64,000 nucleotides of DNA from an uncultured Gemmatimonadaceae bacterium (GCA_963790305.1 CAWBOC010000007.1:160001-224000), one strand, 5' to 3'. Counted from the stretch's first letter, positions 1-64,000 are shown. The notes: generated by a model not told the origin, from the letters alone. Translations and numbers: made by a program.

Positions 1-677
1 GTGCGCGGGCCCATCTGCTGCACCGAGCCAAACATCGCCCCCCCTGCCTGGCCGGCCTTCAGCCGCTGCTCCCACGCCTTCACGGAGGACTCGAAGGTGC
101 CGAGCGCGGGGTGCAGCTCGCGCGTCCCCTTGCTCCCCATCTGATGGCAGCCCAGGCAGGAGTTGTTCTTCACCAGCCGGACGAACTCTGCCTGGGTCCT
201 GAAGTTCGGGTTGAGCCCATTCCCCTCGGGGCCGGTGCCGGGGAATTCGCTTTCAGCTGGGACTCGCATCAGCGAGTACCAGTACCCGGCCGGGTAAAAC
301 TCCGCCGCGGCGCGCGGATTCGGCGCCGCGGTCGCGCGCAGATTCAGCGTCGTCCCGCGCTCCACCCGCTGCTTCGGCGAGTCGACCAGCCCGTACCCGC
401 GCACCCAGACGTCGTACCTCGCCTCCGGGAGGTCGGGAACGAGGTAGCGCCCGTGATCGTCGGTCACGACGATTTTGGCGAACTTCGTCGGGAGGTCGGA
501 GGTCTCGGCGATCACCCACACCCCGGCCTCGGGGCCGCTTGCCCCCGTCACCACCCCAGCGATGTCGTCGCGATCGATCGGCGTCCCGCCGCGGGCGGTG
601 CGCGCGCTGCAGGCCGCCCAGAGCAGTGCGCAGGTGGCCACCGTCGCAACCGCGAAGAGTGCCTTCGTCACCTTCAT
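1..677 (-). CDS. Exported carboxypeptidase-regulatory-like domain protein with a CxxCH heme c motif (runs off the left edge)
   Basis: Manual translation from ATG 677: MKVTKALFAVATVATCALLWAACS...GPEAGVWVIAETSDLPTKFAKIVVTDDHGRYLVPDLP...NSCLGCHQMG; CxxCH at 144-158; missing from the ORF track because it is truncated. Confidence 0.75.
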   Translation of the reverse strand, partial: MKVTKALFAVATVATCALLWAACSARTARGGTPIDRDDIAGVVTGASGPEAGVWVIAETSDLPTKFAKIVVTDDHGRYLVPDLPEARYDVWVRGYGLVDSPKQRVERGTTLNLRATAAPNPRAAAEFYPAGYWYSLMRVPAESEFPGTGPEGNGLNPNFRTQAEFVRLVKNNSCLGCHQMGSKGTRELHPALGTFESSVKAWEQRLKAGQAGGAMFGSVQQMGPR

Positions 678-751
678 CTGCCAGCTCCGTTGATGGTTCC
701 GCCGGTTACGCCCGATCAGTCTCGCTCCGGCGATGTCGTGCGAAGACGAGT

Positions 752-1824
752 TCAGTTGGGGTGAGGCTGCTGCGCATAATGCTTCCTCAGCAGATCGCCT
801 CCGAAGTCGTTCTCCAGGTCGCGCCACACCGTGTGGATGTGGTTCGCGCTGCCCTGTGAGTTGTCGTACTCGACCAGTACGGTAGGCCCGTGGATGCGGT
901 AGTAGTGCGGGGTGCCGGGCTGGTGCGAGCCAGCCCAGGCGAAGTGGAGGCGCTCGAACCCGGCATCGTCGATACGCTGCAGTTGCCTATGTGCCGACGA
1001 GTCAGCCATCCGTCCGGCGTACAATTCGAGCAGCCGGCGCAGCTGCCGCTGCTGGGCGGTCGTCATCTCGGCCGCGGGCAGGCCGGCGAAGGTCATAGGT
1101 GTCACCGTCGGATCGTGCCCGTGACAATGTCCCCGAATGTCTGCGCGGCGATGCTGGCGCGGGCGCGTTGCTGAGGATCGAGCATCTGTAGCAGCTCGAA
1201 GGCGAGGTCCTCTTCCCCAGCGAGCAGTCGATGCCCTTCCTTGGGGCCGCTGGGGACGCGCGCCGGGTTGGCACCCATGAAGAGCGGTGCGACGATCTGT
1301 CCGTGAGGGCCGAGCTCCGTGACGTTCACGGAGAGGTGATGGCCCTCGAAGCGCCAGCCCCAGGGCTGCGTAGCGCCCGGCCCGACGAAGAGTGCGAAGT
1401 AGTAGAGCTCCGGATCGCGCCGAAGCATTACGCGACTCAACAGTCCTTCGAGTTCGCCGAGCGTGCCTTCGAGCTCGATGATGCCGCGCGCGAGCCCGGT
1501 GCCACGCTTACTCAAACCGGTGCCAAGCAGTCCGAACGCTGCTGCACGTTGTTCGGCCTCCATCGCCTTCAGAGGAATGCCGGCGCGCTTCTGCGGCACG
1601 TACGCCCACTTGGTGCGCTCCGGATCGTCGAAGGGAAACGAGGCGGCGGCCCGCTTCGAAGCGTTCAGCGTCGACAGAAACGTTCGTGCGGTCACGGGCA
1701 ATGCCGATGTGTCGAGGCCGCGTGCTCGGTCCGCGTTCCGGGGCGGTTGGGCACCGCAGCCAAGAAGCGCCACGGAGAGGATGGCGGGGAGCAAGCATGC
1801 CAATCTGAGTTGGATGCCCGTCAC
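752..1824 (-). pseudogene. DUF3500-family lipoprotein, frameshifted near 1115 (probably a sequence error)
   Basis: N-half has WGWRFEGHHLSVN, C-half has HYYRIHGPTVLVEYDN...NHIHTVWRD; one added base (GGC AAC GAT) joins them as DIVTGNDPTVTPM. Confidence 0.75.
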
Positions 1825-3107
1825 TCGCAGCTCACTGCCGGCTGGAAGACCTGGTTGAGCAAGCTGCCGTGGTTGCCGCCGATATGGATGCCGCCACCGG
1901 TGACCCAGATCAGGTCATTTACGAAGGCTGAGCCGTAGACGCCGTGAACGGGGATAGGCATGTCGCCCAGGCGTGACCATTGATCGGTCCGACGATCGTA
2001 GTAGTCATGGTCGGCGAACATGCCGGCCGGCCCCTCGCCGCCCCAGACGTGGAAGCAGCCCCGGGCCATGACCCCGTTCATGCCGCTGCGGGCGCGCAGC
2101 ATGGGGGCTGCGGTGGTCCAGGTCCGCGTCTGTGGGTCGAAGACCTCATGCGCGGTCGTCATCTGGGGCGACAATCCATGGCCGAGACGCCCTCCGACGA
2201 CGTGGATGCGGCCGTTGATAGCCGCGCCGGTAAGGTGGTTGCGCTGGGTGGGCAGGTTCGGCAGCACCTCCCAGGTATTGGTCGCAGGGTCGTAGACGGC
2301 GAAGTCGTTTCCGCGCGGCGGACGTCCACCGGCGACGTAGATTTTTCCGTCGAGCACGACGGCCACCCCGGCGCCGCGCGCCGTGGGCATCGGCGCCTTC
2401 GTGACCCATGCACCCGTGGCGGGATCCAGCTCGTAGACGGTGCTCTGGTAGCCCTGATCGGAGACATCCGAGGTCTGGCCGCCGATCAGGTAGATCTTTC
2501 CGTTGACGCTGGCCGCCATCCCGTGGTTGTTAGGCTGCGGGAGCGGCGGTCCGAGCTCCCAGCGGTCGCTCGCGATGTCGTAGATCTGGACCGTACGGGC
2601 GGTCTGCCGACTCGCAGGATAGCCGCCAAGGAGGTAGAGCTTGCCGTTCGACTCGGCGAGCGCCAGCTCGGAGTTCGGTTCGATCAATTCGCCCCGGAGC
2701 GCCCATTCGCCGCTCAGCGTCAGCTCGACGTCGTGGGTGTTGGTCCCCGCACTCAGACTGATGCTCTCCGACCGCGGAGCAAAGTCCGGAGCGCTGGTAA
2801 GTATCGTTGCGCTGCCGACCGGCAGATTCCGAAGCTCGAATCGTCCGTCAGCGCCGGTTGTCGCGGTTGCGCTTCCGATTTTCACCGATGCGCCTGCAAT
2901 GACACCTCCCGTGTCGGCTCCGACGACGCCGGACACGATCGCAGTCGCGGCCGGGTCGCCAGGGTTACTCCCCCCGCACGCGGCCACAGCAATCGGTGCT
3001 GCTAAAGCTATCGTGAGCGCAGAAATCAATGTCGAGACTCGCACGAGGATCGTCGCTCCTGTCCATGCACTCATGTGTCGATGTCCACCCATCTGCAGTA
3101 CATGCAT
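1821..3107 (-). CDS. Kelch-repeat beta-propeller lipoprotein with N-terminal carboxypeptidase-regulatory-like domain
   Basis: Repeated GKxYxxGG...YDP..W Kelch units; AAC lipobox; start may lie further downstream. Confidence 0.8.
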   Translation of the reverse strand: MHVLQMGGHRHMSAWTGATILVRVSTLISALTIALAAPIAVAACGGSNPGDPAATAIVSGVVGADTGGVIAGASVKIGSATATTGADGRFELRNLPVGSATILTSAPDFAPRSESISLSAGTNTHDVELTLSGEWALRGELIEPNSELALAESNGKLYLLGGYPASRQTARTVQIYDIASDRWELGPPLPQPNNHGMAASVNGKIYLIGGQTSDVSDQGYQSTVYELDPATGAWVTKAPMPTARGAGVAVVLDGKIYVAGGRPPRGNDFAVYDPATNTWEVLPNLPTQRNHLTGAAINGRIHVVGGRLGHGLSPQMTTAHEVFDPQTRTWTTAAPMLRARSGMNGVMARGCFHVWGGEGPAGMFADHDYYDRRTDQWSRLGDMPIPVHGVYGSAFVNDLIWVTGGGIHIGGNHGSLLNQVFQPAVSCE

Positions 3108-3119
3108 AACGATTCCCTT

Positions 3120-4064
3120 CTACCGGGGGTCGAGACCGACCTGTTCGTGCAGCCAGTCATGCCTATCGAACAAGGCCTGTTGATTGAGTCCGTGTCCCGC
3201 GGCATACCAGCGGATCGTCGTTAGGTCCGGCGCGGCTGCGTGCAACGCCTGCGCATCGGCCTCGGGTACCAGGTTGTCCAACTGTCCGTTCTGCAGCAAC
3301 AACGCAGTGGGCGACGCGTGGGGAATGAATCGAATCGGCTCTATCGGTGTCATGGCCCCGAGCCAGTCGACACGTGTCGCACAGGACAGACTGGCCATGA
3401 AGTTGGAATCTTCCGGGCCGGTGAAGTGCGAAACGAGGCCGCCGTCTCCTACCACGAGCACCGCGGCCTTGATGCGCCGTTCGACGCCGACGAACAGCGC
3501 ACCCATCGCCCCACCGTAACTGATGCCAAGGTAGGCAAGGCGCTCATCGTCGACGTTGGCCTGTGCGCGCAACACATCGACGGCGCGTTGCAGATCCTTG
3601 ATCAGCTGGATCTGCTCGGCCCGATCCTCAGTGCTGAACCGGACGGCCGGTCCGCTGCGGCGAGCAAACGGGGCATCGATCGCAATCACTACCGCGCCGA
3701 AATCCGCGAGCAGCTGGGCCTGAGTCGCCATGACGCGCGCGTTGCCGGGCATGCCGTGCATCAACACGATGCCGGGGCGCAGACTCGAGCGGGTGACCGG
3801 ATCGAACAGCAGTCCGGTGACACGTCCGCCGTCGGGACTGTTGAAGGAGATGCCGCTGACCTCCACGCCATTGCTCGTGGATTCCACCGCCTTTTGCAGG
3901 TTCAGTGGCGCATTGACGTCATAGGCGAACAGGTCTCGCTCTGGCGCGGTCGCCACGCCGAACTCCGGGCGTGCGACCGCACAGGAATCGACGGCGGGCA
4001 CCCCGGCCGTGGGCCCTGCGCAGGCGGACACGAACACGGCGGCAAGCGCTACTGTCGGCTTCAT
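3120..4064 (-). CDS. Alpha/beta hydrolase (esterase) lipoprotein
   Basis: GISYGG nucleophile elbow, D..VP and GH motifs; ATG 4064 preceded by GGAG; VSAC lipobox. Confidence 0.8.
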   Translation of the reverse strand: MKPTVALAAVFVSACAGPTAGVPAVDSCAVARPEFGVATAPERDLFAYDVNAPLNLQKAVESTSNGVEVSGISFNSPDGGRVTGLLFDPVTRSSLRPGIVLMHGMPGNARVMATQAQLLADFGAVVIAIDAPFARRSGPAVRFSTEDRAEQIQLIKDLQRAVDVLRAQANVDDERLAYLGISYGGAMGALFVGVERRIKAAVLVVGDGGLVSHFTGPEDSNFMASLSCATRVDWLGAMTPIEPIRFIPHASPTALLLQNGQLDNLVPEADAQALHAAAPDLTTIRWYAAGHGLNQQALFDRHDWLHEQVGLDPR

Positions 4065-4150
4065 CGACGCTCTCCAGCGAAGTTCATCGATATGTCGTCG
4101 GCCCTCACGCTGTCGTATAACACCCGATGACACACAGATAGCGTCACGTG

Positions 4151-4225
4151 GACGAGTGGGGAGTGGAGAGTGGAGAGTGGGCGCTTCCCCACTCCCCACT
4201 CTCCACTCCCCACTCTCCACTCGCC
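4151..4225. repeat. Heptamer periodic palindrome (NGAGTGG)4-loop-(CCACTCN)5, empty copy
   Basis: Read directly; abuts the stop codon at 4228. Confidence 0.95.
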
Positions 4226-4227
4226 GT

Positions 4228-4917
4228 TCAGTACTTGACTTCGCACCCATACGGCTGTGTTTGCGAGACCGCAATCGGCCGGCCTGCCAGTCCTGAGTCG
4301 AGCGCGGCGCGGACGTAGTTCGTGGCGCCCGCTATGTCCTTGGCGCTCGACGTCTGCCGGTTGTCGATCGCACCGCTGTAGCGAAGCACACCCTGGGGAT
4401 CGATGATCGCGTATTGCGGCGTGTTGCGCGCTCCGTAAAGCCGTCCCAGCACGCCCGCTGTGTCGCGGATAATGGCAGTCGGCGCCGCGCCTTTCTTGCG
4501 AGCCATGTCGTCGGCCTTCTCCGCTGACGCGTACCCCTGTCTTCCCGGACCCGACGATACGACCGAGAGCCAGATTACCCCGCGCTTCGTGTACTCCTGC
4601 TGCATCGCCTGCGAGTTCCCGATTCCGTTCACAAGGGCGTAGTGCTTCTTGGTGTACGGGCATCCGTGGTTGAACCACTCGAGGACGACCCATTTGCCGG
4701 CGTAGTCGGCGAGCGAGTGCGATCTGCCGCGTGTATCGGCGGCCGTGAATGCCGGCGCGGGGCCGCCGACCGCCAAGAGCTCCGGCAGGCTCTCCGGGTC
4801 CGCGCTGGCGGCGATCCGGCGTGCGGCGACGGCGCCGACGAGCAACAGTGCAACGACGACAATGGCGAAGATGCGCAGCTTGCGGGATCGGGGTTTTGGG
4901 GGGGTCGTGTCAGTCAT
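4228..4917 (-). CDS. Redoxin / AhpC-TSA thioredoxin-fold protein
   Basis: VVLEWFNHGCPYTKKHY, YGARNTP, YSGAID, TQPYGCEVKY. Confidence 0.85.
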   Translation of the reverse strand: MTDTTPPKPRSRKLRIFAIVVVALLLVGAVAARRIAASADPESLPELLAVGGPAPAFTAADTRGRSHSLADYAGKWVVLEWFNHGCPYTKKHYALVNGIGNSQAMQQEYTKRGVIWLSVVSSGPGRQGYASAEKADDMARKKGAAPTAIIRDTAGVLGRLYGARNTPQYAIIDPQGVLRYSGAIDNRQTSSAKDIAGATNYVRAALDSGLAGRPIAVSQTQPYGCEVKY

Positions 4918-7181
4918 TGGGTTGTCTCTACGGAGGGTGACGATTCGATCCGGTCGCTCTTCGACGCGGCCAATGTTCGGACTCCGGACGGCAATGCCGC
5001 CGCGCGTTCGAGCGCGCCGATCACGATGCCGGAGGTAAGCAGTGTGGGCAGGATGATGGGCGCAGCATCTCGCGCTCGAGGGTAGATGACGACGAAGGGC
5101 ACACTGGTGCGCCCGAATGCGGCGAGCGCGCGCGTGACGACGGAGTCGCGGGTGGTCCAGTCGGCGCGCAGCAGCGCGACGTCGTGATCACGAAGTGCCG
5201 TGCGAACTGCTTTCAATGCGAAGGCGACGCGCTCGTTGACTTTGCACGTTAGGCACCAGTCCGCCGTAAAGTCGAGCAGGACGATCCGATTAGTGTCGCG
5301 CTGTGCGGCCAGCAGCTCCGCGCTGTACGGCCTCCATCCCAGCGCATCCTCGCCCGTGCCTGGCGACGTCTCCCTCCCCAACTGCACGACCCCCTGGTCC
5401 GATGCACTGTGCGCGCTCGCATTCGAAACGAGCGCAAGCGCGCCGACGGCCGACGCGAGCGCGAACAGTCGTGCGAGCCGACGGCGCCCCGTCGGCTCCG
5501 CGATGGTGCCGAACCGGCCGAGCGCCCATAGCCCGAATGCGAGCAGGGTGCACGCGGCGAGCAGGGCGACCAGCGCGCTCACGCCGGCCTGCCGGCCGAG
5601 CACCCAGGCAAGCCACACGACGGTTGCGAAGAGCGGGAAGGCAAGCACCTGGCGGAGCGTGACCATCCAGGCGCCCGGCTTCGGCAACCATGCACGCAGG
5701 CGTGGGACTGCTGCGACCAGTGCAAGCGGCCAGATAAGGCCGAGCCCCAGCGCGGTGAACACGACGAACGACTCGACCGCTCCTGTCGTGACCGCGTATG
5801 CGACCGCCGCCGCGAGGAATGGGGCGGAGCATGGCGTCGCCAGTGCAGTGACGAGCACGCCGCCCATGAATGCATCGACGCTGCGCGGTGCACGGCTCGC
5901 CGCGGTAGAGAGACTCCCCCCGACAGGCACGAGGTCGAACACGCCAGCCATGTTGAGTCCCGCCGCGAAGATGAGCAGTGCGAGCGCGCCCACGACTGTG
6001 GGACTCTGCAGCTGGTAGCCCCATCCGACTTGGGTGCCCGCCGCGCGGAGGGCGAGCAGCACACTCACGAGCACCCACATCGACACGAGCACGCCGCTCG
6101 CGAACAACAGCACGTGCTGCCGCGCTGCCCGCTCGTCGTGTGCGGCCGCCTGCGCAATCCCGAACGTCTTGATCGAGAGCACCGGCAGCACGCATGGCAT
6201 CAGGTTCAGAAGCGTCCCGCCGAGCAGGGCGAACAACGCAGCCGTCAGCAGCGCCCCCACGGAGATCGGGCTCGAGTCCACCGCGCTCAGACCAACCGCG
6301 CTGCGAGCGTCACCTAACGACGGTGCCACCGGTGCGACGATCTCGACTGCGCGATTCGCGCGAGCGCCGATGCTATCAGCGTTCCCGAAGACGACGACAC
6401 CCGACACACGACCGGGTGCGCCGTTCGCGTACTCGGACCGCCGGATGCGCAGCTCGACGAGCGAGTCGACCCAGCGGGCGCGGACCGGCGCGCCGTGATC
6501 GATCACGCCAGCACTGTCCACGAAGAAGTCGATCGCCGCGGTCCGGCTCGGCCGTGCTTCGGACGGCGGGCGCGCGTACAGGATAACGTCCGACGAGTCG
6601 ACTGCCGCGATCGTCGTCCAACCATCCTGGGGCCATGGCGTGCGCTGCCGTTCGGCAATGAGGGCGTTCATCACAGTCGAATCGACCGCCGCACGTACGG
6701 CCACCGGGCGGGCGATCGACAGATCGACGTCGTCCGCGATGCACTCCTCTGCGCAAACGACCCACGTGATTCGGCCCGCGATGCGAGCTGTCGACCCGAC
6801 CCGCGCACTTCGCGGCACCTCGATGGGCGCGGCGAGAAAGAGCTCACGCTCGTACCCATAGCTCGCGAGCGGCGGGGAAGAAATCCGGTGCGGAGCGGGC
6901 CACCTGAACGACCCCGCCTTCCATCCCGACGGAAGGTCCCACACGACGCTCGGCGCGCTGCCGACATCACCCGCGTAGCGCCAATAGGTATGCCATCCGT
7001 GGTTAGGCTCGAGCCGCACGGCAACCCATGTCGTCTCGCCGGGAACGACAGCACGGGCGGCGCTGACGAGCTCCACTTCGATGGGCCGTGCCTCGGTGGC
7101 AGGTACCATCGATGGGGCCTGCGCGTGCGCGCTTGCCGCGAAGAGGACGAGGAAAGCAGCTCGTCCCGCAGGGGATCTCAT
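4914..7181 (-). CDS. dsbD: Protein-disulfide reductase, DsbD family
   Basis: WHTYW N-domain with CAEEC; TM NLMPCVLP and TPCSAPF; C-terminal thioredoxin WCLTC. Confidence 0.88.
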   Translation of the reverse strand: MRSPAGRAAFLVLFAASAHAQAPSMVPATEARPIEVELVSAARAVVPGETTWVAVRLEPNHGWHTYWRYAGDVGSAPSVVWDLPSGWKAGSFRWPAPHRISSPPLASYGYERELFLAAPIEVPRSARVGSTARIAGRITWVVCAEECIADDVDLSIARPVAVRAAVDSTVMNALIAERQRTPWPQDGWTTIAAVDSSDVILYARPPSEARPSRTAAIDFFVDSAGVIDHGAPVRARWVDSLVELRIRRSEYANGAPGRVSGVVVFGNADSIGARANRAVEIVAPVAPSLGDARSAVGLSAVDSSPISVGALLTAALFALLGGTLLNLMPCVLPVLSIKTFGIAQAAAHDERAARQHVLLFASGVLVSMWVLVSVLLALRAAGTQVGWGYQLQSPTVVGALALLIFAAGLNMAGVFDLVPVGGSLSTAASRAPRSVDAFMGGVLVTALATPCSAPFLAAAVAYAVTTGAVESFVVFTALGLGLIWPLALVAAVPRLRAWLPKPGAWMVTLRQVLAFPLFATVVWLAWVLGRQAGVSALVALLAACTLLAFGLWALGRFGTIAEPTGRRRLARLFALASAVGALALVSNASAHSASDQGVVQLGRETSPGTGEDALGWRPYSAELLAAQRDTNRIVLLDFTADWCLTCKVNERVAFALKAVRTALRDHDVALLRADWTTRDSVVTRALAAFGRTSVPFVVIYPRARDAAPIILPTLLTSGIVIGALERAAALPSGVRTLAASKSDRIESSPSVETTQ

Positions 7182-7303
7182 GTATTTGACAGACAGAAGG
7201 CGCAGCTGTTCACGTGGGACTCAAGCCTAATGCCGAGAGCAGCAAACAGGCGACGACGGAGCCGGTAGGCGGCCTGATTTGGCGACGAGCGGATCGTTCT
7301 GGC

Positions 7304-7373
7304 GACGAGTGGCGAGTGGCGAGTGCCGAGTGGGGAGTGGGGAGTGGGGAGTGGGAGTGGGAGTGGGGAGTGA
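7304..7373. repeat. Heptamer array (NGAGTGG) x10, left arm upstream of the four-helix-bundle gene
   Basis: Read directly; starts GACGAGTGG like the 4151 copy; two units are 6 bp. Confidence 0.95.
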
Positions 7374-7456
7374 TTCGGTACTGGTTGCAAGGCATTGACG
7401 GCAATGCGTGACGAGGGGCGGGCGACTCTACCGCATCAAATCCTTCTGCGGCTACA

Positions 7457-7852
7457 ATGAGAGTCCGGAGCTACCAAGATCTCGTGGTTTGGCAAAGAGC
7501 CGTCGATTTTGTCGCCGAGATTTACCGCATCAGCGCCAGATTTCCGCGTGAAGAGCAGTTCGGACTCACCGCGCAGGTGCGCAGGGCCAGCGTGTCCGTC
7601 TCCGCCAACATTGCAGAAGGCTCCGGTCGGGCAACGAGCCGCGATCTCTTGAACTTCCTAAGCCACGCCCGAGGCTCCTTGAAAGAGGCGGAGTCGATGG
7701 TGTTCGTTGCCCAACGCCTTGGGTTTGTGAGCGCTGCAGATTGCACCGAAGCCTTGCGCCTCGCCGACGAAACGAGCCGCATGCTAGCTCGACTGCGAGT
7801 CGGTATTGCGAGGCGCACTCCCCACTCCCCACTCCGCACTCCCCACTGGTGA
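7457..7852 (+). CDS. Four-helix-bundle protein (23S rRNA intervening-sequence protein / Avd-like fold)
   Basis: SYQDLVVWQRA...FPREEQFGLTAQVRRASVSVSANIAEGSGR...ARGSLKE signature. Confidence 0.9.
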   Translation: MRVRSYQDLVVWQRAVDFVAEIYRISARFPREEQFGLTAQVRRASVSVSANIAEGSGRATSRDLLNFLSHARGSLKEAESMVFVAQRLGFVSAADCTEALRLADETSRMLARLRVGIARRTPHSPLRTPHW

Positions 7853-7872
7853 CGAGTGGGAGTGGGGAGTCA
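7815..7872. repeat. Inverted heptamer arm (CCACTCC) x5 overlapping the gene 3' end, followed by a short GACGAGTGG arm
   Basis: Read directly; encodes the tail TPHSPLRTPHW*. Confidence 0.93.
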
Positions 7873-7931
7873 TCTTGGACAACCCACACACGGTCCTCCG
7901 CGCCTGGAGGCCGATCCTCCGAGGATGAGTA

Positions 7932-9914
7932 ATGAAAGCGTGCATGATGGGCGGTTTCGCGATCCTTCTGCTCTGCGTCGGCGTCGGCCACGCTCAACAA
8001 TCGTCTCAGCTACAGGTCGGAACGCCGGTACGCGCGACGCTGGCAGCGAACGACACGCTCCGATACGTGCTGAACTTGCCGAAGAAGCACTTCGTCGCCG
8101 GCCGAGTTGATCAGGACGGGGTGGACGCGACGGTGACGATCACGGGCCCGGCGGGCAGGCGGGTGCAGCGAGCGGCGCGCGTCGGGCGAGGCGGTCCGGA
8201 GACGTTTGCATTCGCGACGGACACGGCGGGGGGTGGCCGGTACGTGATCGAGGTGGCGCCAGCGACGACCGGGAAAGGGGGCGCCGTGCGCGTGCAGCTC
8301 ACGCGTTCCGGGCCGGTCGCGACCACACCTGAAGGCAAGGTGGACCAGGCCGCCGCACAATTGTACAAAGACACTCCAGGAGCCGTGGTAGGAGTGATCA
8401 AGGGTGGCAAGCTGGCATTCGTGAAGGGATATGGCGCCGCGGATCTGACGTACGGGATGCCCTTCACGGCAGAGACGCCGACGAACATCGGTTCCTCGTC
8501 GAAGCAGTTCACCGGGTTCGCACTCGCCCTGCTGGCATCGCGAGGCAAACTCTCTCTGGACAATGACGTGCGGAAGCACATTCCCGAGCTCAAAGACTTC
8601 GGCAAGAAGATCACCGTGCGTCATCTTCTCTCGCACACCACCGGCTACCGCGAGTTCATCAACACGCTGATCATCGACGGACGTCAGGTGCTGGAGGGGG
8701 ATTACATCGCTCCGGACGAAGCCATCAGGGTGATCAACCGGCAACCGACGCTGCAGAATGAGCCTGGCGCGGAGTTCAACTACAACAACTCGGCGTTCAG
8801 CCTGGCGACCATCGTGGTGGAGCGAGTCACCGGCCGCCCATTCGCGGAGTGGATGCGCGAAGAGGTCTTCCTGCCCCTGGGCATGACGAAGACGTGGGTG
8901 CGCGCGAATCCGGGGCAGATCATACCGAAGCGATCGATTGGCTACATCGCGGGCGACTTCGGTTTTCGCGAGGTGCGCGATCTCCACGGTTCCGCGGGCG
9001 CCGGCGGCATTTATACGACACCGGGCGACGTCGCAAAGTGGATGCACAATTTCAAGACCGGAGAGCTGGGGGGACCGGCGCTCATCAAGGAGATGACGAC
9101 GTCGTTCGTGCTGAACGACGGGAAGCCATCGAACTACGGTTACGGTGTGTTTCTCGACTCGACCCGCGGTGTGCGGCGGTGGCAGCACGGCGGCAACGAT
9201 ATCGCGCACAGTTCCACGTTCGTGTACTACCCCGACCTCGACGCCGGTTACGTCGTGTTCAGCAACTACCAGGGCGTGCCCGGCGGAATCGCGGGTGTCG
9301 TGGCCGACGCCTTCTTTGGTCAGCATATGAGGGCACCCCAACTCGCGAGCGCGACCTCGGGGGGAAGCGTCGACGTGCCTGCTTCTACCCTACGGCGCTA
9401 TGCCGGTAAATACGAGATGACGACACTCGGCGGCATGCTGCTCACTGTGGAACTGCAGGGCCGCGAGCTGCAGCTGCAGGTTCCGGGACAGCCGGCGCTC
9501 CCGCTGCGTCCGACGTCCATGACCTCGTTCGAAGTGGTCGGTGCGCCGGCGCGAATCACCTTCAACACGGCCGCGGACAGCGCAGTGGAGGGGATCACCT
9601 TCCAGCAAGGCGGGGAGCACCCCGGCCGACGCGTCGTAGAGAAACCGCCGGCGGACCTCAGCATCTTCGCTGGTCGCTATTTCAGCGAGGAGCTCGAGAC
9701 GTACTATGACTTGAGCGTCGAGGACGGGAAACTCGTCATCCGGCACCGTCGTTTCGGGCCGGTAACGCTGACGCACACCAGTGGGGATTCCTTCTCCGGA
9801 CCGTTGCCCGTGACGCAGGTCGCCTTCCGCCGCGATGCGGACGGCAATGTCACGGGATTTGACGCCGGCAACGGAAGGGCACGCGGGATCCTGTTCAAGA
9901 AAGTCAGCCGGTAG
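7932..9914 (+). CDS. Secreted serine hydrolase, class C beta-lactamase-like, with extra N- and C-terminal domains
   Basis: SSSK (SxxK), YNN, HGG motifs; LLSHTTG; signal peptide. Confidence 0.85.
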   Translation: MKACMMGGFAILLLCVGVGHAQQSSQLQVGTPVRATLAANDTLRYVLNLPKKHFVAGRVDQDGVDATVTITGPAGRRVQRAARVGRGGPETFAFATDTAGGGRYVIEVAPATTGKGGAVRVQLTRSGPVATTPEGKVDQAAAQLYKDTPGAVVGVIKGGKLAFVKGYGAADLTYGMPFTAETPTNIGSSSKQFTGFALALLASRGKLSLDNDVRKHIPELKDFGKKITVRHLLSHTTGYREFINTLIIDGRQVLEGDYIAPDEAIRVINRQPTLQNEPGAEFNYNNSAFSLATIVVERVTGRPFAEWMREEVFLPLGMTKTWVRANPGQIIPKRSIGYIAGDFGFREVRDLHGSAGAGGIYTTPGDVAKWMHNFKTGELGGPALIKEMTTSFVLNDGKPSNYGYGVFLDSTRGVRRWQHGGNDIAHSSTFVYYPDLDAGYVVFSNYQGVPGGIAGVVADAFFGQHMRAPQLASATSGGSVDVPASTLRRYAGKYEMTTLGGMLLTVELQGRELQLQVPGQPALPLRPTSMTSFEVVGAPARITFNTAADSAVEGITFQQGGEHPGRRVVEKPPADLSIFAGRYFSEELETYYDLSVEDGKLVIRHRRFGPVTLTHTSGDSFSGPLPVTQVAFRRDADGNVTGFDAGNGRARGILFKKVSR

Positions 9915-9941
9915 CGACAGAGAGTGAGGGTGAGCGGGGCG

Positions 9942-10672
9942 TCATCCAAACCTGTCCCTGAGCCGCGCCCCGAAACGACGGCTCATGGTCAGCGGCTCCG
10001 ACAGGCCGCGTAGGTACACGTGCTGGCTGGCGTGCGACCACGGCTCCAGTCGCTCGACGTACTCGAGGTTCACGATGGTGGAGCGGTGGATGCGCACGAA
10101 CTGCCGGTCGGGGAGGCGCTGCTCCCATTCCCGGAGCGACTTCGCCGACGGCTTGCGCGTTAGGTGCGGCGCCAGGAGCAGCTTGGAACCGTCGCCCTCC
10201 GCCTCGATCGCCGCGATGTCGCGCACCCGGACGAAGACACGCTCGTGGCCGAGGCGCAGGAGCAGGCGGTCGTCGTAGGTGAGCGACTCGAGGCGGGGCG
10301 CTGGCGGCTGCGCGGCCGCGAGTCGGCTCACCGTCACGGCGAGCCGCTCCGGCGCCACCGGCTTGAGCAGGTAATCGAGAGCGTTCACCTCGAAGGCGCG
10401 GAGGGTGTACTCGTCGTACGCGGTCACGAACACGACGTCCACATCCGCGCCCAGCAGCGGCAGCAGGTCCATCCCCGTCTCACCGGCGAGCTGGATGTCG
10501 AGGAACACCACGTCGGCATCCGTGGCGTGGACGAGCTCCGCTGCGCGGGCCACCGAGGCGGCCTCGCCCACGATGTGCACCTGCTCGGCGTGCGTCTCCT
10601 CGAGCAGCGTCCGCAGCTCGCGCCGGGCGAGCCGCTCATCGTCCACAAGGATAGCGTGACGCCGGCGTTGGC

Positions 10673-10676
<4 letters not shown>
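9942..10676 (-). CDS. LytTR-family response regulator
   Basis: Receiver LVDDE/FLDIQ/FVTAY/YLLKP; LytTR FVRIHRSTIVN. Confidence 0.92.
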
Positions 10677-11857
<1,181 letters not shown>

Positions 11858-11858
11858 C

Positions 11859-14567
11859 TTAGCCCGCCGACGAGGACGCCGGCCGCCTCGCCAACAGGGC
11901 CTGGAACCGCGGATCCCCCCGGAGCGGCGCCCAGGTCGGATCCACTCGCAGGTAAGCGGGCGTGTAGATCGACGGTGTCGCCAGCAGCTCGCCGAGCCAC
12001 GCCAGCGCCGCGTCGCGCTCGCCGGCCACGACCGCGGCCTCGGCCGCGAAGAACAGGATGTCCGGGAGGTTCCGTGAGACGCCGCCGCCGGCGAGCCGCC
12101 GCTCCGTCGCGATCGCGCGCCGCGCCAGGTCCAGGGCGGCCTTTCCGCGGCCGCGGAAGGCCTCGGCCGAGGCGAGGCCGCTCATCAGACGCGTGTCGTC
12201 CGGCACGTCCCGCAGCTCGAGTCGCCTCAGCCGCTGCGCAGAGTCCGCCCATTGGCGCATGCGCGCCGAGTCGCCCTCGAGGTAGTAGTGCCTTGCGCGC
12301 ACGAGCGCCATCCCGCTCGCACCGTCCGGGAACGCCTCGGGTCCGAGCGCCAGCAGCCGACGTAGGTCGGCGGCGGCGAGCACCCAGCTGACCGCGTTGC
12401 TCCCGAGGTCTCCCAGCACCTGGTCGGCCGGCAGGTCGCGCATCGCCTGCTCGGCGACGCGCCGGGCGGCCGCGGTGTCGCCCGCGGCGAGCTCGAAGCC
12501 GACGCGCGGGGCGGCCGCGCGGACGGCCGGCGACATGGTCCATGCCTGGCTCGCCAGCTCTCTCGCCTCCGAGATCCGGCCGAGCGCGCCGAGCACGTCG
12601 GCCAGCGCGCGCGACGGGAGCCGGGGGTCGAGCCGCCTCGCCTTGTCGAAGTACGGCAGCGCCTCCTCCAGGCGCCCGACATCGAACAGCGCAACGGCGA
12701 AGCTGGCGTTGGTCAACGCGTCGTTCGGGTTCGCGACCACCGCCCGCCGCAGCTCGCCGAGCGCTCGCACCTTGTCGCGCTCCACGAGGCGCAGGTACAG
12801 ACCGTTGGCCTCGGCGCCGGTCCCCCCAGCGGGATCGAGCGCGAGGGTCCGCAGCGCCGCCGTGCGCGCTCGCTCCGCCAGCACCCGCGTCGGGACACCG
12901 TTCGCGTACGCGAGCACAAGCGCGCTCGCGAGCCCGCCCCACGCTTCCACCATCGTGCTGTCGCGCGCGACGGCGGCCTCGTAGAGCGGGACGGCCGCAA
13001 GGTTGGAGGCGGCGTCGCTTCGCGCGCCCCAGTCCACCCGCGCCTGAGCCTTCAGGTACAGGTCATAGGCCGCCGGGTCGCGCACCGTGACCTCCGTCGC
13101 GCGCGACCGACTCTCCGCCGACGCCGGCAGCTCCATGGCGGAGACGACCCGACCTGCGATCTCTGACTGCATTCCGACGACGTCTCGGAACTCCGCCTCG
13201 AAGGGGGCCTGCCAGCGGCTCTGCGCGCGTCCATCGGCCCTCACCTCCACCAGCTCCGGGCGGACCACGACGCGCCGCTCGATGCCGCTCCCCAGCACGC
13301 GCACAGTGCCGGTGAGCAGATAGCGGACGCCCAGCTCCTCCGCGATCTCGGCCGGCGAGCTGCCGCCCCCCGCGTACCGGTTCGAGCTCGCGCGCGCGAT
13401 TACCATCAGCTCGCGCACGCGTGTGAGCCGGCCCCGGATTTCGTCGGTGATCCCGTCCGTCACGTACGCGTCGGCGCTGTCGCCCTGGTGCTCGAACGGA
13501 AGCACGGCGAGCCCGGGCGTCGCGTCCGCAGCGGGGGCGGGTGCACGGTTGGCGAGGTAGCCACCGAGCCCTACCAGCCCGGCGAGCATGGCGACTGCCG
13601 CGCCCGCGAGCCGCCGGCGCGGCGCCGCGCGCCCGCCCGACGGAATGGCATCGAGCGCCGCGAGCACCGCCGACGCATCTGCGGGACGCTCCGACGGGTC
13701 CTTGGCAAGGCACGCCATCACGAGCGCGCCGAGGCCCGGCGGGAGCCCAGGCTTCCGCTCGTCCAGCGGCGCCGGCGTCTCCGCCACCTGGGCTGCGACG
13801 AGCTGGCGCTGGGTCTTCTTCTCGCCGAACGGATGCGCGCCGGCGAGCAGCTCGTACGCCACCATCCCCCAGGCGTACAGGTCGGCGCGGTGGTTAGTGT
13901 GGTCGCCGACTGCCTGCTCCGGAGCCATGTACGCGGGGGTGCCGAGCGACGTGCCGACCAACGTGAGCGCCGCCGTGCCCGCGTCGGCGCGGGCGACGCT
14001 CATAGCCTTGGCGATCCCGAAATCGGCGACCACGGCGATGCGCCCGGCGAGGAGCACATTCTCCGGCTTGATGTCGCGGTGAACGACTCCGTGTGCGTGT
14101 GCGTACTCGAGCGCCTCCGCTACGTCGCGCAGAACGCGCAGCGCCTCGTCCAGAGGGAGCCGGGCCCGCTCCATCCGAGCCCGCAACGACTCCCCCGTGA
14201 CGAACGGCATGGTGTAGTACGGGAGCCCGTCGTCCGTCTGCGCCGCAGTGAGCACGGGGACGATGTGCGGGTGCTGCAGCGCGGCGGCCAGGCGGATCTC
14301 GCGCGTGAAGCGCTCGGCGCTCATCCCCTCGGCGGTCTCCGGGGAGAGCACCTTCACCACGACCTGGCGGCCGAGTGCCGGGTCGGTGGCGACGAACACG
14401 CGCGCCATGCCGCCGCCGCCTAGCTCGCGCTCGAGCGTGTAGGCGGCGCCCAGCGAGGACTGGAGCCGGTCGCGGAGCTGGTCGGGCACGGGATCCTGGC
14501 GCGAGGTGACGAGCCGCGAATAATTAGGCTTCGCACTACAATCCGCAAACGAATGGCCCCGCGTCAC
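11859..14567 (-). CDS. Hanks-type Ser/Thr kinase with TM, TolB-N-like and TPR regions
   Basis: LGGGGM, HRDIKPENV, DFG, GTPAYMAPE; LAVLPF...DGITDEI; helical repeats; true start may be a GTG slightly downstream. Confidence 0.9.
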   Translation of the reverse strand: MTRGHSFADCSAKPNYSRLVTSRQDPVPDQLRDRLQSSLGAAYTLERELGGGGMARVFVATDPALGRQVVVKVLSPETAEGMSAERFTREIRLAAALQHPHIVPVLTAAQTDDGLPYYTMPFVTGESLRARMERARLPLDEALRVLRDVAEALEYAHAHGVVHRDIKPENVLLAGRIAVVADFGIAKAMSVARADAGTAALTLVGTSLGTPAYMAPEQAVGDHTNHRADLYAWGMVAYELLAGAHPFGEKKTQRQLVAAQVAETPAPLDERKPGLPPGLGALVMACLAKDPSERPADASAVLAALDAIPSGGRAAPRRRLAGAAVAMLAGLVGLGGYLANRAPAPAADATPGLAVLPFEHQGDSADAYVTDGITDEIRGRLTRVRELMVIARASSNRYAGGGSSPAEIAEELGVRYLLTGTVRVLGSGIERRVVVRPELVEVRADGRAQSRWQAPFEAEFRDVVGMQSEIAGRVVSAMELPASAESRSRATEVTVRDPAAYDLYLKAQARVDWGARSDAASNLAAVPLYEAAVARDSTMVEAWGGLASALVLAYANGVPTRVLAERARTAALRTLALDPAGGTGAEANGLYLRLVERDKVRALGELRRAVVANPNDALTNASFAVALFDVGRLEEALPYFDKARRLDPRLPSRALADVLGALGRISEARELASQAWTMSPAVRAAAPRVGFELAAGDTAAARRVAEQAMRDLPADQVLGDLGSNAVSWVLAAADLRRLLALGPEAFPDGASGMALVRARHYYLEGDSARMRQWADSAQRLRRLELRDVPDDTRLMSGLASAEAFRGRGKAALDLARRAIATERRLAGGGVSRNLPDILFFAAEAAVVAGERDAALAWLGELLATPSIYTPAYLRVDPTWAPLRGDPRFQALLARRPASSSAG

Positions 14568-14597
14568 CGAAGTAACGCGGGGCCAAGCGCTTGAAAG

Positions 14598-14670
14598 TTG
14601 CCCCTCCTGGGCTCGAACCAGGACTCTCCTGATCCAGAGTCAGGCGTGTTGCCAGTTACACCAAGGGGCA
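14598..14670 (-). tRNA. tRNA-Gln (CTG)
   Basis: TGCCCCTTGGTGTAACTGGCAACACGCCTGACTCTGGATCAGGAGAGTCCTGGTTCGAGCCCAGGAGGGGCAA cloverleaf; CCA not encoded. Confidence 0.95.
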
Positions 14671-14693
14671 GAAGCAGTTTTGTGCGGACCCTA

Positions 14694-14722
14694 AACGTAT
14701 CCGCGGCAACCCCTTCGATCAA
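14694..14722 (-). promoter_or_regulatory. Putative sigma70 promoter of tRNA-Gln
   Basis: TTGATC-N17-TACGTT just upstream of the tRNA. Confidence 0.5.
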
Positions 14723-14767
14723 CCCCGCCCGCCTTTCGCACCCCCGGTCCGCCGGAGACATTGCGGG

Positions 14768-16077
14768 GTGTTTTCGAGTCGCCCTGCGGCGTTGTCGCTG
14801 CTTCTTCTGCCCTTCGCGGTCGCGTGTCGTGAGGCTGTTCCTGCCCTGGGAACTACCCCAGATCGCGCGACTCGCCACGCCTCGATCATGCTCAACGCGC
14901 TCGCCGATCGCTTTGGTGTCGTCGAGCTCTCACCCGAAATCGCGACGACGCGCCCGCGGCTCGCCCGGTACAGCACCACTCCGTCGCGACTCGTCGACGA
15001 CACGGAGTCTATGGACGAGTCGTGGCGAGGATGATCGCACGATCGAGATCGCCGGTGCGCGACGCGCCGGGCGTTACACCCTCTTTCATCATCCAGGCGC
15101 GCCCCCGCCTCGCGATCCAGGGGAGGCGCGACATGTCATGCGTCTCCAGATCCTCGGCGACGACGAGTTCCGGTGGACGTCCGTCGACGAGGTCGCACTC
15201 GGAGCGATCACCATCGCCGACCTCGACCGCGCACTGACCGCCGATTCTTCTCGTCGCCGAGCAAGGTGATCCAGCAGCCGCGCGCGTCGCGACACGCATC
15301 GCTTTTCCACGAGCATCGGCGTCGTTGTCGCGCATGTTCGTCATCGATTCCGTTCGCGCGTCGCGCAGCGCCGATGGTGCGACATCGGTGGTTCTCGGTC
15401 TCGGGCTGAGGCCAGGTCAGGCGGAGCGGCACTTCCAGTCGCTGGGTCCCTACGCGCGCAAGTATTGGGTGCCGATTCGTTGGCGCATGAGTGTCGAGGA
15501 CTCACTCGGAACACGCTGGGGTGAGTTCACCAAGCGCGATTCCTCGATCGTTCTCCGGTTTCGAGTGCACGAGGGATCGCTGGCACCCTTTGGCGCGCCG
15601 CCGCGTCGCGTCGGGGCGCACCTGCGCCTAACTGCTGACGCGTCGGTGAAGGTGGGACCGTTCCGCGTGGGCGTACGCAATCTGGACGGGCGTGTGCTGC
15701 GGTTGGCCGACCGCGATCACCTCGCGATGGCTCTTCGCTTTTCCACCGAACCGGAATGGCAGCTGCCGCCACTAGTCGCACGACTGCTGCGCTCCCCGCT
15801 CCGCCGTCCCTTCGAGGGCGGGGGCGCCCTCATGCGCTATGGCGTGCGCACCGACGCGCAGCCGGACGATACGGTATCGACGGTATGGCGCGACATCAAT
15901 GTCACCGTGCGCGAAAGCGGAATCCTCCGCTTTTTCGGTCGCCTCGGCGGTACCGCACTCGGCGATTTTCGACAAGGCGCCGAGAAGGAGGCGGAGCAGT
16001 TGTGGGAGGAGTCGCTGCGAGGCCTGGCGGCCGACGTGGCCGGTCGCGAATGCGGAATTCGGAATGCGGAATGTTGA
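14768..16077 (+). pseudogene. Hypothetical lipoprotein broken by two apparent +1 indels (about 15008 and 15241)
   Basis: FAVAC lipobox in 14768-15034; protein-like frame continues SLWTSRGEDD...LDRALT, then AILLVAEQG into ORF 15325-16077. Confidence 0.6.
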
Positions 16078-16113
16078 TTCAAACACTTCCGGATTCCGCA
16101 TTCCGCCTTCGAC
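16043..16113. repeat. Heptamer periodic palindrome (GGAATGC)n-loop-(GCATTCC)n
   Basis: Read directly; left arm overlaps the last codons (ECGIRNAEC*) of the upstream gene. Confidence 0.92.
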
Positions 16114-16123
16114 ATGAGACCCG

Positions 16124-16157
16124 AAAAAGAAAACGCCGCGGATGTTGATCCGCGGCG
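16124..16157 (-). terminator. Intrinsic terminator, minus strand
   Basis: CGCCGCGGAT-CAAC-ATCCGCGGCG followed by TTTTCTTTTT. Confidence 0.85.
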
Positions 16158-16159
16158 AT

Positions 16160-16350
16160 TGCCTCATTCGATCGAGCGAGGGGTATGCCTCGCGCGCCGT
16201 CATTGGAACTCTGCGTCCTACCGAGCGGCGGCGGGCAACCCATTCAAAGTGGGTTGACCGAATCTCTTCATTGGAACTCTACGTCCTACCGAAAGAGACC
16301 GGCAACCGAGTCGAGTGTCGGCGCAACCACTAATTCAGGTTGCATGCCAG
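16160..16350 (-). ncRNA. Candidate structured ncRNA between tRNA-Ala and the terminator
   Basis: Two 25-nt near-identical motifs (16200-16224, 16268-16292), each closed by a different basal stem, plus additional hairpins. Confidence 0.4.
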
Positions 16351-16354
16351 AAAA

Positions 16355-16427
16355 TGGAGCTGAGGGGGCTCGAACCCCTGACCTCCTGGGTGCGATCCAG
16401 GCGCTCTCCCAGCTGAGCTACAGCCCC
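16355..16427 (-). tRNA. tRNA-Ala (CGC)
   Basis: GGGGCTGTAGCTCAGCTGGGAGAGCGCCTGGATCGCACCCAGGAGGTCAGGGGTTCGAGCCCCCTCAGCTCCA; G3:U70 pair. Confidence 0.95.
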
Positions 16428-16516
16428 GCGCACGCGGGTACGGGAGAACCCACTAGATCCCTCGCACCCGGATCACCTGAAGACAACAGCCCCGCTACGT
16501 TCGCGGGGCCGCGTTC

Positions 16517-16555
16517 AAGCTGTTGGATGATAACAGCTTTCGCGGGTCGCGTCAA
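16517..16555 (-). promoter_or_regulatory. sigma70 promoter of tRNA-Ala with an overlapping 8-7-8 palindrome
   Basis: TTGACG(16555-16550)-N17-TATCAT(16532-16527); AAGCTGTT-N7-AACAGCTT at 16517-16539. Confidence 0.7.
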
Positions 16556-16888
16556 GCGAATGCCCTGCCTTCTCGATGGTCCGGGCCATCACCCATCACG
16601 CGTGATTGTACCAGCGATTCACGCGCGCTGTTCCGACGATTTTCAATACCTGCAAAGAAGAGCGATGGGGGGCGATCCCACGACTTTCGTCGTTTCCCAA
16701 ACTGCCCACACTCCCCCCGGAGTTGTCCCCCCACCGCTTCACCTGCCGCGCGCATGCAACGCGCGCGTGGGCGGAAAAGGCCCTGCTACGCACTAGACCG
16801 ATCAGCACCGTGTGGGGCAACATCTGGCGCGATCCAGATCACGATTCGGTGCTTGCGCGCACCGAACGGCGACCGTAGCGTCCGCGTC

Positions 16889-17851
16889 GTGTTCGCCGAC
16901 GTGACCGCCGACGATGTGCGACGCGCAGCGGAGCGCCTTCGCGACGTGGTTCGGCGAACCGAGCTCCGTCGCGCCCTCCGCCTGTCCGATCGCGTTCAGC
17001 GCGAGGTGTGGCTCAAGCTCGAGAACGCGCAGCTCACCGGCTCCTTCAAGATGCGCGGCGCATACAACGCCATCGCCTCGCTTCCACAATCCGAGAGAGG
17101 ACGCGGTGTGGTCACCGCGAGCGCGGGTAACCACGGCCGCGGCGTTGCGCTCGCCGCGCAACGATTCGGCATTCGCGCGTTGATCTTCGTGCCGCGAACG
17201 GCGCCGCGCGTGAAGATCGAAGGGATGCGAGAGTGCGGCGCGTCGATCGACGCGGACTCCGCGCATTACGATGAAGCGCACGCGCGCTCGGTGGCGTTCG
17301 CGAATGAGCACCACGCCGTCTACCTCGATCCATGCGTCGGCACCCCGCTCGTTGCCGGCCACGGTACGGTCGCTCTCGAGATCATCGATCAGCTGCCGAA
17401 CGTCGGCTCGGTCATCCTCCCAGTGGGCGGCGGTGGCCTGCTCGGGGGAATGGGCGCATTTCTCCGGGCGACGAAGCCCGAGGTGCGCATCGTCGGTGCG
17501 CAGAGCGTGAACACGAGCGCGATGGCGCGCTCGCTCGAAGCAGGACATCTCGTCGATGTCCCGGTGATGCCAACCCTCGCCGATGGCCTCGCGGGCGCGA
17601 TCGATGCGCACGGGCTCGACGTCGGCCGACACGCACTCGATAGAATGGTGGTGGTCGAGGAAGCAGACGTTGCCCGCGCGATCGCCTTTCTCGCCCGGGA
17701 AGAGGACGTCACGGCCGAGGGGTCCGGAGCGGTTGGAGTGGCTGCGCTACTTGCGGGGTTGGCGGACGACGTGGTCGATCCCGTCGTCGTGGTAATCAGC
17801 GGCGGGAACATCGACTCGGACGTCTTCGAGCGTGTCAAAGGGCAGCGGTAG
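16889..17851 (+). CDS. PLP-dependent threonine/serine dehydratase
   Basis: LKLENAQLTGSFKMRGA, SAGNHG, PVGGGGL, SGGN; GTG start uncertain. Confidence 0.88.
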   Translation: MFADVTADDVRRAAERLRDVVRRTELRRALRLSDRVQREVWLKLENAQLTGSFKMRGAYNAIASLPQSERGRGVVTASAGNHGRGVALAAQRFGIRALIFVPRTAPRVKIEGMRECGASIDADSAHYDEAHARSVAFANEHHAVYLDPCVGTPLVAGHGTVALEIIDQLPNVGSVILPVGGGGLLGGMGAFLRATKPEVRIVGAQSVNTSAMARSLEAGHLVDVPVMPTLADGLAGAIDAHGLDVGRHALDRMVVVEEADVARAIAFLAREEDVTAEGSGAVGVAALLAGLADDVVDPVVVVISGGNIDSDVFERVKGQR

Positions 17852-17930
17852 CCGAGGTCGTCAAGGTCGTCGAGGAGATCAAGGTGACTTCGCCTCGATC
17901 ACCTGGACCACTTCGACGACCTCGACTACC
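17847..17930. repeat. 9-bp periodic palindrome, copy 1
   Basis: GGTAGCCGA GGTCGTCAA GGTCGTCGA GGAGATCAA ... CCTCGATCA CCTGGACCA CTTCGACGA CCTCGACTACC; contains the upstream TAG. Confidence 0.92.
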
Positions 17931-17946
17931 CCTGCATATTCCCTCC

Positions 17947-18912
17947 ATGTCCCTGAGCCTCCGTTTCCTCGGTACCTCCGCCGCTCGCCCCACCGTCGAG
18001 CGGAACGTCAGCTCGCTCGCGCTCATTCGCGAGGGAGAGACGATGCTGTTCGACTGCGGCGAGGGAACGCAGCGGCAGATGATGCGCTACGGCATCTCGT
18101 TCGTGCTGGAGGACATTTTTTTCACCCACCTGCACGCCGATCACGTCATCGGCGTCATTGGCCTCATGCGGACGATGGCCTTGCAGGGACGCACGGAAGC
18201 GCTTCGGCTGTGGGGACCCCGCGGATCGAGCCGCCATTTGCGCCGCGCTTCGGAGTTCGGCGTCGAGCGCGTGGGCTTCCGCGTCGACGTGATGGAGGTG
18301 CAGGCCGAAGAGACCATCAAGCGAAACGGATACGTGATCGAGCCGTTCGCCGCCGAGCACGGCGGGGGACCGTCGTTAGGTTTCGCGCTGGTGGAGGAGG
18401 AGCGTCGCGGACGGTTCAATCCCGATCTCGCTCGCGAGCTCGGCGTTCCCGAGGGCCCGATGTGGGGCAAGCTGCATTGCGGGGAAGCGGTGACGCTCGC
18501 CGACGGGCGCATCGTGGATCCCGTAGTCCTCGTCGGTCCGCGGCGGTCGGGGCGGAAGGTCGTGATCTCGGGCGATACCCGTCCCGCGCAGACCGTGATC
18601 GACGCGTCGCGGGGGGCCGACGTGCTGGTGCACGAAGCCACGTTCGCCGATGAGGAGGCCGATCGCGCCCGGGAGACCGGCCATTCGACGGCGCGCGAGG
18701 CCGCGACCGTGGCGGCGCGGGCAGGGGTTCGCCAGCTCGTGCTAACCCACTTTTCCGCCCGCTACTCGCGCGACGCCTCGGATCTGCTGAAGGAGGCCCG
18801 CGAGGAATTCGCCTTTACAACTCTGGCTCGCGACGGGATGGAAGTCGAAGTCCCGTATGAGGATGAAGGAGCTGCCGGGGTGATCGACCAAGAGGATGTC
18901 GAGAGGGGGTGA
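17947..18912 (+). CDS. rnz: Ribonuclease Z
   Basis: FLGTSAARP, DCGEGTQ, THLHADH, GP-rich exosite, SGDT, HEATF, HSTA, HFSARY. Confidence 0.93.
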   Translation: MSLSLRFLGTSAARPTVERNVSSLALIREGETMLFDCGEGTQRQMMRYGISFVLEDIFFTHLHADHVIGVIGLMRTMALQGRTEALRLWGPRGSSRHLRRASEFGVERVGFRVDVMEVQAEETIKRNGYVIEPFAAEHGGGPSLGFALVEEERRGRFNPDLARELGVPEGPMWGKLHCGEAVTLADGRIVDPVVLVGPRRSGRKVVISGDTRPAQTVIDASRGADVLVHEATFADEEADRARETGHSTAREAATVAARAGVRQLVLTHFSARYSRDASDLLKEAREEFAFTTLARDGMEVEVPYEDEGAAGVIDQEDVERG

Positions 18913-18956
18913 CAAATGTTTCCATCGCCACTATGATTGGGGGCGACAAACATTTG
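18909..18956 (+). promoter_or_regulatory. Putative sigma70 promoter of S8 protease 1 with a flanking inverted repeat
   Basis: GTGACA-N17-TATGAT; CAAATGTTT (18913-18921) ... AAACATTTG (18948-18956). Confidence 0.5.
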
Positions 18957-19051
18957 GTCTGAGACAGCCGTGAATCCGGGGCACCTTCCCGGTTCACGGC
19001 TTCGTATTGCCACCCCGGCTGTAGCACCCCACGCCCCCTCGGAGGACGTCC

Positions 19052-20581
19052 TTGATGCGCCGTTTCCTGCTCCTTTCAACCAGTTTTCTGGCTGTTGCGG
19101 GTTGTAGCGATTCTCTGCCTCTGGAGTCCGCAGCGCCCGCCCTCAACGTCGCATCCGCTCCCGCTTCATCCCGCTACGCCGTCCTTCTCAAGGGTGGCTC
19201 CGCCGCCGACTTCGCCCAACAGATCGCCGCGCTCGGTGGCACCGTCGAGCTCCTGCACGAGCGTGCTGGGGTCGCCGTTGTCGCCGGCCTTTCCGACGCC
19301 GCCGCTCTCTCGCTCGAGGGCAGTTCCAGCGTAGACCTCGTCATCGAGGACTTCGAGTATCAGGGCGCGTCGAACGTGATCGAGCCGATGGTCGAGATGG
19401 CGGCTGGCACCTCGGTCCTTGGCGACGCCCAGAGTCAGACCAATCCAGCCACGGCCGCGTTCTACGCCCGTCAGTGGCACCATTGAGTGATTGGCGCCAA
19501 CGTCGCCTGGGCGAACGGTCGCCTCGGTTCCCCGAGCGTGGACGTCTTCATTCTCGACAGCGGCATCGACGAGACCTACATCGACCTCGCTGGCCTGGTC
19601 GATATGTCCCGTGCGGTTTCCTACGTTCCGTCGGACAACGCCCTGATCACCCGGTTCTTCCCGGGCCGCGTGCCGACGAGCGACCTGAACGGCCACGGCT
19701 CGCACGTCGCTTCGACCGTGAGCAGCCGCGCGCTGGCCAACGCCGGGGTTACGTCGCGCGTGACGCTCGTTCCCGTGAAGGTCCTCGGAGCCACTGGATC
19801 CGGCTCCTTCACCGGCATCCTCAATGGAATTCTGTACGCGGCCGACGAGCAGGCCAATGTCATCAACGCCAGCGTTGGTGCTCTATTCCCTCGCCGGGGT
19901 AACAAGGACTTCACCAAGCTCCTCGATCAAGTCACGCGGTACGCCCGCAATGCCGGCGTCACGATGGTGATCGCCGCAGGCAACGACGCCGCTCCAATCC
20001 ACCCGAGCATGAACGCGCTGTACGGCGCCTTCTGCTCGACCAAGAACGTCATCTGCGTGTCCGCGACGGGCCCGAACGCGGGTCCGCTCAATGGCCCCTT
20101 CACAGGCATCGATCGGCCGGCGATCTACACGAACTACGGGCAGCAGCATGTCGATGTCGCCGCCCCCGGCGGCAACTGGGCGGAGAACGCCGCGGGCCAG
20201 ATCGTCTCGGCGATCGGCGTGTGGGCGGCGTGCTCGAAGACGACGTTGGTGTTCGACAAGACGCTGACCCCGCCAGGAGAAGCGGTGAAGGATCCACCGG
20301 CGGGGGATTGGAAGCTGCACCAGTGCGCCGCGCAGCCGCAATTCACTTTCACGCTCGGGAACCTGGGCACGAGCATGGCGTCGCCGCACGTAGCCGGCCT
20401 GGCCGCGCTACTCGTCGAGCAGTACGGCCGGAATCCAGGTGCCATCGAGGCCGCCATTCAGAACAGCGCCGATGATATCCTCCAATATCGCGCGGATGGC
20501 ACGCTCGAGTTCGGCAAGCCCGGCAAGGATGATTACTACGGGCACGGTCGGATCAACGTCGCTCGCGCGCTCGGCTTGTAA
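19052..20581 (+). pseudogene. S8 subtilase lipoprotein 1, interrupted by an in-frame TGA at 19484-19486
   Basis: Both ORF parts are in one frame; WHH*VIGAN aligns with WHHRAIGAN of the paralog; triad ILDSG / HGSHVAS / GTSMASPH intact. Confidence 0.85.
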
Positions 20582-20726
20582 GGCAGGCGCAGTTCGATCG
20601 GTCATTTCGTCGGGGTGCGCAGTGATGCGCACCCCGACGCGCGTCTGTGGCACACGCGCCACTCTTGCGAGTAAACGCCCGACGCCGCACTGTTGGCGCC
20701 TCTCTCCTGCCCCGAGGATTGTGCCC

Positions 20727-22304
20727 ATGCGTCGTATCCTCCCGGTTCTTGCTGTCGCTGCATTCGCGGGTTGCTCGGACTCGCTCGTCGAGGTGACCCG
20801 CGCGCCCGCGCCAAGCCTCAGTGTCAGCTCGTCGTTGGCACCATCGAAGTACGTCATATTGTTCAGAGGTGGCGCCCCATCGGATTTCGAGAGCAGCGTC
20901 GCTGCTCGCGGCGGCACCGTCGAGCTGATGCACCACCGCTCGGGTATCGCGATCGTCGATGGTCTTTCGCCAGAGGGTGCGCGCGAGATCGAGGCGAATG
21001 TGAGCGTCGAGGCGATCATCCAGGATTTCGAGTACCAGGGTGTGTCGCACCAGGTGGAACCGATGGTCGAGGCGGCCGACGCGGGTATGCTCGACGCGGG
21101 AATGCAGTCGCAGGCCAATCCGGCGACGGCCTTCTTCTACCCTCGTCAGTGGCATCACCGCGCAATCGGGGCGAACGTCGCCTGGGCGGCCGTTCCCCCT
21201 CGTCTGGGCTCGCCTAACGTCGACGTCGCGATTCTCGATAGCGGTGTCGATCACCTGTATCCGGATCTCGTCGGTCTCGTCGACCAGGACCGCGCTCGGT
21301 CATTCGTCCCCGTGGGAAGCCTGACGGAGATCCCGACGAATGCTGCGCAGCAGACGGACAACCAGCTGATTCACCTCTGGTTCCCCGGCTCGAACCGCCC
21401 AGTCTGGAGCGATCTCAACGGCCACGGATCGCACGTTGCGTCCACCGTCAGCAGCCTCGCGATCGTCAGTGCGGGCGTGACGTCGAGGGTTACGATCATT
21501 CCGGTCAAGGTCCTGGCGGCGCGTGGATCGGGCTCCTTCAGCGGCATTCTGAACGGCATTCTCTACGCGACGGATGCTGGCGCCGAAGTGATCAACATGA
21601 GTCTCGGCGCGCTCTATCCGCGTGACGGCAATCGGGGCTTCAACAGACTGCTCGATGAAGCCACGAAGTATGCGCGGAGCAATGGCGTAACGATCGTCGT
21701 CGCAGCCGGAAATGACGCGGTACGGCTACACCCGAGCAATGGAGGGTTGTACGGCGCCTTCTGCTCGACGAAGAACGTCATCTGCGTGTCCGCGACGGGT
21801 CCGAACGCAGGGCCGACCAACGGACCGTGGACGCCAAGCGTCGATTTCCCTGCGATCTATACCAACTACGGCATCCAGTTCATCGATGTCGCGGCTCCCG
21901 GCGGGAACTGGGCCGAGAATGCGCAGGGGCAGATCGTCTCGGCGATCGGCGTGTGGGCCGCGTGCTCCAAGACCACTCTGCAGTACGTGGTGCCGACGGT
22001 GCCTGCGGGCTCGCCGCCGGGGACGCTGCCGGCGCCGCCGTTCTATCGGAAGCAGACGTGCTCGTTGAATCCCAATTCGACGTTCGCGTCAGGATTCATC
22101 GGGACGAGCATGGCATCGCCGCACGTTGCCGGCCTCGCCGCGCTGCTGGTCGAGAACGTCGGCCGCAGCCCCGAGCTGATCAAGTCGATCCTTGCCGAGA
22201 ATTCGGATGACATTCCGGTCTACGGGAAGCCTGGCAAGGATGACCTGTACGGGAACGGTCGGATCAACGTAGTGCGTGCCCTCACCGCCGCCGGCGGACT
22301 GTAA
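20727..22304 (+). CDS. S8 subtilase lipoprotein 2
   Basis: FAGC lipobox, propeptide region, ILDSG / NGHGSHVAS / GTSMASPHVAG. Confidence 0.9.
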   Translation: MRRILPVLAVAAFAGCSDSLVEVTRAPAPSLSVSSSLAPSKYVILFRGGAPSDFESSVAARGGTVELMHHRSGIAIVDGLSPEGAREIEANVSVEAIIQDFEYQGVSHQVEPMVEAADAGMLDAGMQSQANPATAFFYPRQWHHRAIGANVAWAAVPPRLGSPNVDVAILDSGVDHLYPDLVGLVDQDRARSFVPVGSLTEIPTNAAQQTDNQLIHLWFPGSNRPVWSDLNGHGSHVASTVSSLAIVSAGVTSRVTIIPVKVLAARGSGSFSGILNGILYATDAGAEVINMSLGALYPRDGNRGFNRLLDEATKYARSNGVTIVVAAGNDAVRLHPSNGGLYGAFCSTKNVICVSATGPNAGPTNGPWTPSVDFPAIYTNYGIQFIDVAAPGGNWAENAQGQIVSAIGVWAACSKTTLQYVVPTVPAGSPPGTLPAPPFYRKQTCSLNPNSTFASGFIGTSMASPHVAGLAALLVENVGRSPELIKSILAENSDDIPVYGKPGKDDLYGNGRINVVRALTAAGGL

Positions 22305-22310
22305 TAACCA

Positions 22311-22398
22311 GGCGGTCGAGGTAGTCGAGGTCGTCCAGGTCAGCGAGGAAGTGCAGTTTCCTCGATCACCTGGACGACCTCGATCACATCGACTACCT
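22311..22398. repeat. 9-bp periodic palindrome, copy 2 (between convergent genes)
   Basis: GGTAGTCGAGGTCGTCCAGG ... CCTCGATCACCTGGACGACC...CGACTACC. Confidence 0.92.
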
Positions 22399-22690
22399 AT
22401 CCGCCATGCGTCATTGGCGTGCCTAACGGATTATCCGCGGCGGCAATGCGCATCGACCGGCGGAAATGGAGCGCCAGGTCGCTCTCGGTGAGCTTCTGAA
22501 GGATCGTGTCCGTGTCGAGACGGGCGGTCACGTTCCGCGCCTCCGGACCATCGATGTTGCGCCACGCATAGCGGTCGAGCCGTGATGTGCGTCCGTTCGG
22601 ATGCCGAAAGACGATCATGGCGTGGCTGGCCCCCGGCAGCATGACCTCGACGCCCCATCGGACGCCGTCAGACGCCTGAAAGGTATTCAT
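22397..22690 (-). CDS. Hypothetical protein
   Basis: 97 aa ORF, protein-like composition, 2 bp from the upstream gene. Confidence 0.65.
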   Translation of the reverse strand: MNTFQASDGVRWGVEVMLPGASHAMIVFRHPNGRTSRLDRYAWRNIDGPEARNVTARLDTDTILQKLTESDLALHFRRSMRIAAADNPLGTPMTHGG

Positions 22691-22692
22691 CG

Positions 22693-23088
22693 TTAGGTCG
22701 TCGCGCTCGGTACCAGCGGGCGTCGGCTGTCGAAGCCGGCATCACGCTCATGCCAGTGTGCGACCGACGGCTCACCGAGACGCCAACACAGGTAGGCGGG
22801 GTGCCCATCCACCTCGCCTGGAAAGTCCACCAGGCCAATGTCCGGTCCCTTCATCTCGACGCCGAGGTCGTTGAGCTCGCGCACGAAGCCATCGATGGTC
22901 CGTGCGGCCGACTGAATGTCCCGCTGAAGGCGATCGATCTTGACGCTGTCGGGCGCAGGGCTCGCGGCCAGCACGTCCAGCGACTTCACCAGCTCCTGCC
23001 AGCTCCCGTAGTGGTCCACGATGTCCTGGACGATGCGGCGCACGAGCGGGAGGGTGCTGTTCGCCTGCTCGATAGTGAAGGTTTTCAT
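22693..23088 (-). CDS. DUF2203-family protein
   Basis: FTIEQAN..LP; GLVDFP...YLCWRLGEP.V.HWH...GF..RRPL. Confidence 0.82.
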   Translation of the reverse strand: MKTFTIEQANSTLPLVRRIVQDIVDHYGSWQELVKSLDVLAASPAPDSVKIDRLQRDIQSAARTIDGFVRELNDLGVEMKGPDIGLVDFPGEVDGHPAYLCWRLGEPSVAHWHERDAGFDSRRPLVPSATT

Positions 23089-23174
23089 GTGATGCACAGG
23101 GTGTGCACGCCCCATGCCCGGGTCAAGTCCGCTCGGGGGTGTGCGGCGCTGCGCCGCACGACGATATTCTCTCC

Positions 23175-24029
23175 ATGTCTCCCGCCGCCGATCGGATGAC
23201 CGCCGAGGACCTGACACGCGCCCGCGCGGTGCTCGGGTTGTCTCCGGGCGAGCTCGCCGCCGAAATCGGATTGACGGAACCGGTGGTGCGGGCCTGGGAA
23301 GACGGGTCGCTGCGAATTCCACAGCAGTACGCCATCCAGATCGTTTGGCGTGCCGCCGTCGCCGAGCGGCAGGCGGCGCTCGCGTCGAGCGGGCTTCCCG
23401 AGTGCACCTGGGTAACCCGGTGGATGGATTCCGCACCGCCCCCGGGAGCCGGCGCCCAGCGCGAGCACCTCGACGCCTTGCGACGTCACGCCGCGGTATG
23501 CCCGCACTGCACGGCGCGCGCGCGCTTCGTCGAGCAGAACTTCCCGCCGATGCCCGACCTCCCGATTCCCCCGGCGGTTCGCGCGCTGCGCACAGCCGGG
23601 ACCGCACTCAAGCGCCTACCGATCTGGCTCCGTGCAACAGTCGTGGGCGCGATCGCCGTGGGTGCGCTCACCGTCTTTCGAGTGGCAGGACTGGCGGTTG
23701 CTGGCGAAGGACCGTCCGCGTTGAACGCCCTTGGGCTCATCATCGGTTCGGTCATCCTCGGCGCCTATCAGGGGGCGGTCGCCGGGATCACCTACGCGAT
23801 CGTGCGTGACCCTCTGCGGAGAATCGGGCGCCTTGGCGATTACATCGCCGGAGTGCTGTGCGTCTGGGCGTATCTGCTGGCGTCCGTGCTGCCCTTGCAG
23901 CTTCTGCCGGAACGTCCCGAGTTCGCGCATCCGGACCGAGCGCCCGCGCTTGCGCTGGGTGGCGCCATCGTTGGCGTGATCATCGGCCACGTCTGGTTCC
24001 GGCGTCGCGGAACGCGGCACGGAGCATGA
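23175..24029 (+). CDS. XRE-like HTH + HxxxCxxC motif + about 4 TM membrane protein
   Basis: RARAVLGLSPGELAAEIGLTEPVVRAWEDG; HAAVCPHC; hydrophobic C-terminal half. Confidence 0.65.
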   Translation: MSPAADRMTAEDLTRARAVLGLSPGELAAEIGLTEPVVRAWEDGSLRIPQQYAIQIVWRAAVAERQAALASSGLPECTWVTRWMDSAPPPGAGAQREHLDALRRHAAVCPHCTARARFVEQNFPPMPDLPIPPAVRALRTAGTALKRLPIWLRATVVGAIAVGALTVFRVAGLAVAGEGPSALNALGLIIGSVILGAYQGAVAGITYAIVRDPLRRIGRLGDYIAGVLCVWAYLLASVLPLQLLPERPEFAHPDRAPALALGGAIVGVIIGHVWFRRRGTRHGA

Positions 24030-24033
24030 ATCA

Positions 24034-24345
24034 ATGCACGAGTACCGATACGAGCCTTCGACCCGAGATGCACTCATGACGACGAGCCGTGAAACGAACT
24101 GGATGAATCACCCCGTGCTCCGGAAGCTGGTGGAGGACGCGAACAAGCTGACGCTGGCCGAGCGCATCACGCTGGTGAAGGGATTGATCCCTGCGATCGC
24201 GAATCAGCTCAGTCCGCGTGAGTACGAAGGCTTCGTCGCCGAGATCCAGCTCAAGGGAGAGCGGTTCCACGAGGCGCAATCTCAGAAGGGCGAGGGAAGA
24301 GCGGCGAGGCAGGTGCCCGGAGAGAGAGACCTGGAGGGGAGGTAG
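24034..24345 (+). CDS. Small hypothetical protein
   Basis: Protein-like ORF; may start at 24076. Confidence 0.6.
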   Translation: MHEYRYEPSTRDALMTTSRETNWMNHPVLRKLVEDANKLTLAERITLVKGLIPAIANQLSPREYEGFVAEIQLKGERFHEAQSQKGEGRAARQVPGERDLEGR

Positions 24346-24355
24346 ACCGCTCCCT

Positions 24356-24853
24356 TCAATTCTTGCGTTCGGCGGTCCTCTCCTCGAGCCTGCGCCGCCT
24401 TCGCTCCTGCGCTGCCTGGTAGCGCCGCTTCTCATCTTCCGTCTCCGGCACGATCGCCGGGATCTCCATGGGGCGATGGTTCTGGTCGATCGCCACGAAG
24501 GTGAGATAGCACGAGTTCGTGTGGCGTCGCGCGCCTGTCGAAAGAACTTCCGCTTCGACGCGAACGCCCACCTCCATTGAGGTGCGGCCCACGAAGTTCA
24601 CCGACGACTTCAGAATGACGAGATCGCCGAGGTGGATCGGCTCGCGGAAGTCGACGCGATCGACCGAGACGGTGACGCAGTTCTGCCTCGAGTGACGGAT
24701 GGCCGAGACGGCAGCCACGCGGTCGAGGAGCGAAAGAATGACGCCTCCAAAGACGTGTCCGAGATTGTTGGCGTGTTGCGGCATCATTATCTCGGAGCTT
24801 TCGTGACGCGATTCGCGCACGAATCGCGAGGGCCGCTTGGGTTGGGGACTCAC
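24356..24853 (-). CDS. Acyl-CoA thioesterase (hotdog fold)
   Basis: HANNLGHVFGG, VTVSVDRVDF, VGRTSMEV. Confidence 0.9.
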   Translation of the reverse strand: MSPQPKRPSRFVRESRHESSEIMMPQHANNLGHVFGGVILSLLDRVAAVSAIRHSRQNCVTVSVDRVDFREPIHLGDLVILKSSVNFVGRTSMEVGVRVEAEVLSTGARRHTNSCYLTFVAIDQNHRPMEIPAIVPETEDEKRRYQAAQERRRRRLEERTAERKN

Positions 24854-26028
24854 AGGCGTGGAGTGCGAGGTGAGCGCGGCAGCGCCGCCGCGAAGTGCGG
24901 AGCGCGCCTCGCGGGAGAATGGAACGCCGTCCGCGACTGCTCTGAATAGAGGGCGGCCTCGTCGAACGCGCGTGTAAGCGCGCGTCGCGTGGCGGGATCG
25001 AGCGACGGCTCATTCAGCCAGAGGAGTGAATACGCCGGCGCCGATATTCGCGCGACGGGCCACTCGCGTCCGGCCGAATCGACCATCACCAGCGTCGCGC
25101 GATCCCCCGTCGCATCGTACCGCGCTATCACGGAGAGCCCGCGGCGCTCCCAGCGGTCGAGGCTCGAGTCGAAAGGCGCGACGGAAAGTGTTCCTCTCAC
25201 CTCCGTCCACCAGGCGGCCGTCGAGTCGGCGGCAATCGGGGCAAGGCTGATCATCAGGCCTCCCGCGCGCGACCCGTGACCGGGAGCGAAGAACTGTACC
25301 GCCGGAACGCGCCCATTGCGCACGACGGCGAACGAGGACGGGTCGAAATCGAAGTCGGCAATCGCATCGGCAGCAGCGCGGGCACGCGCGTCGGGGGAGG
25401 CGAGCACGGAATCCAGCGCCAGCGAAAATCGGCGCCTGCCCTCGGCGACAATGCGCGTGGCGGCGGTGTCTCCGAACAGCGCTGCGATGCTCACCTGGTC
25501 GCCCTTTTCGAGATCGAGGACACCTCTCCGCGTCATATGCCATTCAGCGCCCCCCTGAATGAGCCCATCGGCGTGGTACTCGTATGACTGATAGGGTCCA
25601 AAGGCGTCGAGGAGCGCGATTTCGGCGGTCGCCTCGACGACCGGGTGCTCGCTCACGTCCTCTTCGGCGCCGACCCGAGGGTCAGTGGGATGCTCCTCGC
25701 GATACCACCGCTCGATCGATGCGGCGGTGGTGTCCTCGAAGATCGCGACCGAGTCCCCGGTCTTGAGGTCGCGCCGGAACACCCGCTGACCCACGATCAA
25801 CGCCTCGTAGTGGGAGCGGTCGTCATCGGCGACGTATATCTCGTGAAAGCGGCCACGAAGACGAGCCAGCTGCAGCGGCGCCGCGCGAACCTTCAGACGT
25901 CCGTTCTGGCTTCGGACCCAGAAGGTCGAGTCGCCGGCGGCGATGAGGAACTCCGCGCTCGGGGGGGCCACGCGCTCCGTTCGGCAGGCCACGAGCCCGA
26001 GGAGGAGGAGCGGTACGAAGCGCAGCAT
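24850..26028 (-). CDS. Hypothetical lipoprotein
   Basis: MLRFVPLLLLGLVAC lipobox; 4-bp overlap with the thioesterase gene. Confidence 0.7.
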   Translation of the reverse strand: MLRFVPLLLLGLVACRTERVAPPSAEFLIAAGDSTFWVRSQNGRLKVRAAPLQLARLRGRFHEIYVADDDRSHYEALIVGQRVFRRDLKTGDSVAIFEDTTAASIERWYREEHPTDPRVGAEEDVSEHPVVEATAEIALLDAFGPYQSYEYHADGLIQGGAEWHMTRRGVLDLEKGDQVSIAALFGDTAATRIVAEGRRRFSLALDSVLASPDARARAAADAIADFDFDPSSFAVVRNGRVPAVQFFAPGHGSRAGGLMISLAPIAADSTAAWWTEVRGTLSVAPFDSSLDRWERRGLSVIARYDATGDRATLVMVDSAGREWPVARISAPAYSLLWLNEPSLDPATRRALTRAFDEAALYSEQSRTAFHSPARRAPHFAAALPRSPRTPRL

Positions 26029-26133
26029 GCTCCGCAAATATAGCGAACGGTGGTGCGGCTGGCCGAGCGATACGGATTGACCTGTCGATCGTTTACATTG
26101 CAACACTACCCCGTCGTCCCCGACTCCGCCCAC

Positions 26134-27372
26134 ATGCGCAGCATCCTCTTCGCCTCGCTCGCGGCACTCGCCTGCGAGCCAAACGCCAGCGCGCGCGCCT
26201 CGCAGCTCGCGACCGCCGGTTCCACCTCGCAGACCACCGCGCGGTCAGAGTCAGCCGCCCCGCAGAAACCGCAGATCCCGGATACCGCTCGGCGCGCAGA
26301 TAGCGCAATCGTGCGCGGTCTCTACGTGCTGCGCTGGGCGGCACAGAGCCCGGCCCGCATGCAGAAGCTGATCGCCATCGCCGATTCCACGGAGATCAAC
26401 GCGCTCGTCATCGACATCAAGGACGAGTTCGGTTTGAACTACCGGTCGTCGGACACGCTCGTCGCGCGCAACGCCGGCACGGCAGGGACGATTCCGAATC
26501 TTCGCGCGATGATCGATACGATGAAGGCGCACGGGATCACTCCGATCGCGCGCATTGTCGTCTTCAAGGATTCGGTCGCGGCGCGATTGAATCCGCAGCA
26601 TACGATCCGCAAGGCGGACGGCGGCGTCTGGCGCGACAAGGAAGGTCTCGCCTGGGTGAGCGCCTACGATCCGAAGATATGGGAGTACAACATTCGCGTC
26701 GCCGAGGACATGGCGCGTGCCGGGTTCGGGGAGGTTCAGTTCGACTACATCCGCTTCCCCGAGCCGTATCCCAGTCTGCCGAAGCAGGTCTTCCCGACGG
26801 CGAATGGTCGCAGCAAGCAACAGGCCCTCGCGGAGTTCCTTCGCACCGCATGCCCACGCGTGCGCGCCCTCGGCGCCAAGTGCACCATCGACGTATTCGG
26901 GCTGACGACGACCGTCCCCGGCGCGCTCGAGATCGGCCAGCACTGGGAATCCTTATCGCCGCACGTCGACGTCATGCTTCCAATGACGTATCCATCGCAC
27001 TATCCGCGTGGGGCCTTCGGCATCGCGCGGCCAAACGCCGAGCCCTACCGCGTGAACCACGTCGCGATCAAGCGCGCGCGTGAGCGTGACGAGAAGCTGG
27101 GCATCGACGATCCGGGTCACGTGCGTGCCTGGCTCCAGGCTTTCTCACTTCCGCGGATGGTGCCGAAGTATGGCGCGCGGGAGCTCGAGGAGCAGAAGCG
27201 CGCGATCTACGACGCGGGGTACGACTCGTGGATCCTGTGGAATCCGGGGTCACGCTACGAGTCGTTCATGCCCGCGTTCGAGAAGACGACGGAGTCGCGA
27301 CGCAAACGTGCCGACGTGCCGGCCGCACCGACGCCGGTGGTTGCGCCGGCGGCCGAGCCGAAGGGCTCCTGA
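26134..27372 (+). CDS. Putative glycoside hydrolase (DUF4015-like) lipoprotein
   Basis: NALVIDIKD, ARIVVFKD, EVQFDYIRFP, YPSHY, WLQAF, WNP. Confidence 0.8.
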   Translation: MRSILFASLAALACEPNASARASQLATAGSTSQTTARSESAAPQKPQIPDTARRADSAIVRGLYVLRWAAQSPARMQKLIAIADSTEINALVIDIKDEFGLNYRSSDTLVARNAGTAGTIPNLRAMIDTMKAHGITPIARIVVFKDSVAARLNPQHTIRKADGGVWRDKEGLAWVSAYDPKIWEYNIRVAEDMARAGFGEVQFDYIRFPEPYPSLPKQVFPTANGRSKQQALAEFLRTACPRVRALGAKCTIDVFGLTTTVPGALEIGQHWESLSPHVDVMLPMTYPSHYPRGAFGIARPNAEPYRVNHVAIKRARERDEKLGIDDPGHVRAWLQAFSLPRMVPKYGARELEEQKRAIYDAGYDSWILWNPGSRYESFMPAFEKTTESRRKRADVPAAPTPVVAPAAEPKGS

Positions 27373-27375
27373 CCG

Positions 27376-28605
27376 TCAGCGGGCTTTCGCGATGGCGCGG
27401 ACGCCCTCTACCAATCGATCGACGTCGCTTTCGGTGGTGTAGCAGGCGCACCCCGCGCGCACGAGCCCGTCGCGCGCGTGGCCGAGCCGGGCCGCAACCG
27501 TGGATGCATAGAAGTCCCCGTGCGTCGCGAATACCGCGCGGTCCGCCAGCTGCCTGACGACAGCCTCCGCCTGAACGCCCTCGACGACAAAGCAGGCGGT
27601 CGGCGTCCTGGGCGTGTCCGGTTGTGGGCCGTACAGTCGCACACCGGCTATCGATGATAGACCCTTCCATGCGCGGCTGAGCAGTGCATTCCCGCGCGTG
27701 TGGAGAGCATCGAACGACGCCTGGAGCCGCTGCCGACGTGGACCCGTTGTGCGCGCGAGCGAGGCCAGGAACTCAACCGCCGCCGCCGCGCCGGCGATGC
27801 CCTCATGATTCTGGGTTCCTGTCTCGAAGCGTTCCGGCGCCGTGTTCGGCGCGGGCGGGAGCTTGGGAACGTCGAGCGATGAAAGCAGGTCATGGCGGCC
27901 CCACATGACTCCCACGTGCGGACCGTAGAACTTGTAGGCCGAGCAGGCGAGGAAATCGCATCCAAGCGTGCGAACGTCGATCAGCATGTGGGGGGCGTAG
28001 TGCACTGCATCGCAAAAGGTGATCGCTCCAACTGCTCGCGCGAGCGGCACGACGCGGGCGACGTCGGTGATGGTCCCCAGCGCGTTCGATGCTGCGCCGA
28101 TTGCCACGACGCGCGTACGCGGTCCAATCAGCGCGGCAAGGGCATCGAGATCCAGCGTGCCGTCCTCGGTGCGCATCGGCGCGATCTTTACCGTCAGCGA
28201 GTTCTCTTTGGCGGCCTCCACCCACGGCGCCACGTTGGCCTGATGGTCGAGCTCGGTGACGATGAGCTCGTCGCCAGCGGTGAACGTTCGCGCCAGTGCG
28301 CGAGCGATGTGGAAGGTCAGCGTCGTCATGTTGGCGCCGAAGGCGATCTCCTCCGGCGCGCCACCGACGAAGTCGGCCAGCGTCGCTCGCGACGCCTCGA
28401 GCATTGCATCGGTCTCAGCGCTCGAGGGATAGTGCCAATACGTATTGGCGTTGTGCTCGAACAGATACTCGGTGATCGCATCGACCACCTCGAGCGGAAC
28501 CTGGGTACCGCCGGGGCCGTCGAAATACGCCACACGCTCGCCGGAGTGTAGCCGCGAGAGCGCCGGAAATCGCGCGCGAATCTCCTCGACGCTCGCGACG
28601 CTCAT
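27376..28605 (-). CDS. Cysteine desulfurase-like class V aminotransferase
   Basis: YFDGPGGTQVP, LDHQANV.PW, DAVHYAPH, CSAYKFYGPH, ETGT. Confidence 0.88.
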   Translation of the reverse strand: MSVASVEEIRARFPALSRLHSGERVAYFDGPGGTQVPLEVVDAITEYLFEHNANTYWHYPSSAETDAMLEASRATLADFVGGAPEEIAFGANMTTLTFHIARALARTFTAGDELIVTELDHQANVAPWVEAAKENSLTVKIAPMRTEDGTLDLDALAALIGPRTRVVAIGAASNALGTITDVARVVPLARAVGAITFCDAVHYAPHMLIDVRTLGCDFLACSAYKFYGPHVGVMWGRHDLLSSLDVPKLPPAPNTAPERFETGTQNHEGIAGAAAAVEFLASLARTTGPRRQRLQASFDALHTRGNALLSRAWKGLSSIAGVRLYGPQPDTPRTPTACFVVEGVQAEAVVRQLADRAVFATHGDFYASTVAARLGHARDGLVRAGCACYTTESDVDRLVEGVRAIAKAR

Positions 28606-29496
28606 GTGCCGATCTCGACGCCGGCGGTGCGCTCGATGACTCGCACGGCCTCGACGTGATCGGCCTCTTCGCCGAGCTCCGCGCGCGCGGCATGAAACAG
28701 CTCCGACGCGAGCTGCGTGAGCGGCGCCGGCAACGCCGGCCTCCCGGGCCATATCGGCGGCGATTCGAAGGTCCTTCTCGAGCAGCGCGAGACGGAAGGT
28801 GCGCGGAAACGCACGAGACAGCACACGCTCGGGGAACAGGTTCATGCTCGTGTTGGATCGTCCGCTCGAGGTGTTGATGACGTCGAGGGCGATGCGCGTA
28901 TCGACCCCGGCCTTCGCCAGCGTCGCCAGCCCTTCGCCTGTTGCCCAGATGTGGATGGCGAGCAGCGCCTGATTGACCGCCTTCACCATGTCCCCTGCCC
29001 CGACGTCCCCGCAGTGCACGATGTTCTTTCCGAACGAAGCGAGGATGGGGCGAATACGCTCGACGACGGCGACATCGCCTCCGCACATGACGGTGAGCGT
29101 CCCCTCCTCCGCGCCGCGCTTTCCGCCACTCACCGGCGCATCGACGAACGCGACGCCGCGCTCGAGAAGGCGTGACGCAATGCGACGTGACGTCACGGGA
29201 TCGCCGGAGGTGCAATCGACGAGCGTGGCGCCGCGGCGGAGTCCGGCGAGCAAGCCATCGTCACCATCGAGCAGGCCCTCGACCTCGCGCGACGTCGGCA
29301 GGCAGGTAATGACCACATCCGATTCACGCGCCGCGTCGGCAGGCGTCCGCGCGACGCGTGCGCGCACCGACTTCGCCAATCGATCGGCCCGCTCGCGCGT
29401 ACGGTTCCAGACGACGAGATCGAAACCGTGGGCCGGCAGGTGCTGAGCCATGGGCGCGCCGATGGCGCCGAGGCCGAGAAAGGCGATGGTGGGCAT
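28602..29496 (-). pseudogene. 3-hydroxyisobutyrate-dehydrogenase-family oxidoreductase with a frameshift near 28730 (apparent fusion to the next gene)
   Basis: GLGAIG, DAPVSGG, VKAVNQ; natural C-terminus PAPLTQLASELF...GVEIGT* is in another frame and ends in an ATGA overlap. Confidence 0.8.
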
Positions 29497-29540
29497 GGGA
29501 GGCGGCAAGTTGGCGCATCGCGGGGTCGGGGGCCAGAGGC

Positions 29541-29580
29541 CGAATGCGGAAAGCGGAATGCGGAATGCGGAATGCGGATT
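29541..29580. repeat. (GGAATGC)n left arm
   Basis: CGAATGCGGAAAGCGGAATGCGGAATGCGGAATGCGGATT. Confidence 0.93.
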
Positions 29581-29613
29581 GAAGGCGATCGCCCCTCAGG
29601 ACAACTTGCGCTC

Positions 29614-29849
29614 ATGCGGACGACGCTCCGTCTCGATCTTCCTTCCATCCACGCCGTGCGCGCGGTCTACACAGCGCTGCAAGGCATCGAGGGCATCGCG
29701 CGGGCCGACGTGTCACGGCGCGGGGCGACCATCGAGCATGATGGCGGAGCGACTGCGGAGCGGCTCCGCCATGCCGTCGCGCAACCGCTGGGTATGAGGT
29801 CCTCGAGATCCACGAGGAACGACGGCGACTGACCGTGAGAGACGACTAG
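29614..29849 (+). CDS. Small HMA-fold-like protein lacking CxxC; frameshift near 29780
   Basis: LPSIHAVRAVYTALQGIEGI; the alternative frame gives an HMA-type end ATAGYEVLEI. Confidence 0.55.
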
Positions 29850-29910
29850 ATGCGAAAATGCGGATCGCCGTTGTCGGCAATCCGCATTCCGCATTCCGCA
29901 TTCCGCATTC
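29849..29910. repeat. Short G-arm plus (GCATTCC)n right arm
   Basis: 29879-29910 is the reverse complement of the last 32 nt of the left arm with 1 mismatch. Confidence 0.92.
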
Positions 29911-29919
29911 TCGCGATCT

Positions 29920-30897
29920 CTAAGTCGCAAACCGCGTCAGCCCCTTCTTGTAGCTCTCGACCACGAGGGGGAGATACTTCGAGACCGGCGTGTATTGCAC
30001 TCCGAGCTCGTGCTGGGCGTGCGTCCCGTCGGCGCGGAAGCCGATCGAGGTGAAGCGCGCCTCATCGATCGACAAGACCGGACGCTTGCCTAACGCGAGC
30101 CCCAGGGCGGTCGCGATGTAGGCACTGGCCACGGCCAGCTTGCGCGGCAGCGGAAACGGCGGACGCTTTCCCGCCAGCCGCGCGACCTTCGCCAGGAACT
30201 GTCGGGGAGACATGGTCTCGCCGGAGAGGATGTAGCGCTCGCCGTCCTTCCCGCGCTCGAAGGCAAGGATGATCGCCTCGGCCGCATCGTAGGCCCAGAT
30301 CCACCCGACCGGCGCATTGCCCGCGAATCGGCGCTGACCGGTGAGCGTCTCGCTGATCATGCGGCCGCACCAGCCCGGATCGGCAGGGCTGACGATGATC
30401 CCCGGATTGACGACGATGACCTCGATGCCCTTCGCCCGGAGCTTCAGCGCCGTCTTCTCGGCCGCGACCTTGGTGCGCTCGAAGTGCGAGAGCGTCCACC
30501 CGCGGTGGTGCGTCCACTCGTTGCCGAGCTGGCCGGGAAACTCGCCAATCGTCACGCACGACGAGACGTACACGGCGCGCGGGACCTTGGCGACGACGGC
30601 AGCCGCCAGCGTGTTCTTCGTACCGTCGACGTTCACGGTATCGAACACGCCAGGCTTGCGGGCCCAGAGATCGAAGAAGTTCGCGACATGAAACACCACG
30701 TCGCATCCCTTCATGGCTTTCACGAGGACGTCGGGATTGGTGAGGTCGCCCACGACAGGCTGCGCCTTGAGGTTCTCCATCAAGGTGACGCCATTGCGGC
30801 GCCGGACCAACCCAACCACCCGATGCCCGCGGCGAGTGAGCGCGCTCACCAAGGCGCGTCCCAAGGGGCTCGCCGCCCCGGTCACAAACGCTCGCAT
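29920..30897 (-). CDS. NAD-dependent epimerase/dehydratase (extended SDR) with atypical motifs
   Basis: FVTGAASPLG, DVVFHVA, NVDGT, FERTK, VNPG. Confidence 0.82.
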   Translation of the reverse strand: MRAFVTGAASPLGRALVSALTRRGHRVVGLVRRRNGVTLMENLKAQPVVGDLTNPDVLVKAMKGCDVVFHVANFFDLWARKPGVFDTVNVDGTKNTLAAAVVAKVPRAVYVSSCVTIGEFPGQLGNEWTHHRGWTLSHFERTKVAAEKTALKLRAKGIEVIVVNPGIIVSPADPGWCGRMISETLTGQRRFAGNAPVGWIWAYDAAEAIILAFERGKDGERYILSGETMSPRQFLAKVARLAGKRPPFPLPRKLAVASAYIATALGLALGKRPVLSIDEARFTSIGFRADGTHAQHELGVQYTPVSKYLPLVVESYKKGLTRFAT

Positions 30898-31111
30898 TGG
30901 CACCTCCAACCTATGGGAGGGACGCAGTAGAAACGCGCGCGTCACTCGTGGATCGACACCGTTGCACAATGCGCGAACGCTTGATTCGCGCATTGCCGCG
31001 CGGGTATCTTGACGCCCCCGAATCGCTCGCGCTTCCACATTCGGGCGCCCTCTGGGCAGGGTGCGCGCGCGAACCAGACCGAATCAGGCCGAAACGACGA
31101 GGTCCGTCGCG

Positions 31112-32482
31112 ATGGCATCCCCGAAGGAAGAGCGACCGGTCGCGGCGCTGCTCGCCCCCGACATCCTGGCGCTGCTCGATGAATCGCCGGCCGATGTCGC
31201 GGCCGAGACCGAAGAGCTGCATCCCGCCAATCTCGCCGACATCGCCGAGGCGCTGCCTCGCGAGCGCCTCGCGCAGCTCATGCGCGCGCTTCCCGCGGCG
31301 CGGGCGGCCGATGTGCTCGAGTATCTCGACGAGGAGCTGCGATCGGAGCTGCTCGAGGAGCTGAGCGCGCGGCAGGCGGCCGAGCTGGTGTCGCAGATGA
31401 CACCGGACGATCGTGCCGACGCACTCGAGGATCTCGAGGAGGGGCGCGCCGACGAGATCCTTTCGGAAATCGCCGGCGACGCGCGGGGGGAGACCGAGCG
31501 GCTGCTGGCGTACGAGCCGGACACTGCCGGTGGCCTGATGACGACGGAGGTCGTCGCGGTCCCGGACGCCGCCTCGGTCGACGCCGCGCTCGAGAGCGTT
31601 CGAGCCGCCGCCCGCGCGGGACGGAGGGAGGCGATGTACGCCATCTACGCACTCGATGCTACGGGTGTGCTCCGCGGTGTATTCTCGCTGCGCGAGCTGC
31701 TCGCCGCTCCACCGGGGTCGCGCGTGTCCGACATCTCGTGGCACGACGTCGTCAGCGTGCCCCCCAGCGCGGATCGCGAGGAGGTCGCGCGACTCACCTC
31801 GAAGTACGATCTCGTCGCCGTCCCTGTAGTCGACCCGAATGGTCGGTTGCTCGGCGCCGTTACCGTCGATGACGTCATCGACGCGATCGTCGAGGAGCAG
31901 ACGGAGGATGTGCAGCGACTCGGCGCCGTCGAGCCGCTCGAGGCGCCCTACTTTCAGGCGAGCTTCTGGAGCATCGCGCGCAAGCGGGCGGGGTGGCTGG
32001 TGCTGCTGTTCTTCGCCGAGCTGTTGACGGCGACGGCGATGGCGCGATACGAGGCGACGCTTGCCGGCGCGCTCGCGCTGGTGTTCTTCGTCCCGCTCAT
32101 CATCAGCTCGGGGGGAAACTCGGGCTCCCAATCAGCGACCCTCATCACGCGAGCCCTGGCCGTGGGTGATGTCGAGCTGCGCGACGCGTTGCGGGTCCTC
32201 ACGCGCGAAGGCCTCCAGGGACTTGCGCTCGGCACGTTCCTCGGCGCGTTCGGATTCATCCGCGTCATCCTGGGCGGAGAGCCCATCGCGTTTGCGCTGG
32301 TCGTCAGCGTGACCCTGCTCGCCGTCGTCATCACCGGTACGCTCGTCGGCGCGACGCTGCCGCTCGTGTTCACGCGACTGGGCTTCGATCCCGCGATCGC
32401 GTCCTCTCCGTTCGTGGCATCGTTCGTCGATGTGGTGGGGATCCTGATCTATTTCTCGGTGGCGACGTGGCTGCTTGCTTGA
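31112..32482 (+). CDS. mgtE: Magnesium transporter MgtE
   Basis: HPANLA, TAGGLMT, CBS pair, SGGNSGSQ, DPAIASSPFV..VDVVG. Confidence 0.93.
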   Translation: MASPKEERPVAALLAPDILALLDESPADVAAETEELHPANLADIAEALPRERLAQLMRALPAARAADVLEYLDEELRSELLEELSARQAAELVSQMTPDDRADALEDLEEGRADEILSEIAGDARGETERLLAYEPDTAGGLMTTEVVAVPDAASVDAALESVRAAARAGRREAMYAIYALDATGVLRGVFSLRELLAAPPGSRVSDISWHDVVSVPPSADREEVARLTSKYDLVAVPVVDPNGRLLGAVTVDDVIDAIVEEQTEDVQRLGAVEPLEAPYFQASFWSIARKRAGWLVLLFFAELLTATAMARYEATLAGALALVFFVPLIISSGGNSGSQSATLITRALAVGDVELRDALRVLTREGLQGLALGTFLGAFGFIRVILGGEPIAFALVVSVTLLAVVITGTLVGATLPLVFTRLGFDPAIASSPFVASFVDVVGILIYFSVATWLLA

Positions 32483-32582
32483 GGTAGTCGAGGGTGTCGA
32501 GGAGGTCGAGGTAATCGAGGTGCAGGTGATCGAGGATGAAGTTTCCTCGATCACCTCGACATCCTCGACACCCTCGACTTCC
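32481..32582. repeat. 9-bp periodic palindrome, copy 3
   Basis: GAGGTAGTCGAGGGTGTCGAGG...GGTGATCGAGG ... CCTCGATCACCT...; overlaps the mgtE TGA. Confidence 0.92.
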
Positions 32583-32622
32583 ACTCGTAGTATGGACGCT
32601 CACGCCAACGGAGGTCCGCCAC

Positions 32623-33033
32623 ATGACTACGGTTCAGCGCGTCGCCCAGATCTTCGGCATCGTGTTTCTCGTGGTGGCGCTGTATGGCTTCACGCAGACG
32701 GGCATGGGCAACATGGAGTCCGACCCCGCTCGCGCGCCCCAGCTCCTCGGGCTGTTCGCGGTGAACGTGCTCCACAATGTGGTGCACCTGTTGTTCGGCA
32801 TTTGGGGGCTGGTCGCGTCGCGCACGTTCAGCGGCGCCAAGAGCTACGCCCAGATCGCGGGCGTGCTCTACCTGGTCCTGGCCGTCGCCGGCTTCATCGT
32901 GCCTAACGGGTTCGGCCTCGTCCCCCTGGGCGGCAACGATGTCTGGCTGCATCTCGTTCTCGGGCTCGTCCTCGCCGGCGTGGGGTTCACGGCGCGCGAG
33001 CTACGCCCGCCGGTGGTGGCGTCGCCGGTTTGA
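32623..33033 (+). CDS. DUF4383-family membrane protein
   Basis: LLGLFAVNVLHNVVHLLFG, DVWLHL; GGAGG RBS. Confidence 0.8.
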   Translation: MTTVQRVAQIFGIVFLVVALYGFTQTGMGNMESDPARAPQLLGLFAVNVLHNVVHLLFGIWGLVASRTFSGAKSYAQIAGVLYLVLAVAGFIVPNGFGLVPLGGNDVWLHLVLGLVLAGVGFTARELRPPVVASPV

Positions 33034-33036
33034 GCC

Positions 33037-33115
33037 CGAGGTAGTCGAGGTCGTCAAGGATGTCGAGGTGATCAAGGTGACGTCACCTCGATCACCTCGA
33101 CACCCTCGACTACCT
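33037..33115. repeat. 9-bp periodic palindrome, copy 4 (between convergent genes)
   Basis: GAGGTAGTCGAGG...GGTGATCAAGG ... CCTCGATCACCT...CCTCGACTACCT. Confidence 0.92.
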
Positions 33116-33120
33116 GTGCC

Positions 33121-33540
33121 TCAGTGCACGCCGTCAATGGTCGCCAGCGGAATGACTCCCCTGAAGGGGAGATAGAGCGCGTCGAATTCCTGACGTGTGA
33201 TGCGATCGCGAACGAGCAACGCGAGTCCCGCAAGCGACGCCACGTAGTGCGCGGTGCTCTCGATCGCCTGCGTGGAGCTGTCCGCCGTGTCACCGCGGTC
33301 CCAGCGCGTTCTCCTGGTGATGTCTCCCAGCTCGCTGAGCAGCTCTTCTCGCGCCTGTCGCCGGTCGCTCTCGGTCACGGCCCCAGCCACCGCGGAACCC
33401 GCGTCGTGCCATGCGTCCGTCACCGTCGTCCGCCAGGCTTCGATCACCTCCTGCCACTGCTCAATGGTGAGTCGCTGCATGGCCTCGAGGAACCGACTCA
33501 CTGCCAGTGTCCTCGGGCCGAACAGATTCTCGCCACTCAC
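33121..33540 (-). CDS. Hypothetical protein
   Basis: GTG start after GGAGAGG; helical composition. Confidence 0.65.
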   Translation of the reverse strand: MSGENLFGPRTLAVSRFLEAMQRLTIEQWQEVIEAWRTTVTDAWHDAGSAVAGAVTESDRRQAREELLSELGDITRRTRWDRGDTADSSTQAIESTAHYVASLAGLALLVRDRITRQEFDALYLPFRGVIPLATIDGVH

Positions 33541-33726
33541 CGCACCTCTCCGCTTGGAAGTGACCGGGGCGCTTGCAGCAGGGGTCAGGCCGCTGTGGGA
33601 ACGACCTGTCAGAGCCCTGACGTTCACTGCCGGGATCATCTGTTACCAGGTAGTTCGCGCATTTCTCTTGCGTTGCAGGTGCCGCGCACGAGGCTTTAGC
33701 CACGCAACATCTACGAGGACAGTCAC

Positions 33727-36700
33727 GTGACCCGTCCATTTGGCGCGCTCGCGCGCCTCCGCGGCCACCTGGCGCTGGCGAGCGCGATCGCCGCTTTCGC
33801 GCCCGCCACGCTTTCGGCTCAGTACTTCGGACAGAACAAGGTCCAGTACGAGTCGTTCGATTTCCGTGTGCTCCAAACGGACCATTTCGACATTCACTGG
33901 TATCCGGCGGAATCGCTCGCCACGGCCGACGCCGCGCGAATGGCCGAACGCTGGTACGCGCGCCTCTCGCAGGGGCTCACCCACGCGTTCTCCAAGAAGC
34001 CGATCATCTTCTACGCGAACCACCCGGACTTTCAGCAAACGAATGTCGTGGGCGGCTTCATCGATCAGAGCACTGGCGGCGTCACCGAGGGACTGCGGAC
34101 GCGTATCGTCATGCCCTTTACCGGCGTCTACGCCGAGAACGATCACGTGCTCGGCCACGAGATCGTGCACGGGTTTCAGTACGACATCGCGATGACGCAT
34201 GCCGGCGGCCTGCAAGCCCTGGGGAGTCTTCCACTCTGGGTGATCGAGGGAATCGCGGAGTACTTCTCGGTCGGCCGGGAGGACTCACATACCGCAATGT
34301 GGCTCCGCGACGCCGCGCTGCGAAACGACATCCCCACCATCAACCAGCTCACCCGTAGCAACCGGTACTTCCCGTATCGTTACGGTCAGGCGTTGTGGGC
34401 GTACATTGGCGGCAAGTACGGCGACGAGGCCGTCTCGCGCATCTTCCGGGTGTCGCTGCGCGAGGGCTTCGAGGCCGCGTTCCGCCGCGTGCTCAGCGCC
34501 TCGACCGATTCCGTGTCCAAGGAATGGCATGCGGCGATTCGTGAGGCGTACCTGCCAGTCATTCAGGCCCGCACGACGCCGGAGCAGGCGGGGACGCGTG
34601 TGCTCGAGCGGTCGGGCGGGCGCCGGGGCGAAACGGACATTTCTCCGTCACTCTCGCCCGACGGGCGCCGTCTCGCCTTCTTCTCCGGTCGCGGCATTTT
34701 CGGCATCGACCTCTACATCGCGGACCCGGAGAGCGGCAGGATCATCAAGCGCCTGACGAGCCCGAACAACGACAATCACTTCGACGCCCTGAGCTTCCTC
34801 GCCTCGGCCGGCTCATGGTCTCCCGATGGGCAGCGGCTCGTCTTCGTGACGCAGGTCGAAGGCGACCACGAGATCTCGGTGTACGACATGGGGCAGAATC
34901 GGATCGTACAGACATTCCGTCCGCCCGAGGCTGAAGCGATCACCGATCCGTCGTGGGGTCCGGATGGACGGATCGCGTTCGTCGGCTACGGCGGCGGCAT
35001 CAGCGATCTCTACATCCTCGATCCCACGAACGGTGAGGTGCAGCGGCTCACCGACGACCGGTATACCGAGCTGCACCCGGCGTGGTCCCCAGACGGGCGC
35101 ACGATCGCATTCGCGACGGACCGCGATCCGGCGACCGACTTCGAGCAGCTCGCGTATGCCGAATTACGTCTCGCGCTCATCGATCCCGCGACGCGTGAGG
35201 TCCGTCTCGTTCCGCGTATCGCCGAGCGAGCGAAGCATACGAACCCGCAGTGGGCGCCCGACGGGCAATCGATCTTCTTCATCTCCGATCGCGGTGGGGT
35301 GAGCGACATCTATCGGTGGTCGCTCGATGGCACGGCCACTCAGGTCACGCGACTCGCGACCGGCGTCAGCGGGATCACGTCGTCCTCACCCGCGTTGACC
35401 GTCGCGCGCCAGAGCGGCCGGATGCTGATCTCCGTGTTCACGAACCAGGGGACGTCGCTGTTTCGTCTCGAGCCGCAGCAAACGGCGGGCAGTCCGTTGG
35501 TCGAAAGCGAGGGACAGCTGACCGCCGGAATCCTGCCTCCGGCGACACGAAGCAACATCGTCGCTGCCTATCTCGATTCCCCACTGCCGGGCCTTCCCCC
35601 ACCGTCGACTCCGTTCACCGTGACGGAGTATCGGCCGCGGCTGCAGCTCGACTACATCGGTGCGCCAGCGTTAGGCGTCGCGACCAGCCCATTCGGAACC
35701 GGTCTCTCGGGGGCGATCGCGCTGTACTTCGGCGACATGCTCGGCGACCGCGTCGTGGGCGGCGCCGTCCAGGCGCAGGGCTCGTTCAAGGACATCGGTG
35801 GCGAGGTGTTCTATCTCAACCAGAAGGGCCGGTGGAACTGGCTCGTCAGCGGGTCGCACATTCCGTATCTGAGCGGCTTCGCGGTTGGGTACGACACGCT
35901 GATTGGCGGAAGCGTGTACGACGTCATCGAGCGACAGCTGCAGCGCGCGTTCTACGACGAGATCGGCGGCACGATCCAGTACCCCTTCTCGCAGACGCGC
36001 CGGTTCGAGCTCGGGGTGTCGGGGACGCACGTCTCGTACGACGTGGAGATCGAGCGGTACTTCTTCGATCCCTTCCAGCAGGTCGGTCAGGAACGAGTCG
36101 GTGGACAGGCGCCTCCGGGCGCGACGTACGGCCAGGCGTCGGCGGCGCTGGTGGGCGACTACTCCGTGTTTGGCCTGACGTCACCGGTGGCCGGTGGACG
36201 CTGGCGGTTCGAAGTCTCGCCGGTGTTCGGCGATCTCAACTTCCAGGGCTTTCTGGCCGATTGGCGGCGATATTTCTACGCGCGGCCGGTGACCTTGGCG
36301 TTCCGCGCGCTCCACTTCGGCCGATATGGAAGGGACGCGGAGAGCAATCGCATCTCTCCGCTGTTCATCGGATTCGAATCGCTCGTGCGCGGCTATGCCT
36401 CGGAGTCCTTCGACGGCAGCGAGTGCTCGCGCAGCTCGTCCGACTGTCCGGAGTTCGACCGCCTGATCGGGAGTCGTATCGGCGTCGCCAGTCTCGAGAT
36501 GCGCATCCCGCTACTCGGCCCGGAGGGGTTCGGGTTGATTCCGTTCAACTTCCTTCCGCTCGAGATCGCGCCGTTCCTCGACGTCGGCGCCGCGTGGACC
36601 CAGGATCAGGGCGTACGCTTCGCCTTTGATCGCGAGACGCTCGACCGTGTTCCCGTGGCGAGCTATGGCGCGAGCGCGCGGGTGAACTTGTTAGGCTACG

Positions 36701-36783
36701 CCGTGCTGGAAGCGTACTACGCGTTCCCGACGCACCGAAGCAAGGGATGGCACTGGGGGTTCAATTTCTCCCCTGGTTGGTAA
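33727..36783 (+). CDS. Omp85/BamA-TamA family protein with an N-terminal HExxH peptidase-like domain and TolB-like PD40 repeats
   Basis: QYFGQNKVQY, HEIVH...W.IEG.AEY, repeated WSPDG, VRGY motif, terminal aromatic beta-strand. Confidence 0.82.
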   Translation: MTRPFGALARLRGHLALASAIAAFAPATLSAQYFGQNKVQYESFDFRVLQTDHFDIHWYPAESLATADAARMAERWYARLSQGLTHAFSKKPIIFYANHPDFQQTNVVGGFIDQSTGGVTEGLRTRIVMPFTGVYAENDHVLGHEIVHGFQYDIAMTHAGGLQALGSLPLWVIEGIAEYFSVGREDSHTAMWLRDAALRNDIPTINQLTRSNRYFPYRYGQALWAYIGGKYGDEAVSRIFRVSLREGFEAAFRRVLSASTDSVSKEWHAAIREAYLPVIQARTTPEQAGTRVLERSGGRRGETDISPSLSPDGRRLAFFSGRGIFGIDLYIADPESGRIIKRLTSPNNDNHFDALSFLASAGSWSPDGQRLVFVTQVEGDHEISVYDMGQNRIVQTFRPPEAEAITDPSWGPDGRIAFVGYGGGISDLYILDPTNGEVQRLTDDRYTELHPAWSPDGRTIAFATDRDPATDFEQLAYAELRLALIDPATREVRLVPRIAERAKHTNPQWAPDGQSIFFISDRGGVSDIYRWSLDGTATQVTRLATGVSGITSSSPALTVARQSGRMLISVFTNQGTSLFRLEPQQTAGSPLVESEGQLTAGILPPATRSNIVAAYLDSPLPGLPPPSTPFTVTEYRPRLQLDYIGAPALGVATSPFGTGLSGAIALYFGDMLGDRVVGGAVQAQGSFKDIGGEVFYLNQKGRWNWLVSGSHIPYLSGFAVGYDTLIGGSVYDVIERQLQRAFYDEIGGTIQYPFSQTRRFELGVSGTHVSYDVEIERYFFDPFQQVGQERVGGQAPPGATYGQASAALVGDYSVFGLTSPVAGGRWRFEVSPVFGDLNFQGFLADWRRYFYARPVTLAFRALHFGRYGRDAESNRISPLFIGFESLVRGYASESFDGSECSRSSSDCPEFDRLIGSRIGVASLEMRIPLLGPEGFGLIPFNFLPLEIAPFLDVGAAWTQDQGVRFAFDRETLDRVPVASYGASARVNLLGYAVLEAYYAFPTHRSKGWHWGFNFSPGW

Positions 36784-36794
36784 GCGACGAGGCC

Positions 36795-38795
36795 TCAGGG
36801 GGAGAAAGGCAACGGGGGTCGCGCGACGCGCGACCCCCGTTGTTTCATCAGAATGAGCGCAGCGGCCTTTTCGCTGCGCCTTTCCGCCCCTGATCCCTGA
36901 CTCCTGACTCCTGACCCCTCGTCGGAAGCTTTCTCGCTCGCACCAACCATTCCGACAATTCCTTCCTCTAGCCACGCATGCTCTCCCTTCAGCACGCGCT
37001 GAGAGACCTTGTAGAGACGGTCGTCGTTGGGGCCAAAGAAGTCACGGAAATGTTGCGCAATGCGATGCCGCGCCTCGAGGCAGAACAGGTCGGCTAGCTC
37101 GACTGCTTCCTTGCGGCCCTGCTTCTTCGCCAGCATGTGCGCGCGCGAGCAGCTCGCGGACATCGCGAACAGCTCCGCTCCAATGTCGACGGCGCGGAAG
37201 AGAACCATCTGCTTGCGCTCGAGCTTCGGGCCGAACCGCACCATGGCGTGAAAGATCGCGCGCGACAACCTCCGTGACGTGCGCTCGGCGTAGCGCATGT
37301 GCGTCGCCAGACGTCCGAACTCGCCGAAGCGCGGCCAGCGGCCCCACCCGACCCACCGCGTCGGGTACCAGGTGGCGTAAAAGGCCCCTGCCTTGGCGAA
37401 GGCGGAGAGCTTCTTCGAGAGAGGGACATCCTTCTCGATGATGTCACCAGCCACCTTCAGGTGCGTGTCCACCGCCTCACGAGCGATGAAGAGGCGCATG
37501 ATCTCCGACGATCCCTCGAAGATCAGGTTGATGCGGTAGTCTCGCATCGCCCGCTCGACCGGAATCGGCGCCTCGCCACGGCTCTCCAGCGACGCGGCGG
37601 TCTCGTACCCGCGCCCACCGCGGATCTGGAGCGTCTCATCGACGATCCGCCATCCGGCCTCGGTATTCCACATCTTGGCGATGGCCGCCTCGAGCCGAAT
37701 GTCGTAGCCACCGCGATCGGCCATCGCGCTGCACAGCTCGGCCACCGCCTCCATGGCGAACGTATTGGCGGCCATTTTCGCCAGCTTCTGCGCAATCGCC
37801 TCGTGCTTGCCGATCGGCTGCCCCCACTGCACGCGCTCCGCCGCCCACGTCCGCGCCACTTGCAGCATCGCCTTGGCACCACCCGCGGCGCTCGCCGGCA
37901 GCGTCAGACGGCCGGTGTTGAGGGTGATGAGCGCAAGCTTGAGCCCCTTCCCTTCTCCCCAGAGAATGTTCTCCCGCGGGACTTTGACGTTCGTGAAGCG
38001 GATGACGCCGTTCTCGAGCGCCTTGAGGCCCATGAAGTGCAGCCGCTGTACGACCTCGACGCCAGGCGCCTTCGCTTCGACGATGAACGCGGTGATCTGC
38101 TTGCGCGGCTTTCCGTTGACGATCGCGTCGGGAGTGCGCGCCATGACGACGAGCAGCTCGGCGCGCGTGCCGTTCGTGCACCACAGCTTCTCACCGTTGA
38201 GGATGAAGTGCTTGCCATCCGCGGTCGGCGTCGCCGTCGTGCGCATGTTCGCCGGATCGCTGCCGGCGTCGACCTCGGTGAGGGCGAACGCCGAGATCGC
38301 TCCCTTGGCGAGACGCGGGAAGAACTTCTTCTTCTGCTCGTCGGTCCCGAACAGCTTGAGCGGGTTTGGGACGCCGATGGATTGATGCGCGGAAAGCAGG
38401 GCGGTGAGCGAGCCATCCTTCGACGTGACGATCTCCATCGCGCGGATGTAGCTCATCTGCGAAAGACCGAGCCCGCCATATTCGCGCGGAATCTTGATGC
38501 CGAAGGCACCCATGTCGCGCAGCTCCTGCACGAGCGGCTCGGGAATGTGGCCGGTCCGATCGATCTCGTCGGAATCGACACGCTCCATGAACGCGCGCAG
38601 CTTGTCCATGAACGGCTTCGCGCGCGCGACCTCGGCCGGATCGTCTTCCGGGTGCGGGTGAATCAGCTCGGGGCGATAGCTCCCGAGAAAGAGATCGCGC
38701 ACGAAGCTCGGCTCGCGCCATTCGCTCTCGCGCGCCGCCTCGGCGACATCGCGGGCTTCCTTCTCGGTCGCGAGCGCCTGCGTCGAATCAGCCAT
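36795..38795 (-). CDS. Acyl-CoA dehydrogenase (long type)
   Basis: AFALTEVDAGSD, NGEKLWCTNG, LQIRGGRGYE, IFEGSSEI; extreme C-terminus uncertain. Confidence 0.9.
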   Translation of the reverse strand: MADSTQALATEKEARDVAEAARESEWREPSFVRDLFLGSYRPELIHPHPEDDPAEVARAKPFMDKLRAFMERVDSDEIDRTGHIPEPLVQELRDMGAFGIKIPREYGGLGLSQMSYIRAMEIVTSKDGSLTALLSAHQSIGVPNPLKLFGTDEQKKKFFPRLAKGAISAFALTEVDAGSDPANMRTTATPTADGKHFILNGEKLWCTNGTRAELLVVMARTPDAIVNGKPRKQITAFIVEAKAPGVEVVQRLHFMGLKALENGVIRFTNVKVPRENILWGEGKGLKLALITLNTGRLTLPASAAGGAKAMLQVARTWAAERVQWGQPIGKHEAIAQKLAKMAANTFAMEAVAELCSAMADRGGYDIRLEAAIAKMWNTEAGWRIVDETLQIRGGRGYETAASLESRGEAPIPVERAMRDYRINLIFEGSSEIMRLFIAREAVDTHLKVAGDIIEKDVPLSKKLSAFAKAGAFYATWYPTRWVGWGRWPRFGEFGRLATHMRYAERTSRRLSRAIFHAMVRFGPKLERKQMVLFRAVDIGAELFAMSASCSRAHMLAKKQGRKEAVELADLFCLEARHRIAQHFRDFFGPNDDRLYKVSQRVLKGEHAWLEEGIVGMVGASEKASDEGSGVRSQGSGAERRSEKAAALILMKQRGSRVARPPLPFSP
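36810..36846. terminator. GC-rich hairpin between convergent genes, likely a terminator
   Basis: CAACGGGGGTCGCGCG / CGCGCGACCCCCGTTG followed by TTTC. Confidence 0.7.
36887..36920. repeat. Heptamer array (CTCCTGA)n inside the dehydrogenase tail
   Basis: CCCCTGA TCCCTGA CTCCTGA CTCCTGA CCCCTC; translates EGSGVRSQGSG. Confidence 0.85.
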
Positions 38796-38930
38796 GACCT
38801 GTCCTGTCGTCGGGTCCGCGTAGGGCGCGGACGTGAGCGCGCGGAGACCGCGCGGGCTTCTCTATAGTATTGGTAAGGGACCTGCTGCGATCAACGTGCA
38901 AGTACACTTGACGGCGAACCCTGCGCACGA

Positions 38931-40034
38931 TCACGGTTCCTTCGGTGGCGACACCACTTTGGGCCCGGCGAGTCCGCGCCGCATCATGGCGGTGATCTCC
39001 TCGTTCCACCGGGCAACATTGCGGCCGGTCGCCCACTGAACCATGACGATTTCGCGCTGACCAAAGGGAATCGCTCCGATTCGCTTGCCGAGGCGTTCGC
39101 CGGCAACGAGGTGAACGCTGAGCGAGTCTGCTGACCGCACGATGCCCAGATCACCCCGCGGCGAGGTGAAGGCATCCTGCACCCCCTTCACCTGCTTCGT
39201 GAGCACGGTCCAGGCGGGTCTGAGAGAATCGTGGCCCGTGAGCGTACTCGCCAAGGGAACATCGATCACCGGCAGCAGCTGGCAGTCTCCCGTTCCGAGC
39301 TCTTCGATCAGAACCGCCCGCCACCTGCCGTCGACTCTCGACGGATACCATTGCGCGCCGATCTCGATCAGCTCGTCCGGATTGAAGCCCTCGACCACGT
39401 TGGTGCACAATTCGTCCTTCGCGAGGTCTTTCGCGGAGCGCGCCAACGCCAGCCGGGCGACTGAATCGATCTTGCTCGCGGAAAAACGTGACAGCGCGAG
39501 CGAGGAGTCGCCATTGAAACGCGAAACGTAGTACGACTGATACCACCGCCCGCCGCGCGGCTCGCAGTCCTCGGTTTGACCGCTCCGTTCACCGATCGCG
39601 AGGTACTCCGATGACACGAACTTGATGTCGATTTCGCTCCAGCTGCAGCGCACGAGCTCCTTGCTCAACGAGTCCCTGGCGGTGCTGTCCTCGGCGTATA
39701 TCGGCTGAGGCAGCTCCCCGCGTGGAAGCTCGTGGCATATCTCGGCGATCACCGGCGCGGAGTCGGCCCGGACGCGCCAGAGGACATTCATCGTTTGATC
39801 GTCGGGCCCGCCCGTGGGACAGATCGGAGCGGTCCCTACTCGCCACCATCCGTCCGCGCGCGGAACGAGGAGGGCTGGAATCGTGGCGCGTAAAGGCCGG
39901 GAGGCGTCGCGAACGATCCAGAGTGTCTCATAACCGCCGGGCTTCGCGACGCCGACGAGCACACCTGATTGCCCGGCGGCACTGGCGGCGCTGACGGCGA
40001 TTAGAGCGCTCGCGACGATAGGGCGTAGGGTCAT
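38931..40034 (-). CDS. Secreted hypothetical protein, paralog B
   Basis: Signal peptide; shares GYETxW, LLVPR..GWWR, SGQTExCEPRGGR, QWATG..VARW with its neighbour. Confidence 0.75.
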   Translation of the reverse strand: MTLRPIVASALIAVSAASAAGQSGVLVGVAKPGGYETLWIVRDASRPLRATIPALLVPRADGWWRVGTAPICPTGGPDDQTMNVLWRVRADSAPVIAEICHELPRGELPQPIYAEDSTARDSLSKELVRCSWSEIDIKFVSSEYLAIGERSGQTEDCEPRGGRWYQSYYVSRFNGDSSLALSRFSASKIDSVARLALARSAKDLAKDELCTNVVEGFNPDELIEIGAQWYPSRVDGRWRAVLIEELGTGDCQLLPVIDVPLASTLTGHDSLRPAWTVLTKQVKGVQDAFTSPRGDLGIVRSADSLSVHLVAGERLGKRIGAIPFGQREIVMVQWATGRNVARWNEEITAMMRRGLAGPKVVSPPKEP

Positions 40035-41143
40035 TGGGTGCTCGACGGTGCGGGGGTCACTCGCGGTGTCCGTAGACCGCGCGTGAGCATCGCCGCGATC
40101 TCGCCGTCCCAGCGCGCGACATGAGCCCCGGTGGCCCATTGGATCATTAGCACGCTGCGCTCGCCAACATTCACGGCGCGAAGCTTCGCGCCGACCTTGC
40201 CATTCGACACGCCGTGCACGTGCAGGGAATCGCCTACCCGCACGAAGACCAGATCGCGGCTCGGTGAGGAAAATGCGTCCGTCGCCGAGGCATATGCTCG
40301 ACGAATCTCAGCCCACGACGTACTGAGCGCATCAGGCCCCGTGACCGAGCGCAATACCGTCGCGTTTACTTCCTCCTCGACCTCGCACGACATCATCCAG
40401 CCGCGAAAGAACGCGACCGGGCGCCATCGCCCAGCGCGACGGGTGATGTAAAGCCCCGCTCCCGGTTCTGCGTCGCCCGGGGATTCGCAGCTTTTGCTTT
40501 CCTCGTTGGAGGCGACCGCCGACACCACAAGCCGGTAGCCGCCAGAACCAAGAAGCTCGGTCATGGACGCGCTGCTGTCCGAGCCGAGATGCGTGACATC
40601 GGCGTTACTCGTCGAGCGACCACCGCGGGGCTCGCATGTTTCCGTCTGCCCGCTGCGACTCCGCACGGCAATGTGGTTCGGCGCCACAAACGTGATCTCG
40701 TGTTGATCCACAACGCAGTCCCTGGAGCCATATGACCGGTAGACAACTTCCGATTCGACGGAGTCCGCTTGCGGCGCTTCTGTCGAGTCGGCGCAGTGTT
40801 CGGGCGCGAGGACGTCCGAGGTGTCGGAGACCGGTCTTGTCCAGAGAACCTCGGTGACCGACGACTCTTCGCCGCTTTGGCCGGAGCATCCGATGGCGAC
40901 GCCGGCCCGCCACCAGCCCGAGCGCCGAGGGACGAGCAACTCCGGAATCGTGCGGGTGCGAATGCCGGCGCCGTCCATCGTGACCCACATCGTCTCGTAT
41001 CCGGCGAACTGTGCCTCGGCGTCCGAAGACGTTCGACCCGGACTCAATCCAATGAGGACGCCAGACTGACCCAGCGCGGTGGAAGAGGGGACGACCGCAA
41101 GGGTGGCGAAAAGGAGTGCGAGGGTGCGGAGGGGCATGACCAT
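40031..41143 (-). CDS. Secreted hypothetical protein, paralog A
   Basis: Same shared motifs; ATGA overlap with paralog B. Confidence 0.75.
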   Translation of the reverse strand: MVMPLRTLALLFATLAVVPSSTALGQSGVLIGLSPGRTSSDAEAQFAGYETMWVTMDGAGIRTRTIPELLVPRRSGWWRAGVAIGCSGQSGEESSVTEVLWTRPVSDTSDVLAPEHCADSTEAPQADSVESEVVYRSYGSRDCVVDQHEITFVAPNHIAVRSRSGQTETCEPRGGRSTSNADVTHLGSDSSASMTELLGSGGYRLVVSAVASNEESKSCESPGDAEPGAGLYITRRAGRWRPVAFFRGWMMSCEVEEEVNATVLRSVTGPDALSTSWAEIRRAYASATDAFSSPSRDLVFVRVGDSLHVHGVSNGKVGAKLRAVNVGERSVLMIQWATGAHVARWDGEIAAMLTRGLRTPRVTPAPSSTQ

Positions 41144-41179
41144 CTCATCTAGGGGGCTTCCTGATGAGACGACTGAGCG

Positions 41180-41824
41180 CTATTCCCGTCGCCGCCGCTG
41201 GCGCCTCACGACCAAGGGCGTCCCAATGAGCGCGATCGCGGCAAACGAAAACCACTGAACGGCATAGTTGAGGTGCGGCCCCTCGTCGCCGAAAGCCGGG
41301 GCCTGGAGACGCGCCGGACGGTCGCCAGCCGCTGATGGAGCCGCCCCGGAATCCGGGAGGGCGACCACGTAGAGCGACCCTGCGACCGACTCCCGAAGAG
41401 ACGACGGAAGCTCGTCGACGTAGCCGACGAACTGAGCCCGCTCCCCCTCATGCCATCGCGAAAGATCGATCGTCCGCGCATCGGGCGAATAAACCCAGCC
41501 GCGATTCACGAGGATTGGCCTCTCATCGCTCGCGATTACCGGAGTGATCACGTGCACCCCCGGTGAGCCGCTGCGCGTGCGGCCCCCGACGGTCGTCTCA
41601 CGCGCATAGTCCCAACGACCGCTCACGGAGACTCGCCGGAATCGCGGCACCGAATCACGCGTCGCCCTCTCAGCCGAAATTGGCGGATCTTTAAAGGCTG
41701 CCGCGATGGTCGCGTTGTGCGCCTGCCGTTGGTCGAGCCGGTCGAGCTGCCAGAGCCCGAGGCGCACGCACACGGCGGCGACGAGAGCGGCGGCGACCAG
41801 CGGAATCCACGAGCGAGCGGGCAT
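41180..41824 (-). CDS. SURF1-family protein
   Basis: LGLWQLDR, LVNRGWV, HLNYAVQWF. Confidence 0.9.
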   Translation of the reverse strand: MPARSWIPLVAAALVAAVCVRLGLWQLDRLDQRQAHNATIAAAFKDPPISAERATRDSVPRFRRVSVSGRWDYARETTVGGRTRSGSPGVHVITPVIASDERPILVNRGWVYSPDARTIDLSRWHEGERAQFVGYVDELPSSLRESVAGSLYVVALPDSGAAPSAAGDRPARLQAPAFGDEGPHLNYAVQWFSFAAIALIGTPLVVRRQRRRRE

Positions 41825-41844
41825 GCGTCGCGGGTGGGCGCAGA

Positions 41845-42654
41845 TCAGAACAGGGAAAGCTGCTCGCCGAGCTCGGAGGGCTCGACGGGCCGCTGTCCGA
41901 GCAAACGTTGCAGCTCTCGCGCGGACTGCGGGCTGTGCCCCGCGAAATGATTGTTCACATAGCCGAACACTTCGGTCGCGCGCTGGGCGAGCTGCGAAAT
42001 GATCGCGGCCCACTGCTCCAGCTCCCGCGAGCGATCCACCTGAATTCGCGAGTAATCGGCGATCTCGCGGCTGGGACCCATCCACCGCATATACGAGAAC
42101 CGCGCGGTCGGTCGCTCGGCCAGCGAGAGCATGGTTCGACGCGGGATCCAGCGCGCATCCGTCAGCGTGAGCGCGACCTCGTGCTCGGCGAGCAGCGCGA
42201 TGATTCCATCGTGGATCCACCCGCGGTCGCGGAACTCGATCGCGACGCGGATGTCTGCCGGGAGGGTGGGGAGGAATGCGGCCAGCGCAGGGAGCTCCGC
42301 CGGTCCGAAATCGGGTCCGAGTTGAACGAGGATAGGCCCGAGCTTGGGACCGAGCAACCGAGCGCGCTCGACGAATTGCGACAGGAGGTCCTTGCTGTCG
42401 CGAAGGCGACGCTCGTGCGTAATCTCCTGCGGCAGCTTGAGCGCGAAGACGAAATCGTCAGGCGTCCGCTCGACCCATCCCTGAACGACTTTCTCCGACG
42501 GGATCGCGTAGAAGGTCGAGTCGACCTCGACGGTGTTGAACGCCCGGGAATACAGCGACAGGAAATCCGCCGGGCGCGAGCCCTCAGGATAGAATGGGCC
42601 TACCCACGCGTCGTAGTTCCATCCTTGCGTTCCGATGCGCACGTTCGAGGGCAT
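41845..42654 (-). CDS. DUF72-family protein
   Basis: IGTQGWNY, VEVDSTFY, ITHERRL, IEFR, NNHFAGH. Confidence 0.9.
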   Translation of the reverse strand: MPSNVRIGTQGWNYDAWVGPFYPEGSRPADFLSLYSRAFNTVEVDSTFYAIPSEKVVQGWVERTPDDFVFALKLPQEITHERRLRDSKDLLSQFVERARLLGPKLGPILVQLGPDFGPAELPALAAFLPTLPADIRVAIEFRDRGWIHDGIIALLAEHEVALTLTDARWIPRRTMLSLAERPTARFSYMRWMGPSREIADYSRIQVDRSRELEQWAAIISQLAQRATEVFGYVNNHFAGHSPQSARELQRLLGQRPVEPSELGEQLSLF

Positions 42655-42694
42655 TGTGCAAAGGGGCGACGAGGACGCGAGCGTGTCAAGCCGA

Positions 42695-43648
42695 TCAGCG
42701 AACCCAGATCTCGAGCCCGCCTTGGGCGTTGCCAAGCCGCGTGTCCAGCCGACCGAGCGGAGTGAGTACGGACTGGACCGTCCGCGCTGCGCGCAGCTCT
42801 CCACTGGCGTAGGTGATAGCGTTGCCGGGCCAGGTTTCGCCGCCCCACACGGGCCTCGGCAGCGTGCGTGCGCCAAGGCAATTCAGTTTGGCGATCGCAT
42901 CGAGCCCCGCGTCGGGCTGCCGTGAATCGAAGTGCACGATGACGTCGCGACCGGAAAGGGCGCGAGCATGCGCGCTCTGCTCGGCGCACTGGGCGGACGG
43001 CACTAGGGCCCACTGAGCGCGGAGGCCTTCGAGGACGCGCTGGCGAATCGCGTGCACGTCGACGCCTCGCGCCTCGCCGTCGCCACCAACGCTCTCCACG
43101 TGCATGGCCACGACACCGGTGGCGGAGACGATCGGTGCGCCGGACACGCCCTCGGCCACCTCGAGGCCCTTGTATGACACCAGCTGCTTCGCCGCATCGA
43201 AAGCGCTTGCGTGGCCCGCCTCGTTAGGGATGTACCATTCACGCGATCGCCCGATGAACCACACCGGTTCCCCGACCCGCGGTCGCGCGGCCAGCGCATC
43301 GGGGCGCCACGCCAGGCCCTCCGGGTACGACGTGCGCACGATCGCGAGGTCGAGCGCCGGCTGTGAGCCAATAGCGTCGGCGACATAAACGATCGTGCCG
43401 AGTGCGCAGCTTTCTCCGCGGTGGGCAAAGCAGACGGTGACGGTATCGGTGGAGAGGTCGCGGAGGGTGTGCCAGGCGGTGGCGACGAGCAGGTGCCGAT
43501 CGGCCAAGCCCACGATGAATCCGAACCCGGTGTTCGCGCCGGCGTCGATGCGCGCAACGTTGCTCTTGAAAGAGGCAGGATTAGTCTGGGAGAGCGCGGC
43601 GCCTGGGCCAATGAGCGCGAACGCAAGCGCGCTCGCCGCAGCTCTCAT
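42695..43648 (-). CDS. Secreted trypsin-like serine protease domain protein
   Basis: GFGF, TAWH, DLAIV, GVSGAP triad; unknown C-terminal domain. Confidence 0.72.
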   Translation of the reverse strand: MRAAASALAFALIGPGAALSQTNPASFKSNVARIDAGANTGFGFIVGLADRHLLVATAWHTLRDLSTDTVTVCFAHRGESCALGTIVYVADAIGSQPALDLAIVRTSYPEGLAWRPDALAARPRVGEPVWFIGRSREWYIPNEAGHASAFDAAKQLVSYKGLEVAEGVSGAPIVSATGVVAMHVESVGGDGEARGVDVHAIRQRVLEGLRAQWALVPSAQCAEQSAHARALSGRDVIVHFDSRQPDAGLDAIAKLNCLGARTLPRPVWGGETWPGNAITYASGELRAARTVQSVLTPLGRLDTRLGNAQGGLEIWVR

Positions 43649-44523
43649 GGTTTGGCCTTGGGCAGAAAATGCACGAGGAGACCGACACCCGCGGCGATGA
43701 ACGCAATCGCGAGCCGCCAATGCGTGTGCGTCAAATGCTCGAGCATGGGTGGGCGCAAGTCGCGGCGGGCGATGGATGGCCGGGATGCCTTCCCCTTGAA
43801 CAGCGTTCGGATGGTGTCCCGTACGACCAGCTCTGCGATGCTCCCTTCGAGCTCCCCGAGCGTCACCGCATCACCGACGTGAGCAGTTGGCGCCGCCTCT
43901 CCCACCTCGCCCACGTCGGGGAGCTCCATGCGAGCACCGAGGATCGCGCTGCGAACGAGCCCGGTGTCACTGGTCTCGAAACGAATCGCCGAAACGGGAA
44001 GATTTCGAAAGTGCAGTGGATACGGCGGCTCGAATATGAGGGTCGCTGGCGCGCCCAGCTCGACGGGGCGCCGAACCTCCACCGGCAGGAAGTTGACAGA
44101 ATCGGCCAACGTCAAATCAGCCGACATCCGACAGGGGGCGGTCGAGCCAGCTGGCCACTCGACATCGAGCCGGATCAGGCGATCGACATAGTGCTCGAGG
44201 CGCACCGCGCACCCGGGCGTCACCTCGAGGCGCTGGAGCGAGTGGAGGCTGTTCGGAGAGGCGACAATGGGTGCGCCGGTGAACGCGCGCAGCGATGCGT
44301 CGTTAGGCAGCGCGGGCGTGAATCGAATGCCGGTGAAGGGCGAGCCGCCCGGTTCCAGCCCATATCGCGGGGCTACCGCCGTCACGAGGTCCAACGTCCG
44401 CGACGGGACGAACACCACCGCGTGGCTTCTGGCCTCCAGCACGACGTTGGGTCGTGCCTTCTTGAAGATCAACCCTGCCGCAATCAAGCCCAGGATAATG
44501 GTAAGTCCGATGAGGACTCGCAT
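43645..44523 (-). CDS. Hypothetical protein with N- and C-terminal TM helices
   Basis: Hydrophobic termini; ATGA overlap with the protease gene. Confidence 0.65.
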   Translation of the reverse strand: MRVLIGLTIILGLIAAGLIFKKARPNVVLEARSHAVVFVPSRTLDLVTAVAPRYGLEPGGSPFTGIRFTPALPNDASLRAFTGAPIVASPNSLHSLQRLEVTPGCAVRLEHYVDRLIRLDVEWPAGSTAPCRMSADLTLADSVNFLPVEVRRPVELGAPATLIFEPPYPLHFRNLPVSAIRFETSDTGLVRSAILGARMELPDVGEVGEAAPTAHVGDAVTLGELEGSIAELVVRDTIRTLFKGKASRPSIARRDLRPPMLEHLTHTHWRLAIAFIAAGVGLLVHFLPKAKP

Positions 44524-44633
44524 TCGTCGAGGCTCTGTCCACCGCAACGGGGCCACGCGCGGCGGACGCAACTCCGTCACACCGGGATGGGCGATGCGCT
44601 CCGGCGGATCGCGCGGAGGTGCGGCGGATCCGC

Positions 44634-45431
44634 TCACCAGAAATAGATGCTCAGGTGTACCGGACGGCCGAACGCCTGTGCGCCGCGAGGCCTCCATCGG
44701 ATCATCAGCTGATGCTCGCCCTCGGGCTGCGGCGGGATCATGATGCGGAAGTATCCGTCCGCGTTGCCTTCGATCGGCGACACGCGCTCACACGTCGGCG
44801 TGGTCGCGACTGTCTGCGCCGCACCCGGCTCCTCCGCCAACCAACACAGCTCGGCCGCCATGGGCACCCGCACGATCAACTCCACCGGCTCCGCCCCACC
44901 GCCCGCGCGCCCTCGAGTGATCTCGAGGGGGACGAAGATCGGACCTCCCAGGCCTCCGTCCGGACCGCGACGTCTCGCCAATCCGTACACGCCAATCTTG
45001 CCACTATCCAGGTCCATCGGCTTAACGACTGCTCCCAAATTCCATCGCATCTGACTATCGACACGGACGGAACCATCGAGCGCCCAGTGCAGATTCGCCT
45101 GGCGGGCGCGACCGATCACGCGCACGTCGGGGTCCAGCCGCACCGTGTTCGGTCGAGCCTTCACATACAGCACGCTGTCGGAGGGAGAGTCCTTCCCATA
45201 GCGGAGCGCGCCACGGACGAGCGAGACGACCTGCACGCCGACGGGGGCGCTCTGCAGCCCAATGTACATGCCTTCGCAGGCGTAGGGGCGCTTCTTGTAC
45301 CCCACTTCGCCGGGCGCGGGCTTCACCAATGCATCACACTGCGCCTCCGCGAATCGCGGCGCGAGCGCAATGACCGCTATCGCAATACGGCCGCCCGCCG
45401 CACGCACCCCGCGCGGCGATCGGCGACTCAC
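44634..45431 (-). CDS. Secreted hypothetical protein
   Basis: Signal peptide ending AEA-Q; GY..R...CEG motif. Confidence 0.65.
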   Translation of the reverse strand: MSRRSPRGVRAAGGRIAIAVIALAPRFAEAQCDALVKPAPGEVGYKKRPYACEGMYIGLQSAPVGVQVVSLVRGALRYGKDSPSDSVLYVKARPNTVRLDPDVRVIGRARQANLHWALDGSVRVDSQMRWNLGAVVKPMDLDSGKIGVYGLARRRGPDGGLGGPIFVPLEITRGRAGGGAEPVELIVRVPMAAELCWLAEEPGAAQTVATTPTCERVSPIEGNADGYFRIMIPPQPEGEHQLMIRWRPRGAQAFGRPVHLSIYFW

Positions 45432-46153
45432 GGGGTCTCCGGCCCGCTCGTTATGCTGCGGCGGCCTGCCGGCGACGTCTTGCGGACGGGGAGCGACGTG
45501 GCAAGCTGCGCGGCGGCCGTCTCCAGCGCCGTCGCCTGGGCCTCGCCCAGCGCTCCTTCATGGCAGATCGTCGCCTTGTGCGTAGCGACCCAGGGCACAT
45601 CTCCCGCGTCGACGTGCAGCCAGCGCGCGGACAAGTGCACGGTCGCCTGCACTCCCGCATTCGGTTGACCGTTCACGGCGCAGCGACCCGCGTCCACACG
45701 GCGCATGTCGACGACGACGACCGCGTCTATGCCCTTGATGAAGTCTCTCAACTGGGCAAGGTCCTGGTCGGTCCACGCATCACCGCGCGACATCTGCGTT
45801 CGCACCTGTTCGGCGTCAGCGCTCGCCGCGAGGAGATACCCGTTCTCCACCAGCCGGCTCTCGAAGGCGTCGCGTACCATGCCCTGCGTGCCCGCTTCGC
45901 GGAATCGGCCGGTGCCGTCGAACACGGTGACGGCGATGCTCTCGTAGCCGCCGGGCTCGAAGAGCTCGGACTGACGAACTGTCCCGCATACACCCTGGAC
46001 GTCGCAACGAATCGATCGCGCATCCGAGACGGCGCTCTTCGTCTCGGAGACCTTCTTCTTCAGCCGATCCAGCAGCTGGGCGTCACCGCGCTCGACAGCA
46101 ATACCCAGAGCGCTGACAGTCGTTGCGATGAGCAGAGTGCGTGAAGCGGTCAT
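45428..46153 (-). CDS. Secreted hypothetical protein (weak CsgG/TolB-N-like appearance)
   Basis: AQLLDRLKKKV; SIAVTVF...FESRL...IDAVVV. Confidence 0.6.
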   Translation of the reverse strand: MTASRTLLIATTVSALGIAVERGDAQLLDRLKKKVSETKSAVSDARSIRCDVQGVCGTVRQSELFEPGGYESIAVTVFDGTGRFREAGTQGMVRDAFESRLVENGYLLAASADAEQVRTQMSRGDAWTDQDLAQLRDFIKGIDAVVVVDMRRVDAGRCAVNGQPNAGVQATVHLSARWLHVDAGDVPWVATHKATICHEGALGEAQATALETAAAQLATSLPVRKTSPAGRRSITSGPETP

Positions 46154-46346
46154 GCGCGTCTCCCGAGCAAAGCGTGGCAGGGCAACGCGGACCGGAGCGG
46201 ACGAAGAGACCGTCCGCGGCTGGATGGATGGGCCGGACCGGATGAAGAGTGTATGGGTTACTGCCTGGCGCTGCAAGACACCTCTGTGATCGGTAGCGAC
46301 CCCGCGCGACGCAGGCGATTTTGACCGATGACCCTAACGCCCAAAC

Positions 46347-46889
46347 ATGAGCTTCGACCTCGCGCCTTCCATTGAAGTCCTCCGCCGCACCCCGGCGACC
46401 CTTCGCGCCCTGCTCGGTGGGCTGGACGACCGCTGGATCCGTGGGACGGAAGGTCCGGACACGTTCAGTCCCTTCGACGTCGTCGGCCATCTGATCGATG
46501 GCGAGGAGACCGACTGGATGTCACGCGCGCGAATCATCCTCGCGCGCGGCCCCAACCTTACCTTCGAGCCGTACGACCGGTTTCGTCACTACGCCCGCAA
46601 TCGGGGCCGCTCGCTGGCGTCGCTGCTCGACGAGCTCGCTGCCCTGCGCGTGGCAAACCTCGACGAGCTGACGTCATGGAAGCTCACCGCGGTCGAGCTC
46701 GCGCTGCCCGGAGAGCATCCCACCCTCGGTCGGGTGACACTGCAGCAGCTGCTCGCGACATGGGTGGTCCACGATCTGGGTCATATCGCCCAGATCGCGC
46801 GCGTCATGGCGAAACAGTATCGCGAGGAAGTCGGCCCGTGGGTGCCGTATCTACCCGTGCTCACCGACCACGAGCGGCCACGGTCGTAA
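46347..46889 (+). CDS. DinB-family protein
   Basis: FSPFDVVGHL, WVVHDLGHIAQI. Confidence 0.85.
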   Translation: MSFDLAPSIEVLRRTPATLRALLGGLDDRWIRGTEGPDTFSPFDVVGHLIDGEETDWMSRARIILARGPNLTFEPYDRFRHYARNRGRSLASLLDELAALRVANLDELTSWKLTAVELALPGEHPTLGRVTLQQLLATWVVHDLGHIAQIARVMAKQYREEVGPWVPYLPVLTDHERPRS

Positions 46890-46894
46890 GAACC

Positions 46895-47917
46895 CTACTG
46901 CTTCGCCATGTCGTCGACTTGCTGCTTGAGCGTCTCCATGACGCTTCCGAACTCGTCGACGCTTGCCGTGGGAAGCCAGTCGGGTCCGACGGGTTTCACG
47001 ACCCCGGAGAACGACGGAATGTCGGTAAAGGAATCCTCTTCGGCGAGTGTCGCGAGACCGCCAATCAGGAGTGCGGTGCCAGCCACGACGAATCCCGTGC
47101 GCCATTGGCGCGTGCGCGAAAAGCTGGTGGCGAGCGCGAGATGCCCGGCGACAAGGGCCGCGAGCATGAAAAGTCCGATGGCGATCGAGAGGACGTCGGC
47201 AAGGCTCGCATCGGGGAAGAAGAACGACAGCCACTCCGCGGCCATCGTCCAGACGAGTCCTCCCAGTGTCACGAGCGACGCAACCGCCATGTGGCCCACG
47301 AAATGGAAACGCTGCACGCTCACTCGACTCGCCACGGCCCAGATCCCCGCCCATATGGAGATCAACGCGGCAAAGCCGAGCGCGGCGTAAAGCGCGTCGC
47401 TCGCGCTGGACCGCTCCGCGCTTCCGAGCCAGCTGTACACCGCAAACGCCGACGCCGCGATCCCTACGGTCAATAGCCGTCCCCATGTCGTTTGTGCGGT
47501 TCGCGCCATGGCGGCGGCAAGGGGCGCGCGCCGTGGCAGCACGACCTTGGGCTCGGCAACCGTCGTGACAGGCACGGGCCGGGCCAGGGAGACGTCGGCG
47601 ATGGCGGGCGATACGGGCTCATCCGAATCGCGGAAGCGAAGCATCGTACGCCCGACGCGAATCTCTGCGCCCGGCCGCAATGGCACGCGTCCCGACAGCC
47701 TCGCATGGTCCGCGATGAGCCCGTTGACGCTTCCGAGATCCTCGATGAGCGGCGTACCCGACTCATCCAGCCCAATGCGCGCGTGGCGCGCGTCGACGTA
47801 CGGATCGTCGAGAATGAGGTCGTTCGCGAAGCCGCGACCCACCGTCACAGGTGCGTCGCCGAGGCGGTGCCAGGTGCGCGCCCCGCCGGGGTGCACTACT
47901 TCCAGAATCATCGCCAC
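46895..47917 (-). CDS. FHA-domain membrane protein
   Basis: VGRGFAND, HAR, DLGSVNG; about 5 TM helices. Confidence 0.85.
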   Translation of the reverse strand: MAMILEVVHPGGARTWHRLGDAPVTVGRGFANDLILDDPYVDARHARIGLDESGTPLIEDLGSVNGLIADHARLSGRVPLRPGAEIRVGRTMLRFRDSDEPVSPAIADVSLARPVPVTTVAEPKVVLPRRAPLAAAMARTAQTTWGRLLTVGIAASAFAVYSWLGSAERSSASDALYAALGFAALISIWAGIWAVASRVSVQRFHFVGHMAVASLVTLGGLVWTMAAEWLSFFFPDASLADVLSIAIGLFMLAALVAGHLALATSFSRTRQWRTGFVVAGTALLIGGLATLAEEDSFTDIPSFSGVVKPVGPDWLPTASVDEFGSVMETLKQQVDDMAKQ

Positions 47918-49173
47918 GAAATCTGCTCCAGGTAGCGGCGGGCAAGTCGGTCAACGTTCTCGAAGGTGACCCCAGACATCGTGAGCGTCGAAACGAGGCC
48001 GGAGTCATCCCGCCCGAGAACCGCGACTTTCAGAACGCCGTCGTAGAGCTCGCCGAGCTTGCGATAGCGGCGCAGGCAGAGCACTGCACGCATCGGAAGC
48101 GAGGTATTCCGCACGTTGCGCGTTCCGCACGCCCAGCTCGTGACATGCTCCTCCTGACCGCTCGGCGTGTTGTCGTTGGCGAACACGCTGCTGTAGAGCG
48201 CGAAGAACTGCGAGGAGTTGAGCTTTTTCGTCGAGATCATCTCGTGCTCGACATCCACCACGCCGGTGCTCTGATCGCCGGCAATGAACAGGTAGTCGTC
48301 GGTCGAGCAGTGGTGCTGCACTTTCTCGTAAGGCAGCTCCTGGCGTCGCGTGGCGTCGGCCCAGCAGCGGAAGAACGGCGCCGGCTCGGTGACGAGCCGG
48401 TAGGGTCCGAGATCGACCATCTTTGTCTTGCCAGCGAACATGTCGCGCAGATACGCGTCCTGATGATCGCGCAGCTGGCGGCCGACCTGTTCGAGCGTGC
48501 GCGCCGGCGGCTGGTCGCCGGGAGCCAGGACCTGACCGAGCAACGCGGCGGCGCGGTCGACCGGAACGAGAAAGCTGAGCTGATTGCCGGCTGTCGCGAC
48601 GTTGATTCCGATGACGCGCCCATCTTCGGCGATCGTGGGTCCCCCGCTCATTCCCGGGTTGAGCGACCCCGTGAAGTGGATGCGCGGATGCCGCGTGTGG
48701 GCGAGGAGCCCATTGTACGTCCCTTCCACGATGCTCAGCCCGAGGTCTTCCGGATGGCCGAGCGAGTAGAGTCGATTGCCCTGGGCGACGGCGACGCTGC
48801 CGAGTGAGAAATGGGCGCGCTCGCTCAGCTCGCTGCCCAGCACCGCGAGGTCGTGCACCACATCCACTCCGAGCACGCTCACCGGCTCGACCGCGCCCGC
48901 CACATCGATCAGCTCCGCCCGGTACCGGTCCGGGTCGTGGATGAGCTTGGAGATGACGTGGTAGTTCGTGACGGAATGGCCGCTGCCGGTCACGAAGAAC
49001 CCGGAACCGATCGTGGCCTTCGCGGCCGAGCCGGTCTCGACGACCTGGATCTTGACGACGCGGTCGGCGAAGCGACTGAAGACGTCGGATGTAGCGACGC
49101 TCCGCGCCTGTGCGACGAGGTCACCGGCCCAGAGGAGGGACGCGGCCAGGAGAAGTGGACGGGCGAACGACAT
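47908..49173 (-). CDS. Secreted trypsin-like (S1C) serine protease with a Cys-containing C-terminal domain
   Basis: GSGF, TNYHV, DLAVL, NPGMSGGP. Confidence 0.87.
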   Translation of the reverse strand: MSFARPLLLAASLLWAGDLVAQARSVATSDVFSRFADRVVKIQVVETGSAAKATIGSGFFVTGSGHSVTNYHVISKLIHDPDRYRAELIDVAGAVEPVSVLGVDVVHDLAVLGSELSERAHFSLGSVAVAQGNRLYSLGHPEDLGLSIVEGTYNGLLAHTRHPRIHFTGSLNPGMSGGPTIAEDGRVIGINVATAGNQLSFLVPVDRAAALLGQVLAPGDQPPARTLEQVGRQLRDHQDAYLRDMFAGKTKMVDLGPYRLVTEPAPFFRCWADATRRQELPYEKVQHHCSTDDYLFIAGDQSTGVVDVEHEMISTKKLNSSQFFALYSSVFANDNTPSGQEEHVTSWACGTRNVRNTSLPMRAVLCLRRYRKLGELYDGVLKVAVLGRDDSGLVSTLTMSGVTFENVDRLARRYLEQISWR

Positions 49174-49437
49174 CAGGGGGCGGTCTGGGCTCGAAATCCG
49201 GGGGAGCCCATAGTGCGATTTTGCGCCTGACAATGCAAGGCCTAACGTGCTTCGTGAATCGCGTTTGCGAGCGGCATAACAATGACGGAGCCGAGCAACG
49301 CCCGAAGCAGCACCTGTGATCGTCCGCACAGGAAAACGCCCGTCCGACAGGTGACGGCGGCTCGCCCCATTAGTCGCCTAATGGATGAGGCGCGTGGCAC
49401 TGGGCGACGCGTCTCCCCTATTCAACCCCACCAACAA

Positions 49438-50025
49438 ATGTCGACCTATCCCACCCCCGCGGCGGTCCGCCCAACGGCAATGCCGCCGCTGAACCTGGCG
49501 AAGCTCACGGCGGTATTTCGCGGCCGCTCCATCGCCGCGGCCGTCGACGCCATCTGGGTGCCCGCGGTTGCGGCGACGCTCATTGTCGTCGCCGGCGCCG
49601 TCGGTCACTGGCTGAAACAGCCCTGGCTCTTCGCGGGTCTTGGCCCGACGGTCCTGATGCTCGCCAGCAATCCGGGTCATGAGACGACCCGCTTCCGCGC
49701 GGTGGTCACCGCCCACCTGGCGGCGATCGGCTGCGCCTACCTCGCGCTGCTGCTTCTGAACGCGAGTGGCGCGACGGCTGTCATTACGAGGGCGACCGTG
49801 CCGCTTCCGCGCGTGTGGGCCAGTGCCGCATCGCTGGCAATGCTCGCCATCCTGATGCCGCAGCTTCGCGCCTACCACCCGCCCGCTGCCGCCACGGCAC
49901 TTCTCGTGACGCTCGGCGCGTACCGGATGACCGGCAAGACTCCGCTGGCGTTGATGGCGGGCGTCGTCGCGGTCGCGGTCATGGCGGAAGTGCTTCACCG
50001 AGTGAAGCCAAGGAAGTCGAGGTAA
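49438..50025 (+). CDS. HPP-family membrane protein
   Basis: LGPT, HPPAAATALL. Confidence 0.82.
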   Translation: MSTYPTPAAVRPTAMPPLNLAKLTAVFRGRSIAAAVDAIWVPAVAATLIVVAGAVGHWLKQPWLFAGLGPTVLMLASNPGHETTRFRAVVTAHLAAIGCAYLALLLLNASGATAVITRATVPLPRVWASAASLAMLAILMPQLRAYHPPAAATALLVTLGAYRMTGKTPLALMAGVVAVAVMAEVLHRVKPRKSR

Positions 50026-50104
50026 TCGAGGGTGTCGAGGTGATCGAGGTAACGTCGTTGCCTCTCCTCGATCACCTCGACGACCTGGACAACCTCGATC
50101 ACCT
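50011..50104. repeat. 9-bp periodic palindrome, copy 5; contains the stop codons of both convergent genes
   Basis: TAA 50023-50025 in the left arm, TCA 50099-50101 in the right arm; core GGTGATCGAGG / CCTCGATCACCT. Confidence 0.92.
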
Positions 50105-51778
50105 GAGGTCTTTCAACTTTCTGCGAAGCACCTTCCCCGCCCCGGACTTCGGCAACTCGCCCACGACTACGATCTGACCGGGCACCTTGTACGGCGCCAG
50201 GCGCTCGCGGCAGTAGGCCTTGAGCTCGTCAGGCAGCGCGGTCATGCCCGCACGCGCGACGACCCATGCTTTCGGAACCTCGCCCTTCGTCGGGTCGGGC
50301 ACGGCGGCGACGCCCACTTCCGACACCGACGGGTGCGTCGAGAGCACCTCCTCGATCTCGCGCGGCCACACCTGGTAGCCACTCACCTTGATCAGGTCTT
50401 TCTTGCGATCGACGAGGAATACGTACCCATCCTCGTCGAGGTAGCCGAGGTCGCCGGTATACAACCAGGTCTCGCCGTCGGGACCCGGTCGCATCACGAG
50501 CCTGGTCTCGGCGTCGTTTCCCAAATATCCGCGCATGCGCTGCGGAGCGCGGATGATGATCTCTCCCACCTGCCCCTGCGGCATCTCGGTCGCGCCCTCC
50601 TCCGATTCGACGACGCGAATGTCCACGTCCGGCAGCGGCATGCCGATGGACCCGACCTTGTTGGGACCGCGCACCGGGTTCGCAATGGCGGCCATCTGCG
50701 CCTCGGTCAGCGAGTACCCCTCGATCAAGCGGCCGCCGGTGAGGTCCTGGTATCGGCGAATGGTCTCTCCCATGAGCGGTGCCCCGCCCGAGAAGCAGAT
50801 CTTGAGCGACGAGAAGTTCGCCTTTCCGGACGTGACGGACTGGTGATTGAGGATCGCACTGAGGAGCGCGGGAACCGTGCAGAAAAAGCTCGGGCGCTCG
50901 TGCGCGATCGAGTGCAGGATTCCCTTGATGTCGCGTGGATTCGCCACCAGCAGCATCGGCATCCGTGCGACGATCGACAGGCTCTGCACACCGATCAAGC
51001 CATACACGTGAAACAGCGGGAGTGGCACCATGAGCACGTCGCGTCCGTCCTGGAGCGCGCTGTGCAGCCAGGCATGCAGCTGAAGTCCGGCGAGAACCAT
51101 GTTACGATGCGACCCGATGACGCCCTTCGGAATTCCCGTGGTCCCGCCACTGGGAAGGATCGTCGCGTCGTCATCGGGTTCCGGCCGGCTTGCCGACTTC
51201 GGCGGGTCGTCTCGATGCAGAAGCTCTGCGAACGCGAGATCGCCATCGCGCAGCTCTACCCGATCGCCCTCGTCCTTCTCCTTGAAGGCCGTAAAGAGCA
51301 GTCGAGTGAGCGGCTTCAGGTACTCCTTGATGTTCGTCGCGATGACCGTCGTGACGGCCGTCCGCGCCTGGTATGACTTGAGTCGCTCGTAGTAGCGCGT
51401 CAGGACGACTACGACCTTCGCGCCTGACGAGGCGAGCAGCGTCGCCAGCTCCTGCTCGGTGTACACCGGGTTCAGCGGCGCCACAATGGCCCCGACCTTC
51501 CAGGTGCCGAACTCCGCAATGAGGAACTGCGGGCAGTTGGGCAGGATCAGCGCAACACGATCGCCGGCGACGACGCCAAGCTCTACCAGCGCCGCCGCGA
51601 AGGCATCGCTCAGCCGCTCGAGGTCGCCCCACGAGATGCGCTTCCCTTCGAACACGAGCCCCGGATCGTGGGCGTGCTCGCGCGCGTGGTCGGCGAGGTA
51701 GTCGAGCAGCGTGCGCTCGGGATACGGGGCGAGGGTTCGCGGGACGTCGCTGTCGTAGTGCGCGAGCCAGGGGCGCAT
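50099..51778 (-). CDS. Long-chain fatty acid-CoA ligase
   Basis: SGGTTGIPKG, EGYSLTE, TGDLG, DRKKD, GKVLRR. Confidence 0.9.
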   Translation of the reverse strand: MRPWLAHYDSDVPRTLAPYPERTLLDYLADHAREHAHDPGLVFEGKRISWGDLERLSDAFAAALVELGVVAGDRVALILPNCPQFLIAEFGTWKVGAIVAPLNPVYTEQELATLLASSGAKVVVVLTRYYERLKSYQARTAVTTVIATNIKEYLKPLTRLLFTAFKEKDEGDRVELRDGDLAFAELLHRDDPPKSASRPEPDDDATILPSGGTTGIPKGVIGSHRNMVLAGLQLHAWLHSALQDGRDVLMVPLPLFHVYGLIGVQSLSIVARMPMLLVANPRDIKGILHSIAHERPSFFCTVPALLSAILNHQSVTSGKANFSSLKICFSGGAPLMGETIRRYQDLTGGRLIEGYSLTEAQMAAIANPVRGPNKVGSIGMPLPDVDIRVVESEEGATEMPQGQVGEIIIRAPQRMRGYLGNDAETRLVMRPGPDGETWLYTGDLGYLDEDGYVFLVDRKKDLIKVSGYQVWPREIEEVLSTHPSVSEVGVAAVPDPTKGEVPKAWVVARAGMTALPDELKAYCRERLAPYKVPGQIVVVGELPKSGAGKVLRRKLKDLR

Positions 51779-51900
51779 GAACGGGGACGAAGGATGGAGG
51801 GGCGCTTTCCGGTCCTTCCTTTGCCGAAATCGGGGAACGTTCGCAACCCCCGGTGCGCTGGAGCGTTGTCGTCGACCGGCGCAGGCTCACATCGTTGGGG

Positions 51901-52335
51901 ATGCATCTGTTTTTCGAGCGAGTCTACACGATCGACGAGTGGCAGGGGGGTCCGCGGTCAGGCGTGGCCAACTTCGCGGGCGCTCCACACTTTTTCCGCT
52001 CCGTGCATCCGGAAAATGCCGTGTGGAGCCCGGAGGAGGAGCGCTTCGAGCTCATTCCCCTGTCCTCCGACCTGCTCGAGCTGATCCTCGAAGCCCACGC
52101 ACTCTTCCGCCGGTGGCATCCGGGGCCGCGAACGGGCGGCGAGACCCTCGCCGACGGCTCGGAGCCTGCCGAGGCGCGGGCTCGTTACGAGAATCTCGAG
52201 CGGGAGATTGCCGACGGGCTCGCCAAGCGTCATCCCATTGCGATCATGCGCGGTCATTTCGATTTCGACCCCGACCGCGTGCGGTGGACGCCGATCGACC
52301 GCGCCCGCCCGCATCGCAATGTGTCGCAGAACTAG
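51901..52335 (+). CDS. Hypothetical protein
   Basis: ERVYTIDEWQGGPRSGVANF.G.PH.F; protein-like. Confidence 0.65.
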   Translation: MHLFFERVYTIDEWQGGPRSGVANFAGAPHFFRSVHPENAVWSPEEERFELIPLSSDLLELILEAHALFRRWHPGPRTGGETLADGSEPAEARARYENLEREIADGLAKRHPIAIMRGHFDFDPDRVRWTPIDRARPHRNVSQN

Positions 52336-52370
52336 GCCGAAGTCTCCGCATCGTTCCTACCTCCCGTCGT

Positions 52371-52835
52371 ATGCGAACCATACTTCTCGTCACACTCGCT
52401 GCCGCGCTCAGCGGCGTCCTCGCCTGCGGATCCTCCGACGAAGGGGGGCCCGCCTACCTCCAGACGCGCGCGGCCGCCGGCAAGCCGCCGGTCCTCGACA
52501 GCGTCACACACATTCAGGTGATCCCGGCGCCGGTGAAGACAGACGCCGGCGTACGTGCCGATCCCCGCACCGTCACCGATCCCGATTCCATCGCCGCGAT
52601 CGTGACCTTCGTGACTCGCCGCGCCACGGCGTGGAAGTCGAAGCGCGGGCTGCGTGAGACACCGCGCGGGTCCCTCATCCTCGATTTCTACACCGGCCCG
52701 GCGCTGGTCGCGACCGTCGTCGATCGCGGCAGAGACATCTCGCTGCAGGGCTACAAGGTGGGGCTGATTCAAAAGCTCCCCCGCCAGGAGAAAGCGACCC
52801 TGGCGGCGCTCGTGGGGATGCCGGGCGAGCAGTAG
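52371..52835 (+). CDS. Hypothetical lipoprotein
   Basis: VLAC lipobox. Confidence 0.68.
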   Translation: MRTILLVTLAAALSGVLACGSSDEGGPAYLQTRAAAGKPPVLDSVTHIQVIPAPVKTDAGVRADPRTVTDPDSIAAIVTFVTRRATAWKSKRGLRETPRGSLILDFYTGPALVATVVDRGRDISLQGYKVGLIQKLPRQEKATLAALVGMPGEQ

Positions 52836-52874
52836 CGTACGGGGTGGGCGCGCGCCCCAAACCGGAGTCGCATC

Positions 52875-53369
52875 ATGCGCCGTCTTCCCTCGGTCAATGT
52901 CGTGGTGGACACCGGCGCGCTGGTTCGGAATGAGTCGGGCACGATCGCCGGCCCCATCTGGCTGCGCGACGGCGATCCGGACGTTCAGGCGGACTTTCCC
53001 GAGGTCGGATGGGTCGACCTGCCGTTGGCGCTGCTCGCGTCGTGGGTCCAGGAGCTTCAGCGCCTGACGCGGACGTTGCCATCGTCAGGCGCCGAGGTGC
53101 CCTGCCGCTTTCTCGATGGACCGTACTACTTCACCGTTCGAGTCGAAAGCGCGGGCGGGTGGCTGGTGCGCTGCTTCGAGACCCGTGAGCACCCCGCCAC
53201 CGACGATCTCGTCCAGGAGTGGAAGACGGGCAGCTCGGCCTTCCTCGCCAGTGCGGTCCGCGCCGGGCGTGCGGTGCTCGCGCAGTGCGACGCCCACGGA
53301 TGGTGGAGCCGCGAGACCGAGACGCTGCGGCGGTGCCTGGAGTCGGGAAGCCAGTACCGAACGGGCTGA
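52875..53369 (+). CDS. Hypothetical protein
   Basis: G.IWL...FPEVGWVD...W; FLDGPY. Confidence 0.65.
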   Translation: MRRLPSVNVVVDTGALVRNESGTIAGPIWLRDGDPDVQADFPEVGWVDLPLALLASWVQELQRLTRTLPSSGAEVPCRFLDGPYYFTVRVESAGGWLVRCFETREHPATDDLVQEWKTGSSAFLASAVRAGRAVLAQCDAHGWWSRETETLRRCLESGSQYRTG

Positions 53370-53429
53370 GCGCTGGACGCGCGGAGCTCGCGGCGCAATC
53401 TTCCGCTAGCGGTCACCTGCGAGACACCC

Positions 53430-53687
53430 TTGGTCGACTACCAGAAGGCATTCGACGAGTTCGACGCGGCGGGCGGACGACGAGCGCTCGAGCAGCATCT
53501 CGCCGAGCTCGATCGCGTTGCCCAGGCGTCGGTGCTCGACGGGATGGAGCCCGATTCGCGTCTCATGGCGCTTCGCGAAGGGCTGCACCGCCTGCTGGCC
53601 GCCCTGAACGATCTCGCTGACAGCGGGACCCCCGACCCAGCGGCCGACGCTGACGGCGTCGGGGGCCGGAACGCCGAGGGCACCTAA
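53430..53687 (+). CDS. Small hypothetical protein
   Basis: 85 aa helical ORF, TTG start. Confidence 0.45.
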   Translation: MVDYQKAFDEFDAAGGRRALEQHLAELDRVAQASVLDGMEPDSRLMALREGLHRLLAALNDLADSGTPDPAADADGVGGRNAEGT

Positions 53688-53728
53688 CGAATGGGCCCGT
53701 CGACGGCCTGCCTCGGAGCCGTCAGCAC

Positions 53729-54223
53729 GTGACGCACGACGTTCGCATTCGCTTCGCCACCGTCGATGATGTCTCGCTCATTCTCACGCTCATCCGCGGA
53801 CTTGCCGAGTACGAGCGGCTGGCCAGCGAGGCAGTGGTGACGGCGGCAGACATTCGCGGATCGCTGTTCGGCGAGCGGCCGCAGGCGGAGGTCCTGATCG
53901 CGGAGGTCGGCGACGACGCGGCAGGGTTCGCGCTGTTCTTCCACAACTACTCGACCTTTCTCGGCAGACGCGGCCTCTACCTCGAGGATCTGTTCGTCTT
54001 CCCCACCCATCGCGGTCGCGGCATTGGCCGCGCACTCATGGCCCGCCTGGCGCAGTTGGCGATCGAGCGCAACTGCGGCCGCTTCGAATGGTGGGTTCTC
54101 GACTGGAACGAGTCCGCCATCCGCTTCTACGAGAGTCTGGGCGCCCGCGCGATGAGTGACTGGACAGTCTACCGCCTCACGGGCGAGCCGCTCGCGCGGC
54201 TGGCCCGTGAACGCTCCGAGTGA
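53729..54223 (+). CDS. GNAT acetyltransferase (diamine acetyltransferase-like)
   Basis: LAEYE, YSTF, YLEDLFV...RGRGIG, VLDWNE.AI.FY. Confidence 0.9.
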   Translation: MTHDVRIRFATVDDVSLILTLIRGLAEYERLASEAVVTAADIRGSLFGERPQAEVLIAEVGDDAAGFALFFHNYSTFLGRRGLYLEDLFVFPTHRGRGIGRALMARLAQLAIERNCGRFEWWVLDWNESAIRFYESLGARAMSDWTVYRLTGEPLARLARERSE

Positions 54224-54230
54224 GCCATCC

Positions 54231-54731
54231 ATGCAGATCACGACCGTCAGCGGATTTCTCGAATACTTCGAGAGCATTCGGGAACGCACTCGGCGGGTGG
54301 CACGCTGCATTCCTCCCGAGCGCATCGAGTGGACGCACGCCCCAGGGCGCTTCACGCTCGGAGACCTCGTACGGCATTTGGCGGCAACCGAGCAATGGAT
54401 GTTCGCCGAGAACGTCGCCGGCCGCCCGAGCCGCTATCCGGGGCATGGTATGGAGCTCGCCACGGGATACGATGCCGTGATCGACTATCTCGACCGGATG
54501 CACGCGGAGTCGATCGAAATCTTCGCGTCGCTTTCCGACGACGCGTTGCGGCAGCGCTGCACGACGCCCTCCGGGATCGCGCTTGCCACGTGGAAGTGGC
54601 TCCGGGCGATGGTCGAGCACGAGGTGCATCATCGCGGACAGATCTATCTCATGCTCGGGATGATCGACGTTCCGACGCCGCCACTGTACGGGATGACGTC
54701 AGAGGAGGTCCGAAGCCGGTCCATTTCGTGA
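54231..54731 (+). CDS. DinB-family protein
   Basis: LVRHLA, EHEVHHRGQ. Confidence 0.87.
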   Translation: MQITTVSGFLEYFESIRERTRRVARCIPPERIEWTHAPGRFTLGDLVRHLAATEQWMFAENVAGRPSRYPGHGMELATGYDAVIDYLDRMHAESIEIFASLSDDALRQRCTTPSGIALATWKWLRAMVEHEVHHRGQIYLMLGMIDVPTPPLYGMTSEEVRSRSIS

Positions 54732-54773
54732 CGGCCGATTCCATCGCGGTGGTCCGCCCGACATCTTCCATGG

Positions 54774-55067
54774 GTGAACATTCGCATCGTCAACCTGAGT
54801 GGCGGCCGCTTGTCTCGCGGTAAGACGATCGCGCTCGCGATCGCGGCGGTGGCGATCGGCGGCGTCTTCCTCGCATTTGGCATCGCGCTGCTCGCGACGC
54901 TTGCGCTCGTGGGGACGGTGGTCGCCGCGGGGGTGGCCATCGCGCGTCTCGTACGGGGGCGGCCGGCGCTTCCGACGCGCCAGCGACCGCTGGATCCGTC
55001 GATGGAGGTCTTTCCCCCTCGCACCGATGAGTCGCGGCGCGTCGAAGGCGGATCGCCGGAACGGTAA
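54774..55067 (+). CDS. Small two-TM membrane protein
   Basis: Long hydrophobic segment. Confidence 0.6.
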   Translation: MNIRIVNLSGGRLSRGKTIALAIAAVAIGGVFLAFGIALLATLALVGTVVAAGVAIARLVRGRPALPTRQRPLDPSMEVFPPRTDESRRVEGGSPER

Positions 55068-55401
55068 GGGCGGCGCCCTGTCGACGTACGCGCGTGTGTA
55101 CGCCGTCGTGCGTCGCGTCCCCGCCGGACGAATAGCGACCTACGGACAGGTGGCGCGCGTCGCCGGCCTCGGTGACCACGCGCGCATGGTTGGCTATGCG
55201 CTGGCTGCGCTTCCCAATGGAACTACCGTTCCCTGGCACCGGGTCATCAATGCGCAAGGGACGGTGAGCCGGCGCCGCTCGGGAGACTCGTTGAGCCAGC
55301 GCATGCGTCTCGAGCGCGAAGGCGTCCGCTTCGACGCCCGCGGCCGGGTGTCGTTCGCGACGTTCGCCTGGCGGCCGCGCGGCCAACGTGGTCCGTCCTA
55401 A
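55027..55401 (+). CDS. Alkyltransferase-like (ATL/YbaZ, MGMT family) protein
   Basis: TYGQVA, ARMVG, PWHRV (Trp in place of the active Cys); start uncertain. Confidence 0.85.
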   Translation: MSRGASKADRRNGKGGALSTYARVYAVVRRVPAGRIATYGQVARVAGLGDHARMVGYALAALPNGTTVPWHRVINAQGTVSRRRSGDSLSQRMRLEREGVRFDARGRVSFATFAWRPRGQRGPS

Positions 55402-55494
55402 CGAGCGCTTGGGACGGATAGCATTGGGTTGCCTGTCGCGGTGCCGCGCGCTATCCTAGCGGCCGACGCCTCATTCCTTTCGATGGAGCTCGCC

Positions 55495-55887
55495 ATGCGC
55501 CCGTCCCCTCTCGTCGCCCTTACGCTCTTGCTGTTCGTCACGGCTGCGTGCGCTTCGTCCGGGCCAGGGACCCGAACTTCGGGCCGCCGCGACACCCGGG
55601 TGTTGAGCGCCGAAGAGATCAGGGCCGCCTCCGCATCGACCATGTACGACGTGATTCGCTCGCAACGCCCGGAATGGTTGATCAAGCGCGGGCAGACGAG
55701 CATCAACATGGAAGGCGACATCGTGGTCTACGTCGACAACGTGGCGCTCGGCGGCCCCGAGTCGCTGAAGAGCATCAATGTCCAGAGCGTGCAAAGCGCG
55801 CGATTTCTCAACGCGTCCGAGGCGCAGATGCGCTACGGCGTGGGGCACATGCACGGGGCGATCGTGGTGGTGACGCGAACCTCGTAG
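55495..55887 (+). CDS. Lipoprotein with a TonB-receptor plug-like domain
   Basis: TAAC lipobox; VYVDN, A..RYG....GAIVVVT. Confidence 0.7.
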   Translation: MRPSPLVALTLLLFVTAACASSGPGTRTSGRRDTRVLSAEEIRAASASTMYDVIRSQRPEWLIKRGQTSINMEGDIVVYVDNVALGGPESLKSINVQSVQSARFLNASEAQMRYGVGHMHGAIVVVTRTS

Positions 55888-55982
55888 GTCGTCGAGGTTG
55901 TCGAGGTCGTCAAGGTGATCGAGGAGAAGCGATGCCGTTCCTCGATCACCTCGATGACCTGGACGCCCTCGACCACCTCGGG
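55886..55982. repeat. 9-bp periodic palindrome, copy 6 (between convergent genes)
   Basis: AGGTCGTCGAGGTTGTCGAGGTCGTCAAGGTGATCGAGG ... CCTCGATCACCTCGATGACC... Confidence 0.92.
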
Positions 55983-56354
55983 CTACTGCGGCGGTATGAT
56001 CAGCTGCACCACATCGCCGTCTCTGACGAAGATCTCTTCGCTGACCGGCGCTCGGTTGCCGCCAATGGGGTCGGCCTGGAATCGCAGCACACCCGAGCCG
56101 TTGATGAGCACGCTGGGGATCGAGAGCATCTGGGTCGAGAGCGCGTTGACGAGACCGAGGCGACGACGCTCGGAGCCGCGCACGACGTAGACGGTCATGT
56201 CGAGCATGCTGCGGTTCTCGACGCGCACGAACGCCTCGGGGCGGTGGCTCGCTGGGGCGCCGGACGCACCGGTCGATTTACAGGCGGCAACGGCGAGCAG
56301 TGCGACGAGCCCGCCGGTAAGGGCGAGCGCAGTGCGGAATTGAGCGCGACGCAC
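55983..56354 (-). CDS. Hypothetical lipoprotein
   Basis: VAAC lipobox; V.VEN...DM.VYV. Confidence 0.7.
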   Translation of the reverse strand: MRRAQFRTALALTGGLVALLAVAACKSTGASGAPASHRPEAFVRVENRSMLDMTVYVVRGSERRRLGLVNALSTQMLSIPSVLINGSGVLRFQADPIGGNRAPVSEEIFVRDGDVVQLIIPPQ

Positions 56355-56706
56355 GTGTCACTCCTTGATGAAGGCGGTTCCTCGCGACAAGATGCTCAGG
56401 GACGCTCGCGGGCGCCATGCCGGGGGAGCCTAACGATCGTCGAGGTCATCGCAGGCACCCGGTCGTCGGGCGGGTCGCCAATGCAAGTGCGGTAACAGGT
56501 GTTGTGCGCCGCGCGCGCGCATCGCCGCCGGGGCGGCCTGGTCCACGGTCGCTCGCAGGCTCCATGCATTACGAGGCTGGCATGACGCGCCACGGGCGTG
56601 TACATTCTCCAATGTTCACTTGGGCAGTTAGGCACCCGTGACCGTCACGGGCAGCTATTGACCACCGGGCGCGGGCGAAGCGGTCAGCGCCGGAAGAGGT
56701 GATTTC

Positions 56707-57015
56707 ATGGGAAAGAATGGACTGAGAAGCCCCGGCCCCGGCATCAGCCGGATCGATCAGGATTCGACGCGGACGCACGGGTACTTTGTACGGGTGGGCT
56801 ATCGACTCACCGACAAGGGGTGGCGTCCCAAGTTCTCCGCGTTCTTCGGCGACGCGACCCACAAGGGAGCCGGAGGCGCCCTGCGCGCCGCGAAGGCGTG
56901 GCACAAGGAGATGTCTGGTTCTGCCGGAAAGTCCAAGCGCAATGGCAAGGCGAAACCCAAGGCGAAGGGCACGCGCAAGAAGACCACCGCGCGGCGTCGG
57001 ACGGCACGCCGTTGA
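56707..57015 (+). CDS. Small basic AP2-like DNA-binding protein with a K/R-rich tail
   Basis: GISRID....HGYFVR...FF.D...G...AL.AA..W; GAGG RBS. Confidence 0.6.
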   Translation: MGKNGLRSPGPGISRIDQDSTRTHGYFVRVGYRLTDKGWRPKFSAFFGDATHKGAGGALRAAKAWHKEMSGSAGKSKRNGKAKPKAKGTRKKTTARRRTARR

Positions 57016-57108
57016 TCAGGTGAGATCCCAGGGCTCCGCCTCGGCGGCGCCCCATCGTGCAGCGGCGTCCTCACGGGCGCCGCTTTCGTTTCTCCTCCGG
57101 AGGTTCCC

Positions 57109-57648
57109 ATGACAATGACGTCCGTGGATCCGCGGTATCCGATCGGAAAATTCCAGTGGAGCGGCGGCGTGGCGACGCCGCAGGAGCGCGCCGAACGCAT
57201 CGCTCGCATCGAGGCGTGCCCGTCCGAGATGCGCGCGGCGGTGCGCGGGCTCAATGACGCGCAGCTCGACACGCCGTATCGCAATGGCGGGTGGACGGTG
57301 CGACAGGTCGTGCACCACGTTCCCGACAGCCACGTCAACGCCTATGTCCGCTTCAAGCTCGGCCTCACCGAGGATGTGCCGACGATCAAGCCGTACGAGG
57401 AGAATAGCTGGGCGCAGCTTCCCGATTCGCGCACCGCGCCAATCGAGGTGTCGCTGGCGATCCTCGAGAGCGTGCACGTGCGCTGGGTCATGGTCCTGCG
57501 CGCGATGCGTGACGCCGACTTCGCACGCCAGATCAACCATCCGGAGACAGGGGTCCAGACGCTCGACCGCGTGCTCGCGCTGTATGCGTGGCATGGCAAG
57601 CATCACATTGCGCATGTGACATCGCTCCGCGAGCGGCGAGGGTGGTGA
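57109..57648 (+). CDS. YfiT/BstA-like DinB-superfamily thiol transferase or metal-dependent hydrolase
   Basis: RYPIG, YR.GGWTVRQVVHHVPDSH, YAWHGKHH. Confidence 0.88.
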   Translation: MTMTSVDPRYPIGKFQWSGGVATPQERAERIARIEACPSEMRAAVRGLNDAQLDTPYRNGGWTVRQVVHHVPDSHVNAYVRFKLGLTEDVPTIKPYEENSWAQLPDSRTAPIEVSLAILESVHVRWVMVLRAMRDADFARQINHPETGVQTLDRVLALYAWHGKHHIAHVTSLRERRGW

Positions 57649-57798
57649 GCGCGCTGCACGGGCGTTAGGTTCGGCTCATGGACGACCGGTGCGCGTGGCG
57701 CGACGCCGGTGCCGGTCGTCTTTCTGACGTGCACCGCCCCACCGCCACCGGTCCCGTTGGCCGGCTGGACCCGCCGCTGTTTTCGCTGGAGTCGTCCC

Positions 57799-58185
57799 AT
57801 GTCGCATCGTGATCTGGGTGCCGTCGCCCTCGCGCTCGGCATCGCCCTCTTCGCCCCTGCGTCCCTCGGCGCACAGAGCGCCGATTCTGCTCGCGCACCG
57901 CACATGATGGCCGCCGTTGTCGTCAACGGCTCGCGCGGGCGGCCCACCGCCGTTGAAAACGCACGACTGAAACGCGATCTCGCGAAATACGACGCGCGCA
58001 TCGCCACGCTTCAACACCACCTCGATAGCCTCAGGACATACGCGGACTCGCTCGACCGCGACCGCGCGCACTTCGAGGCGGCCGCCGCACAAGCACGTGC
58101 GCGCCGAACGGCCATCGAGCAGCGTCTCCGTCAGTTGGAGACCCGTCCGGCATCGCCGGCGGACTCCCCGAACGCGACCCCCTGA
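57799..58185 (+). CDS. Secreted coiled-coil protein
   Basis: Signal peptide followed by heptad pattern. Confidence 0.62.
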   Translation: MSHRDLGAVALALGIALFAPASLGAQSADSARAPHMMAAVVVNGSRGRPTAVENARLKRDLAKYDARIATLQHHLDSLRTYADSLDRDRAHFEAAAAQARARRTAIEQRLRQLETRPASPADSPNATP

Positions 58186-58200
58186 TCGGGCACTCCCGAA

Positions 58201-58243
58201 GAAAAGGCGCGGGGCAGCCGGCTGGCTGCCCCGCGCCTTTTTT
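58201..58243 (+). terminator. Intrinsic terminator (possibly bidirectional)
   Basis: AAAAGGCGCGGGGCAGCC-GGCT-GGCTGCCCCGCGCCTTTTTT. Confidence 0.88.
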
Positions 58244-58309
58244 GCGCCGGTCCTGGAATTGCGCGCCGATCGTGAAGTATGCACGTTGTCATGGACAACG
58301 GAGGGAGTC

Positions 58310-58861
58310 ATGAGCCACCACGAGGAACGCGCGCCCGACGACGCGCTTCGGAACCATCCCCTGCGAGACACGCAGGAGTTCGCGAGCGATATCCGTATTC
58401 GTGAGGCATCGGTCGACGAGCCCCGCGTGGGCGCCGCCGGTGCCGTGGGCGGCGCGGGTGGAGCGCTCGCGGGCGCGGGGATCGGCACCATCGTCGGCGG
58501 CCCGGTGGGCGCCATCATCGGCGCGATCGCCGGCGCCGTTGGCGGTTGGTGGGCGGGCCAGGCGGCGGCCGATCCCGCGACGACCATCACGCCTGAGGAC
58601 GAGGCCCGCTACCGCTCGCTGTACGAGCAGTCGCCGAATCGGCTCGCCGACCGTTCGTACGAGGATGTACGACCGTTTTACCACCTGGGCCACGTCGCCA
58701 GGAACAACCCCGACTACCAGAAGCGCGCCTTCGAGGAGATCGAGTCCGACCTGGAAAAGGGCTGGACGCCAGACCTCCGCGCGCGGTATGGCGAATGGGT
58801 CTACGCACGACAGTACGCGCGGGAGGCGTTTACGGGGAGAGAGCGGGCCGACGAGGATTAG
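58310..58861 (+). CDS. Glycine-zipper domain protein
   Basis: GAVGGAGGALAGAGIG..VGGPVGA.IGA; GGAG RBS. Confidence 0.75.
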   Translation: MSHHEERAPDDALRNHPLRDTQEFASDIRIREASVDEPRVGAAGAVGGAGGALAGAGIGTIVGGPVGAIIGAIAGAVGGWWAGQAAADPATTITPEDEARYRSLYEQSPNRLADRSYEDVRPFYHLGHVARNNPDYQKRAFEEIESDLEKGWTPDLRARYGEWVYARQYAREAFTGRERADED

Positions 58862-58932
58862 CGGAATACGGAGTGCGGAATGCGGATTGATGTGGTGTCC
58901 AAATAGTTTCCGCATTCCGCATCCCGCATTCG
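58861..58932. repeat. Heptamer periodic palindrome, GGAATGC family (between convergent genes)
   Basis: GCGGAATACGGAGTGCGGAATGCGGATT ... TTCCGCATTCCGCATCCCGCATTCG. Confidence 0.92.
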
Positions 58933-58934
58933 TG

Positions 58935-60419
58935 CTACCGATAGGTTTCGAAAAACCCGACTCCCTCTCCATCCACCCGGCGGCCGGCGATCACACCACG
59001 CACGCGGGCGCGGCCCTTCATCTGGATGAAGTACGGAGTCGGCAGCGCGGCGGCCTGCGGGTCGCCGCGCTCGTCCATGGGAAGACGCGAGTCGGACCCG
59101 ATCGCGTCATCGATCGTCAGCTCGACGATCACCGTATCGCCGCCCCGCGCATCGGCCATCGTCGCCCTCGACGGGACCCGGAGCCGGCGACCATTCACGA
59201 CGATCGACCGGTCGTCCTCGTAGTCGATGCTGCGGGGCCGGTACAGTCCGGCGAACCCTAACGAGTCCACCACGTAGAGAAACAGGGGCGGACGCGAGGC
59301 GAGCGTGTCGGGAGAATGGACGCGGCCGTACAGAAACGTCAGCGGCCCGGCGCGCGCCGCGCCCCACTCCCAGGTGACGCCGCGCCACACCCCCCAGTTG
59401 TGGTCGTGATACGCCTGCGCGTCCGATACGACCTCGCACGAGCCTGCGATGCAGAGGCGGCCGCTGGCGGATGCGCGAAGCGCGGGCACCGTGTAGCCTG
59501 ATGTGAATTCGCCACTCGCCAGCGTCGCGCCGGGGAAATACGCCCCGGGCGCCGGGACGATCACGAGATCAACCGTCGCGCGCTCGCCCCGGGGCCCCTC
59601 GCCACTGGCCACGACATGATAGCGTCCGCCGTCGAGCAGTCGCACGCGCGACTCGCCCATCGTGAGATCGGGACTCGAGAGCGAGAAGCTCACCCGTGAG
59701 GCATCGTGCGCGCGGGTAAAGCGAGTCATCGCTCCGTCCTGCTCGCGACGCGTCATGCTGACCAGACCACCCCAATCATCGCCGGTCACGTCGCCACCGA
59801 CGATCAACGAGATGAACCACCACCGCCGTGCATTGGGAGACAGCACGTTGAAGTAGTGCCACTCTCCCCAGCTCTCCCGGTGGGCGACATCGGCTGGCGG
59901 CAAATGAAATCGATCGATGTCGGCGTACAATTGCATGACGCTCGGCGCCATCCAGCGCTGGTCCCCGGCATCATCCTCCCATACGCCGGCGCGAAGCGCA
60001 GGCATTGCTCCCACCAATGCCGTCCGCGACGGAATCTCTCCCGTCGCGCGCACTGGATACTCACGACCATCGGCGCGGAGATAGAGCAGCTTCCCCTCGA
60101 TCTGCGGTGCCGCCGACGCGACCACGCTCGAGAACCGTGGCGCGGCCAGCAGCTGCCGATAGATGAAGCGCGCATGATCGATGGAGAAGAAAAGCCCGCC
60201 GACGCCACCGGTCTTCATCACCTCGAGATCGATTCCCTCCGGCAAGACCGTGACATTGCCGCCACCGACGAGCTTCTCATCGCGCGCCTGCACCAGCAGC
60301 GCCTCCCCGATCGCGAGCAGCACGATCATCACTCCCACGCCGAGTCCATACCCGGCGAGCAGAAAGCCGGAGCGAAGGGGACGATGCGTGAGGTTTCGCA
60401 GCGCGAGCAGCCCAATCAT
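58935..60419 (-). CDS. ABC-permease N-terminal segment fused to an AttH/CrtC lipocalin-like domain
   Basis: ALRNL..RP.RS + [21 protein letters not shown]. Confidence 0.68.
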
Positions 60420-61565
60420 GACGGCGAGCTCCACGGTGGGCCCTCACCCGGGCGCGACATCTCGAATCGAATGACCCCGTCGGTCGCCGTCGCCTCCCAC
60501 ACGTCTGCCCACACGCCGTAATCGAACCAGCGATACGTCGCACGAGCTGCCGCGTCGCGCACGCGTGCGTCGTCAGTCCCGAGGGTCACGCTTCTCCCAG
60601 ACGTCTCGAGCGTGGCCCGCGCACGAGCCGCATCGAGCGCACGTGACGGATTCGCCGCGGGGAATGTATGCTCGATCGCCGTCAGCTCCTCGGCCGACAA
60701 CCGCACCGGGGTCCACGTCGCGCGCGTACCATCCCGTGTCGTCTCCCCACGCGCCAGGAGCGCGCGCACTTCGTCGCACTGGCGACCGACGAACAGCCAC
60801 GCGATCAAGGTGCGGAGCGGCCAATCGACCGTGCGCTCACGTGCTCCTTCCTGCATCCGCACTGGTACGCGCACGGTCTCCTCCCGCACCCGATCGTCTA
60901 TGATGACGCCGTCGCGCATGTGCACGACGCGTCGTGCCGCCGCGGCGAGCTCTTCGTCGTGCGTGACCACCACGACGGTCGTCCCCTCATGGTTCAGCCG
61001 CGACAACAGCGCGATGATCTCGGCACCGGTGCGCGCATCGAGCTCGCCGGTGGGCTCATCGGCGAGCAGTAACGCCGGCCCATTCGCGAGCGCCCGCGCG
61101 ATCGCCACGCGCTGCTGCTCTCCGCCGGAGAGTTGTGCCGGCCGATGGCGCGCGCGCGCGCCCAATCCAACGTACGTCAGCAGCTCTGTGGCGCGCTTCC
61201 GTCGCTCGTGCTTTCCCGACGCCCGCCTCCGACAGCGGCAGCTCGATGTTCTCGCGCGCCGTGAGGGCGGGCACGAGATAGAACCGCTGAAAGACGAATC
61301 CGACCTCGAGCAGCCTGAACCGCGTCGCCTCGCGATCACCGAGTGAGGAGACGTCCCGTCCCTTCACGAACACGCGCCCCGTGGAGGGCGTGTCGATGGC
61401 GCCCAGCAGGTTGAGCAGCGTCGATTTGCCGCAGCCCGAAGGTCCGACGATCGCCACCCATTCGCCGGCGTCGATCGACAGGCTCACGCCGCGCACCGCA
61501 TGCACCACGTCCTCACCCAACCGATAGTCCCGCCGCACCTCCTCGGCCCGCACGAGCTGGCTCAC
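60416..61565 (-). pseudogene. LolD/MacB-type ABC ATPase with a C-terminal extension; +1 frameshift in GGGAAA near 61215
   Basis: Walker A GPSGCGKS in one frame; [19 protein letters not shown] in the other. Confidence 0.82.
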
Positions 61566-62750
61566 GCGACCGCCTCCTCACGTAGCGTTCGCGCGATGGG
61601 CAGCGACGCGGCACGCCACGAGGGGTAGACGCCAGCGAGGATTCCCGAGCCGACGAGGAGCGCGAGCGCCGTCCACGCCGCACGCGGCTGGAAGAGAAAG
61701 AAATCGATCGCCGTTGGCAGGCCCGGAAAGCTGGCGAGGATCGCGTTCAGCCATCGCGCCGTGACCAGTCCCAAGGCGAGCCCGAACGCGGCACCCAACG
61801 CGGAGATCAGGAGGCTCTCGACCACGATCTGCTGCACCACGTGCGCTCGCGAGATTCCGATCGCGCGCTGCACCGCGATCTCCCCGATCCGCTGATTGAC
61901 GGACACGGTGACGAGCGTCGTCACCAGAAGAAACCCGACGAGCAGGCTGACGCCGCCGAGGATGAGCGCCATCTGCCGGAAGTAGGCGAGGCGCTCGTCG
62001 ACGCGCGCGAGCGCCTCACGAGTGGAGATCGCATCGACGCGCGGGATCTCCCGCTCGATCCACCGCTGGACGCTGTCGGCAATCGCTCCGTCGCGCACAC
62101 CGACCATGAACAGCGACGCCCGGTCGGTTCGCTCTGCGCCGCCCATCGCCTGAAGAGTCGCCAGCGGAACGGCGACCGCCGGCTGTCCGCGCGAGAGATA
62201 GAGAAATCGCGCAACGCCGGAAAGCACGAGCCGCCGCTCTCCGCTGTACGCCCGCAGCTGCGGACTGTACGCGGTGGCGAGCGTCAGCGTGTCGCCGAGC
62301 TGCGCACCCGTCGCCTGTAGAAAGTCCTCGTTCGCCACGAAGGCATCGACACCAAGGGCGTCGCCGCCCCGCTCCAGCTCGTAGTCCCCTTGCACCGAGG
62401 CGTTGACGCCGAGCGCGAACGCCGTGGACCGCTGGGCGCCGTCTACGACGTGCACGGTCGCCCCGAGCACAGGGCTGACGGCCGTGACGTCGGGATGACG
62501 CGAGAGTAACTCGACGATCCCGGAAGCCCCGGCGATCGTCGCCTCGGTGTCGAATGGCAGCGTTCCTCGCGGCGCAAGCCGAATCGAGAAGCCGCGGCTC
62601 TCGAGAAGGGTGCCGAACGACGCGCGCATTCCGCTCGAGAGCATCACCATGTCGAGCAGCATCGCCGCCGCCACAGCCACACCGAGAACCGCGAGACCGG
62701 TGCGGGCGCGATGCCGCGCGAGCGAGATGAGGGCGAGATGCAGAATGCAC
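61562..62750 (-). CDS. FtsX/MacB-family ABC permease
   Basis: Frame open to ILHLALISLARHRARTGL; GTG at 62750 is one base out of frame; QRIGEIAVQRAIG. Confidence 0.8.
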
Positions 62751-62754
62751 TGCT

Positions 62755-63561
62755 CTAGCGCCCCAACAGCGCGAGCGGGCGCGCGCGAACCAGTCTGAGC
62801 GCGGCCAACGCGCCCGCGACAATGCCCAGCGTGATGGAGAGCGCGGCGGCGAGCACCACGATGTCCGGCGTCACAATGGAGAAACGCAGTGGGGTGCGAT
62901 AATGGGCCTGGTAGTACGCATTGACCGCCGCGGACGCGAGCGCACCGATGACCGTGCCCGCCAGGCTGCCGACGAAGGCGATGAACGCCGCCTCGAGCAC
63001 TACCGCGCCGAGCACCGTTCGGCGGGAGATGCCGAGGAGACGAAGGGCAGCGACGTCCCGGCGGCGCTCATCCACCTTGAGCAGAAGAATGCAAAGCAGG
63101 AAGATGGCGCTCGCCACGATCGTGATGACGCCGATTGCCCGATGGAATCGGCTGACGACGCGAAATGTCTGGGACGTCTCGATCGCGACGTCGCGCGACC
63201 GGTGCGCGCGGAACCCGAACGCGACATCATTGATGGCATCGAGTGCGCGCTCGGTTGCGCTGGTGTCGGGTGTGGTGACGGCGAAGCGGTCGACTCGGTC
63301 GCCGTAGCCGATCAACTGCTGCAGATGATCGAGGTGCAGTCGAACACGATACTCATCGCGCGCGATCTCGCTTGGGTCGGCCGTGCGCGCGGTAACCGCA
63401 CCAATGAGAACGGTGTCGCCGGCGGCGCCAGGTGCGCTCGCGACGACGACGCGGTCGCCGAGGCGCAGTCCGGCATCGGCGGCCAATCGTTCATCGATCG
63501 CAATGGTGCGCGTCGTGCCCTGAAGGGCGAGCGCGAGAGTCAGTAAGGGGATGAGGCCCAT
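62755..63561 (-). CDS. Short FtsX-family ABC permease
   Basis: ERRRDVAALRLLG, three C-terminal TM helices. Confidence 0.8.
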   Translation of the reverse strand: MGLIPLLTLALALQGTTRTIAIDERLAADAGLRLGDRVVVASAPGAAGDTVLIGAVTARTADPSEIARDEYRVRLHLDHLQQLIGYGDRVDRFAVTTPDTSATERALDAINDVAFGFRAHRSRDVAIETSQTFRVVSRFHRAIGVITIVASAIFLLCILLLKVDERRRDVAALRLLGISRRTVLGAVVLEAAFIAFVGSLAGTVIGALASAAVNAYYQAHYRTPLRFSIVTPDIVVLAAALSITLGIVAGALAALRLVRARPLALLGR

Positions 63562-63591
63562 TGTCGAGGGAAATATGACCGCCAGCATCGA

Positions 63592-64000
63592 ATGCCGTCA
63601 GCCGTTCTGATCGACACCGACCCCGGCATCAATGACGCCGTAGCGCTCGCACTCGCCGCGCGTCTCCCCGAGCTCGACCTCGTGGCCATCACGACATGTC
63701 ATGGGAACACCAATGTGGCACGCGCCACGCGCAACGCGCGGGAGATCGCCGGACGCGTCGGGATCGATGCGCCCATCACCGCGGGAGCGGCGGCCCCGCT
63801 CCACCGCGCGGCGCATCCCGCACGCGAAACCCACGGCGACGAGGGACTCGGGCACTGGGTACCCGATCAGGCGGCGCACGCCGAGCCCGACCACGCCGCG
63901 CAAGCCATCGCCGAGGCGGCGGGCGCCCATCATCGCCTCGTGGTGATATGTCTTGGTCCCCTGACCAACCTGGCGCGTGCTGTTTCGTCCTTCGATCACG
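63592..64000 (+). CDS. Inosine/uridine-preferring nucleoside hydrolase (runs off the right edge)
   Basis: Manual translation MPSAVLIDTDPGINDAVAL...ITTCHGN...HGDEGLG...LGPLTNLA. Confidence 0.85.
   Translation, partial: MPSAVLIDTDPGINDAVALALAARLPELDLVAITTCHGNTNVARATRNAREIAGRVGIDAPITAGAAAPLHRAAHPARETHGDEGLGHWVPDQAAHAEPDHAAQAIAEAAGAHHRLVVICLGPLTNLARAVSSFDH

Follow-up and report, generated by a model that had tools for sequence, protein, structure and literature searches.

Elements and genes in the 64-kb window

The window, which is the whole 64-kb stretch of DNA analysed, lies in genome G000; its congeners are numbered G001, G002, G004, G005, G008 etc. An earlier note on this DNA had described arrays of short tandem words, and these were confirmed at all 14 of its window coordinates. 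The D7 word (GAGTGGG) forms a gene-less hairpin at 4148..4225 (folding z -10.2), for which no two-sided orthologue was found among the congener regions compared, and also forms the arms of a master cassette that carries a four-helix-bundle (FHB) gene. Folded as a whole (z -2.6), this plus-strand cassette has its left (purine) arm (7304..7372) paired with 7816-7847, and the last codons of the FHB gene (7457..7852) are read through the right (pyrimidine) arm at 7816..7847. The encoded protein matched TIGR02436 (E 7e-32, above the cut-off), PF05635 (IVP, E 1.5e-34) and 2GSC/XCC0516 (E 4.5e-22). Likeness to Avd stayed below the cut-offs (bAvd E 4e-4, 21 bits against 40; DivGenRetAVD 27 against 80), and by these scores the window FHB would be a homologue of Avd rather than a member of that family. 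This is the sole D7-armed FHB gene seen in nine genomes of the genus; at the orthologous site in G005 and G008 it is absent and a Y1 transposase gene is present instead.

The A7 word (GCGGAAT) forms gene-less hairpins at 16047..16111, a gap that holds E7 in both G005 and G008, and at 58861..58931, where G005 has J9 and G008 no hairpin. Gene-less hairpins of the J9 word (GAGGTNNTC) are found at 17849..17930 (the 7-base word C7 in G005; G008 not comparable), 22311..22398 and 33037..33115 (in both cases J9 in G008 and the sister word K9 in G005), 32481..32582 (which overlaps the end of mgtE at its stop codon, and is J9 in both G005 and G008), 50011..50104 (flanked by convergent genes; G005 has F7 and G008 has I9 here, each with one outer J9 word left) and 55886..55980 (L9 in G005, J9 in G008). 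Folding of ten gene-less sites of the window gave long hairpins (z = -5.6 to -10.2). Rfam matches in the window were limited to two tRNAs.

Two small genes that the earlier note had placed within arms turned out to be residents. The HMA-like host gene (29614..29850, plus strand; frame-broken in the assembly, end approximate), with only a weak CopZ match (E 8e-4, below the cut-off), is preceded on its 5' side by a lone A7 purine arm (29542..29578, plus strand), where G005 and G008 have other words, and is followed by an A7 hairpin with a short left and a full right arm (29855..29910), where G005 has a complete G7 hairpin. The DUF4383 host gene (32623..33033, plus strand; PF14325, E 1e-30) is not bracketed by the arms at 32481 and 33037, which belong to two separate, complete J9 hairpins; the arms facing the gene are in pyrimidine-then-purine order. 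Both genes were rejected as cargo, being kept in place in G000, G005 and G008 while the adjoining hairpins change, and of the genes proposed to be enclosed the four-helix bundle stands. What had been taken for a single arm at 36887 is part of a whole B7 element (GTCAGGR, 36795..36919) whose left arm has decayed and which has a four-way inner module; an acyl-CoA dehydrogenase frame on the minus strand crosses the element. The supposed hybrid word at 58870 is a one-base variant, and the three heptamers do not form one drifting family, since they accompany three FHB clades, one of which is set apart by a 100/100 branch.

Periodic hairpins across the genome

The scan was extended to the whole of G000, where 376 inverted arm pairs of 7-10-base words were found, with 13 word families represented by at least five arm pairs each. 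Tandem arrays numbered 497 at period 7 and 478 at period 9, compared with 21, 46 and 26 at periods 8, 10 and 11, and inverted pairs numbered 184 and 101 at periods 7 and 9, compared with 0, 5, 0, 0 and 0 at periods 8, 10, 11, 12 and 13. This excess at periods 7 and 9 is far above chance. The arms consist of tandem, non-palindromic, purine-rich words (2.5-5.5 units in 636 of 752 arms), and the purine-rich arm comes first in all 364 close pairs and second in none; 358 of these pairs lie outside called genes. As read from the sequence only, the consensus words A7, J9 and I9 (215 of the 376 pairs) have no run of three G; such runs are present in variants of the D7 and B7 words.

The loops of A7 elements are nearly as dissimilar to each other as shuffled ones (0.47 against 0.42), and hence give no hint that identical copies have multiplied recently. 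Arm words remain near the family word while loops have diverged almost to random, and distant loci have ordered word variants and inner modules in common. Terminal inverted repeats are common to gene-bearing and gene-less copies of O9, M9, N9 and B7, the ends of O9 being sharp, conserved and inverted. One of two clear O9 nests lies inside the tip of an E7 hairpin, and a symmetric, in-register nest of elements was found at C8:110067; O9 elements adjoin other families no more often than expected (5 of 19 against 25%). Inspection by eye of 19 O9 flanks, and of the present/absent alignments, revealed no target duplication; the relatives are 80-90% identical, so that short duplications could have decayed.

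Gene calls for the position counts were made with a hexamer model built in this analysis. The stop-side end of the element lay from 5 bases inside to 15 bases outside the stop codon in 287 of 440 cases, and convergent genes flank 120 of 364 elements, compared with 286 of 2114 gaps that are at least 60 bases long. The siting at stop codons noticed in the window is thus a real bias genome-wide, but the arms at 7304 and 29541 are situated between divergent gene starts and not at the stop codon of a host gene. TTTT was present within 15 bases past the 3' arm in only 16 of 728 element ends, with which terminators of a U-tract-less kind are compatible. The sense strand had no G-U excess (242 vs 225), and thus gave no signal of selection on the RNA strand. 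Several elements have an ordinary terminator-like hairpin as neighbour, which is conserved even where the element itself differs.

Genes paired with the arm words

In G000, 10 of the 13 families flank one FHB (FHB/IVP, Avd-like) or GxxExxY gene, a same-word gene exists for 353 of the 376 pairs, and the remaining three families have a same-word gene in congeners. All six FHB and all four GxxExxY genes of this genome are periodic-armed, which bears out the expectation that particular genes would be enriched within the arms. The genes inside arms match TIGR02436 and TIGR04256; gene-bearing copies contain PF05635 and PF13366 only, i.e. no known transposase, and the only cargo seen within same-family arms of G000 was FHB, GxxExxY, nested elements and one IS3 in an O9 loop. 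The filled and empty states that had been postulated were also observed, since the same arms that are empty in G000 enclose an FHB gene in G008 (slot 2368).

The paired proteins are under purifying selection (dN/dS 0.04-0.18). Four of the six FHB genes of G000 appear frame-broken despite their abundant families; split genes amount to 19 of 502, and part of the FHB frame breaks may be assembly error. The flanks of these six genes read as protein-coding sequence. Inverted periodic arms surround 53 of 80 FHB genes (at least 13 phyla), 51 of them with period 7. FHB proteins are not known to have a catalytic activity. In GxxExxY, the D, ExK and QxxxY residues are invariant in 18 of 18 sequences. 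Its best fold match was Cas4 SSO0001 (Z 7.8, rmsd 3.2, 96 aligned), no structure reaching Z 8. Foldseek gave nothing at E 0.001, and the PDB contained no sequence match, so that only the general PD-(D/E)XK fold is supported.

The arm word follows the protein clade. On the FHB tree, 15 word groups need 14 changes, which is the minimum (shuffled mean 37.3), and G7 arrays gave 47-150 matches where a G7-armed FHB is present (five genomes) but 0-1 where it is not (four genomes). Mismatches were found in G001, which has an F7-armed gene but is dominated by A7 arrays (24 vs 3 matches), in G004, with 94 F7 matches and no F7 gene detected, and in G001 and G002, with 66-71 B7 matches and no B7 gene detected. 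FHB genes are not sufficient for hairpins, because G009, G016 and G021, from other genera, have 11-13 FHB genes, yet a scan of 120-140 kb of each yielded only 3, 0 and 0 periodic hairpins of the empty kind. A general rule of 'no FHB, no hairpins' was uninformative, as the count was 0 both in FHB-poor genomes (G011, G018) and in FHB-rich ones (G016, G021). The idea that amplification in this genus is due to loss of SbcD or Rho was discarded, both being found alike in amplifying and non-amplifying genomes. Congruence of word and clade is also expected from simple arm-gene linkage.

Turnover at orthologous sites

In congeners the gaps tend to remain occupied, but often by another family: a different one was found in 49 of 128 occupied gaps, and 41 of 519 unoccupied gaps were occupied in the relative; the odds ratio was 29 (22 within convergent gaps). 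Swapped pairs have unrelated loops (0.23 vs 0.25 permuted), for which reason conversion of the arms in place around a retained loop was rejected. Swaps took place within one protein clade in 31 of 49 cases (11.9 expected) and changed the period in 11 of 44. Old words were found outside the new ones in the predicted orientation in 12 flanks and in the opposite one in 2. One master locus has an FHB gene in seven of nine genomes, with three different arm words, and a whole cassette is located at different sites among congeners. The data show gene-word pairing, mobility of the cassette between sites, nested elements, and gaps in which one family has taken the place of another. Orthologous sites vary among relatives and one gene family is enriched in the arms; hence neither of the two outcomes named in advance as speaking against an element, invariant sites and arms with no enriched gene family, was observed.

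The RAYT/Y1 transposase, considered as a trans-acting factor, had no match in G000 (PF01797, 0 matches, genome 94% complete; the control matched 6 of 14) and was rejected in that role for this genome. Reverse transcriptase (PF00078) was likewise not found in G000 or beside FHB genes, and occurs in two of nine genomes of the genus. RNase III was not found with PF00636 in 30 of 30 genomes of the order, one unpublished genome excluded (the control matched 8 of 14), nor with TIGR02191 in five genomes; excision by RNase III, as known for the intervening sequences (IVSs) of 23S rRNA, is therefore unlikely in the genomes searched.

Proposed mechanism and alternatives

We see an even chance that master gene cassettes drive a break-and-copy overwriting of hairpin slots, in a REPIN-like manner but with non-RAYT proteins. 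Each family would comprise a master cassette, in which the arms enclose an FHB or GxxExxY gene, together with gene-less hairpins of the same word that number in the tens, and the encoded protein would act in trans on its own word to drive replacement at the DNA level. The resident hairpin may be extruded as a cruciform and cut near its tip by a host structure-specific nuclease or by GxxExxY, after which both broken 3' ends would be purine-rich word arrays. The cognate FHB pentamer would bind these arrays and promote annealing to a dispersed element whose word is identical or similar; the inner part of that element, either its loop or the entire gene, would be copied in. Out-of-register annealing would give the variable word number, the outer words of the old family would persist for a time, and those junctions would be retained at which the host gene still has a stop codon. 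A change of the master allele would lead to gradual overwriting of the slots by the new family.

A passive turnover is less probable. In this view the proteins serve their own cassette only, and the empty hairpins arose by deletion and were spread when the host recombined similar arrays; the host would retain some hairpin in certain gaps as a spacer or insulator, so that the gaps last while the families drift. It would fit the FHB-rich genomes of other genera without empty hairpins, the families that persist without a detected or intact gene, and the preference of swaps for similar words, which homology alone predicts. The near absence of G7 matches in the four genomes without a G7 gene and their abundance in the five with one argue against it, as do the swaps that change period, where homology is slight, and arms kept near the family word while loops are nearly random.

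Still less probable is a partnership at the RNA level, in which the FHB pentamer would bind its word in transcribed hairpins and tune termination, read-through or decay at 3' ends, family turnover following protein change. The strong bias to stop codons and convergent pairs is in line with this, Xanthomonas repeats are mostly transcribed (PMC4692102), and in the homologue Avd all five protomers take part in binding an RNA stem-loop, according to the available part of a preprint (bioRxiv 2023.10.23.563531); with RNase III not found, long stems would survive in mRNA. Against it stand the lack of a sense-strand G-U excess and of U-tracts, and the conservation of neighbouring terminator-like hairpins while the element changes; moreover, the arrival of a whole element with a new loop would be unexplained, as would nuclease genes having the same design.

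Retro-copying is very improbable; here an Avd-like FHB would recruit a reverse transcriptase, and target hairpins would receive copies of hairpin RNA in the manner of diversity-generating retroelements (DGRs): the likeness of FHB to Avd, although below the cut-off, and the highly diverged loops of the copies would suit it, but PF00078 was not found in G000, G004 and G008, all of which show turnover. In-place slippage of terminators or stabilisers with no element behind them is hardly credible, and in its strict form is already refuted, for although elements sit after stop codons with variable word number and 83% of such repeats in Xanthomonas have the same gene context in two species (PMC4692102), it is contradicted by 7-to-9 period changes in the same gap, unrelated loops, nesting, the ordered word variants and inner modules common to distant loci, and such arms at 10 of 10 FHB/GxxExxY genes.

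Relation to known systems and significance

MITEs and other non-autonomous IS derivatives are gene-less elements with ends common to a gene-bearing copy, and the gene-less O9 elements resemble them in this; unlike in MITEs, the gene-bearing copy has no known transposase here, and the elements replace residents rather than add to them. Unlike intrinsic terminators, the hairpins mostly lack a U-tract. Cyanobacterial STRRs are grouped with the heptamer repeats of Xanthomonas and Nostoc. The Xanthomonas GGGAATC and Nostoc GGGGA(C/T)T repeats are tandem heptamers of about four units, in inverted convergent pairs near stop codons and rare between divergent genes; they were presented as quadruplex-forming simple repeats, and the main text does not mention a helix-bundle gene (Rehm et al. 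2015, PMC4692102). Xanthomonas repeat 15 covers the start codon of XCC0516 (supplementary table, PMC4692102), which is the solved four-helix-bundle pentamer 2GSC. The elements described here are likewise tandem heptamers in inverted pairs near stop codons, but they form at least 13 families, against one per species there, and the abundant words A7, J9 and I9 have no G-tract. Empty heptamer pairs are already in print for Xanthomonas; a link to the gene was not found in the literature search.

The proposed overwriting of slots by master cassettes has a parallel in REPIN-RAYT systems, for which the available parts of two reports describe hundreds of extragenic inverted doublets; a genome has several families of them, and each family flanks a low-copy gene of its own, which it follows in distribution with exceptions (Bertels and Rainey 2011, PMC3116915; bioRxiv 2024.10.14.618302). 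In the latter (REPORTH), as far as that part goes, conserved gaps hold different families in relatives in 13 of 20 cases, which its authors describe as possible overwriting. Here too there are extragenic inverted doublets (364 close pairs), family-own genes (10 of 13) and gaps with a different family (49 of 128). Unlike in REPIN-RAYT, the gene encodes an Avd-like FHB or a Cas4/RecB-like predicted nuclease, with no HUH Y1 transposase in G000, and lies inside the arms, the entire cassette being found at different sites in congeners; the REP units of Table 1 in PMC3116915 have their own short palindromic core, whereas the arms here are tandem non-palindromic words of fixed purine-first polarity with no REP-type core.

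In Coxiella, the available part of PMC4990558 describes an IVS with a PF05635 ORF in the loop of a long stem formed by terminal inverted repeats, and a variable number of heptamer repeats upstream of the ORF. Our cassettes resemble the 23S rRNA IVS in their S23p/IVP (PF05635) ORF within terminal inverted repeats, but lie between protein genes and have hundreds of gene-less derivatives; moreover, the enzyme that excises IVSs, RNase III, was not detected in the 30 genomes of this order. By analogy, an IVS may be such a cassette that landed in an rRNA helix. With the Avd of DGRs the FHB protein has its pentameric form in common, Avd binding structured nucleic acid in the preprint part cited above; unlike in DGRs, no reverse transcriptase was found beside FHB genes or in G000.

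More tentatively, and at somewhat below an even chance, FHB (IVP/S23p) and GxxExxY proteins may be sequence-specific engines of mobile DNA that work without transposase, recombinase or reverse transcriptase, each reading a 7-10-base word, with families that compete for and overwrite a fixed set of hairpin slots located at gene ends; rRNA IVSs, Xanthomonas heptamer pairs and cyanobacterial STRRs would then all be products of one process. The finding joins three questions, namely the function of the very common IVP/FHB and GxxExxY proteins, the origin of ORF-bearing rRNA IVSs and the abundance of dispersed heptamer repeats in many bacteria. With its roughly 15 pairs of protein and word, the genus constitutes a natural specificity matrix. 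If it is true that these proteins move DNA, their chemistry would be unlike that of any known transposase.

Periodic inverted arrays across the genome

Arrays of period 7 or 9 were present at all of the 14 window positions (14/14) named in the earlier note, which had read them as inverted arms of a dispersed element. The Gemmatimonadaceae genome that holds the window (G000; 4.31 Mb, 13 contigs, 94% complete) was then counted as a whole, and 497 tandem arrays of period 7 and 478 of period 9 were obtained, with 21, 46 and 26 for periods 8, 10 and 11, respectively. Inverted pairs of such arrays were likewise genome-wide (184 of period 7, 101 of period 9, and 0–5 for periods 8 and 10–13). A family-aware scan, in which hairpin families are distinguished by their word (named by a letter and the word length), yielded 376 pairs plus 337 single arms and 13 families of five or more pairs. 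The purine-rich arm led in 364 close pairs of G000 and trailed in none; in three congeners scanned without regard to family, 90 pairs began with the purine arm and 6 with the pyrimidine arm, so that this polarity is strong, not absolute. At window 7848–7872 a short purine-type D7 array lies 3' of the right arm of a gene-bearing cassette and forms a rare pyrimidine-then-purine hairpin. An inner module at window 36795–36919, and in many B7 and G7 elements, folds into a four-way junction whose stems covary; it occurs in either orientation and is common to B7 and G7 arms.

According to our own gene calls for G000, 200 elements lie in tandem, 120 in convergent and 38 in divergent gene gaps, and 6 within genes; all gaps of at least 60 bases comprise 1342 tandem, 286 convergent and 486 divergent ones. 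Stop-side element ends fell between -5 and +15 bases from the stop codon in 287/440 cases. TAG accounted for 103/251 of the stops abutting elements versus 1004/3912 overall, an excess that is expected if stops often arise at the junction with an arm starting AG. The window also contains tRNA-Gln (14597–14670) and tRNA-Ala (16355–16427), the latter with more hairpins in its trailer (16124–16355), and a single ORF at 27376–29508 with hydroxyisobutyrate-dehydrogenase-like and cysteine-desulfurase-like parts, possibly a genuine fusion, possibly the result of an indel in the assembly.

Each hairpin family is paired with a gene

The window ORF at 7457–7852 encodes a four-helix-bundle (FHB) protein according to TIGR02436 and PF05635, related to XCC0516, a solved pentamer. 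Beside this cassette, at 7932–9914, lies a serine hydrolase gene of the beta-lactamase/penicillin-binding fold, under all curated resistance-family cut-offs. Six FHB genes and four nuclease-like GxxExxY genes were counted in G000. Enrichment of a gene family within the arms, for which the earlier note had proposed a test, was evident: periodic arms were present at 10/10 of these genes, with a different word for each. The ten words cover 353/376 pairs of the genome, and the arms of the three families left over (E7, K9 and L9) are found around FHB genes of congeners. Both the HMA-like gene and DUF4383, taken earlier for cargo, are fixed in place in G000, G005 and G008, and the adjoining hairpins differ.

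Placed on a tree of 49 FHB sequences (nine genomes of the genus; several internal branches weak), the 15 word groups required 14 changes of word, the fewest possible; shuffled labels required 37.3 on average. Period-9 words formed a single clade with the period-8 word as its sister, and A7, E7 and F7 a deep clade. As far as sequences can tell, this congruence is evidence of linkage, not of binding. The three heptamers that had been merged into one drifting family belong to three FHB clades. Both genes are under purifying selection (dN/dS 0.04–0.18 in pairs with estimable dS), and 4/6 FHB genes in G000 looked frame-broken versus 19/502 split genes overall. The GxxExxY fold resembles Cas4/RecB/Hjc nucleases (Z under 8), and its D, ExK and QxxxY residues, which we take to be the motif, were invariant in 18/18 sequences.

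Beyond the genus, inverted periodic arms bracketed 53 of the best 80 FHB loci from GTDB genomes, in at least 13 phyla and with period 7 in 51, and 20 more of these 80 had one arm only; the control, shifted by 900 bases, was positive in 3/145. Twelve FHB genes were found on viral contigs (L248–L259), 6/12 with both arms and 3/12 with one, and these contigs are possibly a vehicle for transfer, or possibly host DNA in viral bins. The G017 orthologue of window gene 58935–60434 has, immediately upstream, an FHB cassette whose arms read GGGCCCT (L024:1–570); G000 holds no element there.

Abundance of the arrays was compared with gene presence in tallies that leave out two FHB hits, one in G002 and one in G007. 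For G7 arrays, the five genomes that have a G7-armed FHB gene gave 47–150 matches and the other four 0–1. F7 arrays abounded in G005 and G008, which have the gene, and in G004, where it was not found; they were rare in G001, which has it. A7 arrays abounded in G000 and G006, which have the A7 gene, and in G001, where it was not found, and B7 arrays occurred in G001 and G002, in neither of which a B7 gene was detected. Three genomes of other genera with 11–13 FHB genes had 3, 0 and 0 empty hairpins in 120–140 kb each. This indicates that the FHB gene is not sufficient for empty hairpins.

Replacement of elements in orthologous gaps

The mobile system proposed in the earlier note implies variable sites, and the orthologous sites were not invariant: in the congener G005, an unrelated or sister family occupied 6 of the 11 comparable window sites, two others held K9, a variant of J9, and two shared the family of G000; at the last, a Y1 transposase gene flanked by inverted ends of its own stood in place of the FHB cassette. 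This gene (PF01797, RAYT-like; L014:10661–11407 in G008, and L019 in G005) lies at the site of window 7304–7850, its ends measure about 35 bases, and a D7 left-arm remnant persists in G005. Site 50011 held three families in three genomes, one per genome.

The comparison was then widened to G004, G005 and G008, with about 0.45 Mb from each on long contigs picked by hand, several of them for carrying an FHB gene; 3129 gaps were tried against each and 647 comparisons resulted. Of the 128 comparisons with an element in G000, 59 had the same family in the relative, 49 had a different one and 20 had no element; of the 519 in which G000 was empty, 41 had an element in the relative. The odds ratio was 29, or 22 within convergent gaps alone, in comparisons that are non-independent (the swaps fall in 45 distinct slots). 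Loops were no more similar between swapped elements than between permuted ones, which argues that whole elements are replaced. Swaps stayed within the same protein clade in 31/49 cases versus 11.9 expected from abundance, and changed period in 11/44. In 12 flanks, words of a foreign family just outside an element had the orientation expected of an older arm; in 2 they had the opposite one. At C8:110067 an L9 hairpin is enclosed in register by one J9 word per side, and nested O9 elements were found in an E7 hairpin tip and in a C7-family loop. An IS3-like element (two ORFs, judged by eye) lies in an O9 hairpin loop on two contigs (C12:2440–3910 and C7:4640–6111), probably owing to assembly overlap.

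Filled and empty states, also anticipated, were confirmed by I9 arms that are gene-less in G000 and carry an FHB gene in G008. Among the matches listed, congeners had FHB or GxxExxY cassettes from different families in some of the gaps where G000 has an empty hairpin. B7, I9, E7 and L9 cassettes each occurred at two or three different sites, and one locus carried an FHB gene in 7/9 genomes with three arm words.

DNA- or RNA-level action

A U-tract followed only 16/728 element ends, and the elements had no sense-strand G-U preference (242 vs 225). RNase III was not found by PF00636 in 30/30 genomes of the order (control positive in 8/14; one unpublished genome is excluded from this and all other counts), nor by TIGR02191 in G000, G008, G009, G016 and G021; how rRNA maturation proceeds in this order is a separate question. 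Neither a reverse transcriptase nor a Y1 transposase was found in G000. Short of proof, these results point to action at the DNA rather than the RNA level. Two rho-like genes were present in each of five genomes searched (C9:611411 and C10:132824 in G000), one of them below the curated cut-off.

Mechanism and relation to known systems

Families are paired with genes, cassettes are mobile, and elements nest in and replace one another. The cognate protein probably acts in trans on the elements of its own family. In a break-and-copy repair model, which as a whole could equally be right or wrong, a resident cruciform would be cut, word arrays would remain at both 3' ends and these would prime repair; the protein is supposed to bind the purine strand, given the purine-first polarity. 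Such repair would account for the preference for similar words, the uneven word numbers, the remnants on the outside, the existence of both filled and empty states, and the lack of visible target duplications. The polarity itself, the origin of new slots and the lineage-limited amplification of empty copies are beyond this model alone.

The behaviour is that of REPIN-RAYT systems: REPORTH (bioRxiv 2024.10.14.618302) reports mixed REPIN types in 13/20 conserved gaps, and its authors suggest that the exchange of RAYTs is accompanied by overwriting. The REPIN doublet is defined in Bertels and Rainey 2011 (PMC3116915); membership is excluded by the absence here of a RAYT and of a palindromic REP core. 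ORF-bearing rRNA intervening sequences have the protein and the stem-loop design in common with our cassettes. Heptamer repeats lie upstream of the Coxiella ORF (Warrier et al., PMC4990558), Avd binds a stem-loop (bioRxiv 2023.10.23.563531) and resembles IVP (PMC10053308), and GxxExxY has a single passing mention in bioRxiv 2021.01.26.428298. The accessible part of Rehm et al. (PMC4692102) describes the empty form in Xanthomonas, its function not found; a table there places a repeat over the XCC0516 start codon, on which the main text, in that part, is silent. No paper tying FHB or GxxExxY genes to dispersed periodic hairpins was found in full-text literature whose coverage leaves out most subscription papers and all bioRxiv supplements.

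The hairpin system is real, genome-wide and only partly described so far. This analysis adds the pairing of genes and words for ten families in one genome, the overwriting counted with controls, the allelic swaps of the master locus (arms plus gene), the missing RNase III and the insufficiency of the gene alone. It belongs with the systems that join a cognate gene to non-autonomous palindromes; its proteins are unrelated to theirs and its mechanism is a proposed one.
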